From the IMG/VR virus record IMGVR_UViG_2541047680_000004: a DNA stretch of 64,000 nt. The stretch is one strand, 5' to 3'. Positions 1 through 64,000 of this stretch are shown one piece after another. The notes under the pieces were generated by a model. The model was not told the origin of the DNA. It made no database searches and worked only from the letters and a program-made list of their open reading frames with translations. Numbering within the stretch: position 1 is the stretch's first letter; each line of letters begins with the position of its first letter. The position numbers and the translations under genes were made by a program. This stretch comes from a virus (Duplodnaviria; Heunggongvirae; Uroviricota; Caudoviricetes).

Positions 1-74
1 TTAACTACGAATAGCTTTCATAGAACGAAATATTTCTAAGGCTGTCCAATGCAGACCAGCCTTAGAGATTTATA

Positions 75-434
75 TCAACCTTTCTTCATTAACTCGCGTT
101 TAATTTCATCGGTACGCATCGTGACATCGGCAGCAGTGATCGCCTCGTTCAGCTTCACGATGTCCTCGATTTCCTGCGGTGTCTTCTCCGCAAGATGGAA
201 AATAGCAGCACGAATCACATCAGAGCGGGTGAATTTCTCGAAGCGAGGGATGAACTTCATCATCTCCAGCAGTTCGAAGTATTCGTCTTCCAGTGACATT
301 GTGCGGCTTTTAATTTTCTCTTTGCCACGAGTCGGGCGTCCCTGTGGTCTGACTGGTTGGCGCAAAGGAGTTGTGTTCTTAGCCGGTGCATCAGGCTCTT
401 TGCGCTTTGCTAGGTCACCCATTTTCATGGACAT
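75..434 (-). CDS. putative partition partner protein (ParG/ParB-like candidate) downstream of ParA
   Basis: 119-aa ORF whose start overlaps the ParA stop by 1 nt; basic N-terminus; called from operon position, not from a recognised motif. Confidence 0.4.
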   Translation of the reverse strand: MSMKMGDLAKRKEPDAPAKNTTPLRQPVRPQGRPTRGKEKIKSRTMSLEDEYFELLEMMKFIPRFEKFTRSDVIRAAIFHLAEKTPQEIEDIVKLNEAITAADVTMRTDEIKRELMKKG

Positions 435-1102
435 TATTCTTCTTCCTCCAGACTCAACAGATAATCTACAAATTCTTCAAACTCGGCTTCCGCCTTTTTG
501 TCGCGCTCGCTACCGGTCATTTCAAAGATAGAACGACCAGACTCTTCCGCATCATCATAGACGTTGCGGTTATATAGATTGACTGGCGCAGACTCGATGC
601 CAAACGTCTCAACAATCTCTTTAGCCGCCAGAATGCGAGACACTTGTGATGGCAAAGCCGGGCACTGGTTCATGACCGCGCGGACCTTCACTTTATCGTT
701 TACATTACGAACATTGTCGATAATAGGATCGATGTCACGCAGAGATTTCAAATCACGACGCTTAGGACGAAGCGGGATAATGATAACGTCGGCCATCAGC
801 ATCGCTTGTCGCTGAATTTCGGAGTCAAAGCCACCAGCATCTACCACTACATACTCAGCTCTACCCTGAAGCGATTTTAGGTGCTTAATGATGTCATCCT
901 GAACGTATGCAAAAGGAATCAGCTCAAGGTCTTCGTTCTGTCGACGGTCTTCACACCAGCTCGTTGTCGTGCGCTGAATATCTATATCGGTGATATAAAC
1001 CTTCTTCTTCTTTTTGACTTTCAGGCAAACGGCAATTTGCTGGGCTACGGTGGATTTGCCTGGCCCGCCCTTTGTGCCGCCAACCACAAAGATCTTGGTC
1101 AT
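434..1102 (-). CDS. parA: ParA/Soj-family partition ATPase (small, type Ib-like)
   Basis: 222 aa; deviant Walker A GGTKGGPGKST near N-terminus; acidic C-terminal tail. Confidence 0.8.
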   Translation of the reverse strand: MTKIFVVGGTKGGPGKSTVAQQIAVCLKVKKKKKVYITDIDIQRTTTSWCEDRRQNEDLELIPFAYVQDDIIKHLKSLQGRAEYVVVDAGGFDSEIQRQAMLMADVIIIPLRPKRRDLKSLRDIDPIIDNVRNVNDKVKVRAVMNQCPALPSQVSRILAAKEIVETFGIESAPVNLYNRNVYDDAEESGRSIFEMTGSERDKKAEAEFEEFVDYLLSLEEEE

Positions 1103-1225
1103 TGGAGAGTTCCCTTTGCGTATATAATTATCGTCTGAAACAACTTGTTTTCTTATATGTGATATAGCCTAAATGCCTACGGCTGTGGTGTAAAGGTTTA
1201 ATGATAGGTACATAGGTGGGCTTAA

Positions 1226-1250
1226 TAACAAAAAACCCGCCGTAGCGGGT
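1226..1250 (-). terminator. rho-independent terminator after gene 1251..2024
   Basis: stem ACCCGC/GCGGGT with loop CGTA, flanked by an A-run on plus strand (U-run on minus-strand RNA) directly after the stop. Confidence 0.55.
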
Positions 1251-2024
1251 TTATTGATTCATAGATCGTTTACTCAGAATGTTCACTATATGAGTACAAG
1301 CACCTGGGGTGAGATTGATTTTATTAGTCCCCCACTCTTCACGTCTTCGCATCTGGCCTCCGTCAGACTTACCGATATCCCACGGAATAAAACCACTTAC
1401 GCCACAGGCATCCTCACCCAATTCCTCTATAAAATTTTCGTTCTTCGTATCGTAAATTTCGACCAGTCCATGTTTGCGCATACTCACAGCCCAAAGAGTT
1501 GCGCCTTTTATCGTCTGTAACGTATCGCAAACCAAGTACTGATACTTATCTACGAGATAAAGGTAAGCAAAACTTGCGATGCCTAATCCCATATAATCAG
1601 CATGAGTAAAAACCCCTCTAATCTGCTTGGCGCTGACTTTTACTCCAGATTTATCCTTGATTGGAAACTCGCAGTAGGCCACGCGGAAGACTGTTTGGAC
1701 TGGCTGCCCCACATGCAACTTGTAGGATTCAATTTCTGCTCCTATCTCAAGAGGTGTGTAACCAGCACGTTTGAGTCGCTTAACTTCCTGCTCTTGGTAA
1801 TCAGGATCACATGACTCAAGACACTCGCCAACAATACAGCGTTCATAGGCCGAATCAACAAGCTCGTATTCGGTAAATCGAATTAGATCGAAACCTCGGG
1901 AGATAAAATAGAACTCACCGAGAGCGATAATTCTCGTCGCTCTCGGCATTTCAGACAAGACCTTGCTGTAGTCTTCTATTTCAGGGATTAATCTGTTCGC
2001 CTGACCAATTAGAGATGGTGCCAT
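1251..2024 (-). CDS. hypothetical protein, possible acetyltransferase-like C-terminal half
   Basis: 257-aa ORF; segment YMGLGIASFAYLYL loosely resembles a GNAT glycine-rich motif; weak. Confidence 0.35.
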   Translation of the reverse strand: MAPSLIGQANRLIPEIEDYSKVLSEMPRATRIIALGEFYFISRGFDLIRFTEYELVDSAYERCIVGECLESCDPDYQEQEVKRLKRAGYTPLEIGAEIESYKLHVGQPVQTVFRVAYCEFPIKDKSGVKVSAKQIRGVFTHADYMGLGIASFAYLYLVDKYQYLVCDTLQTIKGATLWAVSMRKHGLVEIYDTKNENFIEELGEDACGVSGFIPWDIGKSDGGQMRRREEWGTNKINLTPGACTHIVNILSKRSMNQ

Positions 2025-2428
2025 GAAGTATTCTGTGCCGTTGATGGTTCCATATCATCGATTTTACAGAATTTCTTCATAAAAGACTCTACAACTTGTT
2101 TGATTCGTGAAGAAATATCACGATCTAAACACTTCAAGTCAGGATATTGTTCAGCAACATCTAAAACAAAAGAGGTTCGTTTACCGTTAGCGACAACCTC
2201 GGCCAACGGTTTAACCAGTGACGTAGAATTAGAGACCTTTTCGGCACGCGCCACATCGCTCTTAAAAGTGACGATGAAGTGCTGGCGGTTAGCTGATTCA
2301 CGGCACAACATACGTCGCACTTCTACTGCGTCTTCACTGTTGTGAATACGCATAGGAAAGCTGTCGATAACCGCAGTATTGGTGCGGATCGTCTGCATAG
2401 AACGCGTATTGTCATGATAATTTAGCAT
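2009..2428 (-). CDS. hypothetical protein
   Basis: 139-aa ORF overlapping the downstream gene by 16 nt; no motif recognised. Confidence 0.35.
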   Translation of the reverse strand: MLNYHDNTRSMQTIRTNTAVIDSFPMRIHNSEDAVEVRRMLCRESANRQHFIVTFKSDVARAEKVSNSTSLVKPLAEVVANGKRTSFVLDVAEQYPDLKCLDRDISSRIKQVVESFMKKFCKIDDMEPSTAQNTSWHHL

Positions 2429-2637
2429 ATATCCACCTTAGCCGTTAACACAAGTGTCATTGCGGCACCCCTCTCGGGGTTGAAGGCTACGAGAATGCGT
2501 AGCCTGTATGTGCCCACTTACGTGGATGCCTAATAAATCTACATCAAATTACTAAATGATTCAACATGAGCTTGAGTGAACAGGCGTGTATATGAGTGAA
2601 GATGCCATCTTTAGGATAAAAGGTAAACTGAGATCAA

Positions 2638-2874
2638 TCATCGACTCAGTTCAGGTGCCCCCCACTCACACAGCCTTTCACCTATCGTATTGTGGATAAG
2701 CAACTGTCGCTCCGTTTCCTCAGTCATAAAATCCTCTCTACTCACATAGATAGGATTTGCAGCATCGCAGAATAGCACGCCTGGAGCCTGCGTCTTAATC
2801 ACGCACCCATTTATCAAACAGCTCGCGATGAACACCAGAGGCATCTTTTTGCCGCACTTCATTAACCGTTTCAT
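2638..2874 (-). CDS. putative o-spanin (Rz1-like lipoprotein), overlapped architecture
   Basis: alternate frame overlapping the 3' part of the Rz-like ORF; short signal-like segment ending IASC (lipobox-like); start codon uncertain. Confidence 0.3.
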   Translation of the reverse strand: MKRLMKCGKKMPLVFIASCLINGCVIKTQAPGVLFCDAANPIYVSREDFMTEETERQLLIHNTIGERLCEWGAPELSR

Positions 2875-3046
2875 TTTTGACATCCACTGTGCTTTGAAGT
2901 CGTTTTCTGTCTTCCTGTTTTGCCTTCTCTTCCATTGCTCGTCGCGCCGCATTCCCGCCCATCGTGTAAGCGCCGACCAGAACGAAAAGAACGGCAGCCA
3001 GCGTAATCAAAGCAACTTTTAGCTTTGTCATCAGGCTGCCTAGCAT
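2795..3046 (-). CDS. putative i-spanin (Rz-like)
   Basis: 83 aa; N-terminal TM helix LKVALITLAAVLFVLVGAY followed by charged coiled-coil-like region; last gene of lysis cassette. Confidence 0.5.
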   Translation of the reverse strand: MLGSLMTKLKVALITLAAVLFVLVGAYTMGGNAARRAMEEKAKQEDRKRLQSTVDVKNETVNEVRQKDASGVHRELFDKWVRD

Positions 3047-3047
3047 A

Positions 3048-3740
3048 TTAGACCATCCCTTTCTGGTGTTTTCTTACCTGCGACCAGGCAATGAATCCTG
3101 CCACAACAATAGTGGCAATACCGAAGATGATGCGTACTGTATCCCCGCTAGAGATATGACCTTGTGCTTTATCCATAGCAGCGGAAACCTGTGGCATAAC
3201 ATCGGCCAGCTGTGCCAGACCAATACCTGCTGTAACAGTTGCGCCTGCGGTTTCTTTAGTTACAGGAACAGCCTTCACGGTTTTCACCGGCTTAACGACG
3301 CCAGCTCGACGCAGACCTTCCTCAATAACTTCTGCCGCATACCAGGTGTTCAGCGTTTTTAGCGGACCTCGCCCATTCTCATGGCGAATGATTGCCTCAA
3401 CCAAAGGTCGAAGGATGTCGTAATCATGCAGATCGATGATCATGTCTGCGGTTACACCAACGGCTTTAGACACCTCATTAATGTAGGCGTCAGTGTTGTT
3501 TTCATTCGGCGGTGCCCAACGTTCAATAACTTCACGAATGGTATCGATACTTGAGCCGTCTTTTGCGCGACGTTTGTCGTGGTAGGTAATTAGAGTCACC
3601 GCCAGCGCACGAATCCCCCAAACAGGGTCTTTAAACGTGCAAAAGCGCGGTTCGTCTGGATTCGCAACCAGACCTTGCCACGGTGATCCTTTATCAAGAT
3701 TACCGGGGTTATTATTACGAATGCCTCTCGGAGTCTTCAT
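3048..3740 (-). CDS. putative endolysin (peptidoglycan hydrolase) with C-terminal hydrophobic segment
   Basis: start placed at MKTPRG with RBS AGGAGA; motif IRNNNPGNL near N-terminus; C-terminal TM-like IIFGIATIVVAGFIAW; position between holin-like gene and spanins. Confidence 0.5.
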   Translation of the reverse strand: MKTPRGIRNNNPGNLDKGSPWQGLVANPDEPRFCTFKDPVWGIRALAVTLITYHDKRRAKDGSSIDTIREVIERWAPPNENNTDAYINEVSKAVGVTADMIIDLHDYDILRPLVEAIIRHENGRGPLKTLNTWYAAEVIEEGLRRAGVVKPVKTVKAVPVTKETAGATVTAGIGLAQLADVMPQVSAAMDKAQGHISSGDTVRIIFGIATIVVAGFIAWSQVRKHQKGMV

Positions 3741-3753
3741 CCTTGATCTCCTG

Positions 3754-4089
3754 TTATTGCAGTCCATTTTTTACGCCATACGCGGCTAACCCCAAAAGCA
3801 GTGCAGTAATAATGAACGACGTTATTTTAGAAACAATGCCGCCAAAGAACCCACTGGAGATGGAATCTAACCGGTTAAGGAGTTTGTCCAGATTGGAGTG
3901 TTGAATACTATGTTGCGCCGGGGTCATATCACCAAAGTAGGTTTTCAGCTGATCATTGACCTCTTGGCCAATTTCTTCACGTAGCTCTTTACCTAATTTA
4001 CCAACAACCTCCCGAGCAACGATCGCGGCAATACGCTCAACTTGCTCTGTTGTAACGCCCGCCATCTCGTTCGACATATTTTCCTCCAT
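3754..4089 (-). CDS. holin-like small membrane protein
   Basis: 111 aa with C-terminal TM segment ITSFIITALLLGLAAYGV; first gene of lysis cassette. Confidence 0.35.
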   Translation of the reverse strand: MEENMSNEMAGVTTEQVERIAAIVAREVVGKLGKELREEIGQEVNDQLKTYFGDMTPAQHSIQHSNLDKLLNRLDSISSGFFGGIVSKITSFIITALLLGLAAYGVKNGLQ

Positions 4090-4140
4090 GAAAAGTCAAA
4101 TCGGGATGGCGGATTTATATCACATTTCACCCTTTTGTTG

Positions 4141-4160
4141 TAGGTGTGTGCTTACCTATC
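4141..4160. promoter_or_regulatory. family-2 dyad-like motif (TAGGT..CTTACCTATC)
   Basis: shares the TTACCTATC word with sites at 30062, 56083 and 62343; intergenic between lipoprotein and holin genes. Confidence 0.3.
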
Positions 4161-4389
4161 ATTCAGCATTGCAACGGACTGATGAGAAAGCACCTACTCC
4201 AACCCATCGCCAGTTATAGATGCTACCCGCTTTGTATAAGGTATAGTCGTTCACTTTTTTAACAGCATATATGGGTATGACTGTCTCCTGTCCACCAATG
4301 ATAGCCTCACCATAACATATAGGTGTCGGCAATTTCTGGCAGCCAGTAAGAGAGAGAACAACAGCTATTGTTAGAAATAATCTTTTCAT
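4159..4389 (-). CDS. small lipoprotein
   Basis: 76 aa; signal peptide MKRLFLTIAVVLSLTGC with lipobox LTGC. Confidence 0.5.
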   Translation of the reverse strand: MKRLFLTIAVVLSLTGCQKLPTPICYGEAIIGGQETVIPIYAVKKVNDYTLYKAGSIYNWRWVGVGAFSSVRCNAE

Positions 4390-4399
4390 CGTTTACTCA

Positions 4400-5008
4400 T
4401 CAGTTATACAGATTTCTATTTATTACCGGTACTCTGCCATTTACACTAAAACTATGGCCGCCATTAAGTTGGTTTACGAATATAGAGCTAACAGTATTTC
4501 CATATGCCGCATATCCATAAACCATTGTCATGGCCCCGCCCGGTACTGGAACCGCGAACACATTTGCATATGTTGGGATTATCGCTGGCGGGTAATCAAA
4601 AACATGCCCTCCAGAACTGTTCCACTCCGTATTATTAAGAAAGGTAAATGAAAGTGGGATATTTGCCGTATTATAGATCTCCTCTCCTCGCGCATTGAAA
4701 AAACTCATGCCCCAAGTTTCTTTTTTGGCTATACCTTTCGAAAATACGTATATCGTGGCACTAGAGTCGCTACCCTGACCTCCGAAACTGTAAATCACCT
4801 GGTTGTTACGCACTATTCTGTTGGCTATTAATGAAACAGCTTTCGAATAGGCAACAAAAATCATCGGTGAACGATCTGGAGATATTTGGGTGTTAAACTC
4901 TGTCCCGCCGGACAAAGAAACAACCTGCTTTCTCTGAAAAACGATAGGAGACAAAGAAGGAGACATCCAGACCTTCCCGTCAGATCGATATATCTTGCTT
5001 CCGTACAT
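4400..5008 (-). CDS. hypothetical tail-fiber-associated protein
   Basis: 202 aa, Gly/Ser/Asn-rich; start overlaps upstream stop in TAATG arrangement (translational coupling). Confidence 0.35.
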   Translation of the reverse strand: MYGSKIYRSDGKVWMSPSLSPIVFQRKQVVSLSGGTEFNTQISPDRSPMIFVAYSKAVSLIANRIVRNNQVIYSFGGQGSDSSATIYVFSKGIAKKETWGMSFFNARGEEIYNTANIPLSFTFLNNTEWNSSGGHVFDYPPAIIPTYANVFAVPVPGGAMTMVYGYAAYGNTVSSIFVNQLNGGHSFSVNGRVPVINRNLYN

Positions 5009-5262
5009 TATTTTTGAAAAACCAATATGTTTAAATTACCACTAGCTCCAGACCACGAAATGGTATTTCCAGAAACCGTAAGACTTGTGTATTTTCCATT
5101 GGTTACGTCCATTATGTAATAGTCGATTCCCAATCCCGCCTCAACCTCATATGTTCTACTTCCTGAACCAGAGGGAGTAAAATAATCGAGGTAATAAACA
5201 GGGGCCAACGCATCGACCATCTCCTGTCTTGATGGCGACCAAACCTGTGCACCATAGCTCAT
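5008..5262 (-). CDS. hypothetical protein
   Basis: 84-aa ORF directly downstream of the tail fiber gene. Confidence 0.3.
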   Translation of the reverse strand: MSYGAQVWSPSRQEMVDALAPVYYLDYFTPSGSGSRTYEVEAGLGIDYYIMDVTNGKYTSLTVSGNTISWSGASGNLNILVFQK

Positions 5263-5322
5263 AAATATATCCTTATACTTTTAAGCAGGGGCTGGTTTAG
5301 TTCCAGCCCCGATTGAAGTTGT

Positions 5323-8300
5323 TTATTCTTTAGGTGAATTTAACTTCGTTTCAAGCTCCTCAACCCTTTTGGTCAATTGCTGAATATGATGAATGAGTGG
5401 TACAACCAAACGCTCATACATCACTCCTTCAGCGACCATACCATTTGAGGAAATATCTCCTGGAGAATCATTATTTGTTGGTTCACGCCAATGGACATAT
5501 TGCGGGGCAATCTCACCAACCTCTTCAGCAATAAGGCCGTAATACCCCCAATCCTTTCGGTCACCTCGACAAATTGAACGATACCAAACAGGTCTTAATG
5601 ACAAAAGTTCATCAGCATATCGATCTTGTAATGTTTCAATATCCTTTTTATAGCGCCTTGAAGATGTTGAACGCCAAACTGTATTGATACCTGGGTTTGG
5701 ATCAATGTACATATTGGCACCGCTAGTAGTTGTGCCAATATCCCATATAGCAAACCCTCCACTACCGCCTGATTTGACAACCAGTGTTTCAGCAATAATA
5801 TCCAGGTTGCCACTATAGCCTGTCAGTGATGATCTGCTTGCATAGGAACTTAGAAGGTTTGTTACCTCTGTTTTCGTATAAGCATTAAGGTTAGCCGCAG
5901 TCAAAGTAATATCGGCAGAGCCATCAAACGCCACACCAGCAATTTTCCTTGCTGTCTGCAATTTTGTGGCTGTTGCGGCATTACCAGTAGTATTCTGATT
6001 ACCGGTTGTATTCACACCAGGGATTGAATCCTTAGCGGTATATACCTGCGCCCACGCTGACCATGCCGCATCAGTGGTATCTCTTCTGGAGCGAATGAAA
6101 ACCGGCGCATGTGCACCGCTCGTACCACTCCAGCCAATAAGCAACTCGCCCTCACCAGCAGCACTCGCACCTTTCATGTGCAATACGTTGCCATACGTGG
6201 TCGGGTAGCTATTGTTGTACGCCTCGTACATTTGAATGCCAGCAGTACCTTGAGTAGAACCGCTTAAAGCCGTAACTCGACCACGAGAAACCAATGTATT
6301 AATATTGATATCACCTGAACCATCAAACTTAACACCATTGATGTTTCTCGCTGTTTGCAACTTCGTAGCTGTTGAAGCATTGCCATTCAAGCTACCATTT
6401 ACGCCACCAGTAACATTTAGTCCATTACCAATAGACACAACACCGCTGCTATTATTAATTATAATCGGTCGCAAACTGTTCCATGAACCTAACGTATCTC
6501 CTGATGCTGTTAGCATGAAATATGTGCTGCCGCCGTCATTACGGATAAAGAACCCGTAGTTACCGTAAGCAATGCGGAAACCATTTGCATATTTTGAAAC
6601 GATCTCACCAGAAGACGTCAACCCTCCAGATAATGTGCCACCTGAAAGCGGTAATGCTCCTACATCAGAAGCTGTTGGTTTGTTTCTAGTGTTATAAGAA
6701 CGACGCCAGCCTGGCGCATAATCACTCCCATTGTACACATAAATAAATTCCGCATTATTAACACCACCATGACCTGATGTTGTTGCCGTTGTAACACGAA
6801 TAGTGTAGTGGCTTGTTGCCTTATTACTAAACACCTCAATCACGGAACCAGATAGATCGATCCTACCGCAACCAGTGTCGTCTATATAATTATTGTTGGC
6901 GTAAGTCCATGAGCACCGTGCGATCCAATGTTTGTTTGTAAATGCCCCCTGATTGTTTAGCCAAGTTATAAATTGAGCAGTCGTAAATGCCGTTCCGTTA
7001 CCACTATTTAACCATCCAGCGGCAGCGGTTGGTGCGTTTATATCAGCCGGCTGAGGCATAAATCCAGTCGTGTAAACCTGCTCCCAACCACTTTCAAAAC
7101 CATAGCCATCTCTTGAGGAACGGTAGAACAGACCACCATTTTTATAGTGAGCTTTAATTTGAAGCGTACGGCAACTACCTACACCGGTATAAAAGTTGGC
7201 AAGAATATAACTGGCGCCTGTTCTAGTTACATTGTAAGCACCAGATTCAGCATTCCACGGCACGCCACCATCAGCATCCGCATATGACCCTGTTGCCCTT
7301 CTTGCGAAAGCGGCAACATGCGCAGCGGTTAAAGTGATATCAGTAGAACCATCAAATGGAACACCGGATATTTTTCTTGCAGTCTGAAGTTTTGTAGCAG
7401 TTGCAGCATTACCAGTGGTGTTCTGATTACCCGTAGTGTTTACACCTGGAAGGTTGATATTTGCAGAACCGTCGAAACCAACTCCACCGATAGATCTTGC
7501 CGTCTGCAATTTCGTTGCTGTACTTGCATTACCATTTAATGTTCCGGTGATCCCACCAGTAACAGACAACGGACCTGAAACTGTTCCTCCGGTTGTTGGC
7601 AGTGCTCCAATATCTAACGGCGTCGGTTTCTGATGTGTGCTATACATCGTATAAACAACACCATCGGTAACGCTGGAAGGCTTACTCGCTGAATATGTTG
7701 GCGATGTATAAACAGAAACTGACGCATTTGCAGTACAATCCCAATGGATATTTACACTCGTCGCATAATTGCCAATTTCAACGTAAATATCATATGTATC
7801 GCCGGATGTGTTGATCCAGGCGAAATTCGTTAATCCGACAGCTGTACGCTTCCACAAAGCACCTGTAATCCCTTTGGGGTTTCCATTGCCTGCTCGTAGA
7901 ACCAGTTCTGAAATGCCTGCCTGATGTGGGGAGCCGACGTTGTAACCAGCGCCACCAATCAATGCGATGTAAACGATGGAACTCGCTTGTGGCATTGTAA
8001 CAGTAGCCAGTTTGAACCACCCGGCCCCGCCAGAGAAAGACATCGTTATTGAATTTAAAGTACCAATATCTTTCGGCGTTAATGTGATATCCGCAGTCAG
8101 TGCTTTCCCGTTAATTTTTCGGTTAGATGGCACCCTGCTGTTCGCATTGTCATTGACTACTTTAACTGCTTTTGGCGTTGCGGCCAGCGATTCACTGGTG
8201 CTGTCGACAGCACTGCTAAGTTTCACAACACCTTTAGTTGTAAGGCTTGCGTCTTCCATCGCAACTGCACCGGCAATCTCTTCAGCACGATCAGCAGCAG

Positions 8301-9621
8301 CTTCCGCACGGGTCGCAGCGGATTCAGCAGCAGTTTTGCTCTGAGATGCTGCCGTCGCACTGCCTGCCGCCTCTGTTGCTTTCGTGGATGCCGTCGTGGC
8401 GCTGCCCTTCGCTGCTGACGCCTGTCTGGTCGCCTCATCTTTTGAAGCAGACGCAGATGATGCCGATGACGCTGCCGAACTGGCGGACGATGCGGCTGCC
8501 GTTTTTGAGGATTCTGCACGGGTTTCCGACGCTTTCGCGTTCGTTTCGGATGTCTTCGCTGCGGAAGCAGACCTCGCTGCTGCGCTGGCCTGTTCAGTGG
8601 CTTCGCCAGCCTTCGTTGTGGCTGTTGAAGCAGATGATGCGGCACTTTCTGCCGATTTTCCGGCGGCGGTGGCACTGGCTGAGGCCTGCCCGGCACTTGT
8701 TGACGCGGCACTGGCAGACGACGCAGCCGCTGTTTTTGAGCCTGCCGCAGCCGAGGCGCTCTGTCCCGCTGCCGTTTCAGAAGACCTGGCGTTCGTCTCG
8801 GACGTTTTTGCCGCCTTCGCGGAATTTCCTGCCGCCGTTGCCGAGGAAGCGGCATTACTGGCGCTCGAGGCTGCGCTCGTTTCTGATGATTTCGCTGCCT
8901 CTTTTGAGGCCGCCGCATCCCGGGCTGAGGTGGCAGCTTCTGACGCCTTCGTGGTCGCGGTGGATGCAGAAGTGGCTGCAGATTTTTGTGACGCTGCAGC
9001 ATTCGTTTCAGACGTTTTCGCGGCACCGGCACTGGTGGCCGCCGCGCTTTTTGAGGACTCTGCAGCGGATGCACTTTGAGACGCTTGAGAGGCTTTTTCT
9101 CCAGCGGTATTGGCGCTTTCTGCTGCTGCGGCAGCACTGGCCGCCGCCTCACGAGCTTTGTCGCCAGCAGCATCAATCGCGTCAGTGTTATTTTTATACC
9201 ACTCAACGTTTTCGTTGTGCTCGTTGACGATCTGCATTAGCGGCTTAACGGTCACTTCTGTACCGTCTTCACGCTCGATTGTCACCTCATCCAGAGCAGT
9301 CAACCAACTGCGCATGGACTTGGAATCAGCCGACATACGCGACATTAGTGCTGTAAAGCGCGCGCTAAACTGTGTTAAGTCGCCTTCATAGGTCGTAATG
9401 ATTCGGCACGGAACTTCAGACTGAGTTTCGCCGGTATAGGGTTCTGAGAGAACAATGTTCGTATCACTGGTTACGCGCTTGATCTCATACAGCTTATTGT
9501 CGGGGCCAATGACGATCATCCCCGGCAACACACCATTAGCTGTTACGTTCCAGGCTGTCCCTGCCCCAACCAGAGTATTGCTGCCCTGTGTAAATGTGAT
9601 AGTACCTTCCCTGTACCACAT
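5323..9621 (-). CDS. side tail fiber with C-terminal intramolecular-chaperone (S74-type) domain
   Basis: 1432 aa; tail-fiber motifs GVVKLSSAVDSTSESLAATPKAVK and repeated NGNASTATKLQTAR blocks; C-terminal chaperone-like segment (KKDIETLQDRYADELL...YGLIAEEV); long Ala/Ser-rich tract. Confidence 0.85.
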   Translation of the reverse strand: MWYREGTITFTQGSNTLVGAGTAWNVTANGVLPGMIVIGPDNKLYEIKRVTSDTNIVLSEPYTGETQSEVPCRIITTYEGDLTQFSARFTALMSRMSADSKSMRSWLTALDEVTIEREDGTEVTVKPLMQIVNEHNENVEWYKNNTDAIDAAGDKAREAAASAAAAAESANTAGEKASQASQSASAAESSKSAAATSAGAAKTSETNAAASQKSAATSASTATTKASEAATSARDAAASKEAAKSSETSAASSASNAASSATAAGNSAKAAKTSETNARSSETAAGQSASAAAGSKTAAASSASAASTSAGQASASATAAGKSAESAASSASTATTKAGEATEQASAAARSASAAKTSETNAKASETRAESSKTAAASSASSAASSASSASASKDEATRQASAAKGSATTASTKATEAAGSATAASQSKTAAESAATRAEAAADRAEEIAGAVAMEDASLTTKGVVKLSSAVDSTSESLAATPKAVKVVNDNANSRVPSNRKINGKALTADITLTPKDIGTLNSITMSFSGGAGWFKLATVTMPQASSIVYIALIGGAGYNVGSPHQAGISELVLRAGNGNPKGITGALWKRTAVGLTNFAWINTSGDTYDIYVEIGNYATSVNIHWDCTANASVSVYTSPTYSASKPSSVTDGVVYTMYSTHQKPTPLDIGALPTTGGTVSGPLSVTGGITGTLNGNASTATKLQTARSIGGVGFDGSANINLPGVNTTGNQNTTGNAATATKLQTARKISGVPFDGSTDITLTAAHVAAFARRATGSYADADGGVPWNAESGAYNVTRTGASYILANFYTGVGSCRTLQIKAHYKNGGLFYRSSRDGYGFESGWEQVYTTGFMPQPADINAPTAAAGWLNSGNGTAFTTAQFITWLNNQGAFTNKHWIARCSWTYANNNYIDDTGCGRIDLSGSVIEVFSNKATSHYTIRVTTATTSGHGGVNNAEFIYVYNGSDYAPGWRRSYNTRNKPTASDVGALPLSGGTLSGGLTSSGEIVSKYANGFRIAYGNYGFFIRNDGGSTYFMLTASGDTLGSWNSLRPIIINNSSGVVSIGNGLNVTGGVNGSLNGNASTATKLQTARNINGVKFDGSGDININTLVSRGRVTALSGSTQGTAGIQMYEAYNNSYPTTYGNVLHMKGASAAGEGELLIGWSGTSGAHAPVFIRSRRDTTDAAWSAWAQVYTAKDSIPGVNTTGNQNTTGNAATATKLQTARKIAGVAFDGSADITLTAANLNAYTKTEVTNLLSSYASRSSLTGYSGNLDIIAETLVVKSGGSGGFAIWDIGTTTSGANMYIDPNPGINTVWRSTSSRRYKKDIETLQDRYADELLSLRPVWYRSICRGDRKDWGYYGLIAEEVGEIAPQYVHWREPTNNDSPGDISSNGMVAEGVMYERLVVPLIHHIQQLTKRVEELETKLNSPKE
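8290..9175 (-). repeat. low-complexity Ala/Ser/Thr-rich coding repeats inside tail fiber gene
   Basis: recurring KTSETNA / SASAA units in translation; GC-rich repetitive codons create long spurious ORFs in other frames. Confidence 0.7.
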
Positions 9622-9664
9622 GTTGAATATGCTCCTTGATTTGGTGGGCTATCCTTGCCCCCAT

Positions 9665-9683
9665 TAAGTGTGTACCTACTTAT
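9665..9683. promoter_or_regulatory. family-2-like dyad (TAAGT..ACTTA)
   Basis: TAAGTGTGTACCTACTTAT in the J/tail-fiber intergenic gap. Confidence 0.25.
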
Positions 9684-9712
9684 TTTTACCGATATAAATA
9701 TTTTTTTCTACA

Positions 9713-12700
9713 TTACAGAAGGCCAATTCTTACTCGTAGGACGTTGTTATCGTCATAAACGTCAATCCGCTGACCATTTATGACCAGTCGCCCATTACCC
9801 CCGCTATTACCGTTGATCTCAAGCGTTCCATTTTTGCCGAACCGCCATCCAGATCTACCGCTAACAAAATTGGTAGATTGCAGATCGCCTACTTTTGCAT
9901 TGGTGATTGTGCCATCCTTGATATACGCACCATTCATATAGGCGATACTGTTTTCGATAACAAATGGCGTGGTGATCTTCCCGTTAACAGAGTTGACCAA
10001 ACCAAACCTGTCAGCCTGCACCAAAAACTGAGAAAGGCCAGTGGTGTCGATACCAAGCGCAATACCAGCAACATACTTCTGCCCTCCGCTCGTTGAAGTT
10101 TCCATTTTCAACGTCCACGCGGTTGACACTTTTTTGTTGGTATCAGCAATAGCTGTTGCCTGCTGTTGAATTGTCGCGGTATTTCCATCCACCTCTGCTT
10201 TCAGAGTATCGATTCGCCCACTCAGAGCATTATCTGCCTGCGTTCTCGCTGTCGTTTCAGTTGTTACCGCCGCGGAAATGTTGGCTGCCGTTTGAGACTC
10301 TAAGTTTGTGATTTGAGTCGCCAATGCAGCATCTTGCTCTGTACGCGTTTTCGTTTCGGTTGCTACAGCCGCTTTAATATCCTCTTTGTATTGAGAGGTC
10401 AGCTTGGTGATCTGAGACGACAACGCCGAGTCAGCATCAGTTCGAGCCTGCGTTTCAACTGCAACGGCCGCACTAATATCTTTCGCTGTCTGTGCTTTTA
10501 AACTTGAAACCTCTTTTGTTAAAGCGGTATCACCATCAGCACGAGCCGTTGTTTCTCTGGCAAGAGATGCCTCGAGATCATTAGCTTTTGCTGTAAGAGA
10601 CGAAATCTGAGTGGACAATGCACTATCGGCATCAGTCCTTGCCTTTGTCTCTACAGCAACCGCTGCGGCAATATCAGTTCCGGTTTGTGCTCGCAGGCTG
10701 TTAATTTCTCGTGAGAGCGCCTGGTCAGCACTTGCTCTGGCCTCCTGCTCCTGAGTGATGGCAGCGGATATATCACCGTCAACCTTTGACTGAAGCTGGT
10801 TTATTAGTTTGGCTAACGCAGAGTCCCCGCTTGCTCGGGCCTCCTGCTCACTACGTATTGCAGCAGAAATATCATCATCAACCTTTGCCTGAAGTTGGGT
10901 GATCTGGCTTGCCAGAGCCGAATCTTCCGTTGCTCGGGCTTCTTGCTCTTCCTTAATAGCTGCGACGATATCGTTGCTTACTTTCGACTCAAGCTGAGTG
11001 ATCTGTGTCGTCAGAGCTTCATCGGCAGATGTGCGAGCCTCCTGCTCTGTACTAATCGCCGCGCTGATATCTCCTTCAAACTTAGATTGCAGCTGAGTGA
11101 CACGCTTTGCCAACGCTTCATCGCCATCGGCACGAGCGGTGGACTCTTCCAGAATACTGGCCTTAATGTCTTCGCCAATTTCTACGCGAATTTCCTCAAC
11201 CTTCGTGGCCATTGCAGACATATCATCAGCAAAGGTTTTCTGTGTTGTTGCGATCTTCGCGTTATTGACCATCTGCTTGTGCTGGTCTTCATCTTGACGA
11301 AGAGCCAGGTCAATATTTGTTTTGGCTAACGCCTCAATGTTCGTAGTCAGTTCTGCACTGGCACGATCGACCTCTGCAACCGTCTTTTTCATTTCTTCAA
11401 CGGCAGCGGAGCTTTCCTCTACCGTTGACTGCAACACTTCCAGTTGTTTAGCGTTTGCAGCATCGCCTTCAACACGAGCCTCGCTTTCCTTAGCAATAAG
11501 AGCCGCCGCTTCATCTCTTGCAGCCTTTATTGCCTCGACTGTATTAGCGAGAGCTTTATCGTGTTCAGATACGGTGTTTTCGATTTCAACAATTGCAGCA
11601 TCAGTGGCATCAATTTTTTCAAACGCTTCATTGACCTTGTCGATCGTTGCCGAAACCTCACCTTTAAGCTCGGTTTGTGCGTTCTCCAAAGCATCGCTAC
11701 GCTCGTTGAATTTTATTTCAAAACCCGCGAGGTTATCGCTGAACTGCTTATCTAATTCAGCTATATCTTCCTTAACGTCGTTTACCGACCCCTCCAAAGA
11801 TTCGACGCTCTGGTTGATATGCTCATTTAACTCGTCAACTGCTTCTTGAGAGGCTTTGCTGTTGATGTCCTCAAGCAGAGCCTGACCAAGCTCGGAAGAT
11901 GTAATTTTGCCAGCCAGGAACGACAGTACATCGCGAGTTGTCGCCTCTGTACCCAAGTTTGAGTTCGGAGGGCTTAACATACCTCGCTTGTTCGATGCTC
12001 GAACCCAGTAATACCACGTTTCGCTATCCCCAAGACCAGCATGTGTAAAGGTGGTGCTTGCAGACTCTGCGATCAGTTTCGCCGTATCCAGATTGTTGGT
12101 CTGGGATGCGTAAACATTAATGTGATCAAGGTCTACCGAATCTGGATTAACCCAATTCAGTATCACATTACGATAGTCTCCAACGGCCGTTAATGACGTT
12201 GGGGCATCCGGCGGTGTCATTGTGCCCAACACCTGATAAACGGTACTGATAATCTCTGTTTTTTTACCGTTGAATGAAACCGCATACAGTTGGAAGTCGT
12301 AGCGTCCATTCTCCGCGACATTAACGATTTCGTATTGCTCTTCGGTTACACGCGCCGATTGCCAGTTCGATACATTGTTTTCATCAGAACGTCGCCAACT
12401 GATCCAATACTCTGGAGATTTTCCTTCCCATGTTGCAGTCAGTTTTACTGACAGGTTGCCCGGGCTTGAGAGATAAGTCCCTTCAGTGATTTGCAGATTA
12501 GATGGCTTGGAGTAAGTTGGGTCCAATACCGTCGTATTCTGCGGGATCAGCGTTGCACCATTGTCGATTGCCTCATATTTAGACGGATTGTTCTCAACAG
12601 CGGTGATGTCAAAGCTACCCGGCGTTTCCCCCTGCGCGATGTTAACGATGCGAACGCGCATAGGTTCGAGATCTGGTTCTGTAATTGTCCAGACACCGTT

Positions 12701-14443
12701 CAAAACAGGCGTTTCCGCTGACGACAGGGCTTTTGAAAACGTAACCTTTGTTATGTTTTCGCCAGTTTCAAGAACATCGCGTTCAACGATTTTGCCTTCC
12801 TGATTCAATATCCGAATAAAGCTGCCGCTTTTAGCTAACGACACAGGCGCATCGAGAGTGATGCTGTTTTTGGTAAACTCCACAATTCGACCGGAGTTAC
12901 GTTTACCTGCACGATATTTGTTCTGAATCAGAACGGTTTCACCGGGCATCAGAAATGAGGCGTCTAAGCCGGCAGTAAATGTAATTACATCCGACTCCAT
13001 TCTGGCGGTATACAAAAGCCACAAACCAACTCGGTGAGCCTGGCCTCGGCTTGTACATCCAAATGCTACGACTTCTGTTTTACGCTCACCATAACGGCGC
13101 ATTGCGTCCTGATCTTCAACGTACTCGATGTTTTGCTTATAACCGTCCTCCTTGTTGTTGTAGGTTACGAGCGCAACGGATGGGCGATCTTTACGCGCAG
13201 AACCTTTATAGGTAAACAGTCCATCTTTGACGTTGGAGTTGGTAAACATCATTACCGGATCTGATGGGCTATCCTGCATGATGTTAACCATGCCACCAGC
13301 CCAAAACACCATGCCGCGGAATGCACCGGCAATATCCTGAATTAATCGGTATGCGTCTTGTCGACTGGTGATCTGCGTATTGATTGCAAAGCGTTTCTCT
13401 TTACCCCCAAAGCCATCATCGACCTCTTCGTCACAATATCGACCAATCTGGTAGAGCTGGCCGAGGTCAATCATGGATTCCGACACAAATTGCCCAAGAC
13501 CATACCGAGTATTGGTAAGCAAATCGTAGAGAATCCACGCAGGGTTTGAAGAAGACAACAGCTTAAAAGTACCGTCCCATACGCCGACATAAGTATTGGT
13601 GTATTCGTTGTAGTTTGACGGTACTCGGATTTTGATACCGCGCACCAAATACGAACGGGAAGGCATTGTGCTACCAAACTGCTCTGAATTGACCTTCAAG
13701 CCAACAAGAGCAGAGTTAGGGTAGTTCATTGGCGTGTCGACAATCTCACCGATGGAATCAACCCATGTGTCGTTGTAGAGGTACTGGCTACTATTATCAT
13801 CTGTAAGACGAATCACCCTAACCTTGTATGCACGACCAGGCTTAGGCAGTTTCAGCTCATAGCTACGGTAATACACGCCGGTTTTCTTTGCCGTTAGCGT
13901 GATATCAACGCTTTTCTCACCTTCTGCCACTACATCAGAAAATGTTGCGTCTGCGTTGGCGATCTGGAATTTGTACTTCACCGTAGTGCCATTTGTATCG
14001 CCAGAGCTTTTATCAACGCTACGTAAAGAGGGGAATTTCATGATGACACGAACGCGATCAGCTTCATCGTTATCGATTGAAACCGTAACGTCGTGTGTTT
14101 TTTTAAGCTGAATATTTACGGACTTAGGCGTTTCGACAAAATCAAAACCAGCCATTGGCGTCTGATCTTGTGAGCCGTCACGAAAATCCCATGTAATACC
14201 GCTGAAGTTGGAAGAGCCATCTTCATTCAAGATCGGTAAATCGTCGATGAAGATCGACTTTGCGCCATTTACCAGGCCACCGATAACCCCCTCGCCAAGA
14301 AGGTCGAGGATGGCTGCCATAGCACGAGAATTGACAGTATCATCAGCTTCAACCGGGGTACGGCTGGAGCTTTTACTTTTCTTGCCACCAGCACCGGCAA
14401 TAAGAAGCGGTAATTTTTTCTTCTTGAACTGTTCCATGTCCAA
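9713..14443 (-). CDS. tail tip / host specificity protein (lambda J-like) with expanded coiled-coil repeat stalk
   Basis: 1576 aa; blocks matching lambda J (FGCTSRGQAHR, YCDEEVDDGFGG, SALVGLKVNSEQFGS, YVAGI..LSQFLV); about 380 aa of roughly 29-aa tandem repeats before the C-terminal domain. Confidence 0.9.
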   Translation of the reverse strand: MDMEQFKKKKLPLLIAGAGGKKSKSSSRTPVEADDTVNSRAMAAILDLLGEGVIGGLVNGAKSIFIDDLPILNEDGSSNFSGITWDFRDGSQDQTPMAGFDFVETPKSVNIQLKKTHDVTVSIDNDEADRVRVIMKFPSLRSVDKSSGDTNGTTVKYKFQIANADATFSDVVAEGEKSVDITLTAKKTGVYYRSYELKLPKPGRAYKVRVIRLTDDNSSQYLYNDTWVDSIGEIVDTPMNYPNSALVGLKVNSEQFGSTMPSRSYLVRGIKIRVPSNYNEYTNTYVGVWDGTFKLLSSSNPAWILYDLLTNTRYGLGQFVSESMIDLGQLYQIGRYCDEEVDDGFGGKEKRFAINTQITSRQDAYRLIQDIAGAFRGMVFWAGGMVNIMQDSPSDPVMMFTNSNVKDGLFTYKGSARKDRPSVALVTYNNKEDGYKQNIEYVEDQDAMRRYGERKTEVVAFGCTSRGQAHRVGLWLLYTARMESDVITFTAGLDASFLMPGETVLIQNKYRAGKRNSGRIVEFTKNSITLDAPVSLAKSGSFIRILNQEGKIVERDVLETGENITKVTFSKALSSAETPVLNGVWTITEPDLEPMRVRIVNIAQGETPGSFDITAVENNPSKYEAIDNGATLIPQNTTVLDPTYSKPSNLQITEGTYLSSPGNLSVKLTATWEGKSPEYWISWRRSDENNVSNWQSARVTEEQYEIVNVAENGRYDFQLYAVSFNGKKTEIISTVYQVLGTMTPPDAPTSLTAVGDYRNVILNWVNPDSVDLDHINVYASQTNNLDTAKLIAESASTTFTHAGLGDSETWYYWVRASNKRGMLSPPNSNLGTEATTRDVLSFLAGKITSSELGQALLEDINSKASQEAVDELNEHINQSVESLEGSVNDVKEDIAELDKQFSDNLAGFEIKFNERSDALENAQTELKGEVSATIDKVNEAFEKIDATDAAIVEIENTVSEHDKALANTVEAIKAARDEAAALIAKESEARVEGDAANAKQLEVLQSTVEESSAAVEEMKKTVAEVDRASAELTTNIEALAKTNIDLALRQDEDQHKQMVNNAKIATTQKTFADDMSAMATKVEEIRVEIGEDIKASILEESTARADGDEALAKRVTQLQSKFEGDISAAISTEQEARTSADEALTTQITQLESKVSNDIVAAIKEEQEARATEDSALASQITQLQAKVDDDISAAIRSEQEARASGDSALAKLINQLQSKVDGDISAAITQEQEARASADQALSREINSLRAQTGTDIAAAVAVETKARTDADSALSTQISSLTAKANDLEASLARETTARADGDTALTKEVSSLKAQTAKDISAAVAVETQARTDADSALSSQITKLTSQYKEDIKAAVATETKTRTEQDAALATQITNLESQTAANISAAVTTETTARTQADNALSGRIDTLKAEVDGNTATIQQQATAIADTNKKVSTAWTLKMETSTSGGQKYVAGIALGIDTTGLSQFLVQADRFGLVNSVNGKITTPFVIENSIAYMNGAYIKDGTITNAKVGDLQSTNFVSGRSGWRFGKNGTLEINGNSGGNGRLVINGQRIDVYDDNNVLRVRIGLL
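10250..11330 (-). repeat. tandem coding repeats (about 87 bp units) inside J-like gene
   Basis: repeated ISAAI..EQEARA..DSALA..QITQLQSKV units in translation. Confidence 0.65.
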
Positions 14444-14454
14444 AAAATCCTTGA

Positions 14455-15045
14455 TTACATAAGCTGGTCGATGGTGATAGAAGAACTCACGACCTGTGAG
14501 CCAACTAAAATTTCCTCGCCATAGATAAGCTGTACAGGGTTCCCCTGGTTTGTTGTGTTTTGAGGTCCATCAAAGTAATAAGAGTTCGAGTTATCCGCCT
14601 GCCTCACACTTTCGTTAGTGGCTTGCGGAGATATGATTTGCGCTATACCGCCCATCATCAGTGACAAACCGAGAGGCGCAAGAGCGGGCACCCATATCGA
14701 GGCAACCATTAATACTGCTCCAACAACCGTCTGAAACCATCCAAAAGCAGATCCACCACTTCCTCGCGGAACAGGGGTAATGCGGATTTTTGCAATATTG
14801 TCAGACTGCCCCATCATCTGATATTCACTCTCGTCCACAGACCACTTGTGGCCCTGTTTATTGGTGATCTGGATGTGGTATCTGTCATAGGTTTTGATAT
14901 TGCGCTTCATCCATGCTTTAAACCCAGGCTTGTTGGCCTCAATTAAATCCAGAGCCTGTTTTGTATTACGCACCTTTAGATGCCAGTGGCGGCCAAAATG
15001 TTTGGCCATAGGGCCGCCAAGCTGCACATGAACTAACTCAGACAC
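14455..15045 (-). CDS. tail assembly protein (lambda I-like)
   Basis: 196 aa; position between K-like and J-like genes; hydrophobic central segment. Confidence 0.75.
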   Translation of the reverse strand: MSELVHVQLGGPMAKHFGRHWHLKVRNTKQALDLIEANKPGFKAWMKRNIKTYDRYHIQITNKQGHKWSVDESEYQMMGQSDNIAKIRITPVPRGSGGSAFGWFQTVVGAVLMVASIWVPALAPLGLSLMMGGIAQIISPQATNESVRQADNSNSYYFDGPQNTTNQGNPVQLIYGEEILVGSQVVSSSITIDQLM

Positions 15046-15857
15046 GTCTCATCTCCCTTGAGCAAGTCTCTGTGACGCAAGTGATGCGTCGTATGTTTCT
15101 GATACATCCCGCCGTAATAAGCACGACAACTAAGGCGGTCGATCTGGTGATGAAGAATCATTCCATCGCCGATATAAACCGCACAGTGGTCAGGCATTTT
15201 TCCGTATTGGATAAAGAAGACGTCCCCACGTTGAGGTTCTGTTCCGGGCGCAAGCCGTACCAATCCTTCGTTTCGGTAGTTCTGATCGAGAATGTCGTTA
15301 TCGCCGGTGTACCACGATGGAATATGCAGGTGTGCGTTCGGGTTTAGTTCGACGTTAAACTCACGCTTCAAATAGTCCCGACACAACATCCAGCAATCAA
15401 ATACGCCAAATACATACGGTCTGCCCAGGTATGGCATTTCGAAACCATCAGGTGTGATCACATTCATCTCGCTAAAATGGAAAGGGGCATCTCCCTCAAC
15501 ATTCTTGCGAATAGCCAGAATCATCCACGGAACTTCCGTCGCTTCGCAGCCTGCACGATCGGCATAAGATGCTTCTGCTGATTCATCAGTATGTGAATGC
15601 CAGATTGCGATAACATCACCCGCATCCTCTGCCGCCATAATGTCGTCAACGTGCATTACAAAAGTGTTCTGCGGGTTCTCCGAAACATTCCGCGCTTCCA
15701 TAAAGCGATATTTGTCGCCATTAGTTCTAACCAGAAAGCCACACGCTTCATTAGGGTAGCGATTTATGGCGCAGAGATAGATTTGCTGCATAACGTCAGA
15801 GCCAAGCTCAGGGATTGCTTTATTACCCATACCGCGTAGCTCCAATAAATCCGCCAA
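15033..15857 (-). CDS. tail tip assembly protein (lambda K-like; MPN/JAMM plus NlpC/P60-like)
   Basis: HSH..D metal motif (AIWHSHTDES) and Cys..His pattern (FDCWMLC ... H); position between L-like and I-like. Confidence 0.8.
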   Translation of the reverse strand: MADLLELRGMGNKAIPELGSDVMQQIYLCAINRYPNEACGFLVRTNGDKYRFMEARNVSENPQNTFVMHVDDIMAAEDAGDVIAIWHSHTDESAEASYADRAGCEATEVPWMILAIRKNVEGDAPFHFSEMNVITPDGFEMPYLGRPYVFGVFDCWMLCRDYLKREFNVELNPNAHLHIPSWYTGDNDILDQNYRNEGLVRLAPGTEPQRGDVFFIQYGKMPDHCAVYIGDGMILHHQIDRLSCRAYYGGMYQKHTTHHLRHRDLLKGDETCLS

Positions 15858-16521
15858 AATGGATCACACCGTCGGCAAAATAATTCCGACGCGCATTACA
15901 GGCGTCATAACGTTTTGTGCAGTAATCCGCACCAGACATAGACGTCTGCTGGTTATTTTTGTCGAAATATGGACCGGTATAGCCGCATTCTGGCCCTCGG
16001 TATTTCCACGGGCAGGTGTTTTTAATGATCTGACGATACGGCAGTTGCACCCCCATCAAATCGAACACACTGGACAATTCAAACTCGACAACCTGATGAG
16101 TTTCGAGAGTTTTCTGTTCGATAAACCACATTTCATCCGGGAAATGTTGGTTTGGATCTGCTGTTGGGTTGCCGTCTTTAAAATTAACGGCATCGAGGAA
16201 GCGAGCCAGCGTCATCTTGCGAATAATGCGGCAGCCAACAAGATCGTCGTTCGCCTGAACTTCCGCAGAGACGGTTCCGGCAAAGTTCGATACCTGAATT
16301 TTTGGACGTGGCAACGTTCCCTGGCCAGTTTTGTCAAAGCCTGATGCTTTGATTGGCCACGGCTCGTATGTCACTCCTTGCCAGACGACCGGTTGCATCA
16401 GTTCGTTTGTTCCGGCGTGGAAGAATAGCTTCCCCCCTGAAGTTGTGTTCGACATATCCAGTACGAACAACTCAATGAGTGCAGAGGGAGATAAGCTCTG
16501 AATATCAGCTTTAATTCCCAT
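15823..16521 (-). CDS. minor tail protein (lambda L-like)
   Basis: cysteine motif CPWKYRGPECGY comparable to lambda L; start set at MGIKAD with RBS AAGGA. Confidence 0.8.
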   Translation of the reverse strand: MGIKADIQSLSPSALIELFVLDMSNTTSGGKLFFHAGTNELMQPVVWQGVTYEPWPIKASGFDKTGQGTLPRPKIQVSNFAGTVSAEVQANDDLVGCRIIRKMTLARFLDAVNFKDGNPTADPNQHFPDEMWFIEQKTLETHQVVEFELSSVFDLMGVQLPYRQIIKNTCPWKYRGPECGYTGPYFDKNNQQTSMSGADYCTKRYDACNARRNYFADGVIHFGGFIGATRYG

Positions 16522-16571
16522 TGTTTCATCCTTGAAATAAGTAGGCGCTAACATCCTGTCAGCGCCACAAT

Positions 16572-16596
16572 GATAGTAAATTAGTACTTACTTATC
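16572..16596. promoter_or_regulatory. family-2 dyad GATAGTAA-N8-TTACTTATC
   Basis: dyad symmetry in the M/L intergenic region. Confidence 0.3.
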
Positions 16597-16603
16597 CAGA
16601 TAC

Positions 16604-16939
16604 TTAAGCCTCAAATACTTGTCTGAATGTAGCAGTTAAGACACAGTACCCCTGATATCGCTTGACCGTATGACTGTCACATACAACTACAATCTGCTTG
16701 CCTCTTGGATTAACCCAATAGAACGATTCAACACCTGATCGCTCAGTCAGGAAGTCATCGATTGCATTAATTTCGTTGTATGATCTGGTAAAGGTTAACG
16801 ACCATTCTTCTTTAATACGATTAAGACCTTGAGCCTGTCGCTGCTCGTAGTCATCACCAAAATTAAGTACCGTTACATTCGGTTTTACGCTCTTTTCAGA
16901 TTCGTAATCTGGATACCAATTAAACGTTTGTCTTTCCAT
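16604..16939 (-). CDS. minor tail protein (lambda M-like)
   Basis: 111 aa; position between tape measure and L-like gene. Confidence 0.7.
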   Translation of the reverse strand: MERQTFNWYPDYESEKSVKPNVTVLNFGDDYEQRQAQGLNRIKEEWSLTFTRSYNEINAIDDFLTERSGVESFYWVNPRGKQIVVVCDSHTVKRYQGYCVLTATFRQVFEA

Positions 16940-16981
16940 CTCACATCCTTGTGAGACTGCCCCGGTCGGGGCAGTCGATAG

Positions 16982-19900
16982 TTAGTTACGTTGAGTGTTT
17001 GGGTTGAGTGATCCGCCAGGGCGTTTCTCTTGAGCGATAGTCTCAAGCGCGATTGCTTTCATCCGTTGAGCGGCATTGTTCCATATGCTTTCTGTATCGC
17101 CGGATTCTGTCGTGCTACCGTCACTATGGACGTTGATCTCAATTGATACAGGAGAAAGAACATTTCCGCCTCCACTCATACCATCGGTACTGAGCGTTAC
17201 AGGGATTGTTCGGCCATCAGGCAATGGAACATACGCCTCATTCATAGAACCTTCCCCAAACAACGCTAATTGAGGCGAGTTAGCAATACCGCCTTTCTGG
17301 TATGCCCCGAGCGGGATCACGCCGTCTTTTCCGAATATTCCTCCATTTGCAAACTTCGGGATTGCAGGAATGCCTTTAGTTCCGTCAGCCACACTGCTGG
17401 TTGCGGTTTTAGCAGAGCTTGATGTCACGCTGTCGAAACCACCGCCAGCCCAAGCTGAAACAAGACCAGATGCAACCGTTGCTCCAAAACTCAACCACTT
17501 ATTACCAGAGCCGGAAGCATTAGCTCCAAGCATTGCAAACGCGGCAGACAGCGCGCCGGTAACAGAGCTGAGGTTCTGCATCGAGAAGATGGAGTCCTTC
17601 ACGGCTTTTGTCTCGGCATCTTTGGCTTCAGTGCTATCAAATAGCCCTGATACCCAGCTACCAATCGCATTTGTTGCAGTGCCAATTGCGCTGGTGGTCT
17701 GCTGTGTTGTTTGCCCCAATCCAGTTACCGAACTGGACGTCTCCTTCGTGGCTTCTCCTACCGACTTGTCGCCGTTAACAGTGTTGCCCATTCGTACCCC
17801 TTGATTGGCAACGGCGGAAGCAACCCCGGTCAGCAAATTACCACTCTGTGAACTACCAGCTGCGGTGGTTCCCATCCCCAACATGTTCATTAGAGGCAGC
17901 GTGATTTGCGACTTCACGACCATATTGGTGATATCTTTCAAAATGGACTGAGATAGGCTGGAGAAGCTCATCTTCCCGTTAATAACGAAATCAGTCAGGA
18001 CATCAGTTAAGCCACTAAACAAATCAGTCCAGGTGCTTTCGATCTGCTCTGCCAAGTTTTCGTATTCCAGTGCCAACTTCTGCGTCGCAGTCCCCGTCTC
18101 TTTAATAAGCGCGGTATTGCCAGCAGCAATCAGTTGATTGATTTTCTTTGTATAAAGCGCCACAACTTTAGGATCAGACGCCTTATCACGAAGTTCTATC
18201 AACGCTTTGAGATTGCGGTTGTAGGTGTCTTCGAAATCAGCAACTTTCTCTTCGCGAGACGGCGTATAGCCAGCACTAATAATGGAATCCGCCTCCGGTG
18301 CCCAAGTGGAGATCATCTGCTCAACATTGCGGCGATTAAACATCTCGCGATATTCAGGTGTCGCATTTTTGAGGTCTTCAAGACGTTTTTTCGCCTTGTC
18401 GATCATCTCTTGAGTGATGAACTCGTTAGGAACCGCATTAGCCAAATCTGTCAGCGATTTCGTTGTATCGCGAAGAGACTGATCAAACGATACCGTAGCC
18501 TTAGAGCTTTCACCCATTTGCCCCATAAGCTGATCGGCTTTGTCCAGAGCCTTCTGGTATCCGGCTGCCAGTTTCTGTTGCGCTGCCTGTTCCTTCTTGG
18601 CCGCACGCTGCGAGGCGTTAGCTGATCGTTGGGCTGCTTTCTCGGCAGCTGCTGCATCCTGTTCACGAGCTTTAGTTAGTGCAGCAATGGCTGCGGCACG
18701 CTCTTCATCGCTCATTTTCTCCAGAGAGCTGGCGCTGGATGCTTTCTGCAAATTAAGCTGCGTCTTGAGTTGTTTAGGCCCAATAATCGGCTTACCTTCG
18801 AAGTCCATCATCGGAGTGCCGTCAGGCAAAGTACGCTGATAAGTCGCAGAATCCATCTGGTTTCGCATATATTGCGCCAACGCCTTCTGAGCAGCTTTAT
18901 CAGTTGTACCTAACCCAAGAACAGTCCCCTGGTTTGACATTACGCCCTTACCAGTTTTGGCCGCGTTATCTCTCTCGAACTCTGCCTGAGTAAGTTCCTG
19001 AGCAACGGCTTCCAAATGCTCCTGATAACCACGAATACTGCCTTGCAGTTTCTGGATTTGCTCGGTATTGCCATCCTTTTTGGCTTTTTCAAGCTGATCA
19101 TTAAGAGTCGCGATTTGCTTCTCGGTCGCATTCTTACGAGAAGAAAGTGAATCAACCAGTTTTTGCGCAGGCTCCAGATAGCTTTTGTTTACCGTTTCAC
19201 GTAACGGTGCCAATAGCTTGTTCTTTTCGTCATCTGAAAGTGAACCGTCATCATTGATTTTCTGAATCTTATCCAGAGCCTCCTGCCGGGCTTTCACGAA
19301 TGTTGCCGCGAAAATCTGGTTTTCCTCTCGAATTTTCTCAATCTGAGATTCGGCAGCCTCTTTAGCCAAACGCTTTGCTACAGCGCCGTCACCAAGAGCT
19401 ATCGTGCCGGTTATCTTTTGATACTCTTCCTGATTTTTTTTCAGGCGTGCTTCGATGTCAGCCTTCGACTCTTTGTGAGTAATAACACCGGCAGAGTTAG
19501 ATACGTAATTAACGCCCTCACCATTTTTTAATGCTCGTTGATCAGCGAGAATCTGCTTTTCGAGCTTTTCTGCGCGATCGGCCATCTGTGCTCGTTTGGC
19601 CGCTGTCATCGCCTCTGGTATTTTCCTAATCTCGTCAACGACCTTTGAAGTTTCGCTGCGGAGCATGGTCATGTACGTGATTAGGCCAGCAACAGCTACA
19701 GTGGCAACTGTAAATGCTGCCCCTATAGGGTTTGCTGCAATGAACGCCGTTAATCCCGCAAAAGCGCCTTTAAGCCCCGTAATCGCCCCACGGATGGCGA
19801 AAATAAGAGAGGGGATCGGAGCCAGCCCCATACGTGCCGCACGATTGAATCGAGTTACTGCTGTAGCACCGAGATTAAATGGAGTCTGTATGGCGGTCGC

Positions 19901-21556
19901 CATCGTGGCAAAGGTGCTAACCATCTGGCTCCCAGCGCCAACTACCCCCATGATCCCTGCTCGCATCAGTTTGAACGCAACCATCGCGGCCACGACCTTA
20001 CCGAGATTAATTACCAGCTCTTGGTTCTTTGCTAACCATTGAGCAAGCTGACGCAACCCATCGATTGCCGTTGTTAACCCCGAACCTAAAGAATTGGCAA
20101 ACGAAATCCCTTCGGCGCTATTCATGATTGAAGCCAGTTCTTTCATCCCCTTCGATAGAGAATCCAGATATCCGGCCTGACCAACCCGATCAGCAAATAA
20201 CGTGAATGACGTCTGAAGTTGCGCCAGCGCACCTGTGTAGGTTTGCATCATGTCTTTCGCTGCGTTCTCATTCTCCGCACGCAGACCAACAAACATCAGA
20301 GACAACGCCTGTTTTGCCTCAACCGTACCGCTGGCAACGGCTTTAGTCAGTTCCCCCATAGTGATGCCTGCGGCGTCTGCCATTGCCTGCATCGCGTTAG
20401 GAACGGCTTCACCTAATTGCTGACGTAGCTCTTCCATTGACACAACGCCCTTACCGGACATCTGCTGAACGGCCACAGCCGCACGTTTCAACAGCTCACT
20501 ATCACCACCAAAACGAGCAACGGAGTCCACCAGCGCCTTCAGAGAACCATCGGTTGGATCTAAGCCAGCAGAACGAAACTTCACGAAGGAGTCTGTTAAC
20601 GCCTGCATCGCGAACGGCGCATTTTGAGCCATGTCTACGATGTACTTCATATCATCAGCGGCAGCCTGGCCCGGGTTGGACTTCTCCTTATTCAACCCTC
20701 GAAGCATCACCCGCATACGTTCCATTTCGGCCGCAGCTTCAACAATAGGCTTCTGCCACCCAAACATGATGTCAGTAACCGTTCTGGCTGCATCTCCGAT
20801 CTCGCCAAGCAGGAAAATGTTGCCACGAAGGCCAGAGAACATACCTCCTTCGTTACTTTTACCGCTATGGCCAGAAGCGCCGCTACGCCGCCCGCTACCA
20901 CCATCGCCACTTCCAGATGTACGAACGCGTACCGGCTTGCTAATCAGTTGCTGACGTCCGATAACTTCGTCCATCTGCTCACGAACCTTTTTCAGTCCCT
21001 CGGCAGCCTGACTCGTTGTGACACCCCAATTACTGAGTCGCTTCGTCGTGGTATTAAGGCGCGTATTCATGCCACTCACGGACGCAGAGGCTTCTTTGAC
21101 CTCCGTACCAAAGCGGCTTGCGCTTTTGCTTGCATAGGTCGCCCAATCAGAGAAATCATTTAGCTCTGATTGCACTTTACGTAATGACGCGGTGAGTTTA
21201 TCTACTGAAGAAGTTGTCGTATCGACGCGCTCAATCAGGGCTTTAAGACCAGAATTGAGGCTGGTGATGTTGCCACGCATTTTACGCGTAGCATCTGAAG
21301 CAAGCTCAAAACCGGCAGCTACATCCTGTAGTTTATCTGCAGTAGAATCGAGCTTGCTTTCCAGAACGCCAATGATACGGGCGACCGAACCCAAAGAGCG
21401 TTCAAAGGTTTGGATTTTTTGAGCAGGCTTTGTTACCTGCTCACCAAATCGAGTAAGCAGTTTCCCCGCACGATCGATTGACGCTGTAAACTGTTTGTCT
21501 TCCAGCGACAGGATAAACTCTACGTTTTGTGACATTCCCTTGTCATCCTCTGCCAA
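16982..21556 (-). CDS. tail tape measure protein
   Basis: 1524 aa; long coiled-coil and Gly/Ala-rich hydrophobic regions; position upstream of M-like gene. Confidence 0.85.
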   Translation of the reverse strand: MAEDDKGMSQNVEFILSLEDKQFTASIDRAGKLLTRFGEQVTKPAQKIQTFERSLGSVARIIGVLESKLDSTADKLQDVAAGFELASDATRKMRGNITSLNSGLKALIERVDTTTSSVDKLTASLRKVQSELNDFSDWATYASKSASRFGTEVKEASASVSGMNTRLNTTTKRLSNWGVTTSQAAEGLKKVREQMDEVIGRQQLISKPVRVRTSGSGDGGSGRRSGASGHSGKSNEGGMFSGLRGNIFLLGEIGDAARTVTDIMFGWQKPIVEAAAEMERMRVMLRGLNKEKSNPGQAAADDMKYIVDMAQNAPFAMQALTDSFVKFRSAGLDPTDGSLKALVDSVARFGGDSELLKRAAVAVQQMSGKGVVSMEELRQQLGEAVPNAMQAMADAAGITMGELTKAVASGTVEAKQALSLMFVGLRAENENAAKDMMQTYTGALAQLQTSFTLFADRVGQAGYLDSLSKGMKELASIMNSAEGISFANSLGSGLTTAIDGLRQLAQWLAKNQELVINLGKVVAAMVAFKLMRAGIMGVVGAGSQMVSTFATMATAIQTPFNLGATAVTRFNRAARMGLAPIPSLIFAIRGAITGLKGAFAGLTAFIAANPIGAAFTVATVAVAGLITYMTMLRSETSKVVDEIRKIPEAMTAAKRAQMADRAEKLEKQILADQRALKNGEGVNYVSNSAGVITHKESKADIEARLKKNQEEYQKITGTIALGDGAVAKRLAKEAAESQIEKIREENQIFAATFVKARQEALDKIQKINDDGSLSDDEKNKLLAPLRETVNKSYLEPAQKLVDSLSSRKNATEKQIATLNDQLEKAKKDGNTEQIQKLQGSIRGYQEHLEAVAQELTQAEFERDNAAKTGKGVMSNQGTVLGLGTTDKAAQKALAQYMRNQMDSATYQRTLPDGTPMMDFEGKPIIGPKQLKTQLNLQKASSASSLEKMSDEERAAAIAALTKAREQDAAAAEKAAQRSANASQRAAKKEQAAQQKLAAGYQKALDKADQLMGQMGESSKATVSFDQSLRDTTKSLTDLANAVPNEFITQEMIDKAKKRLEDLKNATPEYREMFNRRNVEQMISTWAPEADSIISAGYTPSREEKVADFEDTYNRNLKALIELRDKASDPKVVALYTKKINQLIAAGNTALIKETGTATQKLALEYENLAEQIESTWTDLFSGLTDVLTDFVINGKMSFSSLSQSILKDITNMVVKSQITLPLMNMLGMGTTAAGSSQSGNLLTGVASAVANQGVRMGNTVNGDKSVGEATKETSSSVTGLGQTTQQTTSAIGTATNAIGSWVSGLFDSTEAKDAETKAVKDSIFSMQNLSSVTGALSAAFAMLGANASGSGNKWLSFGATVASGLVSAWAGGGFDSVTSSSAKTATSSVADGTKGIPAIPKFANGGIFGKDGVIPLGAYQKGGIANSPQLALFGEGSMNEAYVPLPDGRTIPVTLSTDGMSGGGNVLSPVSIEINVHSDGSTTESGDTESIWNNAAQRMKAIALETIAQEKRPGGSLNPNTQRN

Positions 21557-21812
21557 ATATTTGCATCAGTTGCTCTTTGGCGTCAGGGTCTGCCTTATCC
21601 TGGCTTGGATCGTAGACTTTATCTGTTACGACTGGTCTTCCAATCCTGAGTTGCAAACCCTCCATGAACGCCTTCACAGCCTCGCCATCCGCCTGGGACG
21701 CACGAGCGACTTGTAAGTTGCGGACATCCTCTTCCGCACGCAGACGGTCTATATTGCGACTGAGCATCCAGAACATCGTGAGAGGAACGTTCAGTAGCTC
21801 TAATGGCGACAC
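21543..21812 (-). CDS. putative tail assembly chaperone extension (T-like, possible G-T frameshift product)
   Basis: small ORF between G-like gene and tape measure, overlapping the tape measure start. Confidence 0.35.
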   Translation of the reverse strand: MSPLELLNVPLTMFWMLSRNIDRLRAEEDVRNLQVARASQADGEAVKAFMEGLQLRIGRPVVTDKVYDPSQDKADPDAKEQLMQIFGRG

Positions 21813-21892
21813 GGCGTAGTGAGCAACTACACGACTGAAATAGAATCCGAGATCTATTGAGACGGTCCTTGTCCCGGATTCATCGCGGGAAA

Positions 21893-22210
21893 TTACTTTG
21901 CCCCTTCGCCAGCCGCTTTTTCGTTTTCTTCATCAATCACTTCCATAGCGAAGGTGAAGATCTGCTGGAGTTGCGGAACAGTCAGTTTTTCAAGAACTTC
22001 GTCAGGTACTGAAGGGATAACCTTACGAACCAGATCTGCATAAGCTGTCACTTGCTCAACAGGAGACATGTTCATGAGATCTTTACCTTCCATCTGCTTG
22101 ATGGAAACGAACAGACCTACCGTCATTTCAACGATGGGATATTCCTGACCGCCAAATTTGATGCTTTTCTTCGGAGGCAGAATGGAATCGAGATCGAGTA
22201 ATTTGGTCAT
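21893..22210 (-). CDS. tail assembly chaperone (lambda G-like)
   Basis: 105 aa, acidic C-terminus; located between major tail and tape measure genes. Confidence 0.5.
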   Translation of the reverse strand: MTKLLDLDSILPPKKSIKFGGQEYPIVEMTVGLFVSIKQMEGKDLMNMSPVEQVTAYADLVRKVIPSVPDEVLEKLTVPQLQQIFTFAMEVIDEENEKAAGEGAK

Positions 22211-22227
22211 TGGTTAAAATCCTTTTA

Positions 22228-22252
22228 AAAGAGAGGCCCATCCTGAGCCTCT
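22228..22252 (-). terminator. attenuator/terminator-like hairpin after major tail gene
   Basis: stem AGAGGC/GCCTCT followed by CUUUUAAAA on the minus-strand transcript. Confidence 0.35.
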
Positions 22253-22265
22253 GCTTAATTACTGA

Positions 22266-23012
22266 TTAATCTGCGGGGTTAATCGTTACTGACTTAGTTG
22301 CCTTCTTACCACCGCTATTGCTGGTGAAGGAGATATTTGTAGAACCCTGCGCCACACCACGTACCAGACCCGTTTGATCTACCGTGGCCTTTTCCTGGTC
22401 TTCGGATTCCCAAACACCGGTTTTGTCTGCGGCATCAGCTGGAGTGATTTCGGCTGTCAGTTGCACAGTTTCTCCAGCTTTTACGGTTGGAGATTCCGGT
22501 GAGATCGACACAGTTTTTACCGGTTTAGGACCGCTCATTTTGCCCAGAACGCCTTCATCATCCGGGTATGCGCTGAACTGAACAGAGAACACACGAACAT
22601 CATCAGACTGGTAGGTCATAGTGAAGTTGCCCGCGGTTGCCGCTTTCGGGATGGTCAACACATAGTCGGTGGTGTCCTGCGGAGTCAGAACCAGCTCCTT
22701 CGCCACATCAATCAGGTTAACGCCCTGTGCAGATGTGATCGTGACAGAGTTGTCATCTTCGCTCAGAGTAGAACCAGGCATCAGGTCAACCATGTTTTGG
22801 AGTACAGACTCAGCCAGAGGCGCGGTGATGGTAATGTTGCGCCCCTGAACTAATTCGGAAATTACGGTCTGCCCCAACTGATCGACGGTGACTTTCAGCG
22901 TTTCAGTGGCTACTTCAACCTGAACACCACCTTTGGTGTAACCCAAATCCACACCACCAAACGACACCTTACAGGCACCAAGTTTGATGTTTTTTACATG
23001 GGTATTAGACAT
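22266..23012 (-). CDS. major tail protein (lambda V-like) with C-terminal Ig-like domain
   Basis: start set at MSNTHVKN; C-terminal Big_2-like segment (VSISPESPTVKAGETVQLTAEITPADAADKTGVWESEDQEKATVDQTGLVRGVAQGS). Confidence 0.8.
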   Translation of the reverse strand: MSNTHVKNIKLGACKVSFGGVDLGYTKGGVQVEVATETLKVTVDQLGQTVISELVQGRNITITAPLAESVLQNMVDLMPGSTLSEDDNSVTITSAQGVNLIDVAKELVLTPQDTTDYVLTIPKAATAGNFTMTYQSDDVRVFSVQFSAYPDDEGVLGKMSGPKPVKTVSISPESPTVKAGETVQLTAEITPADAADKTGVWESEDQEKATVDQTGLVRGVAQGSTNISFTSNSGGKKATKSVTINPAD

Positions 23013-23060
23013 TGATGGAAAACTCCTTTTTCCGTTAATTCTACGCATTCATTGCGCTAA

Positions 23061-23080
23061 TAGTAAGTATATACTTACTA
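23061..23080. promoter_or_regulatory. family-2 perfect dyad TAGTAAGTAT-ATACTTACTA
   Basis: 20-bp perfect palindrome about 50 bp upstream of the major tail gene. Confidence 0.35.
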
Positions 23081-23086
23081 ATTGAG

Positions 23087-23443
23087 TTAATTCAATAAAT
23101 AGCCAGCAAATTCAACAGGAATGCCTGCTTCTATTAATGCCCCATCATTTTTGGGATAAATGATTGGCATCGCCATCGGTCGTACAAGTCGAAAATAAAC
23201 ACCACCAGATTCCGTTTCCTCTACTGGAAACATCTCAATGATTTTATTGGCTTTCTCAACCGTCGTAGTAATTGACGAACCACGCACAATGATTGTGAAT
23301 GATTCGAGATAAAAGCCCTGTAGCTCATGATCGATGCTGATACCGGTATTTGGGTTAATAAGCAGGACGCCAGATTTCACATTGGCAGGCAAGTAGTGAC
23401 AGAAAATGTCAGTCCCGACCGTGCCAATCTTTGCCTTCTGCAT
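23087..23443 (-). CDS. putative tail terminator/completion protein
   Basis: start chosen at internal Met (MQKAKIG) to avoid overlap with upstream gene; position before major tail gene. Confidence 0.4.
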   Translation of the reverse strand: MQKAKIGTVGTDIFCHYLPANVKSGVLLINPNTGISIDHELQGFYLESFTIIVRGSSITTTVEKANKIIEMFPVEETESGGVYFRLVRPMAMPIIYPKNDGALIEAGIPVEFAGYLLN

Positions 23444-23471
23444 CAAACTTGCAAACGCTTCAATAAACACA

Positions 23472-23945
23472 TTAACCTCTCGTAAATCCGGCTTTTCTGG
23501 CAGCCTCAAGAATCGCTTCTGAGAACTGCTTCTCGCTAATTTCCACCGCTCTTTCCAGAAAGTGTGGCCCAACACGGGGTTTAACACCGGCAATTGGTGG
23601 GTTTGTCACGTTCTTCATTCGAGAAAGATAACCGAGTCGGTATTTACCCAGCTCCATGTACTTAGCATAGTCACCTACTTCTACGCCCGGATGCCCCTGA
23701 CGTGGTTTTGCTCCAGACACAGAAAGCTCAATACGCAGCCCTGAATAACCTTCTTTAATCACCCTGGCAAAGATGGCTGTCTCCAGAGATCCGGTTTCCA
23801 GCGGGGCCATTGCACGGCTGAGACGCTCAACCAAACGCGCCAGCTTTTCCATGTCCCGAATAAGATATCGCTTAAATGCTTTCTGGCTGTTGTTGAGTCG
23901 ATTCCCCGCACGTTTGAACTGATGCGCATCGTATTTCAGACCCAT
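23472..23945 (-). CDS. putative head-tail joining / tail completion protein
   Basis: 157-aa ORF within head-tail junction region; no motif recognised. Confidence 0.35.
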   Translation of the reverse strand: MGLKYDAHQFKRAGNRLNNSQKAFKRYLIRDMEKLARLVERLSRAMAPLETGSLETAIFARVIKEGYSGLRIELSVSGAKPRQGHPGVEVGDYAKYMELGKYRLGYLSRMKNVTNPPIAGVKPRVGPHFLERAVEISEKQFSEAILEAARKAGFTRG

Positions 23946-24280
23946 ATATTCGCCCCTACTTCAAGATGCCCAGGTCTTCCTCGTAGCCCCCAGCGGCGAT
24001 GAACACTGGACACCTTTAATTTTTGACCTTCAAGGATCAGTACATCATCAAGTTGTACAGCCGCTTCCAAAGGGACAACTAACACAGCATCAAACAGCTC
24101 CAGACTCGCCTTACCACGACTACCAGAGCTATCAGCACGAACTGACGATTTCTCATTACTCTGTTCGAACTTAACCACGCCGACATTCGTCTTCCTGACG
24201 AATTGTAATTGCGCCTCACCGTAAACGTTCTTTGCGCCAAAGCGGTAGATCGCAATTTCTGTTTGCCATGAAATATTCAT
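23936..24280 (-). CDS. putative head-tail connector protein
   Basis: start set at MNISWQ with RBS GGGAGAG; position. Confidence 0.35.
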   Translation of the reverse strand: MNISWQTEIAIYRFGAKNVYGEAQLQFVRKTNVGVVKFEQSNEKSSVRADSSGSRGKASLELFDAVLVVPLEAAVQLDDVLILEGQKLKVSSVHRRWGLRGRPGHLEVGANIWV

Positions 24281-24359
24281 GCTCTCTCCCTGTTGTTGTC
24301 GGTCGCTCTCATTACTGGCCAAAAACCCTTTAGACCAAAAGTAAATAATGCGACTGGCG

Positions 24360-25193
24360 TTACGCACGGCGAACAATCATACGGTTGTTGATGTAACTGA
24401 CCAGCAAGCGCCAGGTACTACGAGCCACATGCACGTTTGCAGCTTTACCGGTACGGTACATGTTGGTTGTTTCACCGATGGACTCTGACAAAATGCCATC
24501 CTCTCGTGCTGCGGCTACATCATTGCCATTTGCGATCTCACACGCTTCGTTGACAACGGCAAGCATCAACGCTTCTTTGAAGTAGTCAGGGAACTCTTCA
24601 AACTTCTCCTGCGTCATCTTTTCCCAATCGACTAAATCATGCCGGTACGCTCCATCTGCTCCCCACGGAATATCATACACATTCAGCATATTTTGAGGGC
24701 GATCGTATCGGTCAAAGTCGATACGTAGAATTTTGCGGATTGAGAACGGTAAAGTTTTAATTCGTCTGGTAGCCTCAATGAGACGCTTGCGCATTAAGCC
24801 TTCACCATCCGACAGCAAAGTGTCCCCATTCAGCATATCGATCGCCTGCATTTGAGCATCAGCGACAGTTGCAAACGACTGTTCTGGTATCGACAGTTCA
24901 AAACTATTCAGCAGAACATACATTTGCCGCTCTTCATGCGTCAGACCCGATGCAACAGCCTTCACAATGACGTACCGCAGATCTCGCTCTTTCTCAGAGA
25001 GCTGGTTATATTCAGCCGACACGACGACCGGAATCGACATTTGACCGCTGGTAATTTCTAGCGGCTCGCCATCAACGAGAATAGCCCCGGTGCTGTCCTT
25101 TACTGTGTAGGTGGCAGATTCGATATCCAGCACGTTGAAGGCAAATGAAAGAGAAACAGCTTCACCGCTACGATACGAGTCGATCTGCGCCAT
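24360..25193 (-). CDS. hypothetical structural protein
   Basis: 277-aa ORF in head-tail junction region. Confidence 0.4.
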   Translation of the reverse strand: MAQIDSYRSGEAVSLSFAFNVLDIESATYTVKDSTGAILVDGEPLEITSGQMSIPVVVSAEYNQLSEKERDLRYVIVKAVASGLTHEERQMYVLLNSFELSIPEQSFATVADAQMQAIDMLNGDTLLSDGEGLMRKRLIEATRRIKTLPFSIRKILRIDFDRYDRPQNMLNVYDIPWGADGAYRHDLVDWEKMTQEKFEEFPDYFKEALMLAVVNEACEIANGNDVAAAREDGILSESIGETTNMYRTGKAANVHVARSTWRLLVSYINNRMIVRRA

Positions 25194-25627
25194 TACTCAC
25201 CGCCTTGTGCTTTCAGGATGCCGTCAATCATTTCGACAATTCCTTTCGCTTTGACACCAACCTGATTACCAATAACTCGTAGACCGGCAATACCTTCGTT
25301 GTCTGCAATTGACTCCAGCTCTTCTCGTGTGAAAGTCTGGATCTGTTTGGCCGGTTCATCTGGTGTCCCACGTTTCATTGGCACAATGTCAGGCGCTGCT
25401 GGCTCGGTAATCAGGTCTGCTGTCAATTCACCACGATCACTGTATGCGGCAGACGGAGAAACATTTTTGCCCTCTACTGTTGACGCTCGCATTGAAGCAC
25501 AAATCCTCTGCTGATCGATAAAAGGCAACTCCGCTACGGATACCCCGTTCTCGAACTGAACGCCACACAGCATTCCCGAATAACCGGAAAATTGCGGTTC
25601 TAATAAAACAATTTTTGCTGGTTTCAT
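25193..25627 (-). CDS. hypothetical structural protein
   Basis: 144-aa ORF; TGATG-type coupling with downstream gene. Confidence 0.4.
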   Translation of the reverse strand: MKPAKIVLLEPQFSGYSGMLCGVQFENGVSVAELPFIDQQRICASMRASTVEGKNVSPSAAYSDRGELTADLITEPAAPDIVPMKRGTPDEPAKQIQTFTREELESIADNEGIAGLRVIGNQVGVKAKGIVEMIDGILKAQGGE

Positions 25628-25671
25628 AACGCTTTCTCTCTACATGGGCGGCTTTCGCCGCCCAATATTGA

Positions 25672-26592
25672 TTATTCCTGTGCAGCAGTGACTTCTACGG
25701 TCGCTGTCGCTTTGTGGCTACCATCTTGGGTAGTAACCTCGATTGTGGCAGTACCAGCCGCAACGCCAGTTACAACACCGGTTTCGCTATCCACCGTTGC
25801 AAACTCGGTATTTTTGGATTCCCAAGTAACGGTTTTATTTGTTGCTCCTGCCGGCTCGACATTTGCGGACAGCTGAACAGTTTTGTTTGCCTCAACGGTT
25901 GTGCTATTTGGGTCGATTTCGACGCCGGTAACAGCCACAACAGGCGCAGTTACTTCCACCGTTGCAGTTGCCTTTTTGCTGCCATCTTGGGAAACGATCT
26001 CAATCGTCGCAGTGCCAACTTCTACACCAGTAACGTTCCCGCTCTGGTCTACCGTTGCCTTATCTTCATTTTTGGAAGACCAGGTAACAGCCTTATTCGT
26101 CGCATTTGACGGCTGAACATTCGCTTTCAGACTGACTGATTTCCCTTTCTCAACAGACGTTGATTCTGGCGTTACCGTTACGGATTGAACGGCTACCGGA
26201 TTTACGGTGACTTCCACTGAAGCGGAAAGCTGGGTTTCCTGATCAGTTGCAGTAATTTTTACTTTGCCTGGTGCTACGCCAGTTACTAATCCAGTGCCGT
26301 TAACGGTTGCAATTTGGTCATTTGCTGACTTCCAGGTGAATGAACTGGCACTCTTACCCATACTAATACCTGCACTAAGTTGAACAGTTTTCCCAACCAA
26401 AACTGACGGTGAAGCCGGGGTTATGTTTACGGATTGGGAGAGGGGAACCGCCTGCAAACAAGCAGATAGCTGACTTTGTTGCCGCTCGGTTAAAGGTTCA
26501 TCGGAGATAGAATTGGTAAATCCGGCACGGCACATATGCCCCGTAAAATCCGAAAATGCCTCTTCCGTAATCTTCATCTTTTGTTCTGGCAT
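25672..26592 (-). CDS. Ig-like (Big_2 repeat) protein, probable head decoration protein
   Basis: three tandem Big_2-like units (e.g. VTWSSKNEDKATVDQSGNVTGVEVGTATI); directly downstream of capsid gene. Confidence 0.6.
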   Translation of the reverse strand: MPEQKMKITEEAFSDFTGHMCRAGFTNSISDEPLTERQQSQLSACLQAVPLSQSVNITPASPSVLVGKTVQLSAGISMGKSASSFTWKSANDQIATVNGTGLVTGVAPGKVKITATDQETQLSASVEVTVNPVAVQSVTVTPESTSVEKGKSVSLKANVQPSNATNKAVTWSSKNEDKATVDQSGNVTGVEVGTATIEIVSQDGSKKATATVEVTAPVVAVTGVEIDPNSTTVEANKTVQLSANVEPAGATNKTVTWESKNTEFATVDSETGVVTGVAAGTATIEVTTQDGSHKATATVEVTAAQE

Positions 26593-26637
26593 TTCTCGCT
26601 CCTACAAAAAGGGTGGGCGTATAGCCCACCCTTTAAC

Positions 26638-26655
26638 ATAGATAACTACTTATCT
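26638..26655. promoter_or_regulatory. family-2 dyad TAGATAA-CTAC-TTATCTA
   Basis: perfect 7-4-7 palindrome between capsid and Ig-like genes. Confidence 0.3.
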
Positions 26656-26665
26656 ACTACACTGA

Positions 26666-27541
26666 TTAAATTTTTACATTGGTCAGTGCAGCGATAGCCT
26701 TATCATGCTTATTCGCCAGAGAGCAGTACCACTTCACACGGGTACGTACTGCGTCTTTGTTCTGTACAGTACCAATGTTTTCAACAACGATACCTGCGTT
26801 ATCGCCGCCATACAGACCAGTAACGCCGTTCTCTTCTGACAGATGCAGGCAGTAGATGCTTGCTTTGCCAGCATCGGTCGGGATGAAGTCGTTGATGATG
26901 AACGGAACGCCGTTATGACACAGCATCGGACGACCAAAGTTCTCCATCATGATTTCAGACGGACCTACGTTTACTGTACGCAGCAGCGCACGATAAGCAC
27001 GCAGGTGCTCTGAACGCATCATGATGCAGTCAGCACCAAGATCTTTCACCGCATCGACCAGTTCGTCGAACATAGAGAAAGTCATAGATGCACCGGCGAT
27101 ATCGATCTTCTGATCTGCGTGCATCAGGCGTGGAATGCCGTCAAACGCCTTGTTGTTGGAGCTGGAGTCACCCAAAATCAGGTTGCGACGGAACGCACGA
27201 GCCAGACCTTTAACTTTCTGACGAACCTGAATAGCCAACTGGTTGTTGGTGTCGGCCATAGTGGTCGCCAGGAATTTATCAACGTCTACGTCACCAGCCA
27301 GAATACGCAGTTTCGCAACGCATTCTTCGAAGGTTGCTGCACCTTCAGGGATGGTGTCGTTAACGTCGATGAAGGTAGCTTCACTCAGCGTTTTTTCACG
27401 GTTGTACAGATATGCCTTTGAATTAATTTTCATAAAAGGCAGGATGGCAAACAGGTCATCGCGATCGATGATAGTTTCGATCACACCCTGTTCAAGTTCG
27501 TTGTTAGACAGCTTTTCAGCTTCTTCACGCAGTAATGGCAT
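26666..27541 (-). CDS. major capsid protein (candidate)
   Basis: 291 aa between scaffold-like and decoration-like genes; called from position and size. Confidence 0.55.
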   Translation of the reverse strand: MPLLREEAEKLSNNELEQGVIETIIDRDDLFAILPFMKINSKAYLYNREKTLSEATFIDVNDTIPEGAATFEECVAKLRILAGDVDVDKFLATTMADTNNQLAIQVRQKVKGLARAFRRNLILGDSSSNNKAFDGIPRLMHADQKIDIAGASMTFSMFDELVDAVKDLGADCIMMRSEHLRAYRALLRTVNVGPSEIMMENFGRPMLCHNGVPFIINDFIPTDAGKASIYCLHLSEENGVTGLYGGDNAGIVVENIGTVQNKDAVRTRVKWYCSLANKHDKAIAALTNVKI

Positions 27542-27566
27542 CTATCAATTCCCTTTGATTTAGATG

Positions 27567-28454
27567 TTACTTAAGTCCAATTTTCCCCAGACCGGAGGCC
27601 AACTTATCCATAGTCGACTTGTTCTTCGGTTGGGATATTGTGTAGGTCGATTTGGAATGTGAGCCTACACCCTGCTTGGCTTCGCTACGCATCAATGCGT
27701 CAGCTTCCGGATCTGCCCGCACAATGCGTTCAATCGCGGATTCAAACGGCAACGGCTTACCTTCACCGTCAACCAGAACAGCTCGTTCTTTGTGACCTGC
27801 CGGTTTGTCATAACCCACTACGCTACCGTCTTCACCCACTTCAAAATGAGAACCGTAGATCACGCGGGCTTTTGCCGGGGTCATCAGAACTTTGTCACGT
27901 AGGAAGAGAGAGTTACTGAAGGAAGCGCCCACGGTCATCTCGACTAATTGAGATTTCAGTGATGCGTTTTCACTTTCCAGTGCTGCATAACGTTCGTCAC
28001 GCTGTGCCAGCTCTGCCTGGTGTGCTTCGATCATCTGTTTTTTAACAGCATCGAACTCACCACGACGCTCCAGTTCAGCTTGCTCCGCCTCACGACGTGC
28101 GTTTTCTGCGGCCTGTTCAGCTTCTAAAAGCTGGCGAGCACGAGCCGGATCGATATCACCGTACTGAGCAAGCTGATCGGCCAATGTGCGCTCTTTCTCT
28201 TTGCGCTTCATGTTCTCCTTCAGCAGTTCAGCACCAGCTTTCTTGGTTTTACGAAGTTCGGCCAGTAACTCTTCCTGAGTCATGCCAGCGTATTCGTCAT
28301 CGCCCTTCGGCTGCTCTTTTTGTTCACCCTGTTTGTCAGGATCTTGTGTACTCTGCTCATTATCAGCAGCTACACCGCCAGCGCCTCCACGCTCATGCGC
28401 TTCAGCGACATCCATCAGACCACGACGGGCCAAAAGCATTTGCCACAGATTCAT
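27567..28454 (-). CDS. scaffolding protein (candidate)
   Basis: 295 aa, highly charged with coiled-coil stretches; between portal and capsid genes. Confidence 0.55.
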   Translation of the reverse strand: MNLWQMLLARRGLMDVAEAHERGGAGGVAADNEQSTQDPDKQGEQKEQPKGDDEYAGMTQEELLAELRKTKKAGAELLKENMKRKEKERTLADQLAQYGDIDPARARQLLEAEQAAENARREAEQAELERRGEFDAVKKQMIEAHQAELAQRDERYAALESENASLKSQLVEMTVGASFSNSLFLRDKVLMTPAKARVIYGSHFEVGEDGSVVGYDKPAGHKERAVLVDGEGKPLPFESAIERIVRADPEADALMRSEAKQGVGSHSKSTYTISQPKNKSTMDKLASGLGKIGLK

Positions 28455-28475
28455 AAAAATTCCTTTTGTTACTTA

Positions 28476-30050
28476 TCACTCGTTCTCTTGAGTAGATGAG
28501 TCCCCATTCCCTCGGGGTTGATCTTGCCCTCTTTCTTGGGCTGCACCACGATCATAAGTAAGTGCTGACTTATTTTCAAGGGTATTTAGATCATTTTTTG
28601 GAGGAAAATTCAAGAGATCTTTATCAAATTCCTTTTTCATCGCCTCAGTAATGTTCGGGAAAATCTTCTCAATAAGCATTTCCATCTGGTGACGACGTAC
28701 AGAGTCCGGTGCCTGAAGTAATGACAGTTTCTCGGCAACAGAAAATTCATCAGTAAGGCCACGAATATCGAAACTTTCTGGATACGCAATTAAAGAGTGG
28801 TCTTCGTCCAGATCTACCCCCATCCATTTCGCAACCAGTAGCATGATTTGGCGTTCAGCCCTTTCCAGACGCTCTGCTTTTGTGACAAGCAAGCTATTTA
28901 CACGCTGGAAGTCATACATTTTTGCGGCACCAGATGAGTTATCGATTCCCTGTGCGTTGTCCTGCTTCGTTCGCTCACCAGCTACACCAACTGAATGGTA
29001 GATTTCGTTAATCACCGTCTTAATCGTAGTGATGATCATCTGAGCTTGTTTCGGGTCTGGTGACAGATAAAACGGCTGGTTTCCACCTTCAGAATCGTAG
29101 GTGAAGACTCGCTTTGTGCCCATTTCAAGCACTTTAGTGTGGTTTTCATCACCAGGTAAAAGCGACTGTACTGGTATAGCCAACTGGCTAAATGTCTGAT
29201 CCTGAATAATGGCATCAAGGTTTGACAGATAGTTTGCAACCGCACGATCAAGATAAGCGATATCATCGATCAACGATGGGCTGAAATACGGTGATTCACT
29301 TTCTCCAATACAATCAACAGGAAACACAGGAACTACGCTGAGATTATGCTCACCGCTATCCTCTAAAATAACTTTTGCCTGACGGCGACCTGCTCCACCA
29401 GCGCCCTTCTTCACTTCCTCACGGAACAGATACCACTCGTTTTGTGTCCACAGACGATAACGTTGGTATTCCTGACCTGTAGAAGTAAAAGGATCTGCGT
29501 CATCGCGAGCGACTTCCACAATTAACGCCCATAACATATTCCCGTCGTCGTCCCATGCCACATCCAGCATTTGCTGAGGTGAAATCCAGTAGGCGTAGGC
29601 GCGAGCATCTTTCTTTTTCTCGTCAGCTACTGACTCAACATCACCACTCATCGTGCTATCGACAACAACCCATATGCGACCGTAAATAGACGACTGCAAA
29701 TCAATAGCGGCCATAAATGAGTCAATAGAGGCATTCTGGCGAGTCGCACGTTTCCAGAAATTGCGGATCTGCTCTGGTGCCTCTTCGATATTTCTATGAA
29801 TGTCTTCTTTAAAGAGATATTTGTTGATGAGGTTTACCACCTCACGAGTGTGGTTGAAGCGATAAGCACGTTCAACTCGCTCCTTAAACTCCTGATCTCC
29901 CTCTTTAAAGTAACGAAAGATATTGTCTGTAAACCAACCACGCCCGCCAGCGTAAGTGCTGGCGAGGAAGTCCCAATGTTCTTTTTTCTTTTCGTATTCC
30001 GGGTGGCGTCGCGCCACCAGATCCTTAATTTGTTTGTCGTTCAATTCCAT
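28476..30050 (-). CDS. portal protein
   Basis: 524 aa immediately downstream of TerL; size and position. Confidence 0.7.
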   Translation of the reverse strand: MELNDKQIKDLVARRHPEYEKKKEHWDFLASTYAGGRGWFTDNIFRYFKEGDQEFKERVERAYRFNHTREVVNLINKYLFKEDIHRNIEEAPEQIRNFWKRATRQNASIDSFMAAIDLQSSIYGRIWVVVDSTMSGDVESVADEKKKDARAYAYWISPQQMLDVAWDDDGNMLWALIVEVARDDADPFTSTGQEYQRYRLWTQNEWYLFREEVKKGAGGAGRRQAKVILEDSGEHNLSVVPVFPVDCIGESESPYFSPSLIDDIAYLDRAVANYLSNLDAIIQDQTFSQLAIPVQSLLPGDENHTKVLEMGTKRVFTYDSEGGNQPFYLSPDPKQAQMIITTIKTVINEIYHSVGVAGERTKQDNAQGIDNSSGAAKMYDFQRVNSLLVTKAERLERAERQIMLLVAKWMGVDLDEDHSLIAYPESFDIRGLTDEFSVAEKLSLLQAPDSVRRHQMEMLIEKIFPNITEAMKKEFDKDLLNFPPKNDLNTLENKSALTYDRGAAQERGQDQPRGNGDSSTQENE

Positions 30051-30061
30051 TTGAATAACCT

Positions 30062-30081
30062 TAGATAATTACTTACCTATC
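30062..30081. promoter_or_regulatory. family-2 dyad-like motif (GATAATTACTTACCTATC)
   Basis: in the 26-bp gap between terL stop and portal start. Confidence 0.3.
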
Positions 30082-31333
30082 GAGAACCACCAAGAATAAC
30101 ACGGTTTTTGACTGGATACCTACGATGTACTGGATAGCCCAATGCGTCTGCACTATGCTCAATGCCACCTGTCTTATCCATATCTCGTGTTCCAGGCTTG
30201 TAGATGACTTTTTCCAGTGAATCAATCAAATGCTTGCACTTCGGATCGATATACAGCCGGATATCTCCAGATGCGGTCATCAGCATTCGGTTAACAGCAT
30301 TAACACGATCCGCAATTGGCGGGTGCTTTTTCGAATAATCGACACGTAAGAATCCCTTCTCTTTGAATATGTCGACGTCAGACTCCCCGCGAGCATGTTG
30401 GCGATAAGCACCTGCCGGATCTGGAAATATCGTTATCTGTGATTTCCAGCGCCAGAAGCGTCTCTCAAGCTCATCACAAACCTCTGCCGTGTTAGAGGAA
30501 AAGAGCACCAATTCATCAATTGCCCATAGCTCACCATTTGGCTGAGGTTGCAAAATTACGGAAGACATCGGGTCAATGTTGAAGTCCTGCCCTACCCATA
30601 TAGGTAACCGAGGGTTGAACTGAAGCGGTTTTACATGCACGTTACGATCGAACGGGTAGTAAACGCGCCCGGACATGTTCTCAAAGCTGGCCAGGTACTC
30701 CTGAGCGAACGATTTGGGGTCCATATCGTTCTTAGCAGCTTCAATTTCCGCCGTAGGTACAAACGGAGAATCGGCAGTTACAAACTGCCAGCTCTTCCAC
30801 TGTCCCTTTCTTTGCAGCTCTACGTTCTGGCCTATAGTCCACAGTTTGTGAAATTCCGAGAAGCCTTTTGGCGTACCAATGATCAGTGCACCGCCGCGTG
30901 TCGATGAAAGAGTAGGTCGTAACACCTTGTACCAAGTGTCAGCCTTCATATCCTGAAATTCATCAAGCACTACAAAATGCAACGCTACGCCGCGCAGAGT
31001 GTCAGGCTTATCAGCACCTTTGAGGGCGATCTCCGAACCGTTCTTCAACACGATTGTCATCGTGGTGTCGTTCTTTTTCCTAACCCACTTACGAGGCAGA
31101 ACTTCCTGTAGATCGTCCCACAAAATCTGGCGAGCCATCTGGTAAGTAGGAGCGACATACCAGACCCTTTGCTTTTTTTCCTTTGCCGCCGCACGAATAA
31201 TAGTGGAGATCGACAACCGGGATTTTCCCCAGCGTCGACCAGCACAAACAACTTTAAATCGATGCGGAGACTGGAAGACTTTCATCTGTCCAGAATGCAG
31301 TTGCACAAGACTGAGCGAGGACGGGATTGCCAT
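30077..31333 (-). CDS. terL: terminase large subunit
   Basis: Walker A GRRWGKS, Walker B-like VLDEF, C-terminal nuclease-like region; 418 aa. Confidence 0.9.
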   Translation of the reverse strand: MAIPSSLSLVQLHSGQMKVFQSPHRFKVVCAGRRWGKSRLSISTIIRAAAKEKKQRVWYVAPTYQMARQILWDDLQEVLPRKWVRKKNDTTMTIVLKNGSEIALKGADKPDTLRGVALHFVVLDEFQDMKADTWYKVLRPTLSSTRGGALIIGTPKGFSEFHKLWTIGQNVELQRKGQWKSWQFVTADSPFVPTAEIEAAKNDMDPKSFAQEYLASFENMSGRVYYPFDRNVHVKPLQFNPRLPIWVGQDFNIDPMSSVILQPQPNGELWAIDELVLFSSNTAEVCDELERRFWRWKSQITIFPDPAGAYRQHARGESDVDIFKEKGFLRVDYSKKHPPIADRVNAVNRMLMTASGDIRLYIDPKCKHLIDSLEKVIYKPGTRDMDKTGGIEHSADALGYPVHRRYPVKNRVILGGSR

Positions 31334-31965
31334 TATTCGTCCTCCCCTTCACTTCCATCATCTGTCGCATCAAATTCGCTTAGAGCTTCTTCTTCCAACG
31401 TCTCAAGCAATTCGTCATCGATGATTTCAGGCTCGTCGTCTTCCTGACGTAATTTCGCCACCTGGGAAGGCGTAAGCTCACCAAATACCAGATTCGGAAT
31501 TTCTTCCTCGTCATTTTCCGCATGATCCATGCCCAATGCTTTGGACGAAACTTCAAAGCATTTTGCAAGGGTATTACTGGCTCTCTGTAAGCTCTTGAGA
31601 GAATCCTCAATCGCCCCTAAAGGCTTACCCTCACGTTTGGCCGTAGTGACTTCGACCATCACCATCTGCCCCAACGCATACGCCCAGCCGTCATAACGTG
31701 TACGACGTTCTTCTATCTTTTCCGCACGGGCTTTAGCGCGAAGCTCTGCGTCAGATTTAAGAGACTCACGAACCATCTTCCCAACAGAGTCCGCGCCTTT
31801 CTCTAATCCTCGCTTTTTGAAATGTCTGGAGAGTGTTTCACGACGAATGCCGTACTCTTCCTCCAGCTTTGAGAGTGTATATTCGCCTGACGTCCATTTG
31901 GCTTCAGCTTCGGCCCACTCCGCTGGTGTCAGGCGAGTTTTTACCTCGTCTTTTTCGACCGTCAT
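31333..31965 (-). CDS. terS: terminase small subunit (candidate)
   Basis: 210 aa; N-terminal HTH-like region, very acidic C-terminus; ATGA overlap with terL. Confidence 0.55.
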   Translation of the reverse strand: MTVEKDEVKTRLTPAEWAEAEAKWTSGEYTLSKLEEEYGIRRETLSRHFKKRGLEKGADSVGKMVRESLKSDAELRAKARAEKIEERRTRYDGWAYALGQMVMVEVTTAKREGKPLGAIEDSLKSLQRASNTLAKCFEVSSKALGMDHAENDEEEIPNLVFGELTPSQVAKLRQEDDEPEIIDDELLETLEEEALSEFDATDDGSEGEDE

Positions 31966-31984
31966 AGATCCCTCTAAAACACAC

Positions 31985-32004
31985 AGAGCGCGTCCATGCG
32001 CTCT
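31985..32004 (-). other. hairpin immediately upstream of terS RBS
   Basis: perfect 7-bp stem AGAGCGC/GCGCTCT with loop GTCCAT. Confidence 0.4.
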
Positions 32005-32020
32005 AAAACAACTTGTTTAC
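32005..32020. promoter_or_regulatory. family-1 operator-like dyad (AAAACAA-C-TTGTTT)
   Basis: matches dispersed consensus AGAAAACAAnTTGTTTTCT; upstream of terS. Confidence 0.45.
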
Positions 32021-32030
32021 TGCATCTGCT

Positions 32031-32049
32031 AACCAACTTGTTTTCTGGG
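32031..32049. promoter_or_regulatory. family-1 operator-like dyad
   Basis: AACCAACTTGTTTTCTGGG; second copy upstream of terS. Confidence 0.4.
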
Positions 32050-32080
32050 GTGTTTAATTAGGTCTGGCATGTCTTACGAA

Positions 32081-32136
32081 GCCTGCTTCCGTATATATTT
32101 AATAAGTTACTTATTATTTATATATACAGATGCAGG
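32081..32136. repeat. large AT-centred palindromic element, copy 1
   Basis: arms GCCTGCTTCCGTATAT / ATATACAGATGCAGG around a palindromic AT-rich centre; GGTCTGG 13 nt upstream; related copy at 61660-61716. Confidence 0.6.
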
Positions 32137-32160
32137 TCTTTAAATAAGCTCCCAGACCGA

Positions 32161-32427
32161 TTACATCACCAGTAACTTCGCTTTGGCTCGACCTAAAGTG
32201 GTTAACCCAAGAGTTCGGCGGTGATAGCGATTGTCACTGCGTTGGCGCGTATGCCCTTTCTCCACCAGCCCCTTTTTTATCAGAGCGCGAATTGAGAACT
32301 GGATACTTTGCTTGGTTGTCTTGTACGGCAAAACTTCAAGCAATTCGTCCAGGTCAAGTAGATGACCTCGCTCATAACCGAGATTGAGCGTTTTGATGAT
32401 GTCCTTTTGTTTATCGGTTAACGTCAT
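32161..32427 (-). CDS. small winged-helix-like DNA-binding protein (candidate)
   Basis: 88 aa; helix-turn-wing-like pattern TKQSIQFSIRALIKKGLVEK and basic C-terminus. Confidence 0.4.
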   Translation of the reverse strand: MTLTDKQKDIIKTLNLGYERGHLLDLDELLEVLPYKTTKQSIQFSIRALIKKGLVEKGHTRQRSDNRYHRRTLGLTTLGRAKAKLLVM

Positions 32428-32436
32428 GGCAAATCC

Positions 32437-33327
32437 TTATGCCGGTAAAGCAATTTCTAACGGTTTATCCAAAGGTTGTTTGTCGAATGCCAGCAGTGGC
32501 AGCGTGTCAGGCAGTCGACGGCCAAAGTCAGGGTTTCGGTACACACCATACAACGGAGACGTAAAGCTCAGGTTGTGAATGTCCTTGAGCAGCTTCACAA
32601 TGCTGGCCTCGTCCACCAGACTGTCGGCAATGTCCTGAATCGTCGTGCCACGATTCCGCCCAGCTTTTGCCAGGGAACTGTTCTTGTGGTAGTCCGCCAC
32701 CAGATCACGCAGTGCACGGCGACGACGAGACTCGCTCATTGCGAACAATTCTTTGACGATCGCCTCGTTATCACCCGGGTCGGAACGGAAATGGCGCTGG
32801 AATACACGCAGTGCACTTTCATAGCTCTTCGGTCGCTCAGGGCGGATGAACTTAAACCCTGCTTTCATGGCGAAGGGATTGTATTTGCTCATCGAGGACT
32901 GGATCTCAATGATTGGCCGGTCATGCATCCTGCTAACCAGGTTAATCATTCGATAAGAGACGCCTACGCCACGATACTGAGTATCCACAACTGAGCGACT
33001 GATCACCGCAAAGTTGTTATTCACGTACCGACCCCAGTACTGGTTAGCCACGGTGGTATTAGTGGTTGGTTTCAACTTAGGAAACATGCGGTGGCGAGGT
33101 GCCAGCAGTAGTTTCGGGTAAGCCATAACCACGACGCCCACCAGACGGTCATCAAGTTCGCAGCGATAGTAAGTTGGCGCGAAAGGTTTGCCGTCTGTTT
33201 TGTAGTGAAGCGACTTAAGAGCGTGCCAGTCCTCTACAGTTCCCTTTGTGACAGTCATTCGCTCCAGAAAGTCCAGATGACGCGGAAACTCTTCAGGGCG
33301 GTAGCGTTTAATGATGATGTCCGTCAT
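32437..33327 (-). CDS. GNAT-like acetyltransferase domain protein with C-terminal extension
   Basis: VVDTQYRGVGVSYRMI (R-x-x-G-x-G-like) and NPFAMKAGFKFI resemble GNAT motifs A and B; 296 aa. Confidence 0.45.
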   Translation of the reverse strand: MTDIIIKRYRPEEFPRHLDFLERMTVTKGTVEDWHALKSLHYKTDGKPFAPTYYRCELDDRLVGVVVMAYPKLLLAPRHRMFPKLKPTTNTTVANQYWGRYVNNNFAVISRSVVDTQYRGVGVSYRMINLVSRMHDRPIIEIQSSMSKYNPFAMKAGFKFIRPERPKSYESALRVFQRHFRSDPGDNEAIVKELFAMSESRRRRALRDLVADYHKNSSLAKAGRNRGTTIQDIADSLVDEASIVKLLKDIHNLSFTSPLYGVYRNPDFGRRLPDTLPLLAFDKQPLDKPLEIALPA

Positions 33328-33989
33328 AAATGAACCTCATCATGACTACCATTGTGATATTCCACCTTCACGCGTTCTTTGTAGTGCTTGGTGATCTGCA
33401 TATCCGGGCGCAGCGCGTTCTTCAGGTCTTCGTGAGTCGTCGCCACCATTACCGTCGCACCAACCTTTCGAGCGGCACGCTGGAGGTTAGATGCCACAAC
33501 CTGAGCGGTTACACGGTCTAGAACAGCACCGAACTCGTCAGCAGCCCACACTTTAGCGCCTGACTCAATCAGTTTGGCAATCTTGAGACGATATTTCTGA
33601 CCGTCTGACATTTCAGAAGGCTTGCGAACAAACAGATATGCATCGTTCAGACCAGCCATAGATAACAACCCAAGCGCATCGCTGGTCGTTTTGCCCAACT
33701 GATCGATGACGTTAACCTCATTATCGAAGGTAAAATCATCGATGGAGGCTACAGACAGCCCTTCATCCTTCATCTGTCGTTGCAACTCGCGCAGCACAAC
33801 GGATTTGCCGGAACCGGATTGGCCGGTGATGTACACCACATCGCCCTGCTTCACTTCCAGCTCCAGATTGTCGTAAAGCGTCCACTCTTTTTCGTCCAGG
33901 CCAAGCCCGAACGACTCAGCGATTTCCAACGTGCGCGTGGTTTTATTTACGCGTGTCTGAAACGATACGTTGATGATGTATTTGCTCAT
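33324..33989 (-). CDS. small ABC-type ATPase
   Basis: Walker A GQSGSGKS, signature-like MSDGQKYRL, Walker B VWAADEF, H-loop TTHE; 221 aa, no transmembrane partner adjacent. Confidence 0.8.
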   Translation of the reverse strand: MSKYIINVSFQTRVNKTTRTLEIAESFGLGLDEKEWTLYDNLELEVKQGDVVYITGQSGSGKSVVLRELQRQMKDEGLSVASIDDFTFDNEVNVIDQLGKTTSDALGLLSMAGLNDAYLFVRKPSEMSDGQKYRLKIAKLIESGAKVWAADEFGAVLDRVTAQVVASNLQRAARKVGATVMVATTHEDLKNALRPDMQITKHYKERVKVEYHNGSHDEVHL

Positions 33990-34654
33990 ACAGCCATCTC
34001 CCCGGAAGAGATCTTCTCCGCATATGCCACAAATGCGTCTACCCCGCTTTCTCCCGTCATTTCTTCCATGTGGGCAAGCAAATCACCAACAACAATGGCA
34101 GAGCCAGCAGGAAGCGTTTTAAAGCCCAATACGTCGACAACACGTACTTCTTCCGCTGCAACTTCACGACTGATCTCGGTGTGTTCATCCTTCTGTCGTT
34201 TAGTTTCTTCGCCAAGATCGATAACTAGCGAGTCGGTGTCCATTTCTTCTGTCATGCTGCCAACGAGAACATTCAACTCACGCTCTTCAAAGCCGAAAAC
34301 CTCGATATCGTCCAGAACAAGCGACTCAAGCTCTTTCTGTAGCTTAATTGCATCGTAATCAATGCTGGCAAGTCGGTTATCTTCAAGGCGCTTCGCACGA
34401 ACCTCGTCATCACTGAGATCATCGCGAACAATAACCGGTACGCGCTCAAGTCCAGCAAAAATTGCAGCCTCACGGCGGCCGTGGCCAGTAATAATTACGT
34501 CGTTCTTATCGACCGTAATTGGCTGGTCAAATCCGCGCTTTTTAATGGCTGCGGCTAGATCTCGGATCTGCTGTTCATCATGCTTTTTGGCATTCATCTC
34601 ATAGGGAATAAGATCTGCCGGGTCGCGATATACGATTTCAAACTTTTTGGTCAT
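33986..34654 (-). CDS. ParB/Srx-like N-terminal domain protein
   Basis: motif ITGHGRREAA (GxxRxxA-type ParB box); start set at internal Met overlapping upstream stop. Confidence 0.7.
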   Translation of the reverse strand: MTKKFEIVYRDPADLIPYEMNAKKHDEQQIRDLAAAIKKRGFDQPITVDKNDVIITGHGRREAAIFAGLERVPVIVRDDLSDDEVRAKRLEDNRLASIDYDAIKLQKELESLVLDDIEVFGFEERELNVLVGSMTEEMDTDSLVIDLGEETKRQKDEHTEISREVAAEEVRVVDVLGFKTLPAGSAIVVGDLLAHMEEMTGESGVDAFVAYAEKISSGEMAV

Positions 34655-35334
34655 TACATACGCTCCTTGTAGTAGTCGACCAGCCACACCAGAGCCTCAC
34701 CAGCGTTCTCCATTTCATTACCGGTGTTAATAGCCTGCTCTTTGATGATGTTTTTTATGGTTTCTGCAACACGATCTGACGCATCGAAAGTTACTTTGAA
34801 GCGCATGGTCTGATGTTCCGCCCCCACACGTTCGGTTTTCTCTCGTTTGTCGGTATCGACAGGCTCATCACTACCACGAGACAACGCCTCCAGTGCTTCA
34901 AGGTCGATTGCCGCCTCTTTTGCTAAAACCATCGAGATTTCGTCGTCATACGGGGCGATTTCAGACAGTTGATAGTCAAGTTCTGACTGAATTTCTTCAA
35001 TGAAGCGTTGCAATGCGATTTGGTCGTCTTCACCGTATCGCTCGTTGTCCACCAGTGACATCTGTTTAGCTACGACATCGCTAATTTTGCCCACAGAAAG
35101 CACTGGAACCGTTGAAATTCCTTGCTCAATAGCGGCACGCCAGCGATGTTCGCCGCCGAGGATTTCAAAAAATCCATCTTCAAGTTCACGAGCCAAAATT
35201 GGCTTAAAAAAGCCCAATTTTTCGATAGAACCTTTCAGTTTTTCAAAATTCTGCGCACCAACCGAATTGGTGTTCCAGGTATTCGGGCGAAGGTTGGCAA
35301 CATCAACCTGCAAAATCGTGATTTTTACATCCAT
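34654..35334 (-). CDS. ParB/Srx-like N-terminal domain protein
   Basis: motif ILGGEHRWRAA; first gene of the minus-strand operon; start codon uncertain (ATG at 35334 or GTG at 35352). Confidence 0.7.
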   Translation of the reverse strand: MDVKITILQVDVANLRPNTWNTNSVGAQNFEKLKGSIEKLGFFKPILARELEDGFFEILGGEHRWRAAIEQGISTVPVLSVGKISDVVAKQMSLVDNERYGEDDQIALQRFIEEIQSELDYQLSEIAPYDDEISMVLAKEAAIDLEALEALSRGSDEPVDTDKREKTERVGAEHQTMRFKVTFDASDRVAETIKNIIKEQAINTGNEMENAGEALVWLVDYYKERM

Positions 35335-35352
35335 TTTATTGCTACAATCCAC

Positions 35353-35370
35353 TAAGTAATCACTTACTTA
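35353..35370. promoter_or_regulatory. family-2 dyad TAAGTAA-TCAC-TTACTTA in divergent promoter region
   Basis: perfect 7-4-7 dyad between the ParB-like operon and the helicase operon. Confidence 0.35.
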
Positions 35371-35416
35371 TTATAATAGCCAAATAACATACAAAAGGCA
35401 CTAAGGAAAGAGGTTT

Positions 35417-36976
35417 ATGACTGTTCGGATTGTATCTAACGCAGTTAATGCGCTTATTTCTGGCGCAGATGACAAGGTAAAGCAACTGGTGCAACAGATG
35501 TTGAGCTACGAAGTCGAGACTGGCGACTGGAAGGGCACAAGCACAATGTTCAACTGGAGTAAAAACTCGTTCCCTGCAGGCTTTGCCAAGCCTGTAGCGG
35601 CGAACTTGAACAAGGCGGGCATCAAATGTGTTCATATCCGCAAAGACAAAGCCCCGGCGCTTGGAAAACCAAATCCGGCGGTTAACCCATTCCCATACAA
35701 TCCTGATTATGCGTATCAGGATCAGACTGTGGAAACACTGGTTCGAGAGGGAATGATGATTGCGCAGATCGCTACTGGTGGCGGGAAATCTAACGTTGCC
35801 TGCAAAGCAGCTGCACGTATCGGTCGAATGACATTATTTTTAACAACCCGCTCTGTTCTGATGTTTCAAATGGCCGAAAACTTCCAGAGATCCATCGACT
35901 ACCGCGCCGAAAATGGCGAACCGTGGTTAAAAGACCAAAAGGTTGGAGTCATTGGCTCGGGTGAGTTCCAGGTATCACGACATATCAACGTCGCTACAGT
36001 TCAAACTCTTGCAAGTTTCCTCGAAGAACCACCACGCGATGCAACACCAGATAAGAAAAGCTACCACCTCAAACGTCGGGAGTTGGTGAAACGCTTCCTT
36101 TCAAGTGTCTCTCTTCTTATTCTGGAAGAGGCGCATGAGTCTTCAGGCTCAAATTTCTATGACATCGCCAGATTATGTGTGAACGCAGACTATCGTCTGG
36201 CGCTTACAGCCACGCCGTTCATGAAGGATTCGACGGAAGCCAACATGCGCCTGATGGCGGTGGCCGGGCGAATTGAAATTAAAGTCACAGAAAAGTACCT
36301 GATTGATCGAGGCATTCTGGCAAAGCCGTACTTCCTTTATCATAAAGTTGCCTACAAGCCAGACGAGGCCAGAATCAAGGCCGAACTTGCCAACAAACAC
36401 CTCAATTTTAGAGTTGGTATGAGCACCGCCTACCAAAAGGCTTATCAGTTGGGGATCGTGTATAATTTGGGACGTAACGAGGCCATTGTTCGCGAAGCAT
36501 TGCTCTATAAGCAACATTCTCTCAATTGTATGACTCTGGTTCGTCTTAAACGCCACGGGCAAATCCTGATGGAAATGATGAAAGAGTCCGGCCTTAGAGT
36601 TGACTTCATCTATGGGGAATCTAACCAGGCGACAAGGCAAGCAAAGCTGAACAGTTTAGCGTCTGGAGAAATAGATGTTTTAATAGGCTCGACTATTCTG
36701 GATGTCGGTGTTGATGTGCCAAGCGTTGGTGCGGTCATTCTTGCTGGTGGTGGGAAAGCAGAAGTTGAAATGAGGCAGCGTGTCGGTCGTGGCTTACGAG
36801 CAAAAAAAAATCAGGCAAACGTGTGTTTTATCACTGATTTCATTGACATTAGCAACAAATACCTGTTGTCTCACTCTTATGAGCGAAAACACATCATCGA
36901 CACCACACCTGGCTTTGCAGAAGGTGTATTGCCTATTGATGGAGCATTCGATTTTGGAGTTCTGAAACGAGATTAG
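35417..36976 (+). CDS. superfamily-2 DEAD/DEAH-type helicase
   Basis: motif I ATGGGKS, motif II ILEEAHE, motif III TATP, motif VI QRVGRGLR; about 100-aa N-terminal extension. Confidence 0.85.
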   Translation: MTVRIVSNAVNALISGADDKVKQLVQQMLSYEVETGDWKGTSTMFNWSKNSFPAGFAKPVAANLNKAGIKCVHIRKDKAPALGKPNPAVNPFPYNPDYAYQDQTVETLVREGMMIAQIATGGGKSNVACKAAARIGRMTLFLTTRSVLMFQMAENFQRSIDYRAENGEPWLKDQKVGVIGSGEFQVSRHINVATVQTLASFLEEPPRDATPDKKSYHLKRRELVKRFLSSVSLLILEEAHESSGSNFYDIARLCVNADYRLALTATPFMKDSTEANMRLMAVAGRIEIKVTEKYLIDRGILAKPYFLYHKVAYKPDEARIKAELANKHLNFRVGMSTAYQKAYQLGIVYNLGRNEAIVREALLYKQHSLNCMTLVRLKRHGQILMEMMKESGLRVDFIYGESNQATRQAKLNSLASGEIDVLIGSTILDVGVDVPSVGAVILAGGGKAEVEMRQRVGRGLRAKKNQANVCFITDFIDISNKYLLSHSYERKHIIDTTPGFAEGVLPIDGAFDFGVLKRD

Positions 36977-36978
36977 TT

Positions 36979-37257
36979 ATGAGTGAAAAGAAAACAACTT
37001 ACTGTCAGGTAGCATTGTCTGATAAGGCCAATGACAAACTTGGAAAGTTTCAAGTGAAACTAAAAGAAAAAAATATCAAAATGTCTAAGGCTGAAGTCAT
37101 AAATACCATTCTGGAACAATTGACAATGGCCGACTTTGACAAGGTTATATCTTCTGTCGGGGCTTCCGCTAAGACTCGTGAGAAAATCATGCGTATCTAT
37201 GAGAACTCTAATATGACAAAGGAAGATCTCGAAACGCTATTAAGCAGATTAAAATAA
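36979..37257 (+). CDS. hypothetical small protein
   Basis: 92-aa ORF tightly following the helicase gene. Confidence 0.35.
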   Translation: MSEKKTTYCQVALSDKANDKLGKFQVKLKEKNIKMSKAEVINTILEQLTMADFDKVISSVGASAKTREKIMRIYENSNMTKEDLETLLSRLK

Positions 37258-37325
37258 TCACGCTATCAATTAGGGAGACAAAGATGAAGTCTCCCATACT
37301 GTTCACTTTCTGTTCTAAAACTATC

Positions 37326-37748
37326 ATGAAATACTCGCTTCTCCCTCTACTAACGTTACCAGTGTTGATGCTTACCGCGTGCCAATCACGCCCAATATCA
37401 ATCCATGACGCCAAACCAGCACCGCAGGCCAAAGTGTTCAAGTATCAAAGCGCAGCGCCAGCTACGTTGGTGGTAATGAGAGACACAGGTTTTGTAGGAG
37501 CTGGATGTGATGCTTCCATTTTCATCAACGGCGAAACTGTCGCAAAACTGGCTACAGGCGAAAAAGCGACTTTCCATTTAAATGCCGGAGAATTAATTGT
37601 GGGTGCATCTCTTGAAGGTGCAGGTTTATGTGCTCTAAACCCCGCTCGTCAAGAGCGAGAAACGACTCTGAAGAATGGAGACACAAAAGCGTTCAGGGTG
37701 TTCACCAGCAATTCTGGTGACATCGACATTCTGCCAACAACTCTGTGA
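37326..37748 (+). CDS. lipoprotein
   Basis: signal peptide MKYSLLPLLTLPVLMLTAC with lipobox LTAC; start set at MKYSL. Confidence 0.5.
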   Translation: MKYSLLPLLTLPVLMLTACQSRPISIHDAKPAPQAKVFKYQSAAPATLVVMRDTGFVGAGCDASIFINGETVAKLATGEKATFHLNAGELIVGASLEGAGLCALNPARQERETTLKNGDTKAFRVFTSNSGDIDILPTTL

Positions 37749-37752
37749 TGAC

Positions 37753-38277
37753 ATGACAACCAAAGATATTACCTACGGTATCCAAGCTGAACTCTGGCCG
37801 CGAGATTACACTAACGTTGAAAAACTACTGATGTTCTGGCGCAGAGAACAAATTCCTGTAAGGGTCACTCTCGAAGATGGCCAGGCGTTTTGCATGTACG
37901 TTTATGGCCTCATGCCATCTCGTAACAAAGTTGACCTTTGCCCAGCCCCTTTTGACAAAGAAAATCGTATAAGGCTCCCACTTGAACGCATTAGTACAAT
38001 TGAATCAGGTGTGGTTGACAGTATCGCTCACGATTTCAAAGGTCGACTAACAGTTCACCCTGATTATGTCGATAATCGGCCATCACGCCGCGATTTTTTT
38101 GCAATTTGCAACCAAGCCTACAAAGCAAACAAATCTATAAGGGTGTACATGGCGGATGGCCGTGAAATTGAGGGGGTGTCAGCAGGCGCAGATGCTTGTC
38201 AGGTTACACTACGTGTCGAGAACGGTAGAAAAATAGTTGTTTTGTTCGATTGGGTTGAACGAATTTTGCCTTTTTGA
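37753..38277 (+). CDS. hypothetical protein
   Basis: 174 aa from MTTKDITYG; no motif recognised. Confidence 0.45.
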   Translation: MTTKDITYGIQAELWPRDYTNVEKLLMFWRREQIPVRVTLEDGQAFCMYVYGLMPSRNKVDLCPAPFDKENRIRLPLERISTIESGVVDSIAHDFKGRLTVHPDYVDNRPSRRDFFAICNQAYKANKSIRVYMADGREIEGVSAGADACQVTLRVENGRKIVVLFDWVERILPF

Positions 38278-38280
38278 GTT

Positions 38281-38589
38281 ATGAAATCGATATTGTTACC
38301 ACCATTATTTTTACTTTGCTCAGTTGCGGCAAATGCAATGGACTATAAGCCTGTCATTCAGTCGCTGATGAATGACGTGTGCTCAACGTCTCAGAATGTA
38401 TCAGTTTGCATGTATCAATTTTCGGCAGCCGTAAAAGCAGGAAAAGCGATAGGTGAGAATGTGGAACTGTGTAAGAAAGTGGCAAATGAAGAACGGGCAA
38501 TGTTGGATTGCGAATCTAGCGAGTCATCGGCACAGTTCGTTGATGCGCTATTTGACACCAATCGTAAGGCTGTAGAGTCTGTTCAATAA
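38281..38589 (+). CDS. small secreted protein
   Basis: signal peptide MKSILLPPLFLLCSVAANA; several Cys in mature part. Confidence 0.45.
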   Translation: MKSILLPPLFLLCSVAANAMDYKPVIQSLMNDVCSTSQNVSVCMYQFSAAVKAGKAIGENVELCKKVANEERAMLDCESSESSAQFVDALFDTNRKAVESVQ

Positions 38590-38604
38590 ATCTATAAGGT
38601 TAAT

Positions 38605-38631
38605 AACCGGCTAAGTCCGGTTATTATTTTT
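38605..38631 (+). terminator. rho-independent terminator
   Basis: stem AACCGG/CCGGTT with loop CTAAGT followed by TTATTATTTTT. Confidence 0.6.
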
Positions 38632-38778
38632 CACATCACTTCTTTATATCTATAAATCAAATAATCTAAATATATAAGGTCGAAAGCCGGAATCGATTAT
38701 TTATTTAGGGAACACCTTCGACGATCTCGCTTTTATTTCTAGGACTTTCATCCCTGCAAAAAAAACTTAAAAAAACAC

Positions 38779-38806
38779 TTGCAATCTTTTTTCGCGTATC
38801 GATAAT
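38779..38806 (+). promoter_or_regulatory. sigma70-like promoter of low-GC moron
   Basis: TTGCAA, 16-nt spacer, GATAAT; about 65 nt upstream of the 38872 start. Confidence 0.45.
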
Positions 38807-38871
38807 TGAACTCGTCGAAAGCGAAGACGCTAACGACAATAAATTTTAAATTTACATAAGGAAAAATTATC

Positions 38872-39522
38872 ATGGCTAACATTATCATTTCTAAAAAGTC
38901 CATCATTGAAGCTGCATCTATTGTATCCGACGAGCTGCGCGAAAAAGCAGATCTGGCAACTCAAACATATAACGAACATTATAAAAATGGTACGCACACT
39001 AAAGCAGACAAAGCAAATATGCAAGCTGCGACCACTAAACTTGCTTACTTCATCAACAACGTCGTAAACGCAGTAGAAGACGAAAAATTATGCTCTGTTT
39101 TCTACTATGCGATTAAAGCAAGCAAACAAGCGCCAGAAGTATTTTTCCGTGATGCAATGACTAATAGTTATTCTCTGGAAAAACTGGTTTATCTGGTTAA
39201 ATCAATTAAATCTGGTAAATGCGTTTATTCCGTCGCTGATATGTCTGGATCTCGTGTATTCGCTTTAATCGATATGATTAACGACGAGATCGACACGTTC
39301 ACTAATGGCGCTGTTTTCGATTTAATGAATGAAGCTAAAAAAGCGTGTGAAATTAAATTGGACGCTGGCTATACTCAAGCCAACCAGTTGATCAATCTTT
39401 GCGAACGTCTTGGACTTGTTGAAAAAGTCAAAGGAGCTGGGAGTGCGAAAGCTGGTACTCAGCAATATCGCTTTATTAAAAATGATTTCTACAATTATTT
39501 AGCTGATGCTTTCAAAGCGTAA
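38872..39522 (+). CDS. hypothetical protein (low-GC moron gene 1)
   Basis: 216-aa ORF in AT-rich segment with own promoter and terminators. Confidence 0.5.
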   Translation: MANIIISKKSIIEAASIVSDELREKADLATQTYNEHYKNGTHTKADKANMQAATTKLAYFINNVVNAVEDEKLCSVFYYAIKASKQAPEVFFRDAMTNSYSLEKLVYLVKSIKSGKCVYSVADMSGSRVFALIDMINDEIDTFTNGAVFDLMNEAKKACEIKLDAGYTQANQLINLCERLGLVEKVKGAGSAKAGTQQYRFIKNDFYNYLADAFKA

Positions 39523-39533
39523 TTAATGGAATC

Positions 39534-39554
39534 AAGCGCCCACTATGGGCGCTT
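39534..39554 (+). other. hairpin (copy 1 of GCGCCC-ACTAT-GGGCGC) between moron genes
   Basis: identical stem-loop recurs at 40030-40054 where it carries a T-run; here only TTT follows. Confidence 0.45.
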
Positions 39555-39570
39555 TAAAGGAGCTTTAAAG

Positions 39571-39774
39571 ATGGTCAGCTATGACAAGATCCGCGCGGAA
39601 TATCGCGCAAAGTATCGCGCTTATAAACTGGAATTAATCGATGATTTGATCGCGCAACGCGACCAATTAAATTTTACGTTTTCTGATTTGCTTAACAACA
39701 AGCGAGATTGCAAGCGTAAACGTGAATACTTACGTTTAAGCGCATTAATCGGAAAACTTCAAAATTCTATTTAA
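39571..39774 (+). CDS. hypothetical small basic protein (moron gene 2)
   Basis: start at MVSYDK with RBS AAGGAG; Arg/Lys-rich. Confidence 0.35.
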   Translation: MVSYDKIRAEYRAKYRAYKLELIDDLIAQRDQLNFTFSDLLNNKRDCKRKREYLRLSALIGKLQNSI

Positions 39775-39793
39775 TTTTTTAAGGAGCTTAATC

Positions 39794-40024
39794 ATGTTTG
39801 TTCTTATCGCTGGCGTTAACGTCCATAATGAATATTATGTTAATCGCATCGCTGGGATCGCTGGTTACGCTGGGCGCGCAGTCGAGCTTATAGATGAAAC
39901 GACGCGCAAAATTGACTTATTGAGCGACCAGGAGCGAAAAAAAGCAGACGTGAACGACGCTGATATATTTTTAATGTTAAAAGCGTTTGTAGAAATGGGA
40001 TTTGAAATCAGTCTACATAAATAA
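39794..40024 (+). CDS. hypothetical small protein (moron gene 3)
   Basis: 76-aa ORF with RBS-like AAGGAG upstream. Confidence 0.4.
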   Translation: MFVLIAGVNVHNEYYVNRIAGIAGYAGRAVELIDETTRKIDLLSDQERKKADVNDADIFLMLKAFVEMGFEISLHK

Positions 40025-40029
40025 AATCG

Positions 40030-40054
40030 AGCGCCCACTATGGGCGCTTTTTTC
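40030..40054 (+). terminator. rho-independent terminator
   Basis: stem GCGCCC/GGGCGC, loop ACTAT, then TTTTTT. Confidence 0.65.
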
Positions 40055-40075
40055 GTTTCCAATACTCCCACCAAA

Positions 40076-40101
40076 ACGCGCCAATGATGGCGCGTTTTTT
40101 A
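40076..40101 (+). terminator. second tandem terminator (bidirectional shape)
   Basis: stem ACGCGCCA/TGGCGCGT, loop ATGA, T-run after and A-run before. Confidence 0.6.
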
Positions 40102-40472
40102 TTGTCTTTAACTCACTCCAACAACATAAAAATAAGCGCCAAAATAACGCCATAGACGCGCTTTTATATCCTTACCAGTACATACCCATTACTTAACACA
40201 TTAACGCGCTTAAAACGCGTTATATTGCGCTATAGAGTATGGTTAATCATTGGCTTTTAGTCTTGCTTTATGATCCGCGTTTATTTGTCGGCGCGGATCG
40301 GCATTTTGTTTTGTTCCGTATCCGCTCGCGTATTATGTGCGCGTGATTTTTCACATAATCACACCACTTAATCACGTATGTGATTATGCTACGAAAGAAA
40401 TCTGGATGTCTCAGGCGACGAAAGTCATCATAATTTTCCCCGCTCACCTGTCCGACAACCGCTGGTTGGATT

Positions 40473-40480
40473 CCACCAGC
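40473..40480 (-). other. Chi sequence (GCTGGTGG on minus strand)
   Basis: CCACCAGC on plus strand; forms 9-bp inverted repeat with the Chi at 40597-40604 bracketing iteron cluster 1. Confidence 0.5.
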
Positions 40481-40594
40481 TTCCCGATGTTTTTTCTACA
40501 CAAAGGCGAATGCAGCCGTTTCCCGAAAAAATCCTGGCCGTTCCCCGTCGGCTCATGAATACGTTCCTCGCCGTTTCTGAAAATTTCCCTGCGG
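40481..40594. repeat. iteron cluster 1 (direct repeats of GCCGTTTCCCGAAAA-like units)
   Basis: units at about 40514, 40536, 40570 with partial copies at 40488, 40561, 40584; 22-33 bp phasing; ORF-free convergent intergenic region. Confidence 0.6.
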
Positions 40595-40596
40595 CA

Positions 40597-40604
40597 GCTG
40601 GTGG
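40597..40604 (+). other. Chi sequence GCTGGTGG
   Basis: exact octamer. Confidence 0.5.
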
Positions 40605-40640
40605 CTATAGAGAAAGGGCCGTTTCTGGCCCTCTTCTCAG

Positions 40641-41123
40641 TTACACGCCATCAAGGATGTGGATGCGGTTGCTTGCGTATACATTCAGCATAAAGTTAGC
40701 GCAAAACAGTTTCCATGTATCAACGCCAGCGGTATACGTAATGTTTTTGCATTTAATCGCATTGTTGGCGATCCGCATCCCCTGCGATACTGCTTCATCG
40801 TCGGAAAATTTGAACGACGATTGAGTTTTAATCCAGACAGAAATCTGCGTAGCAAACTCAATCAGCTTAGACTGGCAGAATCGCCCGGAGCGTACCGGGA
40901 AGACGAACGTTCCGAATCCAGAATTAACCACATATGCTTTCTCAAATACCCTCGAGTAACGACGATTGCCAATGATGTCGCGTGCAATAATGCATTTTTC
41001 TTGTGCTGACAGTTCTACCGTCTCATTGTCGCGCCATGCACCAAGTACTCGTTTTTCAATGTCAGAGAACGTTACAGCGATATTGCCATGTGCGGGTGCG
41101 TTTACAGTAGCGATAAAATTCAT
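40641..41123 (-). CDS. hypothetical protein
   Basis: 160-aa ORF preceded by family-1 operator and GATAAT-like element. Confidence 0.45.
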   Translation of the reverse strand: MNFIATVNAPAHGNIAVTFSDIEKRVLGAWRDNETVELSAQEKCIIARDIIGNRRYSRVFEKAYVVNSGFGTFVFPVRSGRFCQSKLIEFATQISVWIKTQSSFKFSDDEAVSQGMRIANNAIKCKNITYTAGVDTWKLFCANFMLNVYASNRIHILDGV

Positions 41124-41142
41124 GATTAATTCCTTATCGTAA

Positions 41143-41177
41143 ATAACAAATTGTTTTCTTGTTGGTGTTAATTATCG
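41143..41177. promoter_or_regulatory. family-1 operator/promoter element
   Basis: AACAAATTGTTTTCTTGTTGGTGTTAATTATCG; GATAAT-like -10 on gene strand. Confidence 0.5.
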
Positions 41178-41207
41178 TTGTACGAATAAGGCGTCAAAGT
41201 GGAAAGT

Positions 41208-41280
41208 TGCGGTAGCCGGACGGGAACAGGTGGGTTTGTCGGTTGCCTGGAGGTAAGAGGTTGGTGTTTTTAGCCTGCGG
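41208..41280. repeat. about 70-bp G/T-rich repeat, copy A
   Basis: roughly 75 percent identical to 44385-44455 (shared GGTAGCC..AGGTGGGT..TCGGT.GCCTG..AAGAGGTTGGT). Confidence 0.5.
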
Positions 41281-41473
41281 GAAACAGGATGGTCATTTAA
41301 GGCCACCAATGCTGATGGCCTTAATAATTATCGACCGATTACGCTAAGGATCTTTTCCTCAACTGATTTGTTGTTGCGACTAAACTGCCTTGCGTATCTG
41401 ATGACAGAAGAGGCGTTTTGCTTTCTGACCATCTCGGCTCTTTCCTTCAGGCGTTTCTTGAAATCGCCCATAT

Positions 41474-41848
41474 TTACCACCAGGCGCAGAAGGTCAGTCT
41501 GTTATTGTGAAAGTCGTGGTTCCTGATCAGGTCTTCCACAAGTTTTTTCAGCTTATCCACGTCATGCCAGTAACCTTCGTCGTACTCCTGACTGCCGAAG
41601 AAAAAACCTTCCCGAGTAGGCAAGTACTCTTCGCAATTGCTTTCGTTTATGTGCATCAAATGAGCTTTCAGAAGACAAATGTCATTCATCGTTAATTCTA
41701 AAAGCTCACAATTTTCGACTTCACCTACGTTGCGCTCCATCCACCCAACGAGCGCATTGAACTTACGGAAGTAAGCAACCTGCTTTCTGGATGCCTCGTT
41801 ATTCAGATCGTTTTTAGGCTGTGTCTCGATATAGATATCAAGTCCCAT
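41474..41848 (-). CDS. hypothetical protein
   Basis: start set at MGLDIY with RBS AAGGAAA; Trp/Cys-containing C-terminus. Confidence 0.45.
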   Translation of the reverse strand: MGLDIYIETQPKNDLNNEASRKQVAYFRKFNALVGWMERNVGEVENCELLELTMNDICLLKAHLMHINESNCEEYLPTREGFFFGSQEYDEGYWHDVDKLKKLVEDLIRNHDFHNNRLTFCAWW

Positions 41849-41882
41849 GATGGTTTCCTTATTAAGTTGCTTCAGTGAAATC

Positions 41883-41922
41883 ATTTTCACAAATCAGATA
41901 AGGCAGAAAACAAATTGTTATC
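41883..41922. promoter_or_regulatory. family-1 operator element (B-form)
   Basis: ATTTTCACAAATCAGATAAGGCAGAAAACAAATTGTTATC. Confidence 0.5.
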
Positions 41923-41930
41923 GGGCATAA

Positions 41931-41958
41931 TAAAATGGCGCGGTTTACGCGCCATTTA
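41931..41958 (-). terminator. terminator hairpin after gene 41966..42361
   Basis: perfect inverted repeat AAATGGCGCG / CGCGCCATTT with loop GTTTA. Confidence 0.5.
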
Positions 41959-41965
41959 AAGAGGA

Positions 41966-42361
41966 TTAAGCGAATACGCTTTCAGGGATTAAGGTGTCGG
42001 CAGGAATGCCAGAGGTAATGCGCAGACCGTACTGGCCAATCCAGGTGGTGCTGGTGTTCAGGCTGGAGGCGAATACGGTGTTAACCATATTCATCATGGT
42101 TTCAAACACCTCTTCATCAACCTGGCGGAAGTAGTTCTCGATTTTCAGCAGCAGCGGGTCAGTTGCATCGAGAATGGACTGGTATTGAGTCGCGTACTCG
42201 CCGTCGGAGGCATCACCTTTACGCACGATCGTACTGGCCTGTACTTCGGCACCAGTTTCGGTGTTGTACGTAACAACGGTGATTTTTGCCACATTCTTAC
42301 CTTCGGCGGTTTCAGAGGCATAGTAAACATCAACTGTCAGTTTTTCGCGTTTAACGGTCAT
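41966..42361 (-). CDS. hypothetical protein
   Basis: start set at MTVKREKL with RBS GGAGAG. Confidence 0.45.
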   Translation of the reverse strand: MTVKREKLTVDVYYASETAEGKNVAKITVVTYNTETGAEVQASTIVRKGDASDGEYATQYQSILDATDPLLLKIENYFRQVDEEVFETMMNMVNTVFASSLNTSTTWIGQYGLRITSGIPADTLIPESVFA

Positions 42362-42487
42362 TTCACTCTCCGTAGTGTATTGGTTATTTTTATATTCTAT
42401 GATCGTAAGTATGTACTTACAATACAAAAAAGCCCCGTAAGGATGGCGGGGCTGTCGTACTGTCGACTAATTACCACTTGCACATTA

Positions 42488-42799
42488 TCAGGCTATTGCC
42501 ATCACTGATGCTCTCTGAATTTCTTGCTGGGCCACGCGGTTAACTTCCATCAAGGCCAGTTCGAGCTGATGTTCCGGCCACATTCTTTGAAACGCCATCC
42601 AGCCTTTTCCACGCTGGCGACGAACATTCATTACATAACGAGTAAAGGTGTTTTTATCGAAAGACACCGCTGTTTCACGGAACAGACGAATAGAGGTTCC
42701 ATTGGCAACGATGTCCAGCAAAGTTAATTGAGCAACCAGCGCAGGCTTCTCTTTTCTCTTCTGGTCTTTGTCCAGACCAAGAACCAATGATTTTTTCAT
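42488..42799 (-). CDS. hypothetical protein
   Basis: start set at MKKSLVLGL; basic. Confidence 0.45.
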   Translation of the reverse strand: MKKSLVLGLDKDQKRKEKPALVAQLTLLDIVANGTSIRLFRETAVSFDKNTFTRYVMNVRRQRGKGWMAFQRMWPEHQLELALMEVNRVAQQEIQRASVMAIA

Positions 42800-42810
42800 C
42801 ACAACTCCGT

Positions 42811-42834
42811 AAACAACTTGTTTTCTCAATGGCG
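42811..42834. promoter_or_regulatory. family-1 operator element
   Basis: AAACAACTTGTTTTCTCAATGGCG about 12 nt upstream of the start codon. Confidence 0.5.
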
Positions 42835-42953
42835 TAAATAATACCAGTAAGAAAACGGCTACAAAGCATAATGATCAGGTGTATGAGCGATATGCAGGTT
42901 CTTCCCTGCGGCTACAGATGAAGTTAAGCCAGCATTGCTGGCTTTGGTTGGGT

Positions 42954-43283
42954 TTACTCGAATACTTCAAGAAACTCCTGAACGTCCCAATGCTGGACGA
43001 GGTGAAGATAGACCTTAGAAATCACGTCATTTTCGCTATCGCATGTGAAGTAGTACTTCTGGCTGCGGTTGTATGTGTCCACACAAAATTCGCTCATATC
43101 CATAAAGTCAGCATCTTCACCCATGTCGCAAATCATCAAAGCAGGTGCATCATCACGAGTCATCAGCTCCAGCACCCATCTTGAATTAATCAGAGTGGAA
43201 GACCAACCTTCCAGCTCATAGAACTGGTCAAACTCTTTTTGAGTTAATTTCTTGATTTGGTTGATGTCGATATTTGCAAACAT
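42954..43283 (-). CDS. hypothetical small acidic protein
   Basis: start set at MFANIDIN; Asp/Glu-rich. Confidence 0.45.
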   Translation of the reverse strand: MFANIDINQIKKLTQKEFDQFYELEGWSSTLINSRWVLELMTRDDAPALMICDMGEDADFMDMSEFCVDTYNRSQKYYFTCDSENDVISKVYLHLVQHWDVQEFLEVFE

Positions 43284-43294
43284 AAAGCAATCCT

Positions 43295-43329
43295 TAAACA
43301 ACATGTTTTCTTGATGGTGTTATTATCGC
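43295..43329. promoter_or_regulatory. family-1 operator/promoter element
   Basis: TAAACAACATGTTTTCTTGATGGTGTTATTATCGC. Confidence 0.5.
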
Positions 43330-43444
43330 AATAACGCACAGGCGAAAAAGGATTTTATTCCGGTGAATATGGTTTTGGCAGTGAGTTTTCAGGTTCAGTA
43401 CCGAGTATACTTTTTACATTATTCTGATTTAGTGGCCGAAGGTG

Positions 43445-43452
43445 GCTGGTGG
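43445..43452 (+). other. Chi sequence GCTGGTGG
   Basis: exact octamer about 200 bp from iteron cluster 2. Confidence 0.45.
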
Positions 43453-43644
43453 GCAGAATAATCCTCTCCCCGAAAACCTACTGAAATCGATTGTGACCCG
43501 TTGGCTGTCTGGCACAATTACGCTGTAGCTGGGCATTCAGAGGGAATCCAGCGGTAAGCAAGTCCGCCTACGTGAGCGCCTCTCTTCTTCCCGCACATTA
43601 CAGGTGGGTAGCCGCAACTCTCCCTCTCGCTATACCGGTACGCC

Positions 43645-43777
43645 GCCGTTCCTGAACCGGCATCGAGCCTTTTCCCGAAATCCACACAGGCAACTCGACC
43701 GTTTCCCTGAAAACCTCCAGCCGTTCCCCGAAGGCAACCCAGCCTTTTCTGTAGCGGGATGCAACCTTTTCCCTGTA
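43645..43777. repeat. iteron cluster 2 (six direct repeats, about 22-bp phasing)
   Basis: units at 43645, 43666, 43697, 43719, 43741, 43763 (e.g. GACCGTTTCCCTGAAAA); extra copy near 43470; same family as cluster 1. Confidence 0.65.
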
Positions 43778-44100
43778 TGGACCGAAGGCTGACCGTAGGG
43801 GTTTTACGGGGGATAAAATCAGGAGTTGAATAAATACGAAAAAGGAGGCGACACCCCTCCTTCCCTCCCCACTTATACATACCTGGCTTCTTCGCTATAC
43901 ATGTTGTGTTTTCTTCGTGTTTTATCTGTCTCAACCTCTCTATAGGCGTTAATGCTCACTCCTTCCAGAACCTTCTATACGGCGACTATTTCTGTTGGTG
44001 AATTGGGTGTGTTGTTCTCTCTGTCGGTGTATGTGGTTTCGTTCGTTTTGCGGTGGTTCTTCTATGGGGTGTTCTCGTCGTTTTGGTGATTGTTCTTCTC

Positions 44101-44460
44101 CGTGTATGGAGTAATGGCAGGTGGGCGATTCCTTTCGTTATTGTGTTTGAGTTGTTTGTCTGGAGTGTGTGAAAGGCTTTTGTAGTTATTCGTGTATTGG
44201 GTAATGGCGTTTCCCGTGATTGTTATGTTTCGTGTCTTTTGGGATTGAGAGAAACCTTGCGGTTACAGGCTTCGTTGGGGTTTCAGTGATTCTGGTGTTT
44301 CTTCGCTGTTTGGGTAATGGCGTGTCGTGGGTATCGCGCGTATGAATGTTTTCGGATTGCCTGTGAAAGTTAGGTTGGTTGTCCGGTAGCCTGGGGAGAA
44401 GAGGTGGGTCTTTTCGGTAGCCTGCCATAAAGAGGTTGGTTGTTTTGGGTAATGGTATAT
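44101..44460. repeat. direct repeats in GT-rich ORF-free region
   Basis: CGTGTAT(T)GG(A/G)GTAATGGC at 44101, 44191, 44304 and degenerate copy at 44437; strong G+T excess on plus strand across 43960-44700. Confidence 0.55.
44385..44455. repeat. about 70-bp G/T-rich repeat, copy B
   Basis: pairs with 41208-41280. Confidence 0.5.
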
Positions 44461-44701
44461 GTGTTATTTAGTTGTTTTGTTATGCCTGAAAATAAGTTGT
44501 TTATATGGTTGTGTAACGCAACGGGAGCGATTTTGAGCGTGTGTTTTTGTTGGTAGTGTGTTGAGTCGTCTGTGGTGAAAATTGGACGCTGTGGCGCTAT
44601 CTGCTGCGTAGAATTACGGGTATAAGAAGTGATGTGTGATAACGTCAATTTTTTAGACCAAATCGGGAGAAAGCGTTGATGTTTCGTTGATCTGTTATTT
44701 A

Positions 44702-44728
44702 GTTGTTTTCTTATTGGTATAAACAACC
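44702..44728. promoter_or_regulatory. family-1 half-site element
   Basis: GTTGTTTTCTTATTGGTATAAACAACC; would drive minus-strand transcription into the GT-rich region. Confidence 0.35.
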
Positions 44729-44845
44729 ATAACCTATTGATATTTAATGATGTGATTGCTGGTATGGGAGGGGAGTAGTGGCGATCAACGGGTTCTTATA
44801 GAAAAGAATCAAATTGTGACCGCCATTATCAATAAGTTGCAACCG

Positions 44846-45451
44846 TTAGTTGTTCAGATAAACATTTGGAACACGGACGTAGAACTTACTGTTACCGGTA
44901 AGTTCCAGAGTAATGTTAATGTCATTACCATTGTCTAGTGTAGCCGTCGCTCTATAGAACTTATCAGTTACCTTTTCGTCAATATTAACCTTGATGCATT
45001 TCGCCGCAGTAGAACCATTATGCTCTTTCAGAATAGTTGTCACGACAGGACATGCGGCTTCCTCAATGACGCCATCTTCCTGTTTCGGTATTACAATGAA
45101 GAATACGTAAGCCAGCAAGGTAACGACTATAATAAATGGCAGTCTACTGCTCTTTGTTATAGTCGCACGCTTCCATAGGTAGATTGGCATGAAAACTATT
45201 CCCCATAAAATAGCAGGTGGCTCATAGCCGGATTCCGAAATCGCCATTCTGTCAGCCACTAATAATCCGATGGCAGCTAAACTTCCAATTAATACAGCAT
45301 AATTTGCATACTCTTCGTTCGGAATGCCGAAGCAAATTGGAATAAAAGCTAAAATCCACGCATAAGTGTTATTCAAAGGTTTTTTTTGTTGGTTATTGGT
45401 TTCCATCACATCCATCTCATCACTTAAATTACTTGTATATATTATCAACAT
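44846..45451 (-). CDS. membrane protein (three or four N-terminal TM helices plus soluble C-terminal domain)
   Basis: hydrophobic segments WILAFIPICF, VLIGSLAAIGLLV, AILWGIVFMPIYL, FIIVVTLLAYVFFIV; AT-rich segment. Confidence 0.5.
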   Translation of the reverse strand: MLIIYTSNLSDEMDVMETNNQQKKPLNNTYAWILAFIPICFGIPNEEYANYAVLIGSLAAIGLLVADRMAISESGYEPPAILWGIVFMPIYLWKRATITKSSRLPFIIVVTLLAYVFFIVIPKQEDGVIEEAACPVVTTILKEHNGSTAAKCIKVNIDEKVTDKFYRATATLDNGNDINITLELTGNSKFYVRVPNVYLNN

Positions 45452-45527
45452 TTAACAAACATAACCTAAACACACAGCAGATATAGCATTACAAACTCAT
45501 TGTGAAAACCATTATCATAGGAAACGA

Positions 45528-45713
45528 TTAGATGAGATGGTCTAATTCATCATCTATCATGGCTTTGACGCTGGAGTCATTCACTCCATATTTATTTATG
45601 AGCTGTTTCAGCTCTGGCGAAAACTGAAGGTAGATATCGTGAGCGTTTTTCACTGTAGGTTCAACGCCACGCATTTCAAGCGCCTTTAGTAGATATGAGT
45701 CTTCTTTAAGCAT
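45528..45713 (-). CDS. hypothetical small protein
   Basis: 61-aa ORF. Confidence 0.3.
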   Translation of the reverse strand: MLKEDSYLLKALEMRGVEPTVKNAHDIYLQFSPELKQLINKYGVNDSSVKAMIDDELDHLI

Positions 45714-45749
45714 AAATTCTCCGTTATCTAGTATGAAGCGATTGCCGGA

Positions 45750-46049
45750 TTACCATTGCCAGCACTCAAGCCCTTCAACGACCGGTGCGCCACAATCAAA
45801 ATGTACAGAGTCAAAGCCTACATCAAGTACTTTCTGAATGTTCGCAATCGCGCCCTCGGATATACCATATCGACGCAACTCATCTATCCAGTCATCGTCC
45901 TGTAACCCGGCGTGGACAATGCAACCGTACTCAATTTGTGAAACCCAATCCAGCTCATTGCTTGCGATCATGAATCGGCGAGCATCTTCCTCTGATGTAT
46001 GAGATGAGCTGATCAATGCCACCTGGTAGGCTTGGGTAATGTTCAACAT
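45750..46049 (-). CDS. hypothetical protein
   Basis: ATG start at 46049 with RBS GGAGTGG; family-1 operator pair immediately upstream. Confidence 0.4.
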   Translation of the reverse strand: MLNITQAYQVALISSSHTSEEDARRFMIASNELDWVSQIEYGCIVHAGLQDDDWIDELRRYGISEGAIANIQKVLDVGFDSVHFDCGAPVVEGLECWQW

Positions 46050-46062
46050 TTCAACCACTCCA

Positions 46063-46095
46063 AAACAAGTTGTTTTCTTATGTGGTTTATTATCT
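46063..46095. promoter_or_regulatory. family-1 operator/promoter element
   Basis: AAAACAAGTTGTTTTCTTATGTGGTTTATTATC. Confidence 0.5.
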
Positions 46096-46107
46096 CCATC
46101 AACAAAA

Positions 46108-46130
46108 GGCAGAAAACATATTGTTTTAGG
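46108..46130. promoter_or_regulatory. family-1 operator element (B-form)
   Basis: GGCAGAAAACATATTGTTTTAGG about 40 bp from metG terminator. Confidence 0.5.
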
Positions 46131-46162
46131 TACTGTGTAAATCAGAAGGGATTGTGTCTATA

Positions 46163-46190
46163 TGAAAATGCCCGGCGTGTTGCCGGGCAT
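46163..46190 (-). terminator. metG rho-independent terminator
   Basis: stem ATGCCCGGC/GCCGGGCAT, loop GTGTT, U-run on minus-strand transcript. Confidence 0.7.
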
Positions 46191-46210
46191 TGCGAAGAGA
46201 GGTTGTTTAA

Positions 46211-48244
46211 TTACTTAACCTGGTGGCCAGGTTTAGCACCAGCATCCGGGCTTAACAGGAAGATATCTTTCCCGCCGGGGCCAGCAGCCATCACCATGCC
46301 TTCAGAGATACCGAAGCGCATTTTACGCGGAGCCAGGTTAGCCACCATAATTGTGTGACGACCAATCAGTGCCTGTGGGTCTGGATAAGCAGAACGGATG
46401 CCTGAGAAGACATTACGCTTTTCACCACCGAGATCCAGCGTCAGGCGCAGCAGCTTGTCAGAACCTTCAACAAACTCTGCGTTTTCAATCAGCGCCACGC
46501 GCAGGTCAACTTTAGCGAAGTCGTCAAAGGTGATGGTTTCCTGAATCGGGTCGTCTGCCAGTGGGCCAGTTACCGGTGCGGCTGTGGCTTTCACTTCTTC
46601 TTTGGATGCTTCCACCAGTGCTTCCACCTGTTTCATATCGATACGGTTATACAATGCCTTGAACGGATTCACTTTATGGCCCAGCAGCGGTTGCTGGATA
46701 CCATCCCAGGTCAGTTCTGTATTCAGGAATGCTTCTGCACGTTCAGTCAGTTTCGGCAGTACCGGTTTCAAGTAAGTCATCAGCACGCGGAACAGGTTAA
46801 TGCCCATAGAGCAAATCGCCTGCAGATCGGCATCGCGTCCTTCCTGCTTCGCCACCACCCACGGAGCCTGTTCATCAACATAGCGGTTAGCCAGGTCAGC
46901 CAGTGCCATGATTTCACGGATAGCTTTACCAAATTCGCGGCTTTCCCATGCTTCGCCAATCACTTCAGCGGCATCAGTAAAGGTTTTGTACAGTTGCGGG
47001 TCAGCCAGTTCGCTTGCCAGCACGCCGTCAAAACGCTTGTTGATAAAGCCTGCATTACGGGAGGCCAGGTTAACCACTTTGTTCACGATATCGGCATTCA
47101 CGCGCTGAACGAAATCCTCCAGGTTGAGATCGATATCATCAATGCGCGAAGAGAGTTTCGCAGTGTAGTAGTAACGCAGGCTGTCGGCGTCAAAATGATT
47201 CAGCCAGGTGCTGGCTTTAATAAAGGTACCGCGAGACTTAGACATCTTCGCGCCGTTCACCGTCACATAGCCATGAACAAACAGGTTGGTCGGCTTGCGG
47301 AAGTTGCTGCCTTCCAGCATTGCTGGCCAGAACAGACTGTGGAAGTAAACAATATCTTTACCGATGAAGTGGTACAGCTCGGCGGTGGAGTCTTTCTTCC
47401 AGTATTCATCGAAGCTTACGCTGTCGCCGCGCTTGTCGCACAGATTCTTGAAAGAACCCATATAGCCAATCGGCGCATCTAGCCAGACGTAGAAATATTT
47501 ACCCGGCGCGTTCGGAATTTCAAAACCGAAATACGGCGCGTCGCGGGAGATATCCCACTGTTGCAGGCCAGATTCAAACCACTCCTGCATTTTATTTGCC
47601 ACCTGCTCCTGCAACGCACCGCTGCGGGTCCATGCCTGCAACATTTCGCTGAAAGAGGGCAGATCAAAGAAGAAGTGTTCAGAATCACGCATTACCGGCG
47701 TAGCGCCAGAAACCACCGATTTCGGCTCGATCAATTCAGTCGGGCTGTAGGTCGCGCCGCAGACTTCGCAGTTATCGCCGTATTGATCCGGGGATTTACA
47801 TTTCGGGCAGGTGCCTTTCACAAAACGATCCGGCAGGAACATGCCTTTTTCCGGGTCGTACAACTGAGAGATAGTGCGATTTTTAATAAAACCGTTCTCT
47901 TTCAGGCGAGTATAGATAAGCTCAGACAACTGACGGTTCTCTTCGCTGTGCGTCGAGTGATAGTTGTCATAGCTGATGTTAAAGCCTGCGAAATCAGTCT
48001 GGTGTTCCTGACTCATTTCGCCAATCATCTGCTCCGGTGTGATACCAAGTTGCTGTGCTTTCAGCATGATCGGCGTACCGTGGGCATCGTCGGCACAGAT
48101 GAAATTAACCTCGTGGCCGCGCATTCGCTGGTAACGAACCCAGACATCAGCCTGGATGTGCTCCAGCATATGGCCGAGGTGGATTGAGCCGTTAGCGTAC
48201 GGCAGCGCGCACGTCACCAGAATTTTCTTCGCGACTTGGGTCAT
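46211..48244 (-). CDS. metG: methionine--tRNA ligase
   Basis: 677 aa from [25 protein letters not shown] (HIGH-type) with KMSKS; C-terminal tRNA-binding domain; near-identical to enterobacterial MetG as I recall it. Confidence 0.97.
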
Positions 48245-48401
48245 AGTAGGCATTACTTCTTTGTAGTGAAAAGGGGCTTGATAGTAACAAAATGGCCTTA
48301 TGTCTGCCATGTGATAACAGCATTTCTCATAAATGATTAAATGTCGCAGCTGGAGTACACTACAAGGCGACAATTGCGCAAATTAAAATAAAGGAGACGG
48401 G

Positions 48402-49502
48402 ATGAGCGAGTCCAAATCGCCGGATGCCCTGAGAGCAATGGTAGCCGGTACGCTGGCTAATTTTCAGCACCCAACCCTGAAACACAACCTGACTACGCTT
48501 AAAGCGTTACACCATGTTGCGTTGATGGATGACACACTGCATGTCGAACTAATCATGCCTTTCGTGTGGAATAAGCCTTTTGAAGACCTGAAAGAGCAAT
48601 GTAGTGGTGATCTGCTCCGTATCACTGGCGCAAAGGCTATTGACTGGAAGCTGTCGTACAACATTGCCACGCTTAAGCGCGTCAAAAACCAACCAGGCAT
48701 TAATGGTGTTAAGAATATTATCGCCGTAAGCTCAGGCAAGGGCGGTGTAGGCAAATCGTCCACAGCAGTAAACTTGGCACTGGCTTTGGCTGCTGAAGGT
48801 GCGAAAGTTGGTATTTTGGATGCCGATATCTATGGTCCATCAATTCCAACCATGCTGGGCGCGGAAAACCAACGTCCAACCTCACCGGACGGTACTCACA
48901 TGGCACCTATCATGTCTCATGGCCTGGCAACCAACTCTATTGGTTATCTGGTCACCGACGACAATGCAATGGTGTGGCGTGGACCGATGGCCAGCAAGGC
49001 GCTGATGCAGATGTTGCAGGAAACACTGTGGCCTGATCTGGACTATCTCGTTCTCGATATGCCGCCGGGCACTGGTGATATTCAATTGACGCTGGCGCAG
49101 AACATTCCTGTAACTGGTGCGGTTGTGGTAACTACGCCGCAAGACATCGCGCTGATCGATGCGAAGAAAGGCATTGTGATGTTCGAAAAAGTCGAAGTGC
49201 CGGTACTAGGTATCGTCGAAAACATGAGTGTGCATATTTGCAGTAACTGCGGTCATCACGAGCCAATTTTTGGCACCGGTGGCGCACAGAAACTGGCCGA
49301 GAAATACAACACGCAGTTGTTAGGCCAAATGCCACTTCATATCTCTCTTCGTGAAGATCTGGATAACGGAACACCAACCGTTATTAGTCGTCCAGATAGC
49401 GAATTTACGGCTATTTATCGTGACCTCGCAGATCGCGTTGCTGCCCAAATGTATTGGCAAGGTGAAGTAATACCTGGCGAAATCGCATTCCGCGCAGTGT
49501 GA
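48402..49502 (+). CDS. apbC: Fe-S cluster carrier ATPase Mrp/ApbC
   Basis: P-loop SSGKGGVGKS, CxxC motif (CSNCGH); divergent from metG as in E. coli. Confidence 0.95.
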   Translation: MSESKSPDALRAMVAGTLANFQHPTLKHNLTTLKALHHVALMDDTLHVELIMPFVWNKPFEDLKEQCSGDLLRITGAKAIDWKLSYNIATLKRVKNQPGINGVKNIIAVSSGKGGVGKSSTAVNLALALAAEGAKVGILDADIYGPSIPTMLGAENQRPTSPDGTHMAPIMSHGLATNSIGYLVTDDNAMVWRGPMASKALMQMLQETLWPDLDYLVLDMPPGTGDIQLTLAQNIPVTGAVVVTTPQDIALIDAKKGIVMFEKVEVPVLGIVENMSVHICSNCGHHEPIFGTGGAQKLAEKYNTQLLGQMPLHISLREDLDNGTPTVISRPDSEFTAIYRDLADRVAAQMYWQGEVIPGEIAFRAV

Positions 49503-49503
49503 T

Positions 49504-49530
49504 AAAAAGGTGGTGCAATGCACCACCTAA
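49504..49530 (-). terminator. terminator hairpin between convergent mrp and UmuD'-like gene
   Basis: inverted repeat GGTGGTG / CACCACC with U-run on minus-strand RNA. Confidence 0.5.
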
Positions 49531-49539
49531 ACAGTTCTC

Positions 49540-49929
49540 CTACATCACAGGACAATCATCAAACTCGCCACTTCTTGCGTCGTTGATAATGTGAGTGATC
49601 ACACCAAACACGGCATTGCTGCCCGTGCATCCATCATCATCCTTTGGCAATGCTTCCTTCTTACCAGTTCTTAAATCCTCCAGATGCTGACGTGGATACT
49701 TCCGGTATCTTTTTACGCGATATTCCCCATCCAGAGCACATACAAGAAGAGATCCATCAACAGGAGTCAGTGAGGAATCGACCACCAGCAATGCACCCTG
49801 CAATATTCCCTCACGATGATGACTATCAGCCGCCCTCATGAAGTAGGTCGCTGAAGGATGTCTAATTATCTGCTGATCAAGAGAAATACGGCTCTCAGCA
49901 TAATCCGCCGCAGGAGAAGGGAAGCCCAT
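49540..49929 (-). CDS. UmuD'-like S24 peptidase-fold protein (HumD-like)
   Basis: begins MGFPSPAADY, aligning with UmuD from the RecA cleavage site onward; Ser (ADSH) and Lys (RVKR) positions conserved; in-frame TAA 15 nt upstream of ATG; RBS AAGAGG. Confidence 0.85.
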   Translation of the reverse strand: MGFPSPAADYAESRISLDQQIIRHPSATYFMRAADSHHREGILQGALLVVDSSLTPVDGSLLVCALDGEYRVKRYRKYPRQHLEDLRTGKKEALPKDDDGCTGSNAVFGVITHIINDARSGEFDDCPVM

Positions 49930-49945
49930 AATACTCGCCTCTTAA

Positions 49946-49965
49946 TGCTGTATATGCATACAGTA
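49946..49965. promoter_or_regulatory. LexA (SOS) box
   Basis: TGCTGTATATGCATACAGTA = CTGT-N8-ACAG, 16 nt upstream of the UmuD'-like start. Confidence 0.8.
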
Positions 49966-50260
49966 TATGTTGAAGCTATATATTTTTGAACTCTATCTCT
50001 TAAAAAAGATGTTAATAAGATGCTAACTATTGAAAGGCATAAATATATACAATTCCAACAAACGTTATTTTTAACAAATTTTTACTTCCCATTGACTTTC
50101 CCAGACTCCTTGTCTGAACTAATGTCCGCGGAAACCACTTTTTCCTTTACGAGTTATCCACAAAGTTATGCACTTGCACATAGTCTCTATAAATCCTATC
50201 TTAATTCGCAAGACACTGATGTTGCGGTATTGTGGGTACATTTGGTTAAAAACGGACATT

Positions 50261-50293
50261 AAAAAAGCCCAGTTGACTAGGCTGGGCTTTTTA
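50261..50293. terminator. bidirectional rho-independent terminator
   Basis: AAAAAAGCCCAG..CTGGGCTTTTT. Confidence 0.65.
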
Positions 50294-50299
50294 AAAGGA

Positions 50300-50716
50300 A
50301 ACAGAGTTTGCGCCTCTGTTCCTGAGCCATAAGTATCTGGCGACTGAGCTAAGATTAACCGAATGTACTGGATTCATCAAGAAACGTTGAGCCGTCATGC
50401 TAGGTAATAATGACCATTTACCAAACATCGTTGTTCTCAAAGAAGATTTAAGTCCAGGTTTTTGGTGACTCTAAAACCTTACCTTAACTCGAAATCGTGC
50501 CGTAAGTATCTGGCGACTACAGATATTGCAACTGCAAAGGCAAGCTCAAAGGTATTTGCAGCTAGGTGCGATAAAACTAAGTGAGGCCTATAGTGCTTAA
50601 CTTACTTTTCAAAATCGTGCCGCCTATGTTCGCAATCATCGAAGCGATCATTGAGTACGTCAACCAGCGCCCATAATGCTAGTTGTTACCGGCCCCATCC
50701 AAATGGGGCCATTTTA
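50300..50716 (+). ncRNA. candidate structured noncoding region / small RNA locus
   Basis: ORF-free; direct repeats TAAGTATCTGGCGACT (50330, 50503) and AAATCGTGCCG (50492, 50612); hairpins; plus-strand terminator GGCCCCAT..ATGGGGCC then ATTTTATTG at 50690-50716. Confidence 0.25.
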
Positions 50717-50725
50717 TTGTATTGA

Positions 50726-51358
50726 CTACATACTTTCTGATCTAATTGAGTTGTTCACTGCTCTGGCAATTTTCTCCCGCAATTGCTGCGTTCCGTGGTA
50801 CTGAACCGCAATATCCCGCAACTCATTCACCAGTTCTCTAATCTGGTGATCTTTAAGCTCATTATTTGGGTGATGGGCAACAACTCTGGTTAATTCACCC
50901 TTGTCTTTTGCTCTTACGTATGCAGCTCTTGTGCATTCGACCCATGTATTACCGCCTACATTAACTTCGTAGATTAGGCTGGACTTATCTGTCAATTCGG
51001 AACAAATACGGGCCGTGGTCTGGCAACTAGAGCATTCGCAGTTATCGCGGAAACCGTGATCTACCGGTCGAGAAAGAGGTTTAACTTTTTCATCCAACTT
51101 CATCACAGCATCGTGATAAGCGTTCCAGCCGTCATCTTTACCAAGTTGATAAATCTCTGAAGGCTCCATGTAGTCTATATCGCAACCTTCTTCATCTGAT
51201 CTATCTGGTCGTTTCCCTGGTAATCGTTCATAAAAACGATTTCTGTCTCGACGTTCGGCTCTCAGTGCTAACGCAAGAAGTTGCTCAAGCGAGGTATTTG
51301 CACCAGCAATAATTTCATTGAGAATATCTTCTGTGAGATCTTTCGCTACCGTGCTCAT
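50726..51358 (-). CDS. hypothetical protein
   Basis: 210-aa ORF with Cys cluster CECSSCQ. Confidence 0.4.
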   Translation of the reverse strand: MSTVAKDLTEDILNEIIAGANTSLEQLLALALRAERRDRNRFYERLPGKRPDRSDEEGCDIDYMEPSEIYQLGKDDGWNAYHDAVMKLDEKVKPLSRPVDHGFRDNCECSSCQTTARICSELTDKSSLIYEVNVGGNTWVECTRAAYVRAKDKGELTRVVAHHPNNELKDHQIRELVNELRDIAVQYHGTQQLREKIARAVNNSIRSESM

Positions 51359-51942
51359 TTATCTCTCTCAGTATGTTGCGATGGCGTAAATTTGACGACA
51401 TCAAATATTTTGGATGGCATCAACTTTATCCGCGAGCTTAGTTCGGCTCTTCTCTGTAATGCGGTTAATAATGTTTTCGTTCTGACGCCTTCGTGTATCC
51501 TCATCCCTGGCACAAGGACTACATCGCAGGGGAGATGCTCAGGTGACAAATCATTTTGGGCATCACCAATAAGTTGTGTAATCTCTCTTTCAAGCCGACC
51601 GCCTAACTCCGTTTTAGTGCAATGTTCTGACCAATCGCCAGCCTCAAGAAGCGCGAGAATGTTTAAAATATCGTCCACAAGAGCAGTAGTGTCGCCGATG
51701 ACAGGAAAGGGATCGGCATAAAGCGCGACAATATCCCCAATCGTTTTTTGTTCCGCATCCTCAATATCTAAATATGCCGGAGTCGAAACAATTGCCGGAT
51801 CGGCCAAATCATCTTTCATTACAAACGCAGATGGCTTTTGTTCAGACAAGGCCAGTAACACATTCGCCATACGATGTGCGATGTGCTTTTTTCCGTAATC
51901 CTTTGTTGCCTGTGTTAGTTCTTCTTTTGTCATTTCAATCAT
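51355..51942 (-). CDS. hypothetical protein
   Basis: 195-aa ORF, ATGA overlap with neighbour. Confidence 0.4.
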   Translation of the reverse strand: MIEMTKEELTQATKDYGKKHIAHRMANVLLALSEQKPSAFVMKDDLADPAIVSTPAYLDIEDAEQKTIGDIVALYADPFPVIGDTTALVDDILNILALLEAGDWSEHCTKTELGGRLEREITQLIGDAQNDLSPEHLPCDVVLVPGMRIHEGVRTKTLLTALQRRAELSSRIKLMPSKIFDVVKFTPSQHTERDK

Positions 51943-52475
51943 CGTAAGGCATCCTCCACACTTAGCAGTCCGTTCCGCAAAAGATAATCCATCGCCCTAT
52001 CCGGTAATTTGCAATCAGGTTTTGCTTTTTTCAGTTGGCTGACCAATTGTTTAACCAGCATTGTTAATTCGATAACCTGGTAGCGCGGCAATGGTGAATT
52101 ATCGGCTTTACCCTGGATGACTGAACGTCCTTTCTCCTCCTTCGACGGTTCTGGCTGCGCCATGTAAAGCGGGGCAACATGTGCGACAGAACCGAGTGAC
52201 TCATGTATCCGAACCCATGTATCTTTCTCTGCACAGTCACGGTAAATAATAGAGACTGATTCCTGATCGTTTTTTGTGAGTGTTACCAGCCACGCCACTG
52301 GCTCTGCCTCCAGTGAGGTCAGTGCAATTCGAGCCAGTTTTAGATCTCGTTCAACCATCTCATGAACAACTTTGCAGTCCGCTCCTTCTTTACTAACACG
52401 TCCTTTCAAGTCTTCCAGATAACTAACGCTTTCGCGTGCATGGGAGATTAACTGTTCTTTGGTAAAGGTGGTCAT
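51939..52475 (-). CDS. hypothetical protein
   Basis: 178-aa ORF in coupled gene string. Confidence 0.4.
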   Translation of the reverse strand: MTTFTKEQLISHARESVSYLEDLKGRVSKEGADCKVVHEMVERDLKLARIALTSLEAEPVAWLVTLTKNDQESVSIIYRDCAEKDTWVRIHESLGSVAHVAPLYMAQPEPSKEEKGRSVIQGKADNSPLPRYQVIELTMLVKQLVSQLKKAKPDCKLPDRAMDYLLRNGLLSVEDALR

Positions 52476-52663
52476 TAGGTAGCTCTCTCAACAACAAGCA
52501 ATTCGTCGTAGTCATAATCAGTTTCGGAACCATCCGTACCGAACAGAGTCACTTTTTCACCGTTCATCCAGAAAGATTTAACCGCACATCGTTTGCCTTT
52601 AGATGTTATGACCACATCACCTGGGGTTACATCTTCAGCGCGAACTTCTACTGTTCTCATCAT
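52475..52663 (-). CDS. hypothetical small protein
   Basis: short ORF from MMRTVEV; start uncertain. Confidence 0.3.
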   Translation of the reverse strand: MMRTVEVRAEDVTPGDVVITSKGKRCAVKSFWMNGEKVTLFGTDGSETDYDYDELLVVERAT

Positions 52664-53201
52664 GCTGACCCTCTTTGGTGAAAACGCCTGATGCAATACT
52701 GTTTATGATGCTGTCAGTACAGGGAGTAGAAAGCTGGGCATCTCCAGCTATTTTCATGACTTCGACATCCGCATATCGAATACCGAGGTGTATCAGACCT
52801 GCTATACCTGACTTAAGTCGAACATTTTCCATAAACAGATCCTTTTCCCGCTGTTTAACGGTCTCCAGCTCAACACGCAGTTTCTCAAGCGTTAGGGCCA
52901 TCTCTACGTTCTCCTGCTCAAGACGTCGGATGTGTTGCTGTCTTTTATCCAGTTCGTCCAGCAGTGCAATCACATCGGGATCACTATCATCAACTACTGT
53001 TACGCGTGATTTTTCATAATGTTCGTCTGCAAAAGTACGCCCTATCTTAAAATATCCGTCATCACCCTCACCGGAACAGGCATAAACAACATGTGCTCCA
53101 GATATGCGCTGTATTGACATTTCCTCGCCACAAACAGAGCATTTAGGCGCTGGTTTTGGTGAATAACGTTCACGTAACGTCAGGTAGTAAATCTCATTCA
53201 C
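52635..53201 (-). CDS. zinc-ribbon plus coiled-coil protein
   Basis: CSVCGEE..YACSGEG Cys pairs; central coiled-coil-like segment. Confidence 0.4.
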   Translation of the reverse strand: MNEIYYLTLRERYSPKPAPKCSVCGEEMSIQRISGAHVVYACSGEGDDGYFKIGRTFADEHYEKSRVTVVDDSDPDVIALLDELDKRQQHIRRLEQENVEMALTLEKLRVELETVKQREKDLFMENVRLKSGIAGLIHLGIRYADVEVMKIAGDAQLSTPCTDSIINSIASGVFTKEGQHDENSRSSR

Positions 53202-53653
53202 TGTTTAGCTCCTGTACGAAGCTCAGCGGCAAAAGCTACTGCGTGATCATGATGTTCAAGTGTGTATGCGCACTCAGCAAACATCTCCACGCCCTGCGCA
53301 CGTACTTCAGCCAGAAAAGCATCGGTTGCTGGAGTCTCCGTTAATTCGCTAACCCAATTATCTCCGTGTTCCTCGGCACACATCGCATCGAATGCTCGCT
53401 CAGATTCTTTCAGGGCTGCATTCTCCGCCGCTAATGCGTCTCTCTGCGCCCGCAACTTCTCAATTTCGGCAGCCATGTAGTAACCAACCATAGCGAAAGT
53501 GGCGAAAGGGTAGTCCGAATCATCAGGAGATACGGAGGCCATTAGCAGACCATCGTGCATGTTCTGGCTTCCATCAGTGATGGATACCGCATAAGAATCG
53601 CTGGTTTCCCGTTTATACAATACGACGACCGGGTTCTTGATTTTCTCTCTCAT
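53198..53653 (-). CDS. hypothetical protein
   Basis: 151-aa ORF. Confidence 0.4.
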   Translation of the reverse strand: MREKIKNPVVVLYKRETSDSYAVSITDGSQNMHDGLLMASVSPDDSDYPFATFAMVGYYMAAEIEKLRAQRDALAAENAALKESERAFDAMCAEEHGDNWVSELTETPATDAFLAEVRAQGVEMFAECAYTLEHHDHAVAFAAELRTGAKQ

Positions 53654-54207
53654 TACGATGCCTCTAACTTGTCTAACTCTTTCAGCCCTTCACGTACCGC
53701 GTTCACAATGCGTTCCAGATACTGGTATTTCGGGTTTGGTATCGTTGGCCAGTCGGCATACCACGGATCATCACCAAATAGATTCAGCAGTTTGTTACCG
53801 ATGCCGAGACAACAGCAGCTTTCTTTGACATCATCTGCGTTTTCCGCCTCGACCCACATTTCGCGAGCCTGTACAGCATCGATTTCTCTCTCTCTTCGTA
53901 ACTTTATGATTTCTGACTTCACGAAAAGCAGATTTGCATCGTTGTCATCGTCGACCGTGCTTAGCAGTTGAGGGTCGAAATTGTCGATTAGATAGTCGTT
54001 GCTAACTCGCTTGATGAACGTCTGCACATCATCACCGCCCATAGCAAACCAAGCCGCAGTCCACGCTTTTCCGTAGCAGGTGATGGTGATTCTTCCCTTA
54101 CCAGGTTCGTAGTTTTCAATCATCACTCGAACCGGATCGAGGCGTTCCAGATCCGTCAGCACAAAGGAAAGAACATCTATTTTTTCGACCTTCATGCAGC
54201 CTCCCAC
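53653..54207 (-). CDS. hypothetical protein
   Basis: 184-aa ORF. Confidence 0.4.
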   Translation of the reverse strand: MGGCMKVEKIDVLSFVLTDLERLDPVRVMIENYEPGKGRITITCYGKAWTAAWFAMGGDDVQTFIKRVSNDYLIDNFDPQLLSTVDDDNDANLLFVKSEIIKLRREREIDAVQAREMWVEAENADDVKESCCCLGIGNKLLNLFGDDPWYADWPTIPNPKYQYLERIVNAVREGLKELDKLEAS

Positions 54208-54833
54208 GCGCTCCAGATCAGCGATTTGTGTTTTTCATAACGTTTGATGTGTACCGGTTTCAGAAGCGCAATACCTTCTGTCACTTTCGCCATTGCGCTT
54301 AATAGCAACGGGTGTTCTATACCTACCCTCTCCATGTACTCGACAACATCAGCATTGGCACCAATCTCTTTGCCGTTAAAGAGTACGTCCAGCATCAGTT
54401 CTTTCTCTGCAAGGTAGATAGCTGAAAACTCAGGATCGCGACTCACGATAGAAGAGGTATTGTCCAGCAGGTCAGCCAGCTTGATCATGCGCGTCTGCAT
54501 GTTGAGATTTTGCTCCAGCTCCCGGACATTGATGATGAAACGCTGTATTCGATTGCCGTCTTCTGGCCTTGCAATGTTGGTCAGAGCCAGAACCATTTCA
54601 GCTACGCGCTCACCGAAGTGATCACGAACCATCTCTATGGTTACATTTGTGTCTTCGACCACATCATGCAGAAGCGCCGCGATCTGCATCTCCACGGTTC
54701 CGTCATGCAATGCAACGATCTCTCGGACAGCAACCGGATGATTTATATAATCTTCACCTGTATATTTTCTTTTCTGACCAACGCCACCATGAGCGCCAGC
54801 GGCGAACATATGTGCTTCGGAAATACTAGACAT
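54192..54833 (-). CDS. SpoT/RelA-like HD-domain hydrolase (small alarmone hydrolase candidate)
   Basis: YINHPVAV and AALLHDVVEDT match the (p)ppGpp-hydrolase HD signature; 213 aa, no synthetase domain. Confidence 0.75.
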   Translation of the reverse strand: MSSISEAHMFAAGAHGGVGQKRKYTGEDYINHPVAVREIVALHDGTVEMQIAALLHDVVEDTNVTIEMVRDHFGERVAEMVLALTNIARPEDGNRIQRFIINVRELEQNLNMQTRMIKLADLLDNTSSIVSRDPEFSAIYLAEKELMLDVLFNGKEIGANADVVEYMERVGIEHPLLLSAMAKVTEGIALLKPVHIKRYEKHKSLIWSAWEAA

Positions 54834-54842
54834 TCTTAACTC

Positions 54843-54905
54843 CGTTGTTTTCTAGTTGTGGTTATTTTCACAAATAAGAAAAGGCAGAAAACAATTTATT
54901 TAAGG
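54843..54905. promoter_or_regulatory. composite family-1 operator pair upstream of HD-hydrolase gene
   Basis: TTGTTTTCT half-site plus AAGGCAGAAAACAATTTATTT. Confidence 0.5.
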
Positions 54906-54952
54906 CCATAAGTTATGGCCTTTATTTATTCATGCAGAAGGATTTGTAGCGC

Positions 54953-55333
54953 CTAATTGCCGGATAAAATGGGTTGAGGTGCTTGCCAGTAAGCTCCACC
55001 GTCCCATGTGAACCCCATGCGAATAAGAGTGTTTATTGCGGCTTTGGTAGACTCCGATTCGACACTGGCTTTTCGAAACTCTTGAACCTCTTTCGCCAAC
55101 TTGTATGTAATTGTGCAGGGGACGATTGCAGCCCAGCCTTTCTCATGACTGTTAATGACCATCTGGATGTGACCATCCAGAATAGGTTGATCAGGCATGT
55201 TATTGAAAACGTCTGCCTGTTTTTGAATATGAAGAAAAAGCCTTGCCAGCTCCATTTGCTCACTACGAGACAAGGGATTATCAAGAGGGTTTTTTGCAAA
55301 AGCGGCTATACGCTGTGCGTCAATGCCAAACAT
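54953..55333 (-). CDS. hypothetical protein
   Basis: 126-aa ORF. Confidence 0.35.
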   Translation of the reverse strand: MFGIDAQRIAAFAKNPLDNPLSRSEQMELARLFLHIQKQADVFNNMPDQPILDGHIQMVINSHEKGWAAIVPCTITYKLAKEVQEFRKASVESESTKAAINTLIRMGFTWDGGAYWQAPQPILSGN

Positions 55334-56037
55334 CAGCGCACCTCACCATCTTTATGGCTGGAGTTAACTTCCGCCATTAAATGTCTGACGTAATCGACAA
55401 GAGAGCCACCTGGTGGAATCTGGCATTCCTCAACTAACTGGAAGTAGATATCCGCAGCATTACGTGTATTGCTACCCGCGCATATTCTTTCTTCCCGAAG
55501 TGCATGAAGCTCGTTGATCAAACGGTCACACTCTCCGTTACGCTGATCCACAACAGCCTCAAGCTCTGCGACGCGTTCACCTGGCGTCTTACCTTCTTTG
55601 CGTTGGATGGTAACGACGAAATCGCCAATTGCAGGGACGTTGTAATCCAGCTCAAGGTAGTTTTTGGCACCGCTGCGGACGAACTCACCCGCGAACATGG
55701 TGGCGAACATCGCAGAGGCCACTTCGCCGTTGAAAAGTGACTCCAGATCTAACGGAGTCCCGGCAGCAAGAGCCTCTTTTGCTGTATCCATTGCATCCAT
55801 GAACCGATCAAACTCATTAGCGCGCTTTTCCAGGTCTTTCCATTGCTCGCTCCAACGTTTGGCAACGAAGTCTATGAATGTTTTCGCGGATTCATCAAAA
55901 TCCCCCTCAAACTTAACGATGCCTTTATCAATAATGATCTGGCCTACCGCATCCTCTGCATAACCTTTCAATGTAAACTTGAAAGAAAAATCAGAACGGC
56001 CTGTGACGTTAAAATGCTCTAACTGGAGGTTGCTCAT
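55333..56037 (-). CDS. hypothetical protein
   Basis: 234-aa ORF. Confidence 0.4.
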   Translation of the reverse strand: MSNLQLEHFNVTGRSDFSFKFTLKGYAEDAVGQIIIDKGIVKFEGDFDESAKTFIDFVAKRWSEQWKDLEKRANEFDRFMDAMDTAKEALAAGTPLDLESLFNGEVASAMFATMFAGEFVRSGAKNYLELDYNVPAIGDFVVTIQRKEGKTPGERVAELEAVVDQRNGECDRLINELHALREERICAGSNTRNAADIYFQLVEECQIPPGGSLVDYVRHLMAEVNSSHKDGEVR

Positions 56038-56082
56038 GTGTTTTTCTCTTCTCGTTTAGTTACTACATTCTTACACAAATTA

Positions 56083-56100
56083 AGTAAGTATTTACCTATC
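56083..56100. promoter_or_regulatory. family-2 dyad-like motif
   Basis: AGTAAGTATTTACCTATC. Confidence 0.3.
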
Positions 56101-57784
56101 ATTTAACGCGTTTGAAAACGTATACGCTGACTGTGATCCCGGTATCTTCAAACTCGTTGGTAAACGACTTCCCTCTGGCATAAACGTAATTATCCATCGT
56201 CATCCAGTCCAGTATTGGCGCAGTGCCCGGCAATACTGCTACAAGACGCCCGCCGACTTTCAGATGCCCCAGCGCAGCCATCGTGTGCTCTCTATGACGA
56301 CCAAGCGAGTACGGCGGGTTCATAACGATTTTGTCGAACTGATAACCTGCGTTGTTCTCAGACCACTTTATGAAGTCGCAGCAAATCGTGTTCGTATACC
56401 CTTTTCCACGCAGGATATCAGCGAAGAGAGGTGCGATTTCTATGCAGGTAACATCTTCCAGATCGGCGTTAATATAGGCCAGAAGATCCCCACGTCCGGC
56501 TTGAGGCTCCAGCAGCTTCTCACCAGGCTTCAATTCAGTGGCTCTGGCAACGTACTCAGCAATCAAGCGTGGGGTAGGGTAGAACTGGTGTGATTTTGTA
56601 TCCGGTATTAATCCGGTAGCCACAATCGTATTTAGCGTATGGCCGATCTCATACGGGAACTGCCAGTGCTTTTTCTCCTGCACGCCGCCAATGAAGCTCA
56701 GTGTGCGCTCAAGCTCTTCCACCTGCGACTTCTGGAGAGCTGAATCAGAGAAGTACCATACGCCTTTGTCTTTGCTCAATCGCCCGTCACGAAGCGCAGT
56801 GCGAACCGGCACGGAGATCGTCTTCTGGATTAAACCGAACTGCTTTGGTGCCCGTGTTTTTGGCGCAGTTCGGCATGGCGCGGGGATTGCAGCAGGCATA
56901 CTGTAAGCCAGCACCTCATTCAACTTCCAGGCCACGTCAGGATGTATTTCAAAGTGAACGTTGCCGTTCTTGAACATCTTCACGCGCATCAGATTTCCAT
57001 CGACGTTCATCCAGTCACCGGTCTGGCAGTCGTTTGCCCTATACGCAGCTGATAGCACCTCAGCAGTGCGGTTGATGGTAATAAATTCTTTGTGCGCGAA
57101 GAAATGAAGCAAGACACGCAGATCGTCGATGTAGTCCTCTTTGCGATAGTTCACGCTAACGCTGTCCCGCCAGAAATCAGAAATGCAGTCAGCGATTATC
57201 AGACGCTCGCTGAAACCGTTTGTCTTATTTGTCTTGTGCGCAGGACTCAGCGCCTTAAACAAGCCATACACGCGCTCAGAGAGATATTTGTGCCTGTCAT
57301 TCAGCAAATTAAGCATCGTGGGTATGACCGTTTCTGCTTTGAACTCCGGTACACCAACGAACTCTTTAACCTTCATCTGGTAGCCTGTTCTGTCAGTTTT
57401 GATGACTTCCTGTTTGCCCTCTATAAACTGCTCGCGCCACTCATCTCGACGGGAAGCTGGCATGATCAGCAAAACGTTAGTCATGTCCGTGACCTTCCTC
57501 CAGTACTCGGCCCAAATATTCTGTTTCACCCATTCCAGATCGACTTTATCCAACCAACCTCGATTTAAACGCGAGCGATCTTCATCTGGTCGATGGTTTA
57601 GTCTCAGCAGGCGATTAATCATGTTGTGGCGTTCGTCGCCATAAACGAAGTCGTGTACCTGATACATGAAGGCGATCTCTTTCTCGCACTCGGCCACGAT
57701 TTCGTGGATGACATTCATTTCCTGACGATAGTCGATAGCCGTGTTTGAGCTGGCATCGTCGATGATAGAAAGGGCTGTATTCAT
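56099..57784 (-). CDS. N6-adenine DNA methyltransferase with large N-terminal domain of unknown function
   Basis: C-terminal motifs FYPTP, LEPQAGRGDLL (SAM-binding-like) and NPPY; about 370-aa N-terminal region without recognised motif. Confidence 0.75.
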   Translation of the reverse strand: MNTALSIIDDASSNTAIDYRQEMNVIHEIVAECEKEIAFMYQVHDFVYGDERHNMINRLLRLNHRPDEDRSRLNRGWLDKVDLEWVKQNIWAEYWRKVTDMTNVLLIMPASRRDEWREQFIEGKQEVIKTDRTGYQMKVKEFVGVPEFKAETVIPTMLNLLNDRHKYLSERVYGLFKALSPAHKTNKTNGFSERLIIADCISDFWRDSVSVNYRKEDYIDDLRVLLHFFAHKEFITINRTAEVLSAAYRANDCQTGDWMNVDGNLMRVKMFKNGNVHFEIHPDVAWKLNEVLAYSMPAAIPAPCRTAPKTRAPKQFGLIQKTISVPVRTALRDGRLSKDKGVWYFSDSALQKSQVEELERTLSFIGGVQEKKHWQFPYEIGHTLNTIVATGLIPDTKSHQFYPTPRLIAEYVARATELKPGEKLLEPQAGRGDLLAYINADLEDVTCIEIAPLFADILRGKGYTNTICCDFIKWSENNAGYQFDKIVMNPPYSLGRHREHTMAALGHLKVGGRLVAVLPGTAPILDWMTMDNYVYARGKSFTNEFEDTGITVSVYVFKRVK

Positions 57785-57796
57785 AATTACACCATT

Positions 57797-57830
57797 AAAT
57801 AATTTGTTTTCTGATTGGTGTAATTATCGC
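57797..57830. promoter_or_regulatory. family-1 operator/promoter element
   Basis: AAATAATTTGTTTTCTGATTGGTGTAATTATCGC. Confidence 0.5.
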
Positions 57831-57925
57831 AAACTTGAAAAGGCATAAAAGCTGCATTCATAGGCGTTACAGCAGATTTAAGGCGTAAAAATGGGGGCTT
57901 TCGCCCCCTGTCGACTGGTGCAGTA

Positions 57926-58492
57926 TTAGAGTGCGTATTGCGTTTTGTGCGGCTGCTTATTCAAGTCATGGCGATGCGTGAGCTCCCGCATCATGTCTTC
58001 AAGGCGACTCTTTGTGTCGTCGAGCTGGTCGGCCATTGCACCTAAAAGCTGGCGAACGGCCATCGGATCGTCGCTGTTTAGTGATGGCATTTTATAACCT
58101 GCTTTAGAAGATATAAGGTTAATTGCAGACATCAACATCGTTAGAGAGGATTTAAGCCCGGCAATTTCACGATCTTTGCTGGCAATAATCGTCTCACTTT
58201 TATTACCGTCATGAGATCCTTGAGTCTCGCTCACCATATCCAAAGTCGCTTGCAACTTATCAGCTCTCTCTTTTTCAGCAAGATAATGAACACCGAAATG
58301 ATGTGCTAAAGCTACAATCTGAGTTGGCTCTTCAAAGGTGGACTCAAAATTAAGTGCTGTAACCACTCTCTCAAATATGGAAACGTCTTCTATTCCTCGA
58401 AGAATGGCTAACATTTTGACCAGTTCATTAGCATCCATTTCTTCGAATAAGGCGTTTTGTTCATCAGCTATCGCTTTGCATTTCTTGCACAT
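57926..58492 (-). CDS. hypothetical protein
   Basis: 188-aa ORF. Confidence 0.4.
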   Translation of the reverse strand: MCKKCKAIADEQNALFEEMDANELVKMLAILRGIEDVSIFERVVTALNFESTFEEPTQIVALAHHFGVHYLAEKERADKLQATLDMVSETQGSHDGNKSETIIASKDREIAGLKSSLTMLMSAINLISSKAGYKMPSLNSDDPMAVRQLLGAMADQLDDTKSRLEDMMRELTHRHDLNKQPHKTQYAL

Positions 58493-58510
58493 GTGTTTTT
58501 CCTAATGCTT

Positions 58511-58549
58511 AAACAAGTTGTTTTCTTATTGGCTTTATTGTGATGTGGC
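58511..58549. promoter_or_regulatory. family-1 operator/promoter element
   Basis: AAACAAGTTGTTTTCTTATTGGCTTTATTGTGATGTGGC. Confidence 0.5.
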
Positions 58550-58789
58550 ATAAAAGGGGAGCAAGCTAAACGTAAAGGTGCAAACTCTCTATTTCGGTCA
58601 ACGAAACACAAGGGCCATTTGGCCCTTGTCATTAGCACTTTGCTTTACGAACTAACGGATAAGCGAAGTAGATCGCCAAACCAATGAGGACGCCATCAGA
58701 AATGACAGACATCATCTTTCCCGTAAAATCCACCAACACCGCCATCACCAGAAGAGCAATGACGATCACAAGCCGGAATCTCTCAAGCA

Positions 58790-59215
58790 TTAGAGATAAG
58801 CATCCAGTGACAACTGAAGCGCCTGGGCGATCTTTTTCAGTGCCTGCTCTTCTTGTTCACCAATGCCGTCCTGATCGGCAATATCAAGGCACAGACACAG
58901 AACATCGACCGCCTCTGGAGTACCCGCAATATCAGACAGCTCACGAATAGCCTGTGCATTAGCAGAACGAGGGGACGCTTCGTAACGAGCACGGATATTG
59001 GCGCTCATTTGGGCAATTTCACCAGCAAACGGAGAAAACGCAGGCAGAGCTGCAATTGTCTTCTCAAGAATGGCAATTTCTTTTGCGTCACATGTGCCGT
59101 CGGCATAGGAGATCATGTACGCGCCCCACACGGTGGCCTCAACCGCATCACGGTTCTCCATTTTTTTGACTTCGATAACAGCTTTACGAGTTTTCTTTTT
59201 GAAGAAACCTAACAT
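58790..59215 (-). CDS. hypothetical protein (possible TerB-like fold)
   Basis: 141 aa; loose resemblance to TerB-type pattern (YADG..E..L); weak. Confidence 0.35.
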   Translation of the reverse strand: MLGFFKKKTRKAVIEVKKMENRDAVEATVWGAYMISYADGTCDAKEIAILEKTIAALPAFSPFAGEIAQMSANIRARYEASPRSANAQAIRELSDIAGTPEAVDVLCLCLDIADQDGIGEQEEQALKKIAQALQLSLDAYL

Positions 59216-59238
59216 GTGTTTTCCTTTTATTATTTGTC

Positions 59239-59270
59239 AAAACAAGTTGTTTTCTAATTACATAAATTGC
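59239..59270. promoter_or_regulatory. family-1 operator/promoter element
   Basis: AAAACAAGTTGTTTTCTAATTACATAAATTGC. Confidence 0.5.
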
Positions 59271-59308
59271 TTACGCAGAGATGGTCAATGCATATGCACT
59301 AACAGCCG

Positions 59309-59497
59309 TCAGAAATAACCAAGTACCGAACCAACTGGAAAAACAAAAATCCCAACTACACGAGCCAAGGTCATGCCAGCCTGAAACTGGAGATCGCCAG
59401 AGCAAACAAGTTTTATAATGTTCGATACCCAACCGGCGGCCATGAGGGCAAGAATTGCCAGCCAAATTTTTCCAAAGTGATTTGAAAACCAGTTCAT
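59309..59497 (-). CDS. small membrane protein
   Basis: 62 aa with two hydrophobic helices. Confidence 0.35.
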   Translation of the reverse strand: MNWFSNHFGKIWLAILALMAAGWVSNIIKLVCSGDLQFQAGMTLARVVGIFVFPVGSVLGYF

Positions 59498-59506
59498 ACA
59501 ACCGCC

Positions 59507-60001
59507 TTAGTCACAGCATGATCCTGAGTAACTGGATGAACTTGAGGTATCGCATCCACCGCCATCCCATCCAGAGTGACAGGACGCTCCACTGGAGTGG
59601 TGGTAATTGTCGTCGACGAAGGTGTGGTGATGGATGAATCCGGCATCAAAAGGCTCTGACCGGCTGGAACGGCTACCGTCGCCAGTGAAACTATAATGAG
59701 AACGTAGGCCATTGGTTTCAGCCTCTTTCTTTGAAAATTTTCCATTCGAACTGTCCTTGTTGTTTTTCTCCTTCACTAAAGGCCGTGCATTTTTCGCTTC
59801 GCGTGAAGAACCAGAGGCAACAATCGCCCCCACGTTCGCAACAACTGACGCTTGATTATCTAAACGTTCATTCAGCAACCGAACGGTAGTCTCTAGTTCA
59901 TCAAGACGTGACATAACACGACCGCTAAATAATTCGGCCAAAATTTGACGTAAAGAACGAGGACGTTTAGTTACAGAAGTGAAATAGGTTTGACGTGCCA
60001 T
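59507..60001 (-). CDS. hypothetical protein (N-terminal coiled coil, low-complexity C-terminus)
   Basis: first about 75 aa protein-like; remainder Ser/Gly/His-rich and overlapped by another ORF with a signal-peptide-like start (59494..59745). Confidence 0.3.
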   Translation of the reverse strand: MARQTYFTSVTKRPRSLRQILAELFSGRVMSRLDELETTVRLLNERLDNQASVVANVGAIVASGSSREAKNARPLVKEKNNKDSSNGKFSKKEAETNGLRSHYSFTGDGSRSSRSEPFDAGFIHHHTFVDDNYHHSSGASCHSGWDGGGCDTSSSSSYSGSCCD

Positions 60002-60130
60002 GTGGACTCCATCCAGTGTCAGAAAGAGTTGCGGCTGGCGATTGCCAGCCGCCTTTCTCGTTCCATCCTGGAACTGTGTCTTACCGACACATTGTCATCC
60101 TGACGCCGATAAGATACATGATTTAAAATG

Positions 60131-60153
60131 ATAGGTAAACACTTACTTACTAT
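60131..60153. promoter_or_regulatory. family-2 dyad-like motif
   Basis: ATAGGTAAACACTTACTTACTAT. Confidence 0.3.
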
Positions 60154-60740
60154 TTGTTATAAACAAAACCAATATCTTTCTTGTGAGGCATATCTGCTGC
60201 TGAAAAAGCTGCGATCTTCGCGAGTCGATCACATATTTCATTTTCACGATGCCCGGCGTGACCTTTAACCCACTTCCAGCGAACATTATGTCGACTTGCG
60301 GCCTCATCCAGACGCTTCCACAGATCAACATTCTTTACCGGTTTTTTGTCAGAAGTCATCCATCCATTGCGTTTCCACCATTTCATCCACTGTGTCATGC
60401 CGTTTTTCAGATACTGGCTATCAGAGTGCAAAATAACGTTGCATGGATATTTCAAACGCTCCAGCCCGATAAGTGCCCCCATCATCTCCATGCGGTTATT
60501 GGTGGTGCTATGAAAACCATCTGAGAACTCGCGTTCCTCACCACGATACTGGAGAACGATACCGTAACCGCCCGGGCCACCCGGATTTTTAAGGCAAGAG
60601 CCATCACTAAAGATTTTCACGGTTTTAAGCTGGGGATTGAACTCTACGACAGGCGTTGTGGGATTGGTGCGGGGAGAATTTTTGTTTTTGTCTTTTTTGC
60701 GAGTTTTTGCTTGCGATCGGGCTGGTGTCTTCGTCGTCAT
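60150..60740 (-). CDS. ribonuclease H (RNase HI family) with basic N-terminal extension
   Basis: SDGSC, NNRME, HSDSQY, VKGHAGH, NE..D motifs; start set at MTTKT with RBS AGGAG. Confidence 0.8.
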
Positions 60741-60839
60741 ATAAACTCCTGAATCAAGCGCCGCGCCGATTTTTCCTCGCGCGTGCGCACACGCGTGCGT
60801 GTTAATAATTATTAAAATAAACAAATTACTTCCCAGAAC

Positions 60840-61205
60840 AGGTTTTTATAAACCTGAACTGAACGAACGAAGTGAGTGACGTTCACCTCGAACGAAGTGA
60901 GAGGTTGTCTTTTCAGGTAATACTCTCCCAGGGAGGTGAGTATAAAATTCCTCACCAACCTGGTCGTTTCATAACCTGAAAAGCTATGGTCTAAGTCTAC
61001 TGCCAGCTTAGACTTGGGAAGTTATGGATGACAGCACCCCAGAACCGAGATCTTCCCACACTTTATGAAGGGGAGTACTGGATTCAACCTCTCGAAACAC
61101 CCCAGACTCGACAATCATAAAGTGACCCTTGTCTCTGCTCACTTTGGTTCCCCCTTCCCCGACACCTATACGGCACCGGTTCTACGCTGGTAGTGAGCTT
61201 TTTTA
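60840..61205 (+). ncRNA. candidate structured noncoding RNA (antisense to flanking genes)
   Basis: ORF-free 480-bp gap; nested inverted repeats CTTTTCAGGT/ACCTGAAAAG and GGTGAG/CTCACC; duplicated GAACGAAGTGAG; plus-strand hairpin GCTCACT..AGTGAGC followed by TTTTTT at 61137-61205. Confidence 0.3.
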
Positions 61206-61321
61206 AACCTGACGCCAGTGACGCTTACCCCCACCCATCAGGTCGAGCCTCCAGTCTACGACTGGAAACTATCAGATCTTAGCACTTACAATTCACTTTA
61301 TGAATAGTTTGTACTTATCTA

Positions 61322-61576
61322 TCATTGTGATTGATTATTTTCTCGACCATGTAGTTGAACATTCAAGGCAAACACCTCATTGATCAACTCACCTAAAAGC
61401 TGTTCAACAAGTTCGCGATGCTCGCCAAGATGCAAGCACTTAATTGCCCACTCGTACAAGTTGAAAGCCTGCTCACGATCTTTCATCATTTCACGAGCCT
61501 GGGCCAGAAAATCGCTCTCTACGAGCGCAACGACATTAGTCGGGTATGACATGTTGGTTTCCTTAAAGTGGTTCAT
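61322..61576 (-). CDS. hypothetical protein
   Basis: 84-aa ORF. Confidence 0.35.
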   Translation of the reverse strand: MNHFKETNMSYPTNVVALVESDFLAQAREMMKDREQAFNLYEWAIKCLHLGEHRELVEQLLGELINEVFALNVQLHGRENNQSQ

Positions 61577-61659
61577 AAAATCGATTTTAAAGCGTCTGGG
61601 AAGGGGGTCTAGTGGATTCTGTAGTGATGTTCAGGTCTGGGAGTCTCTGATACAAAACA

Positions 61660-61716
61660 GCCTGCTTCCGTATATTAATAATTAATATGTAGTTATTTAT
61701 ATATACAGAAGCAGGC
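61660..61716. repeat. large AT-centred palindromic element, copy 2
   Basis: arms GCCTGCTTCCGTATAT / ATATACAGAAGCAGGC; GGTCTGG 19 nt upstream. Confidence 0.6.
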
Positions 61717-61738
61717 TAATTACAGACGCCAGAGCAAA

Positions 61739-62332
61739 CTAAGCAGCCTTCTTTGATGGTCTTTTTTTCCTGATCACATTCGCAGGATCATACCCTCCCA
61801 GACTTTTCATGACGTCCAAAGGGATCTTGCTTATAGAGTGCCCAGCGTCCTGACAAAACCCTCGAAAAACAACGAGCATACTGCCACCGGGGTTGATGTT
61901 TACTTCTACCTGACCCAAATTGACGTCAGGCTCGACAAACGCAACGCGGCCACCAGACAGAATAATCGTCTCATTCGCATACTCTGTTGCACGCTCATAC
62001 CACTTTGTATCGAGGGATTGAGGAATTAGCATCACTGTTGTAACTCCGCGAGCCTGCTCACGTATAGCCGCATCAATCCAGGGGGAGATTTTGGAGTAGG
62101 GTGGATTGAGGAAGGCAATTGTACCTGGCTGCCCCCATTCAGATTTCAAAGCATCGCGCTCAACGCCTATGAAAATAGGCAGCTTTGCATTGTCCTTGTT
62201 GCAGGCAACGTCAACATCAAATGTCACTCCAAGATAACGTTGAATGGCAGAAAACAGCCAATCAGGTGTTCTCCAGAGGTCACGAAGAGAGTTGTCGCGC
62301 TTTCGCTGTTTGATTTTTTCGGCTGCAATCAT
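61739..62332 (-). CDS. phage-type DNA N6-adenine methyltransferase (Dam-like)
   Basis: motifs RTPDWLF, FDVDVAC and FLNPPYS; 197 aa; no adjacent restriction partner. Confidence 0.8.
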   Translation of the reverse strand: MIAAEKIKQRKRDNSLRDLWRTPDWLFSAIQRYLGVTFDVDVACNKDNAKLPIFIGVERDALKSEWGQPGTIAFLNPPYSKISPWIDAAIREQARGVTTVMLIPQSLDTKWYERATEYANETIILSGGRVAFVEPDVNLGQVEVNINPGGSMLVVFRGFCQDAGHSISKIPLDVMKSLGGYDPANVIRKKRPSKKAA

Positions 62333-62342
62333 CTTCTTCCTC

Positions 62343-62364
62343 GATAGGTAAGTGATTACCTATT
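62343..62364. promoter_or_regulatory. family-2 perfect dyad ATAGGTAA-GTGA-TTACCTAT
   Basis: 8-4-8 palindrome about 10 bp upstream of the methyltransferase start. Confidence 0.35.
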
Positions 62365-62514
62365 TTTGCATTTGATTTTATGTATGGCAATCAAATAAAA
62401 CGCGCCAGAAATGCGAACAAGAAGCTCTCTGGCGCGTTTTTGTGGTGCTGGGTATGGGTTAGCTTACCCAGCACTATAAAGCTCTCTATGGGCTTTATTT
62501 TCAGTAGGGGAACG

Positions 62515-63324
62515 TCATCCAATAGTGTACTCCGCGACAAACTTCTTAACGATCGGTGATTCTTCGTTCAATGTTAGATTTCCACCGTCTCTAACAGCAA
62601 TTCCTGTAGCTGGAAATACAGCCATCATTTGCCCAGCCTGAGTTGACGCAGTGTTAAGCGGATACGGTTTTTCTGGATTGCTCATTAAAGCAATCTTAAT
62701 ACTATTACTTGTAGCCTTCTTTTCTGTGAGAAGGTGTCTCATGGAAATTACCGTGTAAACACTAATATCTGGACCTCCGCTAAACCAATTAAGAAGGTTT
62801 AATATCTTATCCTTTGCTTTGACAGGCGCGTTTTCGTAAGCGTCTAAGAAAATATCTTTTTCTAAGCCTGCTTTATTGAAAAACAAATCATCTTTATCAC
62901 TTAAAGTAAAACGAGGACCTCTTGCAGTACGAGCTTTTTTATTTGTATTGCTATCATTTGACTGTTGAACTTTTAATTCATCATTAACCTCAACACACTC
63001 TTCAACCTCAATAAACCCCAATTGTTCTGGCTCGTTTTCGGCAGATTCAACACTTTCAGCCTTAATTACGTTTATAGGCTCATGAGCTAACTCCAACTCA
63101 TTTAAAGCGGAGCTGAAATCACCTGCTTTTTCTTCATTGAACAGTTCTTCGGCAACATCATCAGAACTCATGGCTACGCCAGCATCGAGGCCGAGAAGCA
63201 GATCGTCAATATCATCAGTATTTTCAACCTGTGCAGCTTTTTTTACTGGTTCATCAAGTGATTGCAACATGGCTGTCAGCTCATCCAGATCATCATTTGT
63301 CATTACATTTTCAACCGAACTCAT
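62515..63324 (-). CDS. hypothetical protein with highly acidic N-terminal half
   Basis: 269 aa; Asp/Glu-rich first 120 aa. Confidence 0.4.
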   Translation of the reverse strand: MSSVENVMTNDDLDELTAMLQSLDEPVKKAAQVENTDDIDDLLLGLDAGVAMSSDDVAEELFNEEKAGDFSSALNELELAHEPINVIKAESVESAENEPEQLGFIEVEECVEVNDELKVQQSNDSNTNKKARTARGPRFTLSDKDDLFFNKAGLEKDIFLDAYENAPVKAKDKILNLLNWFSGGPDISVYTVISMRHLLTEKKATSNSIKIALMSNPEKPYPLNTASTQAGQMMAVFPATGIAVRDGGNLTLNEESPIVKKFVAEYTIG

Positions 63325-63447
63325 GTAAGTCTCCTTCTGTTTAGTTGCATTTGCGTTTCGATGGCTACATTTTGACTAAACCTATCAGGCGGAAAAGTAT
63401 TAAATACAGGCAGGAAATGATTGAAAGGCGACTGTTCTTTAAAAGAA

Positions 63448-63486
63448 AGCCTGCTTCAAACTCTCTTTAAAGCAGGCTTTTGTTTT
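63448..63486. terminator. terminator hairpin related to the palindromic elements
   Basis: AGCCTGCTT..AAGCAGGCT stem followed by TTTTGTTTT. Confidence 0.5.
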
Positions 63487-63784
63487 ACACAATTTCAGAG
63501 GGTAATTTAAAAAATCCGTATTTATTACGTGCCTTAAAGAAGCATTGCATCATTAAGTTTGTGTCATATAAGGCACTATGTGCTTTGGCATGATCGTATA
63601 TAAAGCCAAGAGAGAAGGCCAATTCTTCAAGGCGAGGACGTTTACCGTCTTCTGTGGCCCACAATCCCGATAACATAGTATCTATAACGGGAACGTCTGG
63701 CAGTCTTACTCCATACCCTGAAAACTCGTGTCGAATAAATGGTATATCAAACGCTTCGCCGTTATGAGCAATCCACGCACTACA
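63485..63784 (-). pseudogene. DnaQ-like (DEDDh) 3'-5' exonuclease gene, 5'-truncated by IS10
   Basis: C-terminal reading frame contains HNGEAFDIPF (Exo II-like) and HSALYD (Exo III-like); reading frame runs into the IS10 end at 63785 with no Exo I region. Confidence 0.65.
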
Positions 63785-64000
63785 CTGATGAATCCCCTAA
63801 TGATTTTGGTAAAAATCATTAAGTTAAGGTAGATACACATCTTGTCATATGATCAAATGGTTTCGCGAAAAATCAATAATCAGACAACAAGATGTGCGAA
63901 CTCGATATTTTACACGACTCTCTTTACCAATTCTGCCCCGAATTACACTTAAAACGACTCAACAGCTTAACGTTGGCTTGCCACGCCTTACTTGACTGTA
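63785..64000 (+). mobile_element. IS10 (IS4 family) end, partial, continues beyond window
   Basis: sequence from CTGATGAATCCCCTAATGATTTTGGTAAAAATCATTAAG matches the IS10 terminal sequence as I recall it. Confidence 0.85.
63892..64000 (+). CDS. IS10 transposase, N-terminal fragment (partial at window edge)
   Basis: translation MCELDILHDSLYQFCPELHLKRLNSLTLACHALLD. Confidence 0.85.
   Translation, partial: MCELDILHDSLYQFCPELHLKRLNSLTLACHALLDC

Follow-up and report, generated by a model that had tools for sequence, protein, structure and literature searches.

A conserved three-copy hairpin cassette at the operon junctions of SSU5-type phage-plasmids

Introduction

Intrinsic terminators, the hairpins at which RNase III processes polycistronic phage mRNAs (T7 R-sites, lambda sib), packaging sites such as lambda cosN, P2 cos and P1 pac, repeated intergenic stem-loop cassettes (the PeSLs of T4-type phages; REP/BIME and ERIC of enterobacteria) and palindromic origins with an AT-rich centre (herpes simplex oriS/oriL), together with the four dispersed centromere sites of the phage-plasmid N15, are the described systems closest to the palindromic element reported here. 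The element belongs to SSU5-type phage-plasmids. This group, of which Y. pestis pMT1 and S. Typhi pHCM2 are members, ranks with the most common large plasmids in Klebsiella, E. coli, Enterobacter and Salmonella, and resistance genes occur on its members. Hardly any of its cis-acting sites, whether packaging site, lytic origin or operon insulators, has been mapped, and the element offers a concrete handle on them.

The window analysed here, a stretch of 64,000 nucleotides, derives from an E. coli SSU5-like phage-plasmid. An earlier note had described two copies of a palindrome in it, one upstream of terS (copy 1) and one next to a Dam-like gene (copy 2). Both are real; the count has to be extended by a third copy (copy 3) just outside the window, about 1.7 kb to its left, upstream of the DnaB-helicase/primase operon.

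Copies 2 and 3 are like intrinsic terminators in their GC-rich stem base, in the T-run within 1–2 nt on the transcribed strand and in their place just past a stop codon between co-directional genes. Unlike intrinsic terminators, the cassette has a stem of at least 25 bp with an AT-only upper half and an extra outer stem, lacks the T-run at copy 1 and is kept in sequence at three loci and in several genera. With RNase III hairpins it shares long intergenic double-stranded RNA stems, a genome transcribed almost wholly one way, a similar layout of lower stem, internal loop and upper stem, and, at copy 1, the lack of a terminator tail, but it matches neither the T7 site architecture nor any Rfam model and has no strand bias in stability. 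Copy 1 resembles cos and P1 pac in lying beside terS, in its dyad symmetry and in that the SSU5 record ends inside it; unlike these sites, the element is present in three near-identical copies per genome, and the nearest typed relatives use long direct terminal repeats. Like PeSL, REP/BIME and ERIC elements, the cassette is an imperfect palindrome repeated in transcribed intergenic DNA, homogenised between copies and located at module boundaries where the homology of relatives breaks, but it has only three copies, fixed syntenic sites and no attached promoter. With oriS/oriL and the N15 sites it has in common several AT-centred palindromes, inverted boxes and a copy (copy 3) beside replication genes, while uniform polarity, sense-strand T-runs and a Klebsiella copy degenerated to a plain terminator set it apart.

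Results and Discussion

The analysis confirmed that the palindromes are a real, conserved three-copy hairpin cassette at the operon junctions of SSU5-type phage-plasmids. A repeat search placed both window copies where they had been described: the repeat family (D13) is 57 nt long, with 81% identity between copies 1 and 2 and a spacing of 29,579 nt (32080–32136 and 61659–61715). The 16-mer GCCTGCTTCCGTATAT, noted before as an identical left arm, occurs exactly twice in the window, once per palindrome, and the right arms match it on the opposite strand with three mismatches (copy 1) and one mismatch (copy 2). At up to three mismatches, six matches were observed versus 0.36 expected, a number reached in 0 of 100 shuffles. 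RNA folds of 121 nt gave −44.9 kcal/mol (z = −7.7) for copy 1 and −39.7 kcal/mol (z = −5.6) for copy 2, the corresponding DNA folds z = −5.4 and −4.6, and long hairpins formed whichever strand was folded. Both copies are imperfect palindromes, and inverted boxes (GGTCTGGGAG / CTCCCAGACC) flank them on the outside. The whole cassette spans about 100 bp and consists of an outer 8–10-bp stem, a variable spacer, a GC-rich stem base and an AT-only upper stem; the centre of the palindrome (35 bp) is nearly all A/T in a genome of 47% GC.

Three copies per genome are present in SSU5 and in a 99.5% relative of the window, and CP054387 has three. The element occurs on about 800 PLSDB plasmids from at least 10 genera, among them pMT1-type plasmids of Y. 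pestis and plasmids of Salmonella; it is confined to one phage-plasmid supergroup, at fixed syntenic positions. Each copy lies between co-directional genes and heads a major operon, namely replication (copy 3), packaging/structural (copy 1) and post-dam (copy 2). All copies have the same polarity relative to transcription, a feature which, like the third copy and the terminator-like form of copy 2 on the transcribed strand, the earlier note had not foreseen: direct identity (0.82–0.98) exceeded inverted identity in 33 of 36 pairs, and the exceptions (two ties and one reversal) all involve SSU5 copy 2. This conservation of position, polarity and sequence across some 800 plasmids and at least 10 genera argues for selection. 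The Pseudomonas phage nickie, a lytic, non-plasmid relative, is syntenic yet without the palindrome family, which fits a need specific to plasmid-prophages, whose lytic operons would have to be kept insulated. No Rfam 15 covariance model matched the element at gathering score, the only match in the window being RNA-OUT at 63830–63899; around the copies solely sub-threshold microRNA-precursor matches, i.e. generic hairpins, were obtained. The sequence of the element was not found in the searchable literature.

The same conservation bears on the very improbable reading that the copies are a recombination-prone dispersed repeat without dedicated function, duplicated, kept alike by gene conversion, tolerated between genes and marking module boundaries, or else an N15-like dispersed centromere. 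Concerted evolution would suit such a repeat (lineage X has GTATATTAAATAATAAAT in all three copies, and SSU5 copies 1 and 2 have box plus spacer in common), as would the behaviour of copy 3, at whose edge the homology of two 97%-identical genomes ends exactly, beside different cargo genes. The fixed position, polarity and sequence of the element and the constancy of the palindrome itself across lineages speak against it, and free recombination between direct repeats would lead to the loss of 25–45 kb of essential genes. The centromere form would suit the place of copy 3, which the parA operon precedes by about 2 kb. Against this form, pMT1 and pHCM2 presumably carry P1-type parAB. So does a report that the supergroup differs in its partition modules and is conserved in its phage genes (PMC7969092) count against it. 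Site-specific recombination, one of the functions proposed earlier, is unsupported, since direct repeats 30 kb apart would delete genome. A protelomerase target (telRL, as in linear phage-plasmids of N15 type) was rejected because three copies are present where a single palindrome is required; a protelomerase annotation is absent from SSU5 and from a 50-kb stretch of pJN2-26, and CP054387, pJN2-26, CP057422 and NZ_CP040928 are circular records.

In copy 2 (61660–61716, minus strand) the palindrome recurs with its AT-rich centre diverged; folded as the transcribed strand, it has an uninterrupted stem of 18 bp. As described, it lies between the Dam gene and the genes that follow. It starts 22 nt past the stop (61739) of the Dam-type N6-adenine methyltransferase (61739–62332, minus strand), and the first gene after it is a small minus-strand gene (61322–61576, phrog_5343) which probably starts in fact at its second ATG and would then encode 76 aa. 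The T-run CTGTTTTGTAT (61650–61659, minus strand) directly follows the stem, so that the minus strand reads GAAGCAGGC and then TGTTTTGT, a GC-rich hairpin with a U-tract. Judged from the letters, the anatomy of copy 2 thus reads as that of an intrinsic terminator on the transcribed strand. Its left outer box GGTCTGG (61634–61640) is the last of an array of GTCTGG-like boxes between copy 2 and the downstream gene (61592–61643), comprising GCGTCTGGG at 61592, GGGTCTAG at 61606, GATTCTGT at 61616 and GGTCTGGGAG at 61634; the array overlaps a weak sigma-70-like site (TAGACC-N16-TAAAAT, minus strand), and in Klebsiella more such boxes lie downstream of copy 2. The right outer box is a degenerate CCAGAGC (61729–61735), where SSU5 and Klebsiella have CTCCCAGAC.

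Copy 3 lies directly upstream of the phrog_2500-DnaB-primase operon and delimits a variable cargo island at its 3' edge; the genes of this island point toward the replication operon. In Klebsiella pJN2-26 the conserved AT-rich core of copy 3 is lost, the stem base is kept through a compensatory change from CCTGC/GCAGG to CCTGT/ACAGG, and TTTTTTT follows; as far as sequence can tell, this is canonical terminator anatomy. In general, 7 of 10 lineage-distinct tails of copies 2 and 3 have TTTT on the transcribed strand no more than 10 nt past the stem (four lineage variants of copy 2, with differing spacer sequences, and 3 of 5 variants of copy 3), compared to a genome background of 3.1% and to 0 of 8 tails of copy 1. 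No such T-run was found on the antisense sides of the copy 2 and copy 3 tails. The stem, the sense-only T-run in most lineages and the pJN2-26 variant let copies 2 and 3 be read as putative intrinsic terminators or insulators.

Our tentative interpretation, to which we give slightly less than an even chance, is that the cassette acts as a transcript hairpin, with copies 2 and 3 as predicted Rho-independent terminators/insulators and copy 1 as the same hairpin minus the U-tract. SSU5-type phage-plasmids would then keep the cassette at the junctions of long co-directional operons, where copies 2 and 3 would block upstream transcription, from Dam and nucleotide-metabolism genes in the case of copy 2 and from partition and cargo genes in the case of copy 3, from entering the next lytic operon. 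Copy 1 would be non-terminating and would leave a double-stranded RNA stem of 25 bp or more at the 3' end of the upstream operon message, where it could serve as 3'-end protection or as an RNase III substrate; transcription reading through it would be halted after about 90 nt at a small terminator before terS. Sense-strand folds have 18–25-bp stems plus an outer stem in transcribed intergenic DNA, which is the size of an RNase III site (about 20 bp or more of double-stranded RNA). If copies 2 and 3 are insulators, they would help to explain how maintenance and cargo genes are expressed without leak into lytic operons.

A few compensatory changes are consistent with pairing of the arms (CTTTCG/CGAAAG in Klebsiella copy 2; TCTG/CAGA in PhiR41_1 copy 1). 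Furthermore, in one lineage two pairs of the outer stem of copy 1 have compensatory double changes while copy 2 on the same contig keeps canonical boxes, which points to pairing rather than to a shared protein site. The arms are almost invariant and the covariation term of RNAalifold is about 0, so that covariation does not prove structure. Likewise, a sense-strand advantage would be predicted for an RNA-only constraint, and the folding energy of the transcribed strand has no consistent advantage (Klebsiella and SSU5 copy 2 fold better antisense, −29.3 vs −20.4 kcal/mol), which counts against such a constraint. The terminator interpretation also leaves unexplained why 55 conserved nt are common to three loci across genera, and the best-conserved copy, copy 1, has no terminator tail.

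These observations are also where a role as DNA-level protein sites, either lytic origins or sites of a phage-plasmid-specific regulator for the three downstream operons, has to be considered, although we regard it as quite improbable. An origin would account for the AT-rich unwinding centre, the GC arms as a clamp, the flanking boxes as initiator boxes and the typical position of copy 3. A protein site would also suit the invariant arm sequences with their uncompensated mismatches and the folding without strand bias. The outer boxes are often retained on one side while the partner decays, and the GTCTGG-like boxes by copy 2 are spaced by about one helical turn, with extra boxes phased downstream; from sequence, this pattern looks like protein binding. 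Lineage-specific variants common to all three copies (L036, L108, L046) fit co-evolution with a trans factor as well as gene conversion. Against such sites, no Pfam or PDB match was obtained for the small proteins encoded nearby and no initiator or regulator is tied to the copies, Klebsiella copy 3 has kept hairpin and T-run and not the core, the outer boxes of copy 1 changed compensatorily with copy 2 of the same genome unchanged, uniform polarity and sense-strand T-runs are unexpected for origins, and GC skew tracks gene direction with no switch at the sites.

Copy 1 (32081–32138, minus strand) is a 55–58-bp imperfect palindrome whose GC-rich arms (CCTGC.TC.GTATA / TATAC.GA.GCAGG) surround an AT-only centre. 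Its central dyad AATAAGT-N-ACTTATT, centred at 32108, is exact in all lineages, and the copy is the best conserved of the three (E. coli, Klebsiella and Salmonella lineages). The left outer box GGTCTGG, noted before at both copies, lies at 32061–32067 (3' box CCAGACC on the transcribed strand). Its inverted partner, which the earlier note had missed here and at copy 2, is CCCAGACC at 32151–32158 (CCCAGACCGA over 32151–32160; on the transcribed strand TCGGTCTGGG, the start of GGTCTGGGAG), and the two boxes are paired in the RNAalifold consensus. That note had set the element against ordinary terminators with no conserved flanking box in related genomes; the flanking boxes are conserved. The right box lies 2 nt past the stop codon of an 88-aa gene of unknown function (32161–32427, minus strand, phrog_900), which abuts copy 1. 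On the other side, 116 nt downstream, starts terS (31333–31965, minus strand; phrog_867, with the annotation small terminase or 'DNA binding domain'), which opens the packaging/structural operon and is followed by terL (30077–31333); all genes flanking copies 1 and 2 are on the minus strand. Between copy 1 and terS lie a AAACAAGTTGTTT dyad pair (32005–32044, minus strand) and, immediately before the terS ribosome-binding site, a terminator-like hairpin with T-run (32005–31984, minus strand), a layout also present in SSU5 and nickie. In none of 8 lineage variants is the stem of copy 1 followed by a T-run, whichever strand is read, corroborating that copy 1 is not a plain terminator. It may be an RNA hairpin that lacks a U-tract or a packaging site (cos/pac), or may combine the two.

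That copy 1 is the cos/pac of SSU5-type phages, cut by terminase in the AT-rich centre just upstream of terS, seems rather unlikely to us. Copies 2 and 3 would then either serve as secondary sites, which would do no harm under headful packaging, or be derivatives co-opted as terminators, and packaging at copy 1 is compatible with the terminator explanation of copy 2. The linear GenBank record of SSU5, which is virion-derived, starts and ends within copy 1 at 32099|32100 in window coordinates, at a distance of 9 nt from the dyad centre; the chance of a random break in one of three 55-bp elements is about 0.002. This break is suggestive of the packaging site proposed earlier. The Cyrano record, whose end differs by 1 nt, has plasmid pLF82 as its source and was probably rotated to agree with SSU5, and is therefore not independent; the start of the PQ492289 record is simply a gene start. 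Copy 1 is also the most perfect hairpin in SSU5, so that the 454 assembly may instead have broken at the palindrome, a realistic alternative. The distance to terS is that of a classic cos location, and copy 1 is the sole copy without a terminator tail. Against a cos, the element is not unique, with three copies in SSU5 and CP054387 (uniqueness is unnecessary for headful pac), and since the core of E. coli copy 3 is identical to that of copy 1, the core alone cannot specify a unique cos. TerL is of T4/T5 type, about 25% identical to that of T5, and for the related Nickievirus Nican01 the PhageTerm call is 'DTR (long)', not cos (PMC11256456). A literature search found no paper on SSU5 termini. 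The wider proposal, that terminase cleaves at copy 1 throughout the SSU5/pHCM2/pMT1 supergroup, on a long AT-centred palindrome that also heads two other operons, we consider unlikely. If true, packaging initiation, transcription insulation and perhaps lytic replication would share one hairpin/cruciform module, and the phage would tolerate several packaging starts (headful) or tell the sites apart by their flanks. A packaging site at copy 1 would further define what SSU5-type elements transduce and their cargo capacity.

If the copies are only terminators, the finding would be an ordinary one, and the cassette would still be a useful marker for typing and module boundaries. The other terminators of this genome are short, GC-rich and mutually unrelated. 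The stem at 63448–63486, which had been taken as related to the palindromes, has only the 9-nt stem base GCCTGCTTC in common with them and is absent from SSU5, so that its membership in the family is improbable; it is a plain bidirectional terminator.

A palindromic cassette in three copies

The earlier note, which was drawn up from the sequence alone, had claimed two palindromes of ~57 bp lying ~29.6 kb apart, and a repeat search recovered them as a 57-nt direct repeat of 81% identity with a spacing of 29,579 bp (copy 1 at 32081-32138 and copy 2 at 61660-61716). The 16-nt left arm described as identical was exact in both copies, and on the opposite strand each copy carries the right-arm match to this 16-mer. 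Allowing ≤3 mismatches, the 16-mer gave 6 matches versus 0.36 expected, a number reached in 0 of 100 shuffles. Furthermore, shuffled controls fold much less well than either copy, whether as DNA or as RNA of either strand. The GGTCTGG box reported upstream of the copies is located at 32061 and 61634, respectively. Its inverted partner, which had been overlooked, is CCCAGACC at 32151 for copy 1; the partner of copy 2 is degenerate in the window and reads CTCCCAGAC in SSU5 and Klebsiella. Adding the outer inverted boxes (8-10 bp), variable spacers (12-20 nt), invariant GC-rich arms and an AT-only centre results in a full unit of ~100 bp. The palindrome is real and larger than described before, comprising three copies of ~100 bp each.

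On the transcribed (minus) strand, an 88-aa gene (phrog_900) stops 2 nt before the start of copy 1. As claimed, copy 1 lies directly upstream of terS (phrog_867), at a distance of 116 nt that includes a pair of AAACAAGTTGTTT dyads, and terL (Terminase_6N) follows directly after terS. Copy 2 was likewise placed correctly, being preceded by the stop of the Dam-type methyltransferase and followed by the small gene phrog_5343. The small proteins neighbouring the copies gave no Pfam or PDB sequence match. The hairpin at 63448-63486, previously regarded as a terminator formed by a related stem, is treated here as an ordinary terminator; having only 9 nt in common with the palindrome family, it is probably not a member. 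This hairpin is present in CP054387 and has no counterpart in SSU5.

A search for further copies revealed a third one just outside the window. A degenerate pattern scan of IMG/VR matched many SSU5-like contigs, and sorting of these matches by their flanks yielded the copy 1 type, the copy 2 type and a third context, copy 3. In Escherichia phage CMS-2020a (CP054387) copy 3 is found at ~30,711-30,765 (record CP054387.1), 1.7 kb left of window position 1, and in the Klebsiella plasmid pJN2-26 at L140:34845-34899. It is located directly upstream of an operon of phrog_2500, a DnaB-like helicase and a primase, and adjoins a variable cargo slot that contains a KAP-type NTPase (CP054387), SSU5_037 (SSU5) or, in a second genome of 97% identity, a GIY-YIG-like protein; the slot is followed by the parA operon that opens the window. 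No copy beyond copies 1 and 2 was found in the window, and none beyond copy 3 in the parts of CP054387 flanking it. The complete SSU5 genome holds exactly three copies: copy 1 across the record ends, copy 3 at 33458-33513 upstream of SSU5_038, helicase and primase, and copy 2 at 78304-78360 after dam.

In PLSDB, 800 plasmids carry the element, each at 2-6 BLAST places, with Klebsiella, Escherichia, Enterobacter, Yersinia pestis, Salmonella, Citrobacter, Cronobacter and others as carriers. The cassette is conserved across a clinically important plasmid supergroup. Single-copy plasmids turned out to be deletion or cointegrate derivatives that keep copy 3 and whose breakpoint lies outside the palindrome.

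According to megablast, window positions 31000-34000 are 99.5% identical to CP054387, 98.7-99.6% to PhiR41_1 and Cyrano/pLF82, ~88% to Salmonella phage SSU5 and ~80% to Klebsiella phage-plasmids, which identifies the window as a stretch of an E. coli SSU5-type phage-plasmid. Homology with CP054387 ends at ~63785. An Rfam match to RNA-OUT (98.8 bits, 63830-63899, minus strand) marks an IS10/Tn10 end that is inserted in the phage-plasmid of the window and absent from its closest relative.

Polarity and T-run tails

Nearly all genes around copies 1 and 2 lie on the minus strand, and nearly the entire SSU5 genome is transcribed in a single direction; GC skew merely tracks gene direction. On the transcribed strand every copy reads CCTGC.TC(T/C)GTATATATAAATAA...AAATATATACGGAAGCAGG. 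Copies were more alike in direct orientation (identity 0.82-0.98) than when one was inverted in 33 of 36 pairs, the exceptions being 2 ties and 1 reversal, all three with SSU5 copy 2. Consequently, the element is directional and always points with the genes.

A tail was scored where the transcribed strand has a run of at least 4 T within 10 nt downstream of the stem. Copy 2 carries such a run in four lineage variants (CTGTTTTGTA, CTTTTTAAGA, CTTTTCCTTG and CTTTTTAGTA) and copy 3 in three out of five (TCTTTTAAAA, TCTTTTTCTA and TTTTTTTATA). For copy 1, from which a U-tract was said to be missing, none of the eight variants has one. Such runs occur at only 3.1% of positions in the genome background, and none were observed on the antisense sides of the copies. 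The nominal binomial value of ~3e-9 overstates independence because the lineages are related; the spacer sequences themselves differ between lineages. In copy 3 of Klebsiella pJN2-26 the conserved GTATATAT core has decayed, and the stem base is kept by a two-sided change (CCTGT...ACAGG vs CCTGC...GCAGG) and followed by seven T, which is the anatomy of a textbook intrinsic terminator. We take the T-run tails and this copy as the strongest evidence that copies 2 and 3 may serve as terminators ending the upstream transcription units. Both fall within the sequence definition of intrinsic terminators, and copy 1 falls outside it for its missing U-tract. Compared to intrinsic terminators in general, copies 2 and 3 are unusual in their length, AT-rich upper stem, outer stem and conservation.

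From anatomy and comparative patterns alone we infer, tentatively and at somewhat less than an even chance, that the cassette acts as a boundary hairpin at the transcript level, copies 2 and 3 being terminators and copy 1 a tail-less variant. On stem length alone, RNase III processing is a plausible candidate. The cassette appears to be undescribed; no Rfam family matches the element, and a search of the accessible literature for its sequence gave no match. Protelomerase targets were rejected as its identity, and so was integron attC, whose GTTRRRY core is absent from the element.

Constraint on structure and sequence

RNAalifold analysis of 26 distinct copies gave a covariation term of ~0, because the arms hardly vary. 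One alternating pair was observed, with U-G in 13 sequences, C-G in 9, C-A in 3 and U-A in 1. Compensatory events were found in Klebsiella copy 2 (CTTTCG/CGAAAG), in PhiR41_1 copy 1 (TCTG/CAGA), in Klebsiella copy 3 (a two-sided change of the stem base) and, in one lineage, in the outer stem of copy 1, where two pairs changed (G-C to A-U and U-A to A-U). In this lineage copies 1 and 2 lie on the same contig (labels L036 and L108) and the boxes of copy 2 are still canonical, so that the change is copy-specific. This favours box-box pairing over one protein recognising all boxes.

That the cassette is a DNA-level binding site or origin is improbable, even though some of the patterns point towards DNA. 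With respect to strand, folding energies were mixed and gave no consistent advantage to the transcribed one. No mismatch at arm position 6 has a compensating change, an outer box frequently persists after its partner has decayed, and extra GTCTGG-like boxes occur in phase downstream of copy 2. Taken together, these observations argue against a purely RNA-level constraint.

The copies furthermore show concerted evolution: one lineage has the derived GTATATTAAATAATAAAT in copies 1, 2 and 3, and box plus spacer are common to copies 1 and 2 of SSU5. This could result from gene conversion or from a trans factor that the copies have in common. Homology between CP054387 and the 97%-identical genome breaks exactly at the edge of copy 3. 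A recombining repeat or a centromere is nevertheless improbable, and site-specific recombination sites were rejected since direct repeats would delete essential DNA.

Copy 1 as a possible DNA packaging site

Of the three copies, copy 1 is conserved best. In every lineage it is centred on the exact dyad AATAAGT-N-ACTTATT, the central base alone being variable. Both ends of the linear GenBank record of SSU5 lie within copy 1, at the equivalent of window position 32099|32100, 9 nt from the dyad centre. A break at random would have about two chances in a thousand of falling inside one of the three elements, so that either the virion DNA really ends here or the assembly failed at copy 1, the most perfect hairpin of the SSU5 genome. 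The Cyrano record ends 1 nt from the SSU5 break, an end which is not independent because the record was obtained by rotating the sequence of plasmid pLF82, in comparison with SSU5. The first codon of the gene that follows copy 2, an ATG, is where PQ492289 begins. In the record of Nican01 (Nickievirus), the terS match ends ~158 nt before the record end, and terL appears to be the starting point; the terminase was used as conventional record origin in the respective study (PMC11256456). None of these records besides SSU5 lends independent support to ends at copy 1. In the accessible literature no description of SSU5 termini was found, be it as cos site, cohesive ends, PhageTerm result, headful packaging or terminal repeats, and termini are not reported in the mBio 2022 induction study or the LF82 study. 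In the LF82 virome reads (ERR8973296; PMC9928086), coverage of Cyrano did not rise above background.

The main rival, that copy 1 is a packaging (cos/pac) site, can coexist with the boundary-hairpin reading for this copy. Copy 1 adjoins terS as a cos or pac site should; a cos, unlike a headful pac, should also be unique, but the core of E. coli copy 3 is the same as that of copy 1. TerL is not diagnostic, being of the Terminase_6N type and only ~25% identical to those of T5, Jersey-type phages and other distant terminases. Moreover, the relative Nican01 was scored 'DTR (long)' by PhageTerm (PMC11256456), which counts against a unique cos. With a headful mechanism, having several packaging start sites would do no harm. 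Overall, we consider a packaging site unlikely.

Comparison with Pseudomonas phage nickie

The lytic relative nickie has the gene order of the window, comprising helicase, ParB-like genes, ABC ATPases, a small gene, terS, terL and, further on, the DnaB operon. Despite this synteny the palindrome family is absent from nickie. It possesses a two-copy palindrome of its own based on the AACTTGTT dyad, with one copy preceding terS and the other the DnaB operon. The arms CTTTCCCT/AGGGAAG enclose the dyad, AACTACTTGTT...ACAAGTTGTT. Its counterpart in the window is the AAACAAGTTGTTT motif, which recurs there eight times, and a terminator-like hairpin just before terS is found in nickie as in the phage of the window. 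Given nickie's own palindromes and the common hairpin, this phage lineage has long placed palindromic cassettes at the heads of its operons. The 55-bp element itself is specific to enterobacterial plasmid-prophages. For the boundary-hairpin reading, this restriction would fit an insulation of lytic operons from upstream maintenance and cargo genes of the same orientation.

Other repeats and hairpins in the window

The 13-bp dyad AAACAAGTTGTTT (AGAAAACAAcTTGTTT on the transcribed strand; family D3) occurs at 1138, 32031, 41144, 43296, 46063, 57797, 58511 and 59240 and as a pair at 32005-32044. At least eight times it closely precedes a minus-strand gene, in many cases with only a few nt left to the ribosome-binding site, and a related dyad precedes terS and the DnaB operon in nickie. 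The 13-bp dyad probably serves this phage lineage as a promoter, an operator or a translational operator. The ribosome-binding site of terS is directly preceded by a terminator-like hairpin at 31984-32005 on the minus strand, consisting of GAGCGCATGGACGCGCTC and then TGTGTGTTTTAG. The same arrangement exists in SSU5 and nickie (in the latter GGTGAGAGGACCGCCTCTCACC followed by TATTTTT), which suggests that the late operon is under antitermination or readthrough control.

Short palindromes of a second family, represented by GATAGGTAAGTnnTTACCTATC, were found at 4140-4163, 16571-16595, 23057-23084, 28554-28578, 30062-30084, 56068-56104, 60126-60162 and 62340-62362, usually 10-30 nt upstream of start codons, such as those of dam, portal and the phrog_2500 gene beside copy 3. 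These may be prophage-repressor operators or hairpins sequestering the ribosome-binding site.

Two pairs of ~30-nt direct repeats (TTCGGTAGCCTGG..AAGAGGTTGGT; family D9) at 41236-41299 and 44380-44446, 3.1 kb apart, flank a region of reversed GC skew and look like iterons either side of a plasmid repA gene. A short GC-rich hairpin with a T-run (GAGCGCCCACTATGGGCGCTTT; family D20) is present at 39522-39555 and 40017-40050, the copies being 88% identical and 495 bp apart, and presumably represents duplicated ordinary terminators. Finally, the diverged tandem repeats of 99-400 nt at 5894-7534 and 10724-11119 (families D1, D2 and D4) lie within large minus-strand structural genes of the tail fibre and tape-measure region and are repeated protein domains rather than regulatory DNA.

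Follow-up and report, generated by a model that had tools for sequence, protein, structure and literature searches.

The window, a 64,000-nucleotide stretch of DNA from a tailed virus (Caudoviricetes; IMG/VR record IMGVR_UViG_2541047680_000004), carries at positions 32161-35352 a block of five co-directional open reading frames, all of them on the minus strand, flanked by a divergent helicase gene on one side and by packaging genes on the other (Table 1). The element is a plasmid prophage, and it also carries metG. In order of reading, the block encodes two HTH-less proteins with a ParB/Srx N-domain (ParB1 and ParB2), an ABC-type ATPase, a GNAT-like protein and a winged-helix (wHTH) protein. 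For both ParB genes the RefSeq starts were adopted, the mechanical ORF starts being 35352 and 34687, respectively. The successive junctions are TAATG, ATGA, ATGA and a 9-nt spacer with an AAGGA ribosome-binding site, and such overlapping or close junctions, together with this site, indicate translational coupling of the five genes, as the initial annotation had proposed. All of its fold assignments were confirmed as well, those of the ParB and ABC proteins above the Pfam cutoffs, and no homologs with established routine roles emerged. None of the five proteins contains a membrane segment (maximum KD19 1.46).

Table 1. Features of the five-gene block and its surroundings in the window
Feature	Coordinates	Strand	Description
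ParB1	34654-35334	-	HTH-less ParB/Srx N-domain protein, 226 aa, acidic (net -18)
ParB2	33986-34654	-	HTH-less ParB/Srx N-domain protein, 222 aa, acidic (net -22)
ABC-type ATPase	33324-33989	-	Soluble, 221 aa; N-terminal half of the split ABC~GNAT enzyme
GNAT-like protein	32437-33327	-	GNAT-fold acyltransferase-like, 296 aa, basic (net +15); C-terminal half of the split enzyme
Winged-helix DNA-binding protein	32161-32427	-	88 aa, basic (net +9), MarR/PadR-type
Gap, module to terS	31966-32160	-	Intergenic, 195 bp
AT-rich palindrome	32082-32136		In the gap, with flanking inverted repeats
Terminator-like hairpin	32005-31984		In the gap, with T-run
terS-like	31333-31965	-	Packaging gene; phrog_867, RefSeq annotation
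terL	30077-31333	-	Packaging gene; Terminase_6N/6C, RefSeq annotation
Portal	28476-30050	-	Packaging gene; phrog_2, RefSeq annotation
UvsW-like DEAD/DEAH helicase	35417-36976	+	Divergent neighbour; ResIII/DEAD/Helicase_C

The block had been described as lying directly upstream of terS, which is right as to gene order, but the gap between them holds a palindrome and a terminator-like hairpin, the latter some 20 nt ahead of the terS ATG. In two distant loci (L003 and L005) a hairpin with a T-run is found at the same position with a different sequence. The linear records of SSU5 and Cyrano break at ~32099/32100, inside the palindrome. On the other flank, the UvsW-like helicase is a constant neighbour of the module across the SSU5-like supergroup, its synteny having been seen in L003-L005 and L177.

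The ParB-fold and winged-helix proteins

Both ParB proteins exceed the cutoff of Pfam ParB_N (PF02195; 26.3 bits), with 49.9 bits for ParB1 (3.3e-13) and 35.0 bits for ParB2 (1.5e-8), and both have the GxxRxxA motif (box II) that had been noticed earlier, as GEHRWRA at residue 61 and GHGRREA at residue 57. Their description as paralogs holds for the ~115 N-terminal residues, which share 33% identity (E 5e-10), and no further. ParB1 matches phrog_723 (2e-79) and phrog_498 (4e-17), whereas ParB2 matches phrog_930 (2e-112), phrog_498 (5e-32), the N-terminal region of PADLOC MTase_II (2.7e-17) and Spo0J (1vz0, 9e-6). Although phrog_498 is annotated as a DNA methyltransferase, the matches of the window ParBs span only positions 29-179 of its 633, and neither protein has a methyltransferase Pfam domain. 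No HTH Pfam match was obtained for either of them, and with the canonical partition ParB model (TIGR00180, cutoff 58.45) both score 43 bits, the N-domain alone being aligned. Members of the ParB fold bind CTP, ATP or GTP, and a ParB-acetyltransferase fusion that binds GTP exists (PMC12704722); nicking nucleases are also known among some ParB-fold domains (reviewed in PMC5512222).

The 88-aa protein matches phrog_900 (2e-45), and its AF2 model (pLDDT 82.8) has an H1-b-H2-H3-wing topology for which Foldseek gives probability 1.0 and TM values of 0.67-0.76 to 2pg4, MarR, MepR and PadR, as well as archaeal wHTH proteins, so the winged-helix call stands. Its gene lies directly 3' of the GNAT gene here and in distant relatives, with syntenic orthologs in L003-L005 and a 4-nt overlap in L003 and L004.

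The ABC ATPase and the GNAT-like protein

The ABC ATPase scores 50.1 bits with ABC_tran (PF00005; 5.8e-13, cutoff 25), and the complete motif set of a soluble ATPase, as claimed for it before, was recovered: Walker A (GQSGSGKS, 56), signature (MSDGQ, 127), Walker B (VWAADE, 147) and H-loop (TTH, 184), with no transmembrane segment. Its PDB matches are transporter-type and ABC-F nucleotide-binding domains. Public annotation routinely mislabels the cassette 'ABC transporter', an assignment that we rejected in view of the lack of hydrophobic segments in the five proteins and of any permease gene in the neighbourhoods examined.

The 296-aa protein has a GNAT fold, with a core at ~residues 20-165 followed by a helical C-terminal domain of ~130 aa. 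Motif A (R/Q-x-x-G-x-G/A), which contacts the CoA pyrophosphate, is present as QYRGVG at 117, where R119 and G122 are invariant among 27 homologs, and fused ABC~GNAT forms keep it as RGxGxG. Conservation of this CoA-binding motif favours an acyl-CoA donor. No Pfam match was found for the window protein, but its fused relatives Pmp13_0048 (27.4 bits) and L218 (22.5 bits) pass Acetyltransf_1 (cutoff 20.7). Its closest structural matches are N-acetyltransferases that act on small molecules and on proteins.

While both folds stand, the two proteins are not the independent components that the initial annotation had listed. Many of 877 profile matches are ABC_tran+GNAT fusions of 440-560 aa with the domains in the order of the window genes, and the fused form is found in hundreds of viral contigs. 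Against the fused profile, the fused Pmp13_0048 gives a match of 99.95% (E 5e-38); with the fused P0160 as query, tblastn alignments extend over both genes of SSU5-like phages, and hhalign of A1 against A8 gives 93.6%. Moreover, the window ABC ATPase detects 77 of the 78 minimal fused proteins, and it has the family-specific N-terminal motif IAESFGLG in common with the fused form. Because of the fusions, the same gene order and the common motifs in the ABC halves, the ABC and GNAT genes are a split version of one enzyme that is fused in most relatives. Further architectures include a PolB~ABC~GNAT fusion on at least 24 contigs, one relative with a C-terminal TFIIB-repeat fusion and one with an intein in the ABC domain. 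JGI and one curated phage record label the GNAT-like protein as COG2401 or 'MK0520: ABC-type ATPase fused to a predicted acetyltransferase domain', an annotation label of uncharacterised function; the fused architecture is confirmed in the viral relatives. A literature search on COG2401 and MK0520 returned nothing relevant.

Distribution and gene neighbourhoods

In the SSU5-like supergroup the complete block, with all nine genes, is present in 72 of 83 loci, and its conservation extends, at 43-47% identity, to Ectothiorhodospira, Tara and chromosomal relatives. The module is also found in integrated prophages and in phage genomes without plasmid typing. It is a core, syntenic block of this supergroup, neither rare nor specific to phage-plasmids. 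A minimal cassette, ParB followed by ABC~GNAT, (terS) and terL, occurs in unrelated phages, such as Lactococcus P335, S. pyogenes 315.4, Pasteurella Pmp13, Leptospira LE4 and Gordonia (Axumite). Lambda itself lacks the module, as had been remarked, but the lambdoid phage Pmp13 has the cassette in exactly the same slot, after Q and the lysis genes. Among 78 IMG/VR loci of the minimal type, the ORF upstream of the fusion is ParB_N in 43 of 74, and the first large ORF downstream is a TerL of the 6N, Terminase_3, TerL_ATPase, GpA or T7 type, a position that is independent of lineage and terminase type. The upstream ParB is matched by ParB2 in 52 of the 78 loci (down to E 8e-28) and detected weakly by ParB1. 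From these similarities, ParB2 is the conserved partner type, of the same subtype as the single ParB of minimal cassettes, and ParB1 is an additional paralog confined to the SSU5-like supergroup.

Other arrangements depart from this one. In another group the fusion is directly preceded by terL (40 of 54 loci) and ParB is absent, and the cassette also lies away from terminase genes, as in the polymerase fusions or in the Mu-like phage phiE255, where ABC~GNAT ends the tail operon at the position that mom has in Mu. Genes for PolIII-alpha, PolA and Y-family polymerases adjoin some relatives, and wHTH or PadR proteins are among the neighbours. PanD (aspartate decarboxylase) and a CoA-transferase-III-like protein are encoded immediately beside the enzyme in six or more locus types and in two gene orders, the window being without the genes of this sub-variant. 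Formyl_trans_N is paired with the enzyme in Gordonia, Burkholderia phiE255 and Porphyromonas phages, the pairs of the last two lacking ParB, and ASCH neighbours recur beside the cassette. Altogether, this phage gene cassette is widespread, lies before DNA-packaging genes and is functionally uncharacterised. The earlier statement that no named system matches it was upheld: the only resemblance seen with PADLOC is that of the ParB N-domain to ParB-methyltransferase fusions, and no published description was found in the literature searched.

A possible acyltransferase acting on phage DNA

Among the options considered in the initial annotation (DNA modification, anti-defence, defence or a packaging-site module), DNA modification is the most supported and defence is unsupported, the function itself being proposed from context. 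The polymerase fusions and neighbours, the TFIIB-repeat fusion and the wHTH/PadR neighbours are nucleic-acid links that suggest a DNA substrate, and modification is suggested by the ParB-methyltransferase fusions (phrog_498; PADLOC MTase_II PDLC03229), which occupy the same slot just before terS/terL, for instance in Lactobacillus phage CR191 and Gardnerella phage vB_Gva_AB1. These fusions have an N-domain subtype in common with our proteins (P..N.R.H / GHxRxxAA / DN) and, like the cassette, an occasional ASCH neighbour, but catalysis corresponds to a SAM-dependent methyltransferase fused to ParB, whereas the window has a separate ABC~GNAT (a putative ATP-dependent acyltransferase), two ParB paralogs and a wHTH protein. 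The PanD/CoA-transferase, formyltransferase and ASCH partners, which look pathway-like, also speak for this reading, as does the basic character of the GNAT-like and wHTH proteins.

We tentatively favour, at somewhat less than even confidence, the cassette as an ATP-gated, ParB-assisted acyltransferase that would modify phage DNA before packaging. ATP binding would dimerise the ABC domains and gate engagement of the substrate, and the GNAT domain would transfer the acyl group from acyl-CoA to a base amino group of double-stranded phage DNA. The HTH-less ParB-fold proteins may activate the enzyme on dsDNA or load it there in a nucleotide-gated way, in analogy with the ParB that accompanies a phage thymine dioxygenase and presumably with the ParB domain of ParB-methyltransferase fusions, DNA binding being supplied by the basic winged-helix protein. 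Progeny DNA would be marked at about packaging time and be protected against host nucleases in the next cell.

Precedents for both halves of this scheme exist. The late GNAT-fold protein Mom of phage Mu acylates adenine N6 in dsDNA with glycine taken from Gly-tRNA (PMC13219725), although it acts alone, without ATPase or ParB, and from a charged tRNA, in contrast with the motif A kept for acyl-CoA and the coupled ABC ATPase of the window family. A homology with Mom was rejected (hhalign probabilities of 0.3% against A1 and 0.1% against A8). In the ParB176-5mYOX176 pair, an HTH-less phage ParB is needed for the activity of the thymine dioxygenase on dsDNA (PMC13229309), and this ParB has, as here, an N-terminal nucleotide-binding domain and a C-terminal domain with no obvious DNA-binding domain; the pair differs in its Fe(II)/2OG dioxygenase in place of a GNAT, with no ABC ATPase and no terminase linkage described.

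Other observations count against DNA acylation. The ParBs are strongly acidic and without a DNA-binding domain, they are missing from the group in which terL precedes the fusion and from the phiE255 and Porphyromonas pairs, and the best structural matches of the GNAT are enzymes for small molecules and proteins. No profile similarity links it to Mom, and TmcA is absent from the 60 listed matches. We know of no modified base reported in the DNA of SSU5-like, P335-like or S. pyogenes phages, DNAs that are routinely sequenced and digested. ASCH also lies beside ParB-methyltransferases, which makes it nothing specific to acyl chemistry, and the block in the window diverges from the helicase and is followed by a terminator-like hairpin before terS, an arrangement from which late co-expression does not follow. 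Acylated exocyclic amines lack chemical stability, as noted for N6-acyl adenine (PMC13219725), and the mark need not be a stable one. A GNAT adjoining PanD has another precedent in PanM/PanZ, the acetyl-CoA sensor that matures aspartate decarboxylase (PMC3398536), a comparison limited to the PanD-containing sub-variant; PanM is cellular and has no ABC domain and no ParB or CoA-transferase partner.

Alternatively, the enzyme could be a protein acetyltransferase with ParB as adaptor. Its target would be a phage or host protein, such as the terminase, the portal, a nucleoid protein or a sensor of host defence, and its effect the regulation of packaging or of host takeover. This seems unlikely to us: at least four different TerL families lie downstream of the cassette, which indicates no co-evolution with one packaging enzyme, and a protein target is hard to square with the polymerase fusions, the ParB-methyltransferase slot and the PanD/CoA-transferase and formyltransferase partners.

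Less probable still is an ATP-dependent acyltransferase with tRNA or aminoacyl-tRNA as its substrate, or with charged tRNA as its donor, that would reprogram translation late in infection, functionally like TmcA/NAT10 or GNAT toxins. An NTPase coupled to a GNAT is indeed the logic of TmcA, which acylates the exocyclic amine of a nucleobase with acetyl-CoA, yielding ac4C in tRNA (PMC13219725), and the family of the ASCH neighbours has been shown to erase N4-acetylcytidine (PMC6972931, 2026 preprint). The Formyl_trans_N partners are reminiscent of Met-tRNA formyltransferase, the ABC domain has similarity to the ribosome-binding proteins of the ABC-F type, and metG lies on the element. However, TmcA/NAT10 combines a RecD-like helicase ATPase with a tRNA-binding domain, whereas the window ATPase is an ABC nucleotide-binding domain; Pfam searches of the five proteins revealed no GNAT_acetyltr_2, RecD-like helicase or tRNA-binding domain. 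The ParB-fold partners, the polymerase fusions and the fixed pre-terminase position indicate DNA, ASCH adjoins ParB-methyltransferases too, and the conserved motif A favours acyl-CoA as the donor.

The position immediately upstream of terS/terL in many phages, the breaks of the SSU5 and Cyrano records in the adjacent palindrome and the nicking activity of some ParB-fold domains (PMC5512222) would suit a packaging-site accessory without covalent modification, where the ParBs and the wHTH protein bind or nick near pac/cos and the ABC protein remodels DNA for the terminase. We consider it very improbable, as it leaves a conserved GNAT with an intact acyl-CoA motif without a role and the PanD/CoA-transferase and formyltransferase partners unexplained, the cassette does not occur only beside terminase genes (the mom-like slot and the polymerase fusions), and the ParBs are acidic and HTH-less. 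Finally, a defence, superinfection-exclusion or plasmid-partition module of the phage-plasmid, which the ParB folds known from partition and some defence systems and the plasmid-prophage nature of the element could evoke, is hardly credible and already contradicted by the distribution of the block, an invariant core and no variable island that is also present in integrated prophages and in phages without plasmid typing; PADLOC-DB v2 yields no system match, only generic P-loop and ParB-N hits and none for the GNAT-like protein, and there is no ParA/MinD-type gene in the block (its neighbours being the ABC ATPase and the helicase), no HTH, no parS-like array and no TIGR00180 score above cutoff.

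Taken to its most specific form, which we regard as possible but rather unlikely, the DNA-acylation proposal would make ABC~GNAT the writer of an unrecognised class of phage DNA modification, an ATP-driven N-acylation of nucleobases in duplex DNA with ParB-fold activators. The default donor would be acetyl-CoA, replaced by beta-alanyl-CoA in the variants with PanD and CoA-transferase, the formyltransferase variants would add a formyl cap to the adduct, and such lineage-specific donors and tailoring enzymes would diversify it. If this were true, thousands of phages would mark their progeny genomes shortly before packaging, among them dairy phages of the P335 type, prophages of S. pyogenes and the SSU5-like resistance phage-plasmids.

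Five genes upstream of terS in an SSU5-like phage-plasmid

The five minus-strand genes that the initial annotation had placed directly upstream of terS are found there both as open reading frames and in RefSeq, and its fold calls have also been borne out. Both ParB proteins exceed the Pfam ParB_N threshold and carry a GxxRxxA box; their paralogy is limited to the ~115 N-terminal residues (33% identity, E 5e-10), they are strongly acidic, and no HTH was detectable in either. The ABC protein lies above the ABC_tran threshold with all four motifs present, and the 88-aa protein is predicted, from a shallow alignment, to form a canonical winged helix (pLDDT 82.8) whose model matches MarR/PadR-type proteins (Foldseek probability 1.0, TM 0.67-0.76). 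Successive genes are joined by TAATG, ATGA, ATGA and a 9-nt spacer with an AAGGA ribosome-binding site, and none of the five proteins has a membrane segment. A PDB sequence search with the GNAT-like protein returned nothing (AlkD matches at E~1 are noise), and in NCBIfam the ParB matches were sub-threshold and the ABC matches generic.

The 7-kb stretch around the module is 100% identical in the E. coli H89 plasmid pECOH89 (NC_023916.1; window position = record position - 33494), 98-99% identical in Escherichia phages Cyrano, PhiR41_1 and CMS-2020a, and 83% identical in Salmonella phage SSU5, matches that identify the element as an SSU5-like phage-plasmid. In PLSDB the block is matched by 793 plasmids (705 of them with at least 80% query coverage) from Klebsiella, Escherichia, Enterobacter, Yersinia, Salmonella and other genera. 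Relatives of 43-47% identity from an Ectothiorhodospira genome, a 3.3-Mb metagenomic chromosome and a Tara ocean contig keep the same order, where a divergent helicase is followed by ParB, ParB, ABC, zero to three small inserts, GNAT-like, small wHTH, a gap, terS, terL and portal. The same arrangement is seen in cultured 105-120 kb phages of Pseudomonas (nickie group), Rhizobium (RHEph10 group), Stenotrophomonas and Xanthomonas. All nine genes occur in 72 of 83 related loci, the exceptions being nearly all cut by contig ends, and the block is not a variable accessory island. Among the full-length SSU5-like loci, wHTH and terS went undetected only in L050 (IMGVR_UViG_2609459856_000007), which has a slightly longer GNAT ORF and may have undergone a local rearrangement or frameshift.

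The gap between module and terS measures 195 bp and contains an AT-rich palindrome and, closer to terS, a hairpin with a T-run. Scans against shuffled sequences gave no enrichment of promoter-like (2 against 4.1 expected) or terminator-like sites (4 against 4.6). The hairpin was called not from the scan but because a hairpin and T-run of different sequence occupy the same position in two distant SSU5-like relatives (L003 and L005), which suggests a real terminator; as such, it would make the five genes a transcription unit of their own in the SSU5 lineage, divergent from the helicase. In GenBank, the linear entries for SSU5 and Cyrano both begin and end within the palindrome, at window ~32099/32100, a break that may mark a cos/pac site or simply reflect deposition practice; a literature search gave no data on the genome termini of SSU5.

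Elsewhere in the window, a phage N6-adenine methyltransferase is encoded, so that the element has at least one DNA-modification function besides the module, together with a DUF4942 protein. A full-length match to the Rfam model of RNA-OUT, the IS10 antisense RNA (98.8 bits), indicates an IS10/Tn10-type element at the window end. The gene table of PLSDB, known to have gaps, lists no CDS for two stretches of ~1.5 kb, one separating tail fibre from tail protein genes and the other amid small hypothetical genes. No tRNA genes were found in the window.

Coordinates of features in the window and in related loci, with gene orders of related cassettes
Feature	Locus	Position	Strand	Remarks
ParB1	window	34654-35334	-	RefSeq start
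ParB2	window	33986-34654	-	RefSeq start
ABC ATPase	window	33324-33989	-	RefSeq start
GNAT-like	window	32437-33327	-	RefSeq start
Small wHTH protein, 88 aa	window	32161-32427	-	RefSeq start
AT-rich palindrome	window	32092-32124		module-terS gap; with flanking inverted repeats 32082-32136
Hairpin, 8-bp stem + T-run	window	32005-31984		~20 nt before terS ATG
metG	window	46671-48704	-	RefSeq annotation
ApbC-type carrier gene	window	48862-49962	+	RefSeq annotation
N6-adenine methyltransferase	window	62520-63113		record 96014-96607
DUF4942 protein	window	56880-58565		record 90374-92059
RNA-OUT	window	63830-63899	-	Rfam
Stretches without annotated CDS	window	8259-9712; 43279-44848
Inserts between ABC and GNAT genes	L003	6961-7999
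Inserts between ABC and GNAT genes	L004	7705-7995
Inserts between ABC and GNAT genes	L005	7598-7997
Inserts between ABC and GNAT genes	L177	5576-5911
GNAT ORF	L050	7992-8918
Family-B DNA polymerase fused to ABC~GNAT	L008, L009	8001-11783		1260 aa; exonuclease + polymerase
PanD cassette	L218	106-4808		ParB_N, ABC_tran+Acetyltransf_1, Asp_decarbox (106 bits), CoA_transf_3, 169-aa ORF (terS-sized), Terminase_6N
Formyl_trans_N protein	L180	1805-2452		Gordonia phage Axumite gene 3
Formyl_trans_N protein	L181	4586-5200
Formyl_trans_N protein	L183	4619-5092
Cassette	Leptospira LE3/LE4			ParB-like, 366-aa ABC~GNAT, three small genes, terL, portal
Cassette	Pasteurella Pmp13 (lambdoid)			Q antiterminator, lysis genes, ParB, ABC~GNAT, terS, terL, portal
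Cassette	S. pyogenes 315.4, S. mitis MismyG			ParB, ABC, GNAT, ASCH, small gene, terL
Cassette	Lactococcus P335			Alt regulator, Orf23, Orf24 (ABC), Orf25, Orf26, terS, terL
Cassette	Gordonia Axumite	left genome end		gene 1 ParB, gene 2 ABC~GNAT, gene 3, gene 4 terminase
ParB-methyltransferase	Lactobacillus CR191			ASCH, small gene, ParB-MTase, terS, terL
ParB-methyltransferase	Gardnerella vB_Gva_AB1			terS-like, SAM synthetase, ParB-MTase, terL further on

Split and fused forms of an ABC~GNAT enzyme

When the profile of the GNAT-like family was searched exhaustively, 877 relatives were retrieved, many of them 440-560 aa long and with the GNAT-like domain in their C-terminal half. In Pfam, these fused relatives match ABC_tran in the N-terminal half, and several give weak GNAT matches. 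The consensus of 30 fused proteins and the stand-alone window ABC protein have in common the motifs VAEAFGLG, GDIxYITGDSGSGKS, ELSDGQKYRYRLAK and DEFCSxLDRxTAKVVA. Because of the fused relatives and these family-specific motifs, the adjacent ABC and GNAT genes of the window can be identified as the split, same-order form of one ABC~GNAT enzyme. Moreover, Pmp13_0048 of the Pasteurella phage matches the fused profile at 99.95% (E 5e-38) and exceeds the Pfam Acetyltransf_1 threshold, and its partner exceeds that of ParB_N.

JGI and one curated phage record label such a protein 'ABC-type ATPase fused to a predicted acetyltransferase domain'. Elsewhere, ABC~GNAT genes are publicly labelled 'ABC transporter', 'ABC iron siderophore transporter, fused permease and ATPase', 'hemin importer ATP-binding subunit' or 'oligopeptide transport system', and the adjoining ParB is often called a 'DNA modification methylase'; these transporter and methylase labels look like systematic mis-annotations. 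An ABC transporter was rejected for the module, which comes without a permease or transmembrane segment.

In distant SSU5-like relatives, one to three small genes, including those of a Phage_gp49_66 and a RyR-domain protein, are inserted between ABC and GNAT, and the split junction is therefore an insertion hotspot. One fused homologue of 847 aa (P0165) carries an intein (Hint and LAGLIDADG) within its ABC domain.

A peri-terminase cassette and its partners

The fused forms, used to search cultured phages, uncovered a minimal cassette of ParB, ABC~GNAT, an optional terS and terL in unrelated small phages (table). An IMG/VR scan with seven minimal fused proteins gave at least 596 confirmed relatives, from which 78 loci were kept. 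Among these, ParB_N is the ORF immediately upstream in 43 of 74 and GmrSD_N in two more; searched with window ParB2, 52 of the 78 loci show a ParB, down to E 8e-28, and ParB1 detects these ParBs only weakly. The first large downstream ORF (n=61) matches Terminase_6N (37), Terminase_3 (22), TerL_ATPase (8), GpA (3) or T7-type terminases (3). Nearly all 61 are terminases, and two, the terL-sized ORFs of L243 and L245, give Intein_splicing matches. A second IMG/VR group (>561 relatives) has the order terL, ABC~GNAT, with Terminase_6N in 40 of 54 upstream neighbours and no ParB detected. The link is to a place before or around the terminase genes rather than to any single packaging enzyme. ParB was rejected as a universal partner, being absent from this second group and from two of three formyltransferase pairs.

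In the IMG/VR loci with a fused form of ~480 aa (L095-L174), the gene sits at the contig end and points outward, with <3 kb downstream in 53 of 75 loci, a stop codon that is the last contig base in 17, and integrases downstream in three. Such placement is probably due to trimming at provirus boundaries and to a gene position at the prophage edge.

Recurrent neighbours include PolIII-alpha, PolA, PolB and Y-family polymerases, and a PolB~ABC~GNAT fusion is found on at least 24 metagenomic contigs within a Prim-Pol/RecA/5'-3' exonuclease replication module. In at least six locus types and two gene orders, PanD (aspartate decarboxylase) and a ~225-aa CoA-transferase-III-like protein directly adjoin the enzyme. 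Every named domain of one such locus (L218) exceeds its own Pfam threshold, and this sub-variant, also seen in L222/L223/L232, L229, L236, L242 and L245, suggests a dedicated beta-alanine-derived acyl donor; the window has no PanD or CoA-transferase homologues. ABC~GNAT also comes with a Formyl_trans_N protein, in phages spanning three phyla (Burkholderia phiE255, a Porphyromonas phage and Gordonia Axumite, whose gene 3 is annotated 'tRNA-methyltransferase' yet matches Formyl_trans_N at 35.6 bits). ASCH domain proteins are a further recurrent partner. DNA-binding partners comprise the window wHTH, PadR/HTH_34 neighbours and a C-terminal TFIIB-repeat fusion.

Possible substrates and significance

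From the folds, motifs, split/fusion relationship, synteny and partner genes observed, we infer a substrate, a chemistry and a purpose for the module, the best-supported explanation being, tentatively, an ATP-gated, ParB-assisted acyltransferase that would modify phage DNA around packaging time. In this line, ParB2 resembles the N-domain of ParB-methyltransferase fusions (phrog_498, E 5e-32; PADLOC MTase_II), a domain type present in 288 phage records, many annotated methyltransferase. By positional analogy, the slot before the terminase genes is common to the cassette and the ParB-METHYLTRANSFERASES (ParB-methyltransferase) fusions. The simplest reading of this analogy would be module displacement, in which a ParB-type cofactor works with alternative DNA-modifying catalytic modules. 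The module would be the acyl counterpart of the ParB-methyltransferase modules, and accessory enzymes would provide or tailor the acyl donor in some lineages. The ParB-CTPase fold is known to bind CTP, ATP or GTP; in phages it is commonly joined to methyltransferases, and GTP is the ligand of a fusion between ParB and an acetyltransferase (PMC12704722). Mom of phage Mu, a late-expressed GNAT-fold enzyme, transfers glycine from Gly-tRNA onto adenine N6 in dsDNA (PMC13219725). In Mu-like phiE255 the ABC~GNAT/formyltransferase pair occupies the end of the tail operon, the position of mom in Mu. Homology to Mom itself was rejected at the profile level (hhalign probability <1%), where the shared 'HY' residues are coincidental.

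Several points count against DNA acylation: N-acyl groups on exocyclic amines are labile, both ParB proteins are acidic, ParB does not accompany the enzyme everywhere, the closest structures are small-molecule and protein acetyltransferases, and we know of no modified base in these well-studied phages. Among the alternatives, a protein acetyltransferase appears unlikely. An RNA- or tRNA-directed enzyme is improbable. A methionine--tRNA ligase on a phage is unusual, and the full-length one that the phage-plasmid encodes (metG, accompanied by an ApbC-type iron-sulfur carrier gene) could bear on this alternative. ASCH proteins are documented as N4-acylcytosine amidohydrolases and as erasers of tRNA ac4C (PMC6972931; 10.64898/2026.02.27.708502), and ASCH domain proteins occur near ABC~GNAT. 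A specific inference of N4-acetylcytosine as the product is weakened by their presence also beside ParB-methyltransferases and in only 2 of 109 intervening ORFs. A non-catalytic packaging accessory, which the place beside terL would suit, is very doubtful. Defence or partition is scarcely credible: PADLOC matched no system to the five proteins, neither ParA nor HTH is present, and the block also occurs in non-plasmid phages.

These genes have long been known as PHROG and COG families under misleading names; neither a functional description of them nor any account of the ParB and ABC~GNAT cassette was found in the literature, including the cited Mom and ParB papers. Compared with ParB-methyltransferases, ParB-5mYOX, Mom and TmcA, the cassette would be a phage nucleic-acid-modification module that has ParB partners and a catalytic architecture of a new type. 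The window copy is an ordinary member of a cassette that is widespread, conserved, mis-annotated and experimentally tractable; it can be tested directly in culturable phages. If DNA acylation holds, it would constitute a new DNA-modification class: a pair named 'ABC transporter', 'iron siderophore transporter' or 'hemin importer' in thousands of phage genomes would be a DNA-modification enzyme of new ABC ATPase and GNAT architecture, the phage repertoire would gain acyl chemistry beyond Mom, and ParB-fold cofactors of DNA-modifying enzymes would have a second case. It would also bear on host range and restriction evasion in SSU5-like phage-plasmids, which spread resistance genes among Enterobacteriaceae, and in Lactococcus and Streptococcus phages of industrial and clinical importance. 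Whatever the substrate, its fixed place before several unrelated terminase families makes the cassette a conserved, unexplained part of phage late biology.

Follow-up and report, generated by a model that had tools for sequence, protein, structure and literature searches.

A predicted UvsW-type helicase, a FljA homologue and variable envelope cargo share a probably mosaic gene block in an SSU5-like phage-plasmid

Introduction

Phage-plasmids related to Salmonella phage SSU5, pHCM2 and pMT1 have a common layout, in which a divergent ParB-ParB-ABC operon is followed by a helicase gene, a gene for a 92-residue protein, a lipoprotein gene that not all members carry, a FljA-like gene and a gene for a 216-residue protein. 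Existing labels in these relatives read 'helicase' or 'UvsW helicase', 'lipoprotein' and 'repressor of phase 1 flagellin'. In phage T4, the small gene uvsW.1 lies directly 3' of uvsW. FljA proteins are reported to block translation of fliC mRNA (PMC2652032), and FljA homologues on mobile elements, encoded on the Salmonella Typhi linear plasmid pBSSB1 and on the Escherichia coli flk island, likewise repress fliC (PMC2652032, PMC3378880).

We describe here the identities, family memberships, distribution and varying synteny of five genes within a 64,000-nucleotide stretch of tailed-phage DNA (the window; IMG/VR record IMGVR_UViG_2541047680_000004), together with the expression of their orthologues in a relative. 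A first-pass annotation had read these genes as one operon in which a cytoplasmic helicase is paired with envelope-targeted proteins, an arrangement recalling defence or exclusion modules.

Results

The element and its gene block

The window is 99.9% identical to the E. coli plasmid pECOH89 and about 79% identical to SSU5 and, judged by sequence, is a phage-plasmid of the SSU5/pHCM2/pMT1 type. The block is already known and annotated, since the plasmid is published and each gene belongs to a described family or to a phage orthologous group that carries no function. The same block is present in SSU5 (SSU5_124 to SSU5_121), S. Typhi pHCM2, Yersinia pestis pMT1, E. coli pECOH89 and the phage-plasmid Cyrano (CYRAN_118 to CYRAN_114). 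All five genes lie on the plus strand as first described, with identical coordinates given by RefSeq for pECOH89. The features of the block are as follows.

35335-35416, divergent intergenic control region, 82 bp, 29% GC (direct reading and alignment)
35372-35377, both strands, perfect TATAAT, identical on both strands, within ATTATAAT
about 35403-35413, plus strand, helicase ribosome-binding site AAGGAAAGAGG (sequence reading)
35417-36976, plus strand, putative UvsW-family SF2 DNA helicase, 519 residues
36979-37257, plus strand, conserved 92-residue protein, PHROG 1466
37273-37295, plus strand, short hairpin, GGGAGAC-9 nt-GTCTCCC, in the 68-nt gap 5' of the lipoprotein gene
37326-37748, plus strand, predicted lipoprotein, 140 residues, starting at the second ATG of the open reading frame at 37284
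37753-38277, plus strand, FljA-family protein, 174 residues, starting at M27 of the open reading frame at 37675
38281-38589, plus strand, small, putatively secreted protein, 102 residues, signal peptide ending ANA
38601-38631, plus strand, intrinsic-terminator-like hairpin, 10-bp stem followed by TTTTT (terminator scan)

Successive genes are separated by 2, 68, 4 and 3 nt. The hairpin after the last gene has a predicted fold of -12.7 kcal/mol (z = -4.5; none of 200 shuffles was as good) and probably marks the 3' end of the transcription unit. These short gaps, the perfect -10 box and the strong terminator-like hairpin make it plausible that in this element the five genes form a single rightward transcription unit, as first proposed, although a full upstream promoter was not called. 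The block would then be read from the 82-bp divergent region to the terminator at 38601-38631. Inside it, a weak promoter-like site occurs at 37229-37258, and the short hairpin in the 68-nt gap (predicted fold -12.4 kcal/mol, z = -1.1, no better than shuffles) may, as a weak suggestion, attenuate transcription or stabilise the upstream RNA. Among relatives, gene order and orientation are fixed only for the pair of the helicase and 92-residue genes.

A helicase of the UvsW type

The N-terminal extension of roughly 100 residues remarked on in the first-pass annotation is real: Pfam models ResIII, DEAD and Helicase_C all score above their cut-offs, and the helicase core that they match begins at residue 99. 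The protein belongs to PHROG 16, 'DNA helicase', and has these features.

About residues 1-95, UvsW_N-like N-terminal domain, followed by two RecA-like domains
Residues 120-125, motif I, TGGGKS
Residues 237-241, motif II, EEAHE
Residues 264-267, motif III, TATP
Residues 454-461, motif VI, QRVGRGLR

Within these motifs, T120, G121, G123, K124, E237, E238, A239, H240, E241, T264, T266, P267, Q454, G457, R458 and R461 are invariant in 37 homologues. When a profile of 37 homologues was compared with the PDB, T4 UvsW (2oca) ranked first (E = 2.8e-27) and XPBII next (2.4e-24), with an alignment spanning UvsW residues 15 to 464 of 510, WDGR motif included; a search with the single sequence placed XPBII first and UvsW sixth. 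The N-terminus of the window helicase alone gave no match to the Pfam model UvsW_N (PF21241), and the domain is assigned from the alignment of the family profile to UvsW and from full-length homologues at about 50% identity that do match the model (27.9-34.2 bits, cut-off 25.3). The Cyrano orthologue is labelled 'UvsW helicase'. On these profile and domain comparisons the enzyme is a member of the T4 UvsW family, and the extension corresponds to the UvsW N-terminal domain.

Of the 1002 plasmid records that carry the helicase, about 850 are enterobacterial. Its family is common in large phages, and it is also found, without the partner genes of this block, in Acinetobacter phage-plasmids and in hundreds of lytic phages. 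The first-pass annotation had allowed that it might prove to be the standard replicative helicase of its phage family. One half of that proposal stands, in that the gene is the standard core helicase of this phage-plasmid family; the replicative half does not. Core status is the one point that speaks for a replicative role, which we consider extremely improbable: the enzyme is an SF2, UvsW/XPB-like protein rather than a hexameric helicase of the DnaB or SF4 type, and pECOH89 encodes a DnaB-like helicase adjoining a primase, plus DnaE, just outside the window.

The 92-residue protein and the divergent control region

The gene for the 92-residue protein starts 2 nt past the helicase stop codon and is therefore probably translationally coupled to it. 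PHROG 1466 carries no known function, the family comprises only 18 protein clusters, the AF2 model is all-helical and poor (pLDDT 54), and comparison with solved structures in the PDB returned nothing meaningful. Its distribution is more telling. The gene is found in 824 plasmid records, with genus counts nearly identical to those of the helicase, and together with the FljA-like gene (835 records) the two co-occur almost one-to-one in plasmids of Enterobacterales, including those of Klebsiella and Y. pestis. Counts for helicase, 92-residue and FljA-like genes are 346/340/345 in Klebsiella, 228/230/229 in Escherichia, 92/92/92 in Enterobacter and 62/62/62 in Yersinia. By this co-occurrence, which is the whole basis of the pairing, the 92-residue protein is taken as the helicase's core partner across SSU5-type elements of Enterobacterales.

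On the opposite side of the 82-bp region lie two ParB_N genes, so the divergence from a ParB-like operon is as first described, and the dyad reported for this region is present at 35353-35370 (TAAGTAA-tcac-TTACTTA, its 7-bp arms set 4 nt apart). Statistically it is weak: the window has 1.3 such dyads per kb, and one turns up in 5.4% of shuffles of the intergenic region. A dyad with the same centre is nevertheless kept in relatives, pMT1 and Klebsiella carrying TAAGTACTTA, and in an alignment of the window, Cyrano, SSU5, pMT1 and one Klebsiella phage-plasmid the right arm ACTTACTTA is invariant, the left arm is variable, and the -10 box and helicase 5' UTR are nearly invariant. No complete sigma-70 promoter in 35335-35416 passed a consensus scan, and the placement of the block's promoter here is a prediction.

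Published RNA-seq of Cyrano lysogens bears directly on the suggestion that the two sides are co-regulated, and does not support it. The orthologues of the block are among the few Cyrano genes transcribed in lysogens, with values of 46 for the helicase and 114 for the 92-residue gene against a background of 9.8; the latter orthologue, CYRAN_117, thus stands about 12-fold above the prophage background in LF82 lysogens. The ParB side, which is the head of the late structural gene run, stays low in all five conditions, at 5-9.5 in LB, near the floor or background.

The 92-residue protein might be a small DNA-binding autoregulator that acts on the dyad, sets expression of the helicase side and perhaps silences the late genes on the ParB side. 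Such a role would suit the most transcribed gene of the block in lysogens, a core gene that always adjoins the promoter-proximal one, and a dyad of conserved centre that overlaps the spacer 5' of the perfect -10 box. We nonetheless think it quite unlikely. Pfam, NCBIfam and PDB searches detected no DNA-binding domain, the structure model is unreliable, the dyad is weak with an unconserved left arm, and the protein has diverged strongly from one lineage to another (52-62% identity), in contrast to the invariant right arm of the dyad.

Envelope proteins and a variable cargo slot

The two products described as envelope-targeted carry the signals attributed to them. The translation of the 140-residue protein contains the lipobox LTAC, MKYSLLPLLTLPVLMLTAC, with cleavage predicted before the cysteine and Gln at +2, and by the +2 rule sorting to the outer membrane is expected. 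That of the 102-residue protein contains a signal peptide, predicted by reading, that ends in ANA, MKSILLPPLFLLCSVAANA. Targeting of both to the envelope is thus supported at the level of sequence motifs. The lipoprotein matches PHROG 890, 'lipoprotein' (E = 9e-52), is weakly DUF2846-like (Pfam, 17.8 bits, under the 34.3-bit cut-off) and shares 27% identity (E = 1e-16) with a lipoprotein whose gene, in a Klebsiella phage-plasmid, runs on the opposite strand. The 102-residue protein (PHROG 9536, no known function) has four conserved cysteines and shares 30% identity (E = 5e-7) and the same cysteine pattern with a 99-residue protein of a Klebsiella phage-plasmid, where the gene follows the FljA-like gene.

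Neither gene is core. The core genes reach about 830 plasmid records, but the lipoprotein gene was found in 421 and the gene for the 102-residue protein, which is absent from SSU5 and pMT1, in only 259. The slot between the 92-residue and FljA-like genes holds an inverted lipoprotein gene at Klebsiella locus L012, two unrelated genes in Cyrano and three other genes at Klebsiella locus L015; in L016, the Klebsiella relative that has diverged most, a single gene, for a 116-residue protein, separates the helicase and FljA-like genes. Lipoprotein and 102-residue protein are variable, accessory cargo, and because they are inverted, replaced or missing in relatives we regard them as not functionally tied to the helicase. 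Both are most likely cargo of the lysogenic-conversion or exclusion type.

These observations weigh against the defence module of a helicase with periplasmic partners that was first suggested, since the helicase is a core enzyme of the UvsW family and the envelope genes are variable cargo. That suggestion would make the whole block a single anti-phage defence or exclusion system, the cytoplasmic helicase working with periplasmic or outer-membrane proteins. Co-directional, tightly spaced genes before one terminator would fit such a system, as would expression in lysogens of a relative, and an SSU5-like plasmid of Klebsiella lowers plasmid uptake and makes three lytic phages plate 10- to 100-fold less efficiently, an effect not mapped to a gene (PMC8969562). 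Searches of PADLOC-DB 2.0 with the helicase returned partial matches to PbeA (79 bits, a weak point in favour), a type IV restriction enzyme, DpdF and DruE, but these are generic matches to the SF2 core, as is the NCBIfam match to dnd_restrict_1 (59.6 bits, cut-off 600), and they fall far under family cut-offs. In the same database the lipoprotein, FljA-like and 102-residue proteins had no match, and the 92-residue protein two at chance level. UvsW-family helicases occur without these partners in the Acinetobacter phage-plasmids and lytic phages, the helicase is kept by relatives whose envelope genes have been inverted, exchanged for others or lost, and the genes of the block differ in recombination history. 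The block is not a defence system, and a single system of all five genes is very improbable. Because the Klebsiella plasmid lowers plating of lytic phages, some gene on SSU5-type elements does exclude phages, and the lipoprotein or the secreted protein may be the one.

A FljA-family protein conserved beyond flagellated hosts

The 174-residue protein, whose family went unnoticed in the first-pass annotation, is a FljA homologue. It matches Pfam PF03614 (Flag1_repress) at 281.7 bits (cut-off 24) over profile positions 1-170 of 170, and is 34% identical (E = 4e-36) to the Salmonella 'phase 1 flagellin gene repressor FljA', residues 1-171 aligning with 4-172. Its predicted fold consists of two tandem Sm/Hfq-like domains, and from this model it is presumed to be an RNA-binding post-transcriptional repressor; the Pfam Hfq model scored 19 bits, under its cut-off of 27, with no significant sequence similarity. 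The gene is core in enterobacterial SSU5-type phage-plasmids, with intact reading frames and dN/dS of 0.09-0.14. Between the window and Cyrano, the helicases share 99% amino acid identity (dS 0.09) and the FljA-like proteins 78% (dS 1.4), a difference in divergence that marks the block as mosaic.

The protein may be a lysogenic-conversion factor whose main task is to repress translation of host fliC mRNA, leaving lysogens less flagellated. Such a loss would change the H antigen and exposure to TLR5, spare energy and shield cells from flagellum-dependent phages. The full-length match to Salmonella FljA, Pfam membership, the fliC-repressing homologues on other mobile elements and a fold suited to RNA binding are all consistent with this, as is transcription of the orthologue in Cyrano lysogens, which rises in cell-culture medium and in macrophages. 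Other evidence points away. Klebsiella and Y. pestis make no flagella, and in their plasmids (345 and 62 respectively) the gene accompanies the helicase almost without exception, under the purifying selection noted above. S. Typhi CT18, which carries pHCM2, and E. coli LF82, which carries Cyrano, are flagellated and motile despite having the FljA-like gene. Identity to FljA is only 34%, and the annotation of pECOH89 contains neither a flagellin gene nor an invertase, unlike the setting of every fljA, flkB and fljA-z66 studied. We therefore hold the fliC reading tentatively, at rather less than an even chance. Comparison of the window with the E. coli fliC 5' UTR gave chance matches only. Host fliC is the default target by homology, but since the gene is strictly conserved in hosts without flagella, another phage-plasmid or host RNA is about equally likely to be the target.

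The broader alternative, that the FljA family is primarily a core post-transcriptional regulator of phage-plasmids with a non-flagellin RNA target in the element or the host, the Salmonella and E. coli phase-variation repressors fljA and flkB being offshoots captured from such elements, is possible though on the unlikely side. It is suggested by the retention in Klebsiella and Y. pestis, the purifying selection and the missing flagellin linkage, and by the make-up of a family that is tiny (29 representatives among 1.84 billion proteins), the largest reservoir found here being the 835 records of SSU5-type plasmids.

Discussion

We think it likely that the region is a mosaic phage-plasmid segment expressed in lysogeny and made of two units, rather than one functional system. 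The first, core unit would comprise the UvsW-type helicase, its N-terminal 100 residues forming a DNA-binding domain, and the tightly coupled 92-residue protein. By homology, the helicase would remodel branched DNA and RNA-DNA hybrids through R-loop unwinding, fork regression and branch migration, and would assist the replication and recombination apparatus that the element itself encodes, with its separate DnaB-like helicase, primase, DnaE, ligase and RNase H. Given that both genes are transcribed in lysogens, a further role in replication or repair in the plasmid state is probable. The second unit would run from the variable cargo slot, here holding an outer-membrane lipoprotein, through the core FljA-family protein to the accessory secreted four-cysteine protein, with the FljA-like protein using its two tandem Sm/Hfq-like domains to bind a target mRNA and block its translation, as FljA does for fliC. 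Biochemical activities and targets throughout are those we infer from homology, models and analogy.

Taken as it stands, the finding changes little for a published plasmid built of described families. Roughly 1000 public plasmids, however, label the helicase just 'DEAD/DEAH box helicase', and the more precise name, UvsW-type, points to roles in R-loop and fork processing in the plasmid state. The gene for the FljA homologue belongs to the core of a phage-plasmid family that is widespread in the clinic (pHCM2, pMT1, pKpn-type plasmids of Klebsiella) and is expressed in lysogeny, and its annotated function is in conflict with its being core in hosts without flagella; settling that conflict could reveal a new regulatory RNA-protein pair of phage-plasmids or an effect of carriage on motility and immune evasion.

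Compared with its closest relatives, the window differs from SSU5 and pMT1 in having the 102-residue secreted protein, from Cyrano in the cargo between the 92-residue and FljA-like genes, and from one Klebsiella phage-plasmid in the orientation of the lipoprotein gene. The helicase shares the architecture of T4 UvsW (PDB 2oca; UvsW_N, ResIII and Helicase_C), an N-terminal domain of about 90 residues and then two RecA-like SF2 domains, at low sequence identity and short of about eight residues of the N-terminal domain consensus; it differs in belonging to a temperate phage-plasmid, with an orthologue expressed in lysogeny. The lipoprotein is likened to T5 Llp and to Cor of phi80 and N15 by analogy only, no sequence relationship having been found: it too is a small temperate-element lipoprotein, with predicted sorting to the outer membrane and, in a relative, transcription in lysogens. 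The FljA-like protein differs from Hfq and other Sm-like proteins in that, by prediction and not by a solved structure, a single chain carries both Sm-like domains instead of serving as a homohexamer subunit. It is a full-length homologue of Salmonella FljA, whose mobile-element relatives are fljA-z66 of pBSSB1 and E. coli flkB, and shares with fljA-z66 a location on a mobile element; unlike all three, it has no adjacent flagellin gene or invertase and is a core gene of phage-plasmids, kept even in the non-flagellated hosts Klebsiella and Y. pestis.

The gene block and its host element

Along its whole length the window shares 99.9% identity with the E. coli plasmid pECOH89 and with numerous other non-mobilizable plasmids of this kind, 95-115 kb in size; identity to the Salmonella phage SSU5 is approximately 79%. 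The identities to pECOH89 and SSU5 place it among phage-plasmids of the SSU5/pHCM2/pMT1 type, pHCM2 and pMT1 being the relatives from S. Typhi and Y. pestis. The five-gene block described in the first-pass annotation is real, with all five open reading frames at the following positions, where they match the RefSeq calls in pECOH89:

35417-36976, + strand, helicase, 519 aa
36979-37257, + strand, 92-aa protein gene
37326-37748, + strand, lipoprotein gene, 140 aa
37753-38277, + strand, FljA-like gene, 174 aa
38281-38589, + strand, secreted-protein gene, 102 aa
38601-38631, terminator-like element, a 10-bp hairpin followed by TTTTT

Intergenic gaps within the block are, in order, 2, 68, 4, and 3 nt, and the hairpin is far more stably folded than shuffled controls (z = -4.5). 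The observation is real but ordinary: the phage-plasmid family is well sampled, and this segment of it is already known and annotated.

Core genes and a cargo slot

[quoted passage not shown]

Gene content of the slot between the 92-aa and FljA-like genes (window 37258-37752)
Window, SSU5, and pMT1: lipoprotein gene, same strand
Klebsiella locus L012: lipoprotein gene, opposite strand
Cyrano: two unrelated genes
Klebsiella locus L015: three other genes
Klebsiella locus L016 (most divergent; helicase to FljA-like gene): a single small 116-aa gene

The lipoprotein homologue encoded on the opposite strand in the Klebsiella phage-plasmid is 27% identical. A homologue of the 102-aa protein, 30% identical and with the same four cysteines, is found 3' of a Klebsiella FljA-like gene, and the 102-aa gene is absent from SSU5 and pMT1. 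In public plasmid records the core genes occur about 830 times, the lipoprotein gene 421 times, and the 102-aa gene 259 times. From these sequence comparisons, the helicase, 92-aa, and FljA-like genes form the core, with a cargo hot spot between the latter two; the lipoprotein is a predicted outer-membrane cargo protein occupying that slot, and the 102-aa secreted protein is accessory.

Between the window and Cyrano, the helicase shows 99% amino acid identity with a dS of 0.09, the 92-aa protein 85% with a dS of 1.1, and the FljA-like protein 78% with a dS of 1.4. Because the helicase and FljA-like genes differ so much in dS, the block is a recombination mosaic, and the sharp change in divergence inside it indicates a breakpoint near the 3' end of the helicase gene.

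A UvsW-type helicase and its small partner

The N-terminal extension of about 100 residues noticed earlier on the helicase is genuine, as the SF2 core begins at residue 99 (Pfam). When 37 full-length homologues are combined into a profile, its best solved relative is T4 UvsW (2oca), with E = 2.8e-27, in an alignment that starts at UvsW residue 15 and takes in the WDGR motif of the N-terminal domain. By itself, the N-terminus of the window helicase scores below the Pfam UvsW_N threshold; in this lineage the domain has lost about 8 residues, and homologues with full-length identity of about 50% do pass that model. Because of the UvsW profile match, these passing homologues, and the annotation of the Cyrano orthologue as "UvsW helicase", the extension is identified as the known UvsW N-terminal domain. 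Relatives of the helicase are common in large lytic phages. T4 UvsW acts in R-loop unwinding, fork regression, and branch migration, activities that the block helicase would be expected to share; a literature search found no paper on the function of the phage-plasmid helicase.

The possibility, also raised in the first-pass annotation, that this is simply the standard replicative helicase of the phage family is ruled out by pECOH89, which encodes outside the block a DnaB-like helicase adjoining a primase, together with DnaE, ligase, RNase H, and exonucleases. Since DnaB-like helicase, primase, and DnaE are all encoded elsewhere, the block helicase is better regarded as an accessory DNA-remodelling enzyme.

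The start codon of the 92-aa gene lies 2 nt past the helicase stop, and the gene is found in 824 plasmid records, with genus counts equal to those of the helicase within Enterobacterales; the two are paired on the basis of this co-occurrence and of probable translational coupling. The 92-aa family is very small (18 clusters). It has no match in Pfam or NCBIfam and two chance-level matches in PADLOC, and searches against PDB by phmmer and by profile returned designed helical repeats only, nothing UvsW.1-like or ribbon-helix-helix. Its AF2 model (pLDDT 54) is too poor for a fold search. The position of the gene mirrors that of T4 uvsW.1, which sits downstream of uvsW, but no sequence likeness could be shown.

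The divergent control region and expression in lysogens

The dyad proposed as a site shared with the divergent ParB-like operon is present at 35353-35370 (TAAGTAA-tcac-TTACTTA) and, taken alone, is statistically weak: dyads of like quality occur at 1.3 per kb across the window, and one turns up in 5.4% of shuffled versions of the 82-bp intergenic region. A perfect TATAAT follows directly downstream, at 35372-35377. In relatives a dyad centered at the same point is retained, e.g. TAAGTACTTA in pMT1 and a Klebsiella element, and almost no variation is seen among them in the right dyad arm, the -10 box, or the 5' UTR of the helicase gene. The region also holds a direct repeat, CACTAAGTAA (35350-35359) and CACTAAGGAA (35399-35408), with 49 bp spacing, whose first copy overlaps the left dyad arm and whose second overlaps the helicase ribosome-binding site; the repeat may be due to chance.

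Across the intergenic region lies the ParB-side run:

32161-35352, - strand, two tandem ParB_N proteins, an ABC-type ATPase, a 296-aa protein (annotated in Cyrano as MK0520-like ABC ATPase/acetyltransferase), and an 88-aa DNA-binding protein

These genes run on, along the same strand, into terminase, portal, capsid, and tail genes. Because the run is continuous, the ParB-like operon is placed at the head of the late structural module, and it looks like the start of a late/packaging module rather than a plasmid partition system.

RNA-seq data are available for E. coli LF82 carrying Cyrano, a relative of the window plasmid, as normalized read counts for overnight LB and log2 values for other conditions (PMC9928086, S1 Table). 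Against a median prophage background of 9.8 in overnight LB, the helicase orthologue CYRAN_118 reaches 46 (log2 7-8 in other conditions), the 92-aa orthologue CYRAN_117, a moron according to the authors, 114 (log2 8.6-9.9), the cargo lipoprotein CYRAN_115, 29 (log2 8-9), and the FljA-like CYRAN_114, 18 (log2 7-8), whereas CYRAN_119-121, on the ParB side, stay at 5-9.5 (log2 approximately 2.6-5.2) (PMC9928086). CYRAN_115 is unrelated to the lipoprotein of the window. In Cyrano, then, the block is among the few lysogen-transcribed regions and the ParB side is late-gene-like, a pattern that speaks against the two sides being simply co-regulated; the earlier suggestion that they share control across the dyad is probably wrong.

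Envelope proteins and the question of defence

In agreement with the first-pass annotation, direct reading of the translations gives a lipobox, LMLTA|C, in the lipoprotein and a signal peptide, ...SVAANA|M, in the 102-aa protein. The lipoprotein falls into PHROG 890, and its weak likeness to DUF2846 scores below cut-off. That annotation had further proposed a defence or exclusion module joining the helicase to the periplasmic proteins. PADLOC, however, returned only partial matches to the SF2 core for the helicase (best, PbeA, 79 bits) and none for the lipoprotein, FljA-like, or secreted proteins; NCBIfam matches fall far below cut-offs. The envelope genes are variable, the lipoprotein gene being inverted in L012 and the gene content differing in L015 and L016. 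On the PADLOC result and this synteny the defence-module reading is rejected: the block is not a defence system. In the presence of a Klebsiella SSU5-like plasmid, three lytic phages plate 10- to 100-fold less efficiently and plasmid uptake is reduced, effects that the authors credit, without gene mapping, to a restriction-modification system (PMC8969562). Because of that reduced plating, a role of the envelope cargo (lipoprotein and 102-aa protein) in exclusion is possible, and nothing links such a role to the helicase.

Other features of the window

An Rfam scan of 32-42 kb gave sub-threshold chance matches only. Two strong back-to-back terminator-like hairpins at 40029-40098, in the gap past the + strand gene run, overlap a sub-threshold - strand match to the Hrs1 sRNA (29 bits, gathering score 56) that is probably due to chance. 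About 1.5 kb at 43300-44850 has no annotated gene in pECOH89 and contains dispersed degenerate repeats, e.g. TGT(A/T)T(T/G)GGGTAATGG, with no tandem array found by TRF; strand asymmetry is extreme at 44001-45000 (GC skew +0.37, AT skew -0.31). The gene-free stretch may act in cis, for instance as an origin or a packaging site. A full-length methionyl-tRNA synthetase gene (metG) and an apbC (Fe-S cluster carrier) gene occupy 46671-49962, adjoining a gene for an S24 LexA-like peptidase (50000-50389), whose Cyrano orthologue is expressed more highly in lysogens than any other gene and is probably the repressor. At 8001-9000, between annotated tail fibre and tail protein genes, GC jumps to 0.58 with an AT skew of -0.29; for 8259-9712 the PLSDB table gives no CDS.

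A FljA homologue in the core

The first-pass annotation overlooked the homology of the 174-aa protein, a full-length member of Pfam Flag1_repress (E = 2.5e-84) with 34% identity (E = 4e-36) to authentic Salmonella FljA, which was reached through a representative search and cluster look-up. By sequence it is assigned to the FljA family, and a tandem-Sm fold is predicted; a search of the viral fold library BFVD returned single-domain Sm-like phage proteins only. FljA-type proteins are reported to prevent translation of fliC mRNA (PMC2652032). An exhaustive HMMER search found 29 representatives of the family among 1.84 billion proteins, and a contig scan with the FljA-like alignment, whose peptide patterns are too specific for Salmonella fljA, gave six close loci only.

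By tblastn, the gene is present in 835 plasmid records, near one-to-one with the helicase by genus. Among the carriers are 345 plasmids from Klebsiella and 62 from Yersinia pestis, hosts that are not known to be flagellated. Reading frames are intact, with dN/dS of 0.09-0.14. The pECOH89 annotation lists no flagellin gene or invertase, and when the window was screened for sequence resembling the E. coli fliC 5' UTR and start region, which might serve the protein as a decoy or target, chance matches of at most 15 nt were all that came up. That the real target is a non-flagellin RNA is a tentative idea, which we consider rather unlikely; a literature search found no paper on the function of the phage-plasmid gene. 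Whereas the contextual hallmark of the studied FljA members is a linked flagellin locus, the phage-plasmid gene stands without one, and the puzzle it poses is that of a FljA homologue conserved as a core gene and expressed in lysogeny even where the host lacks flagella.
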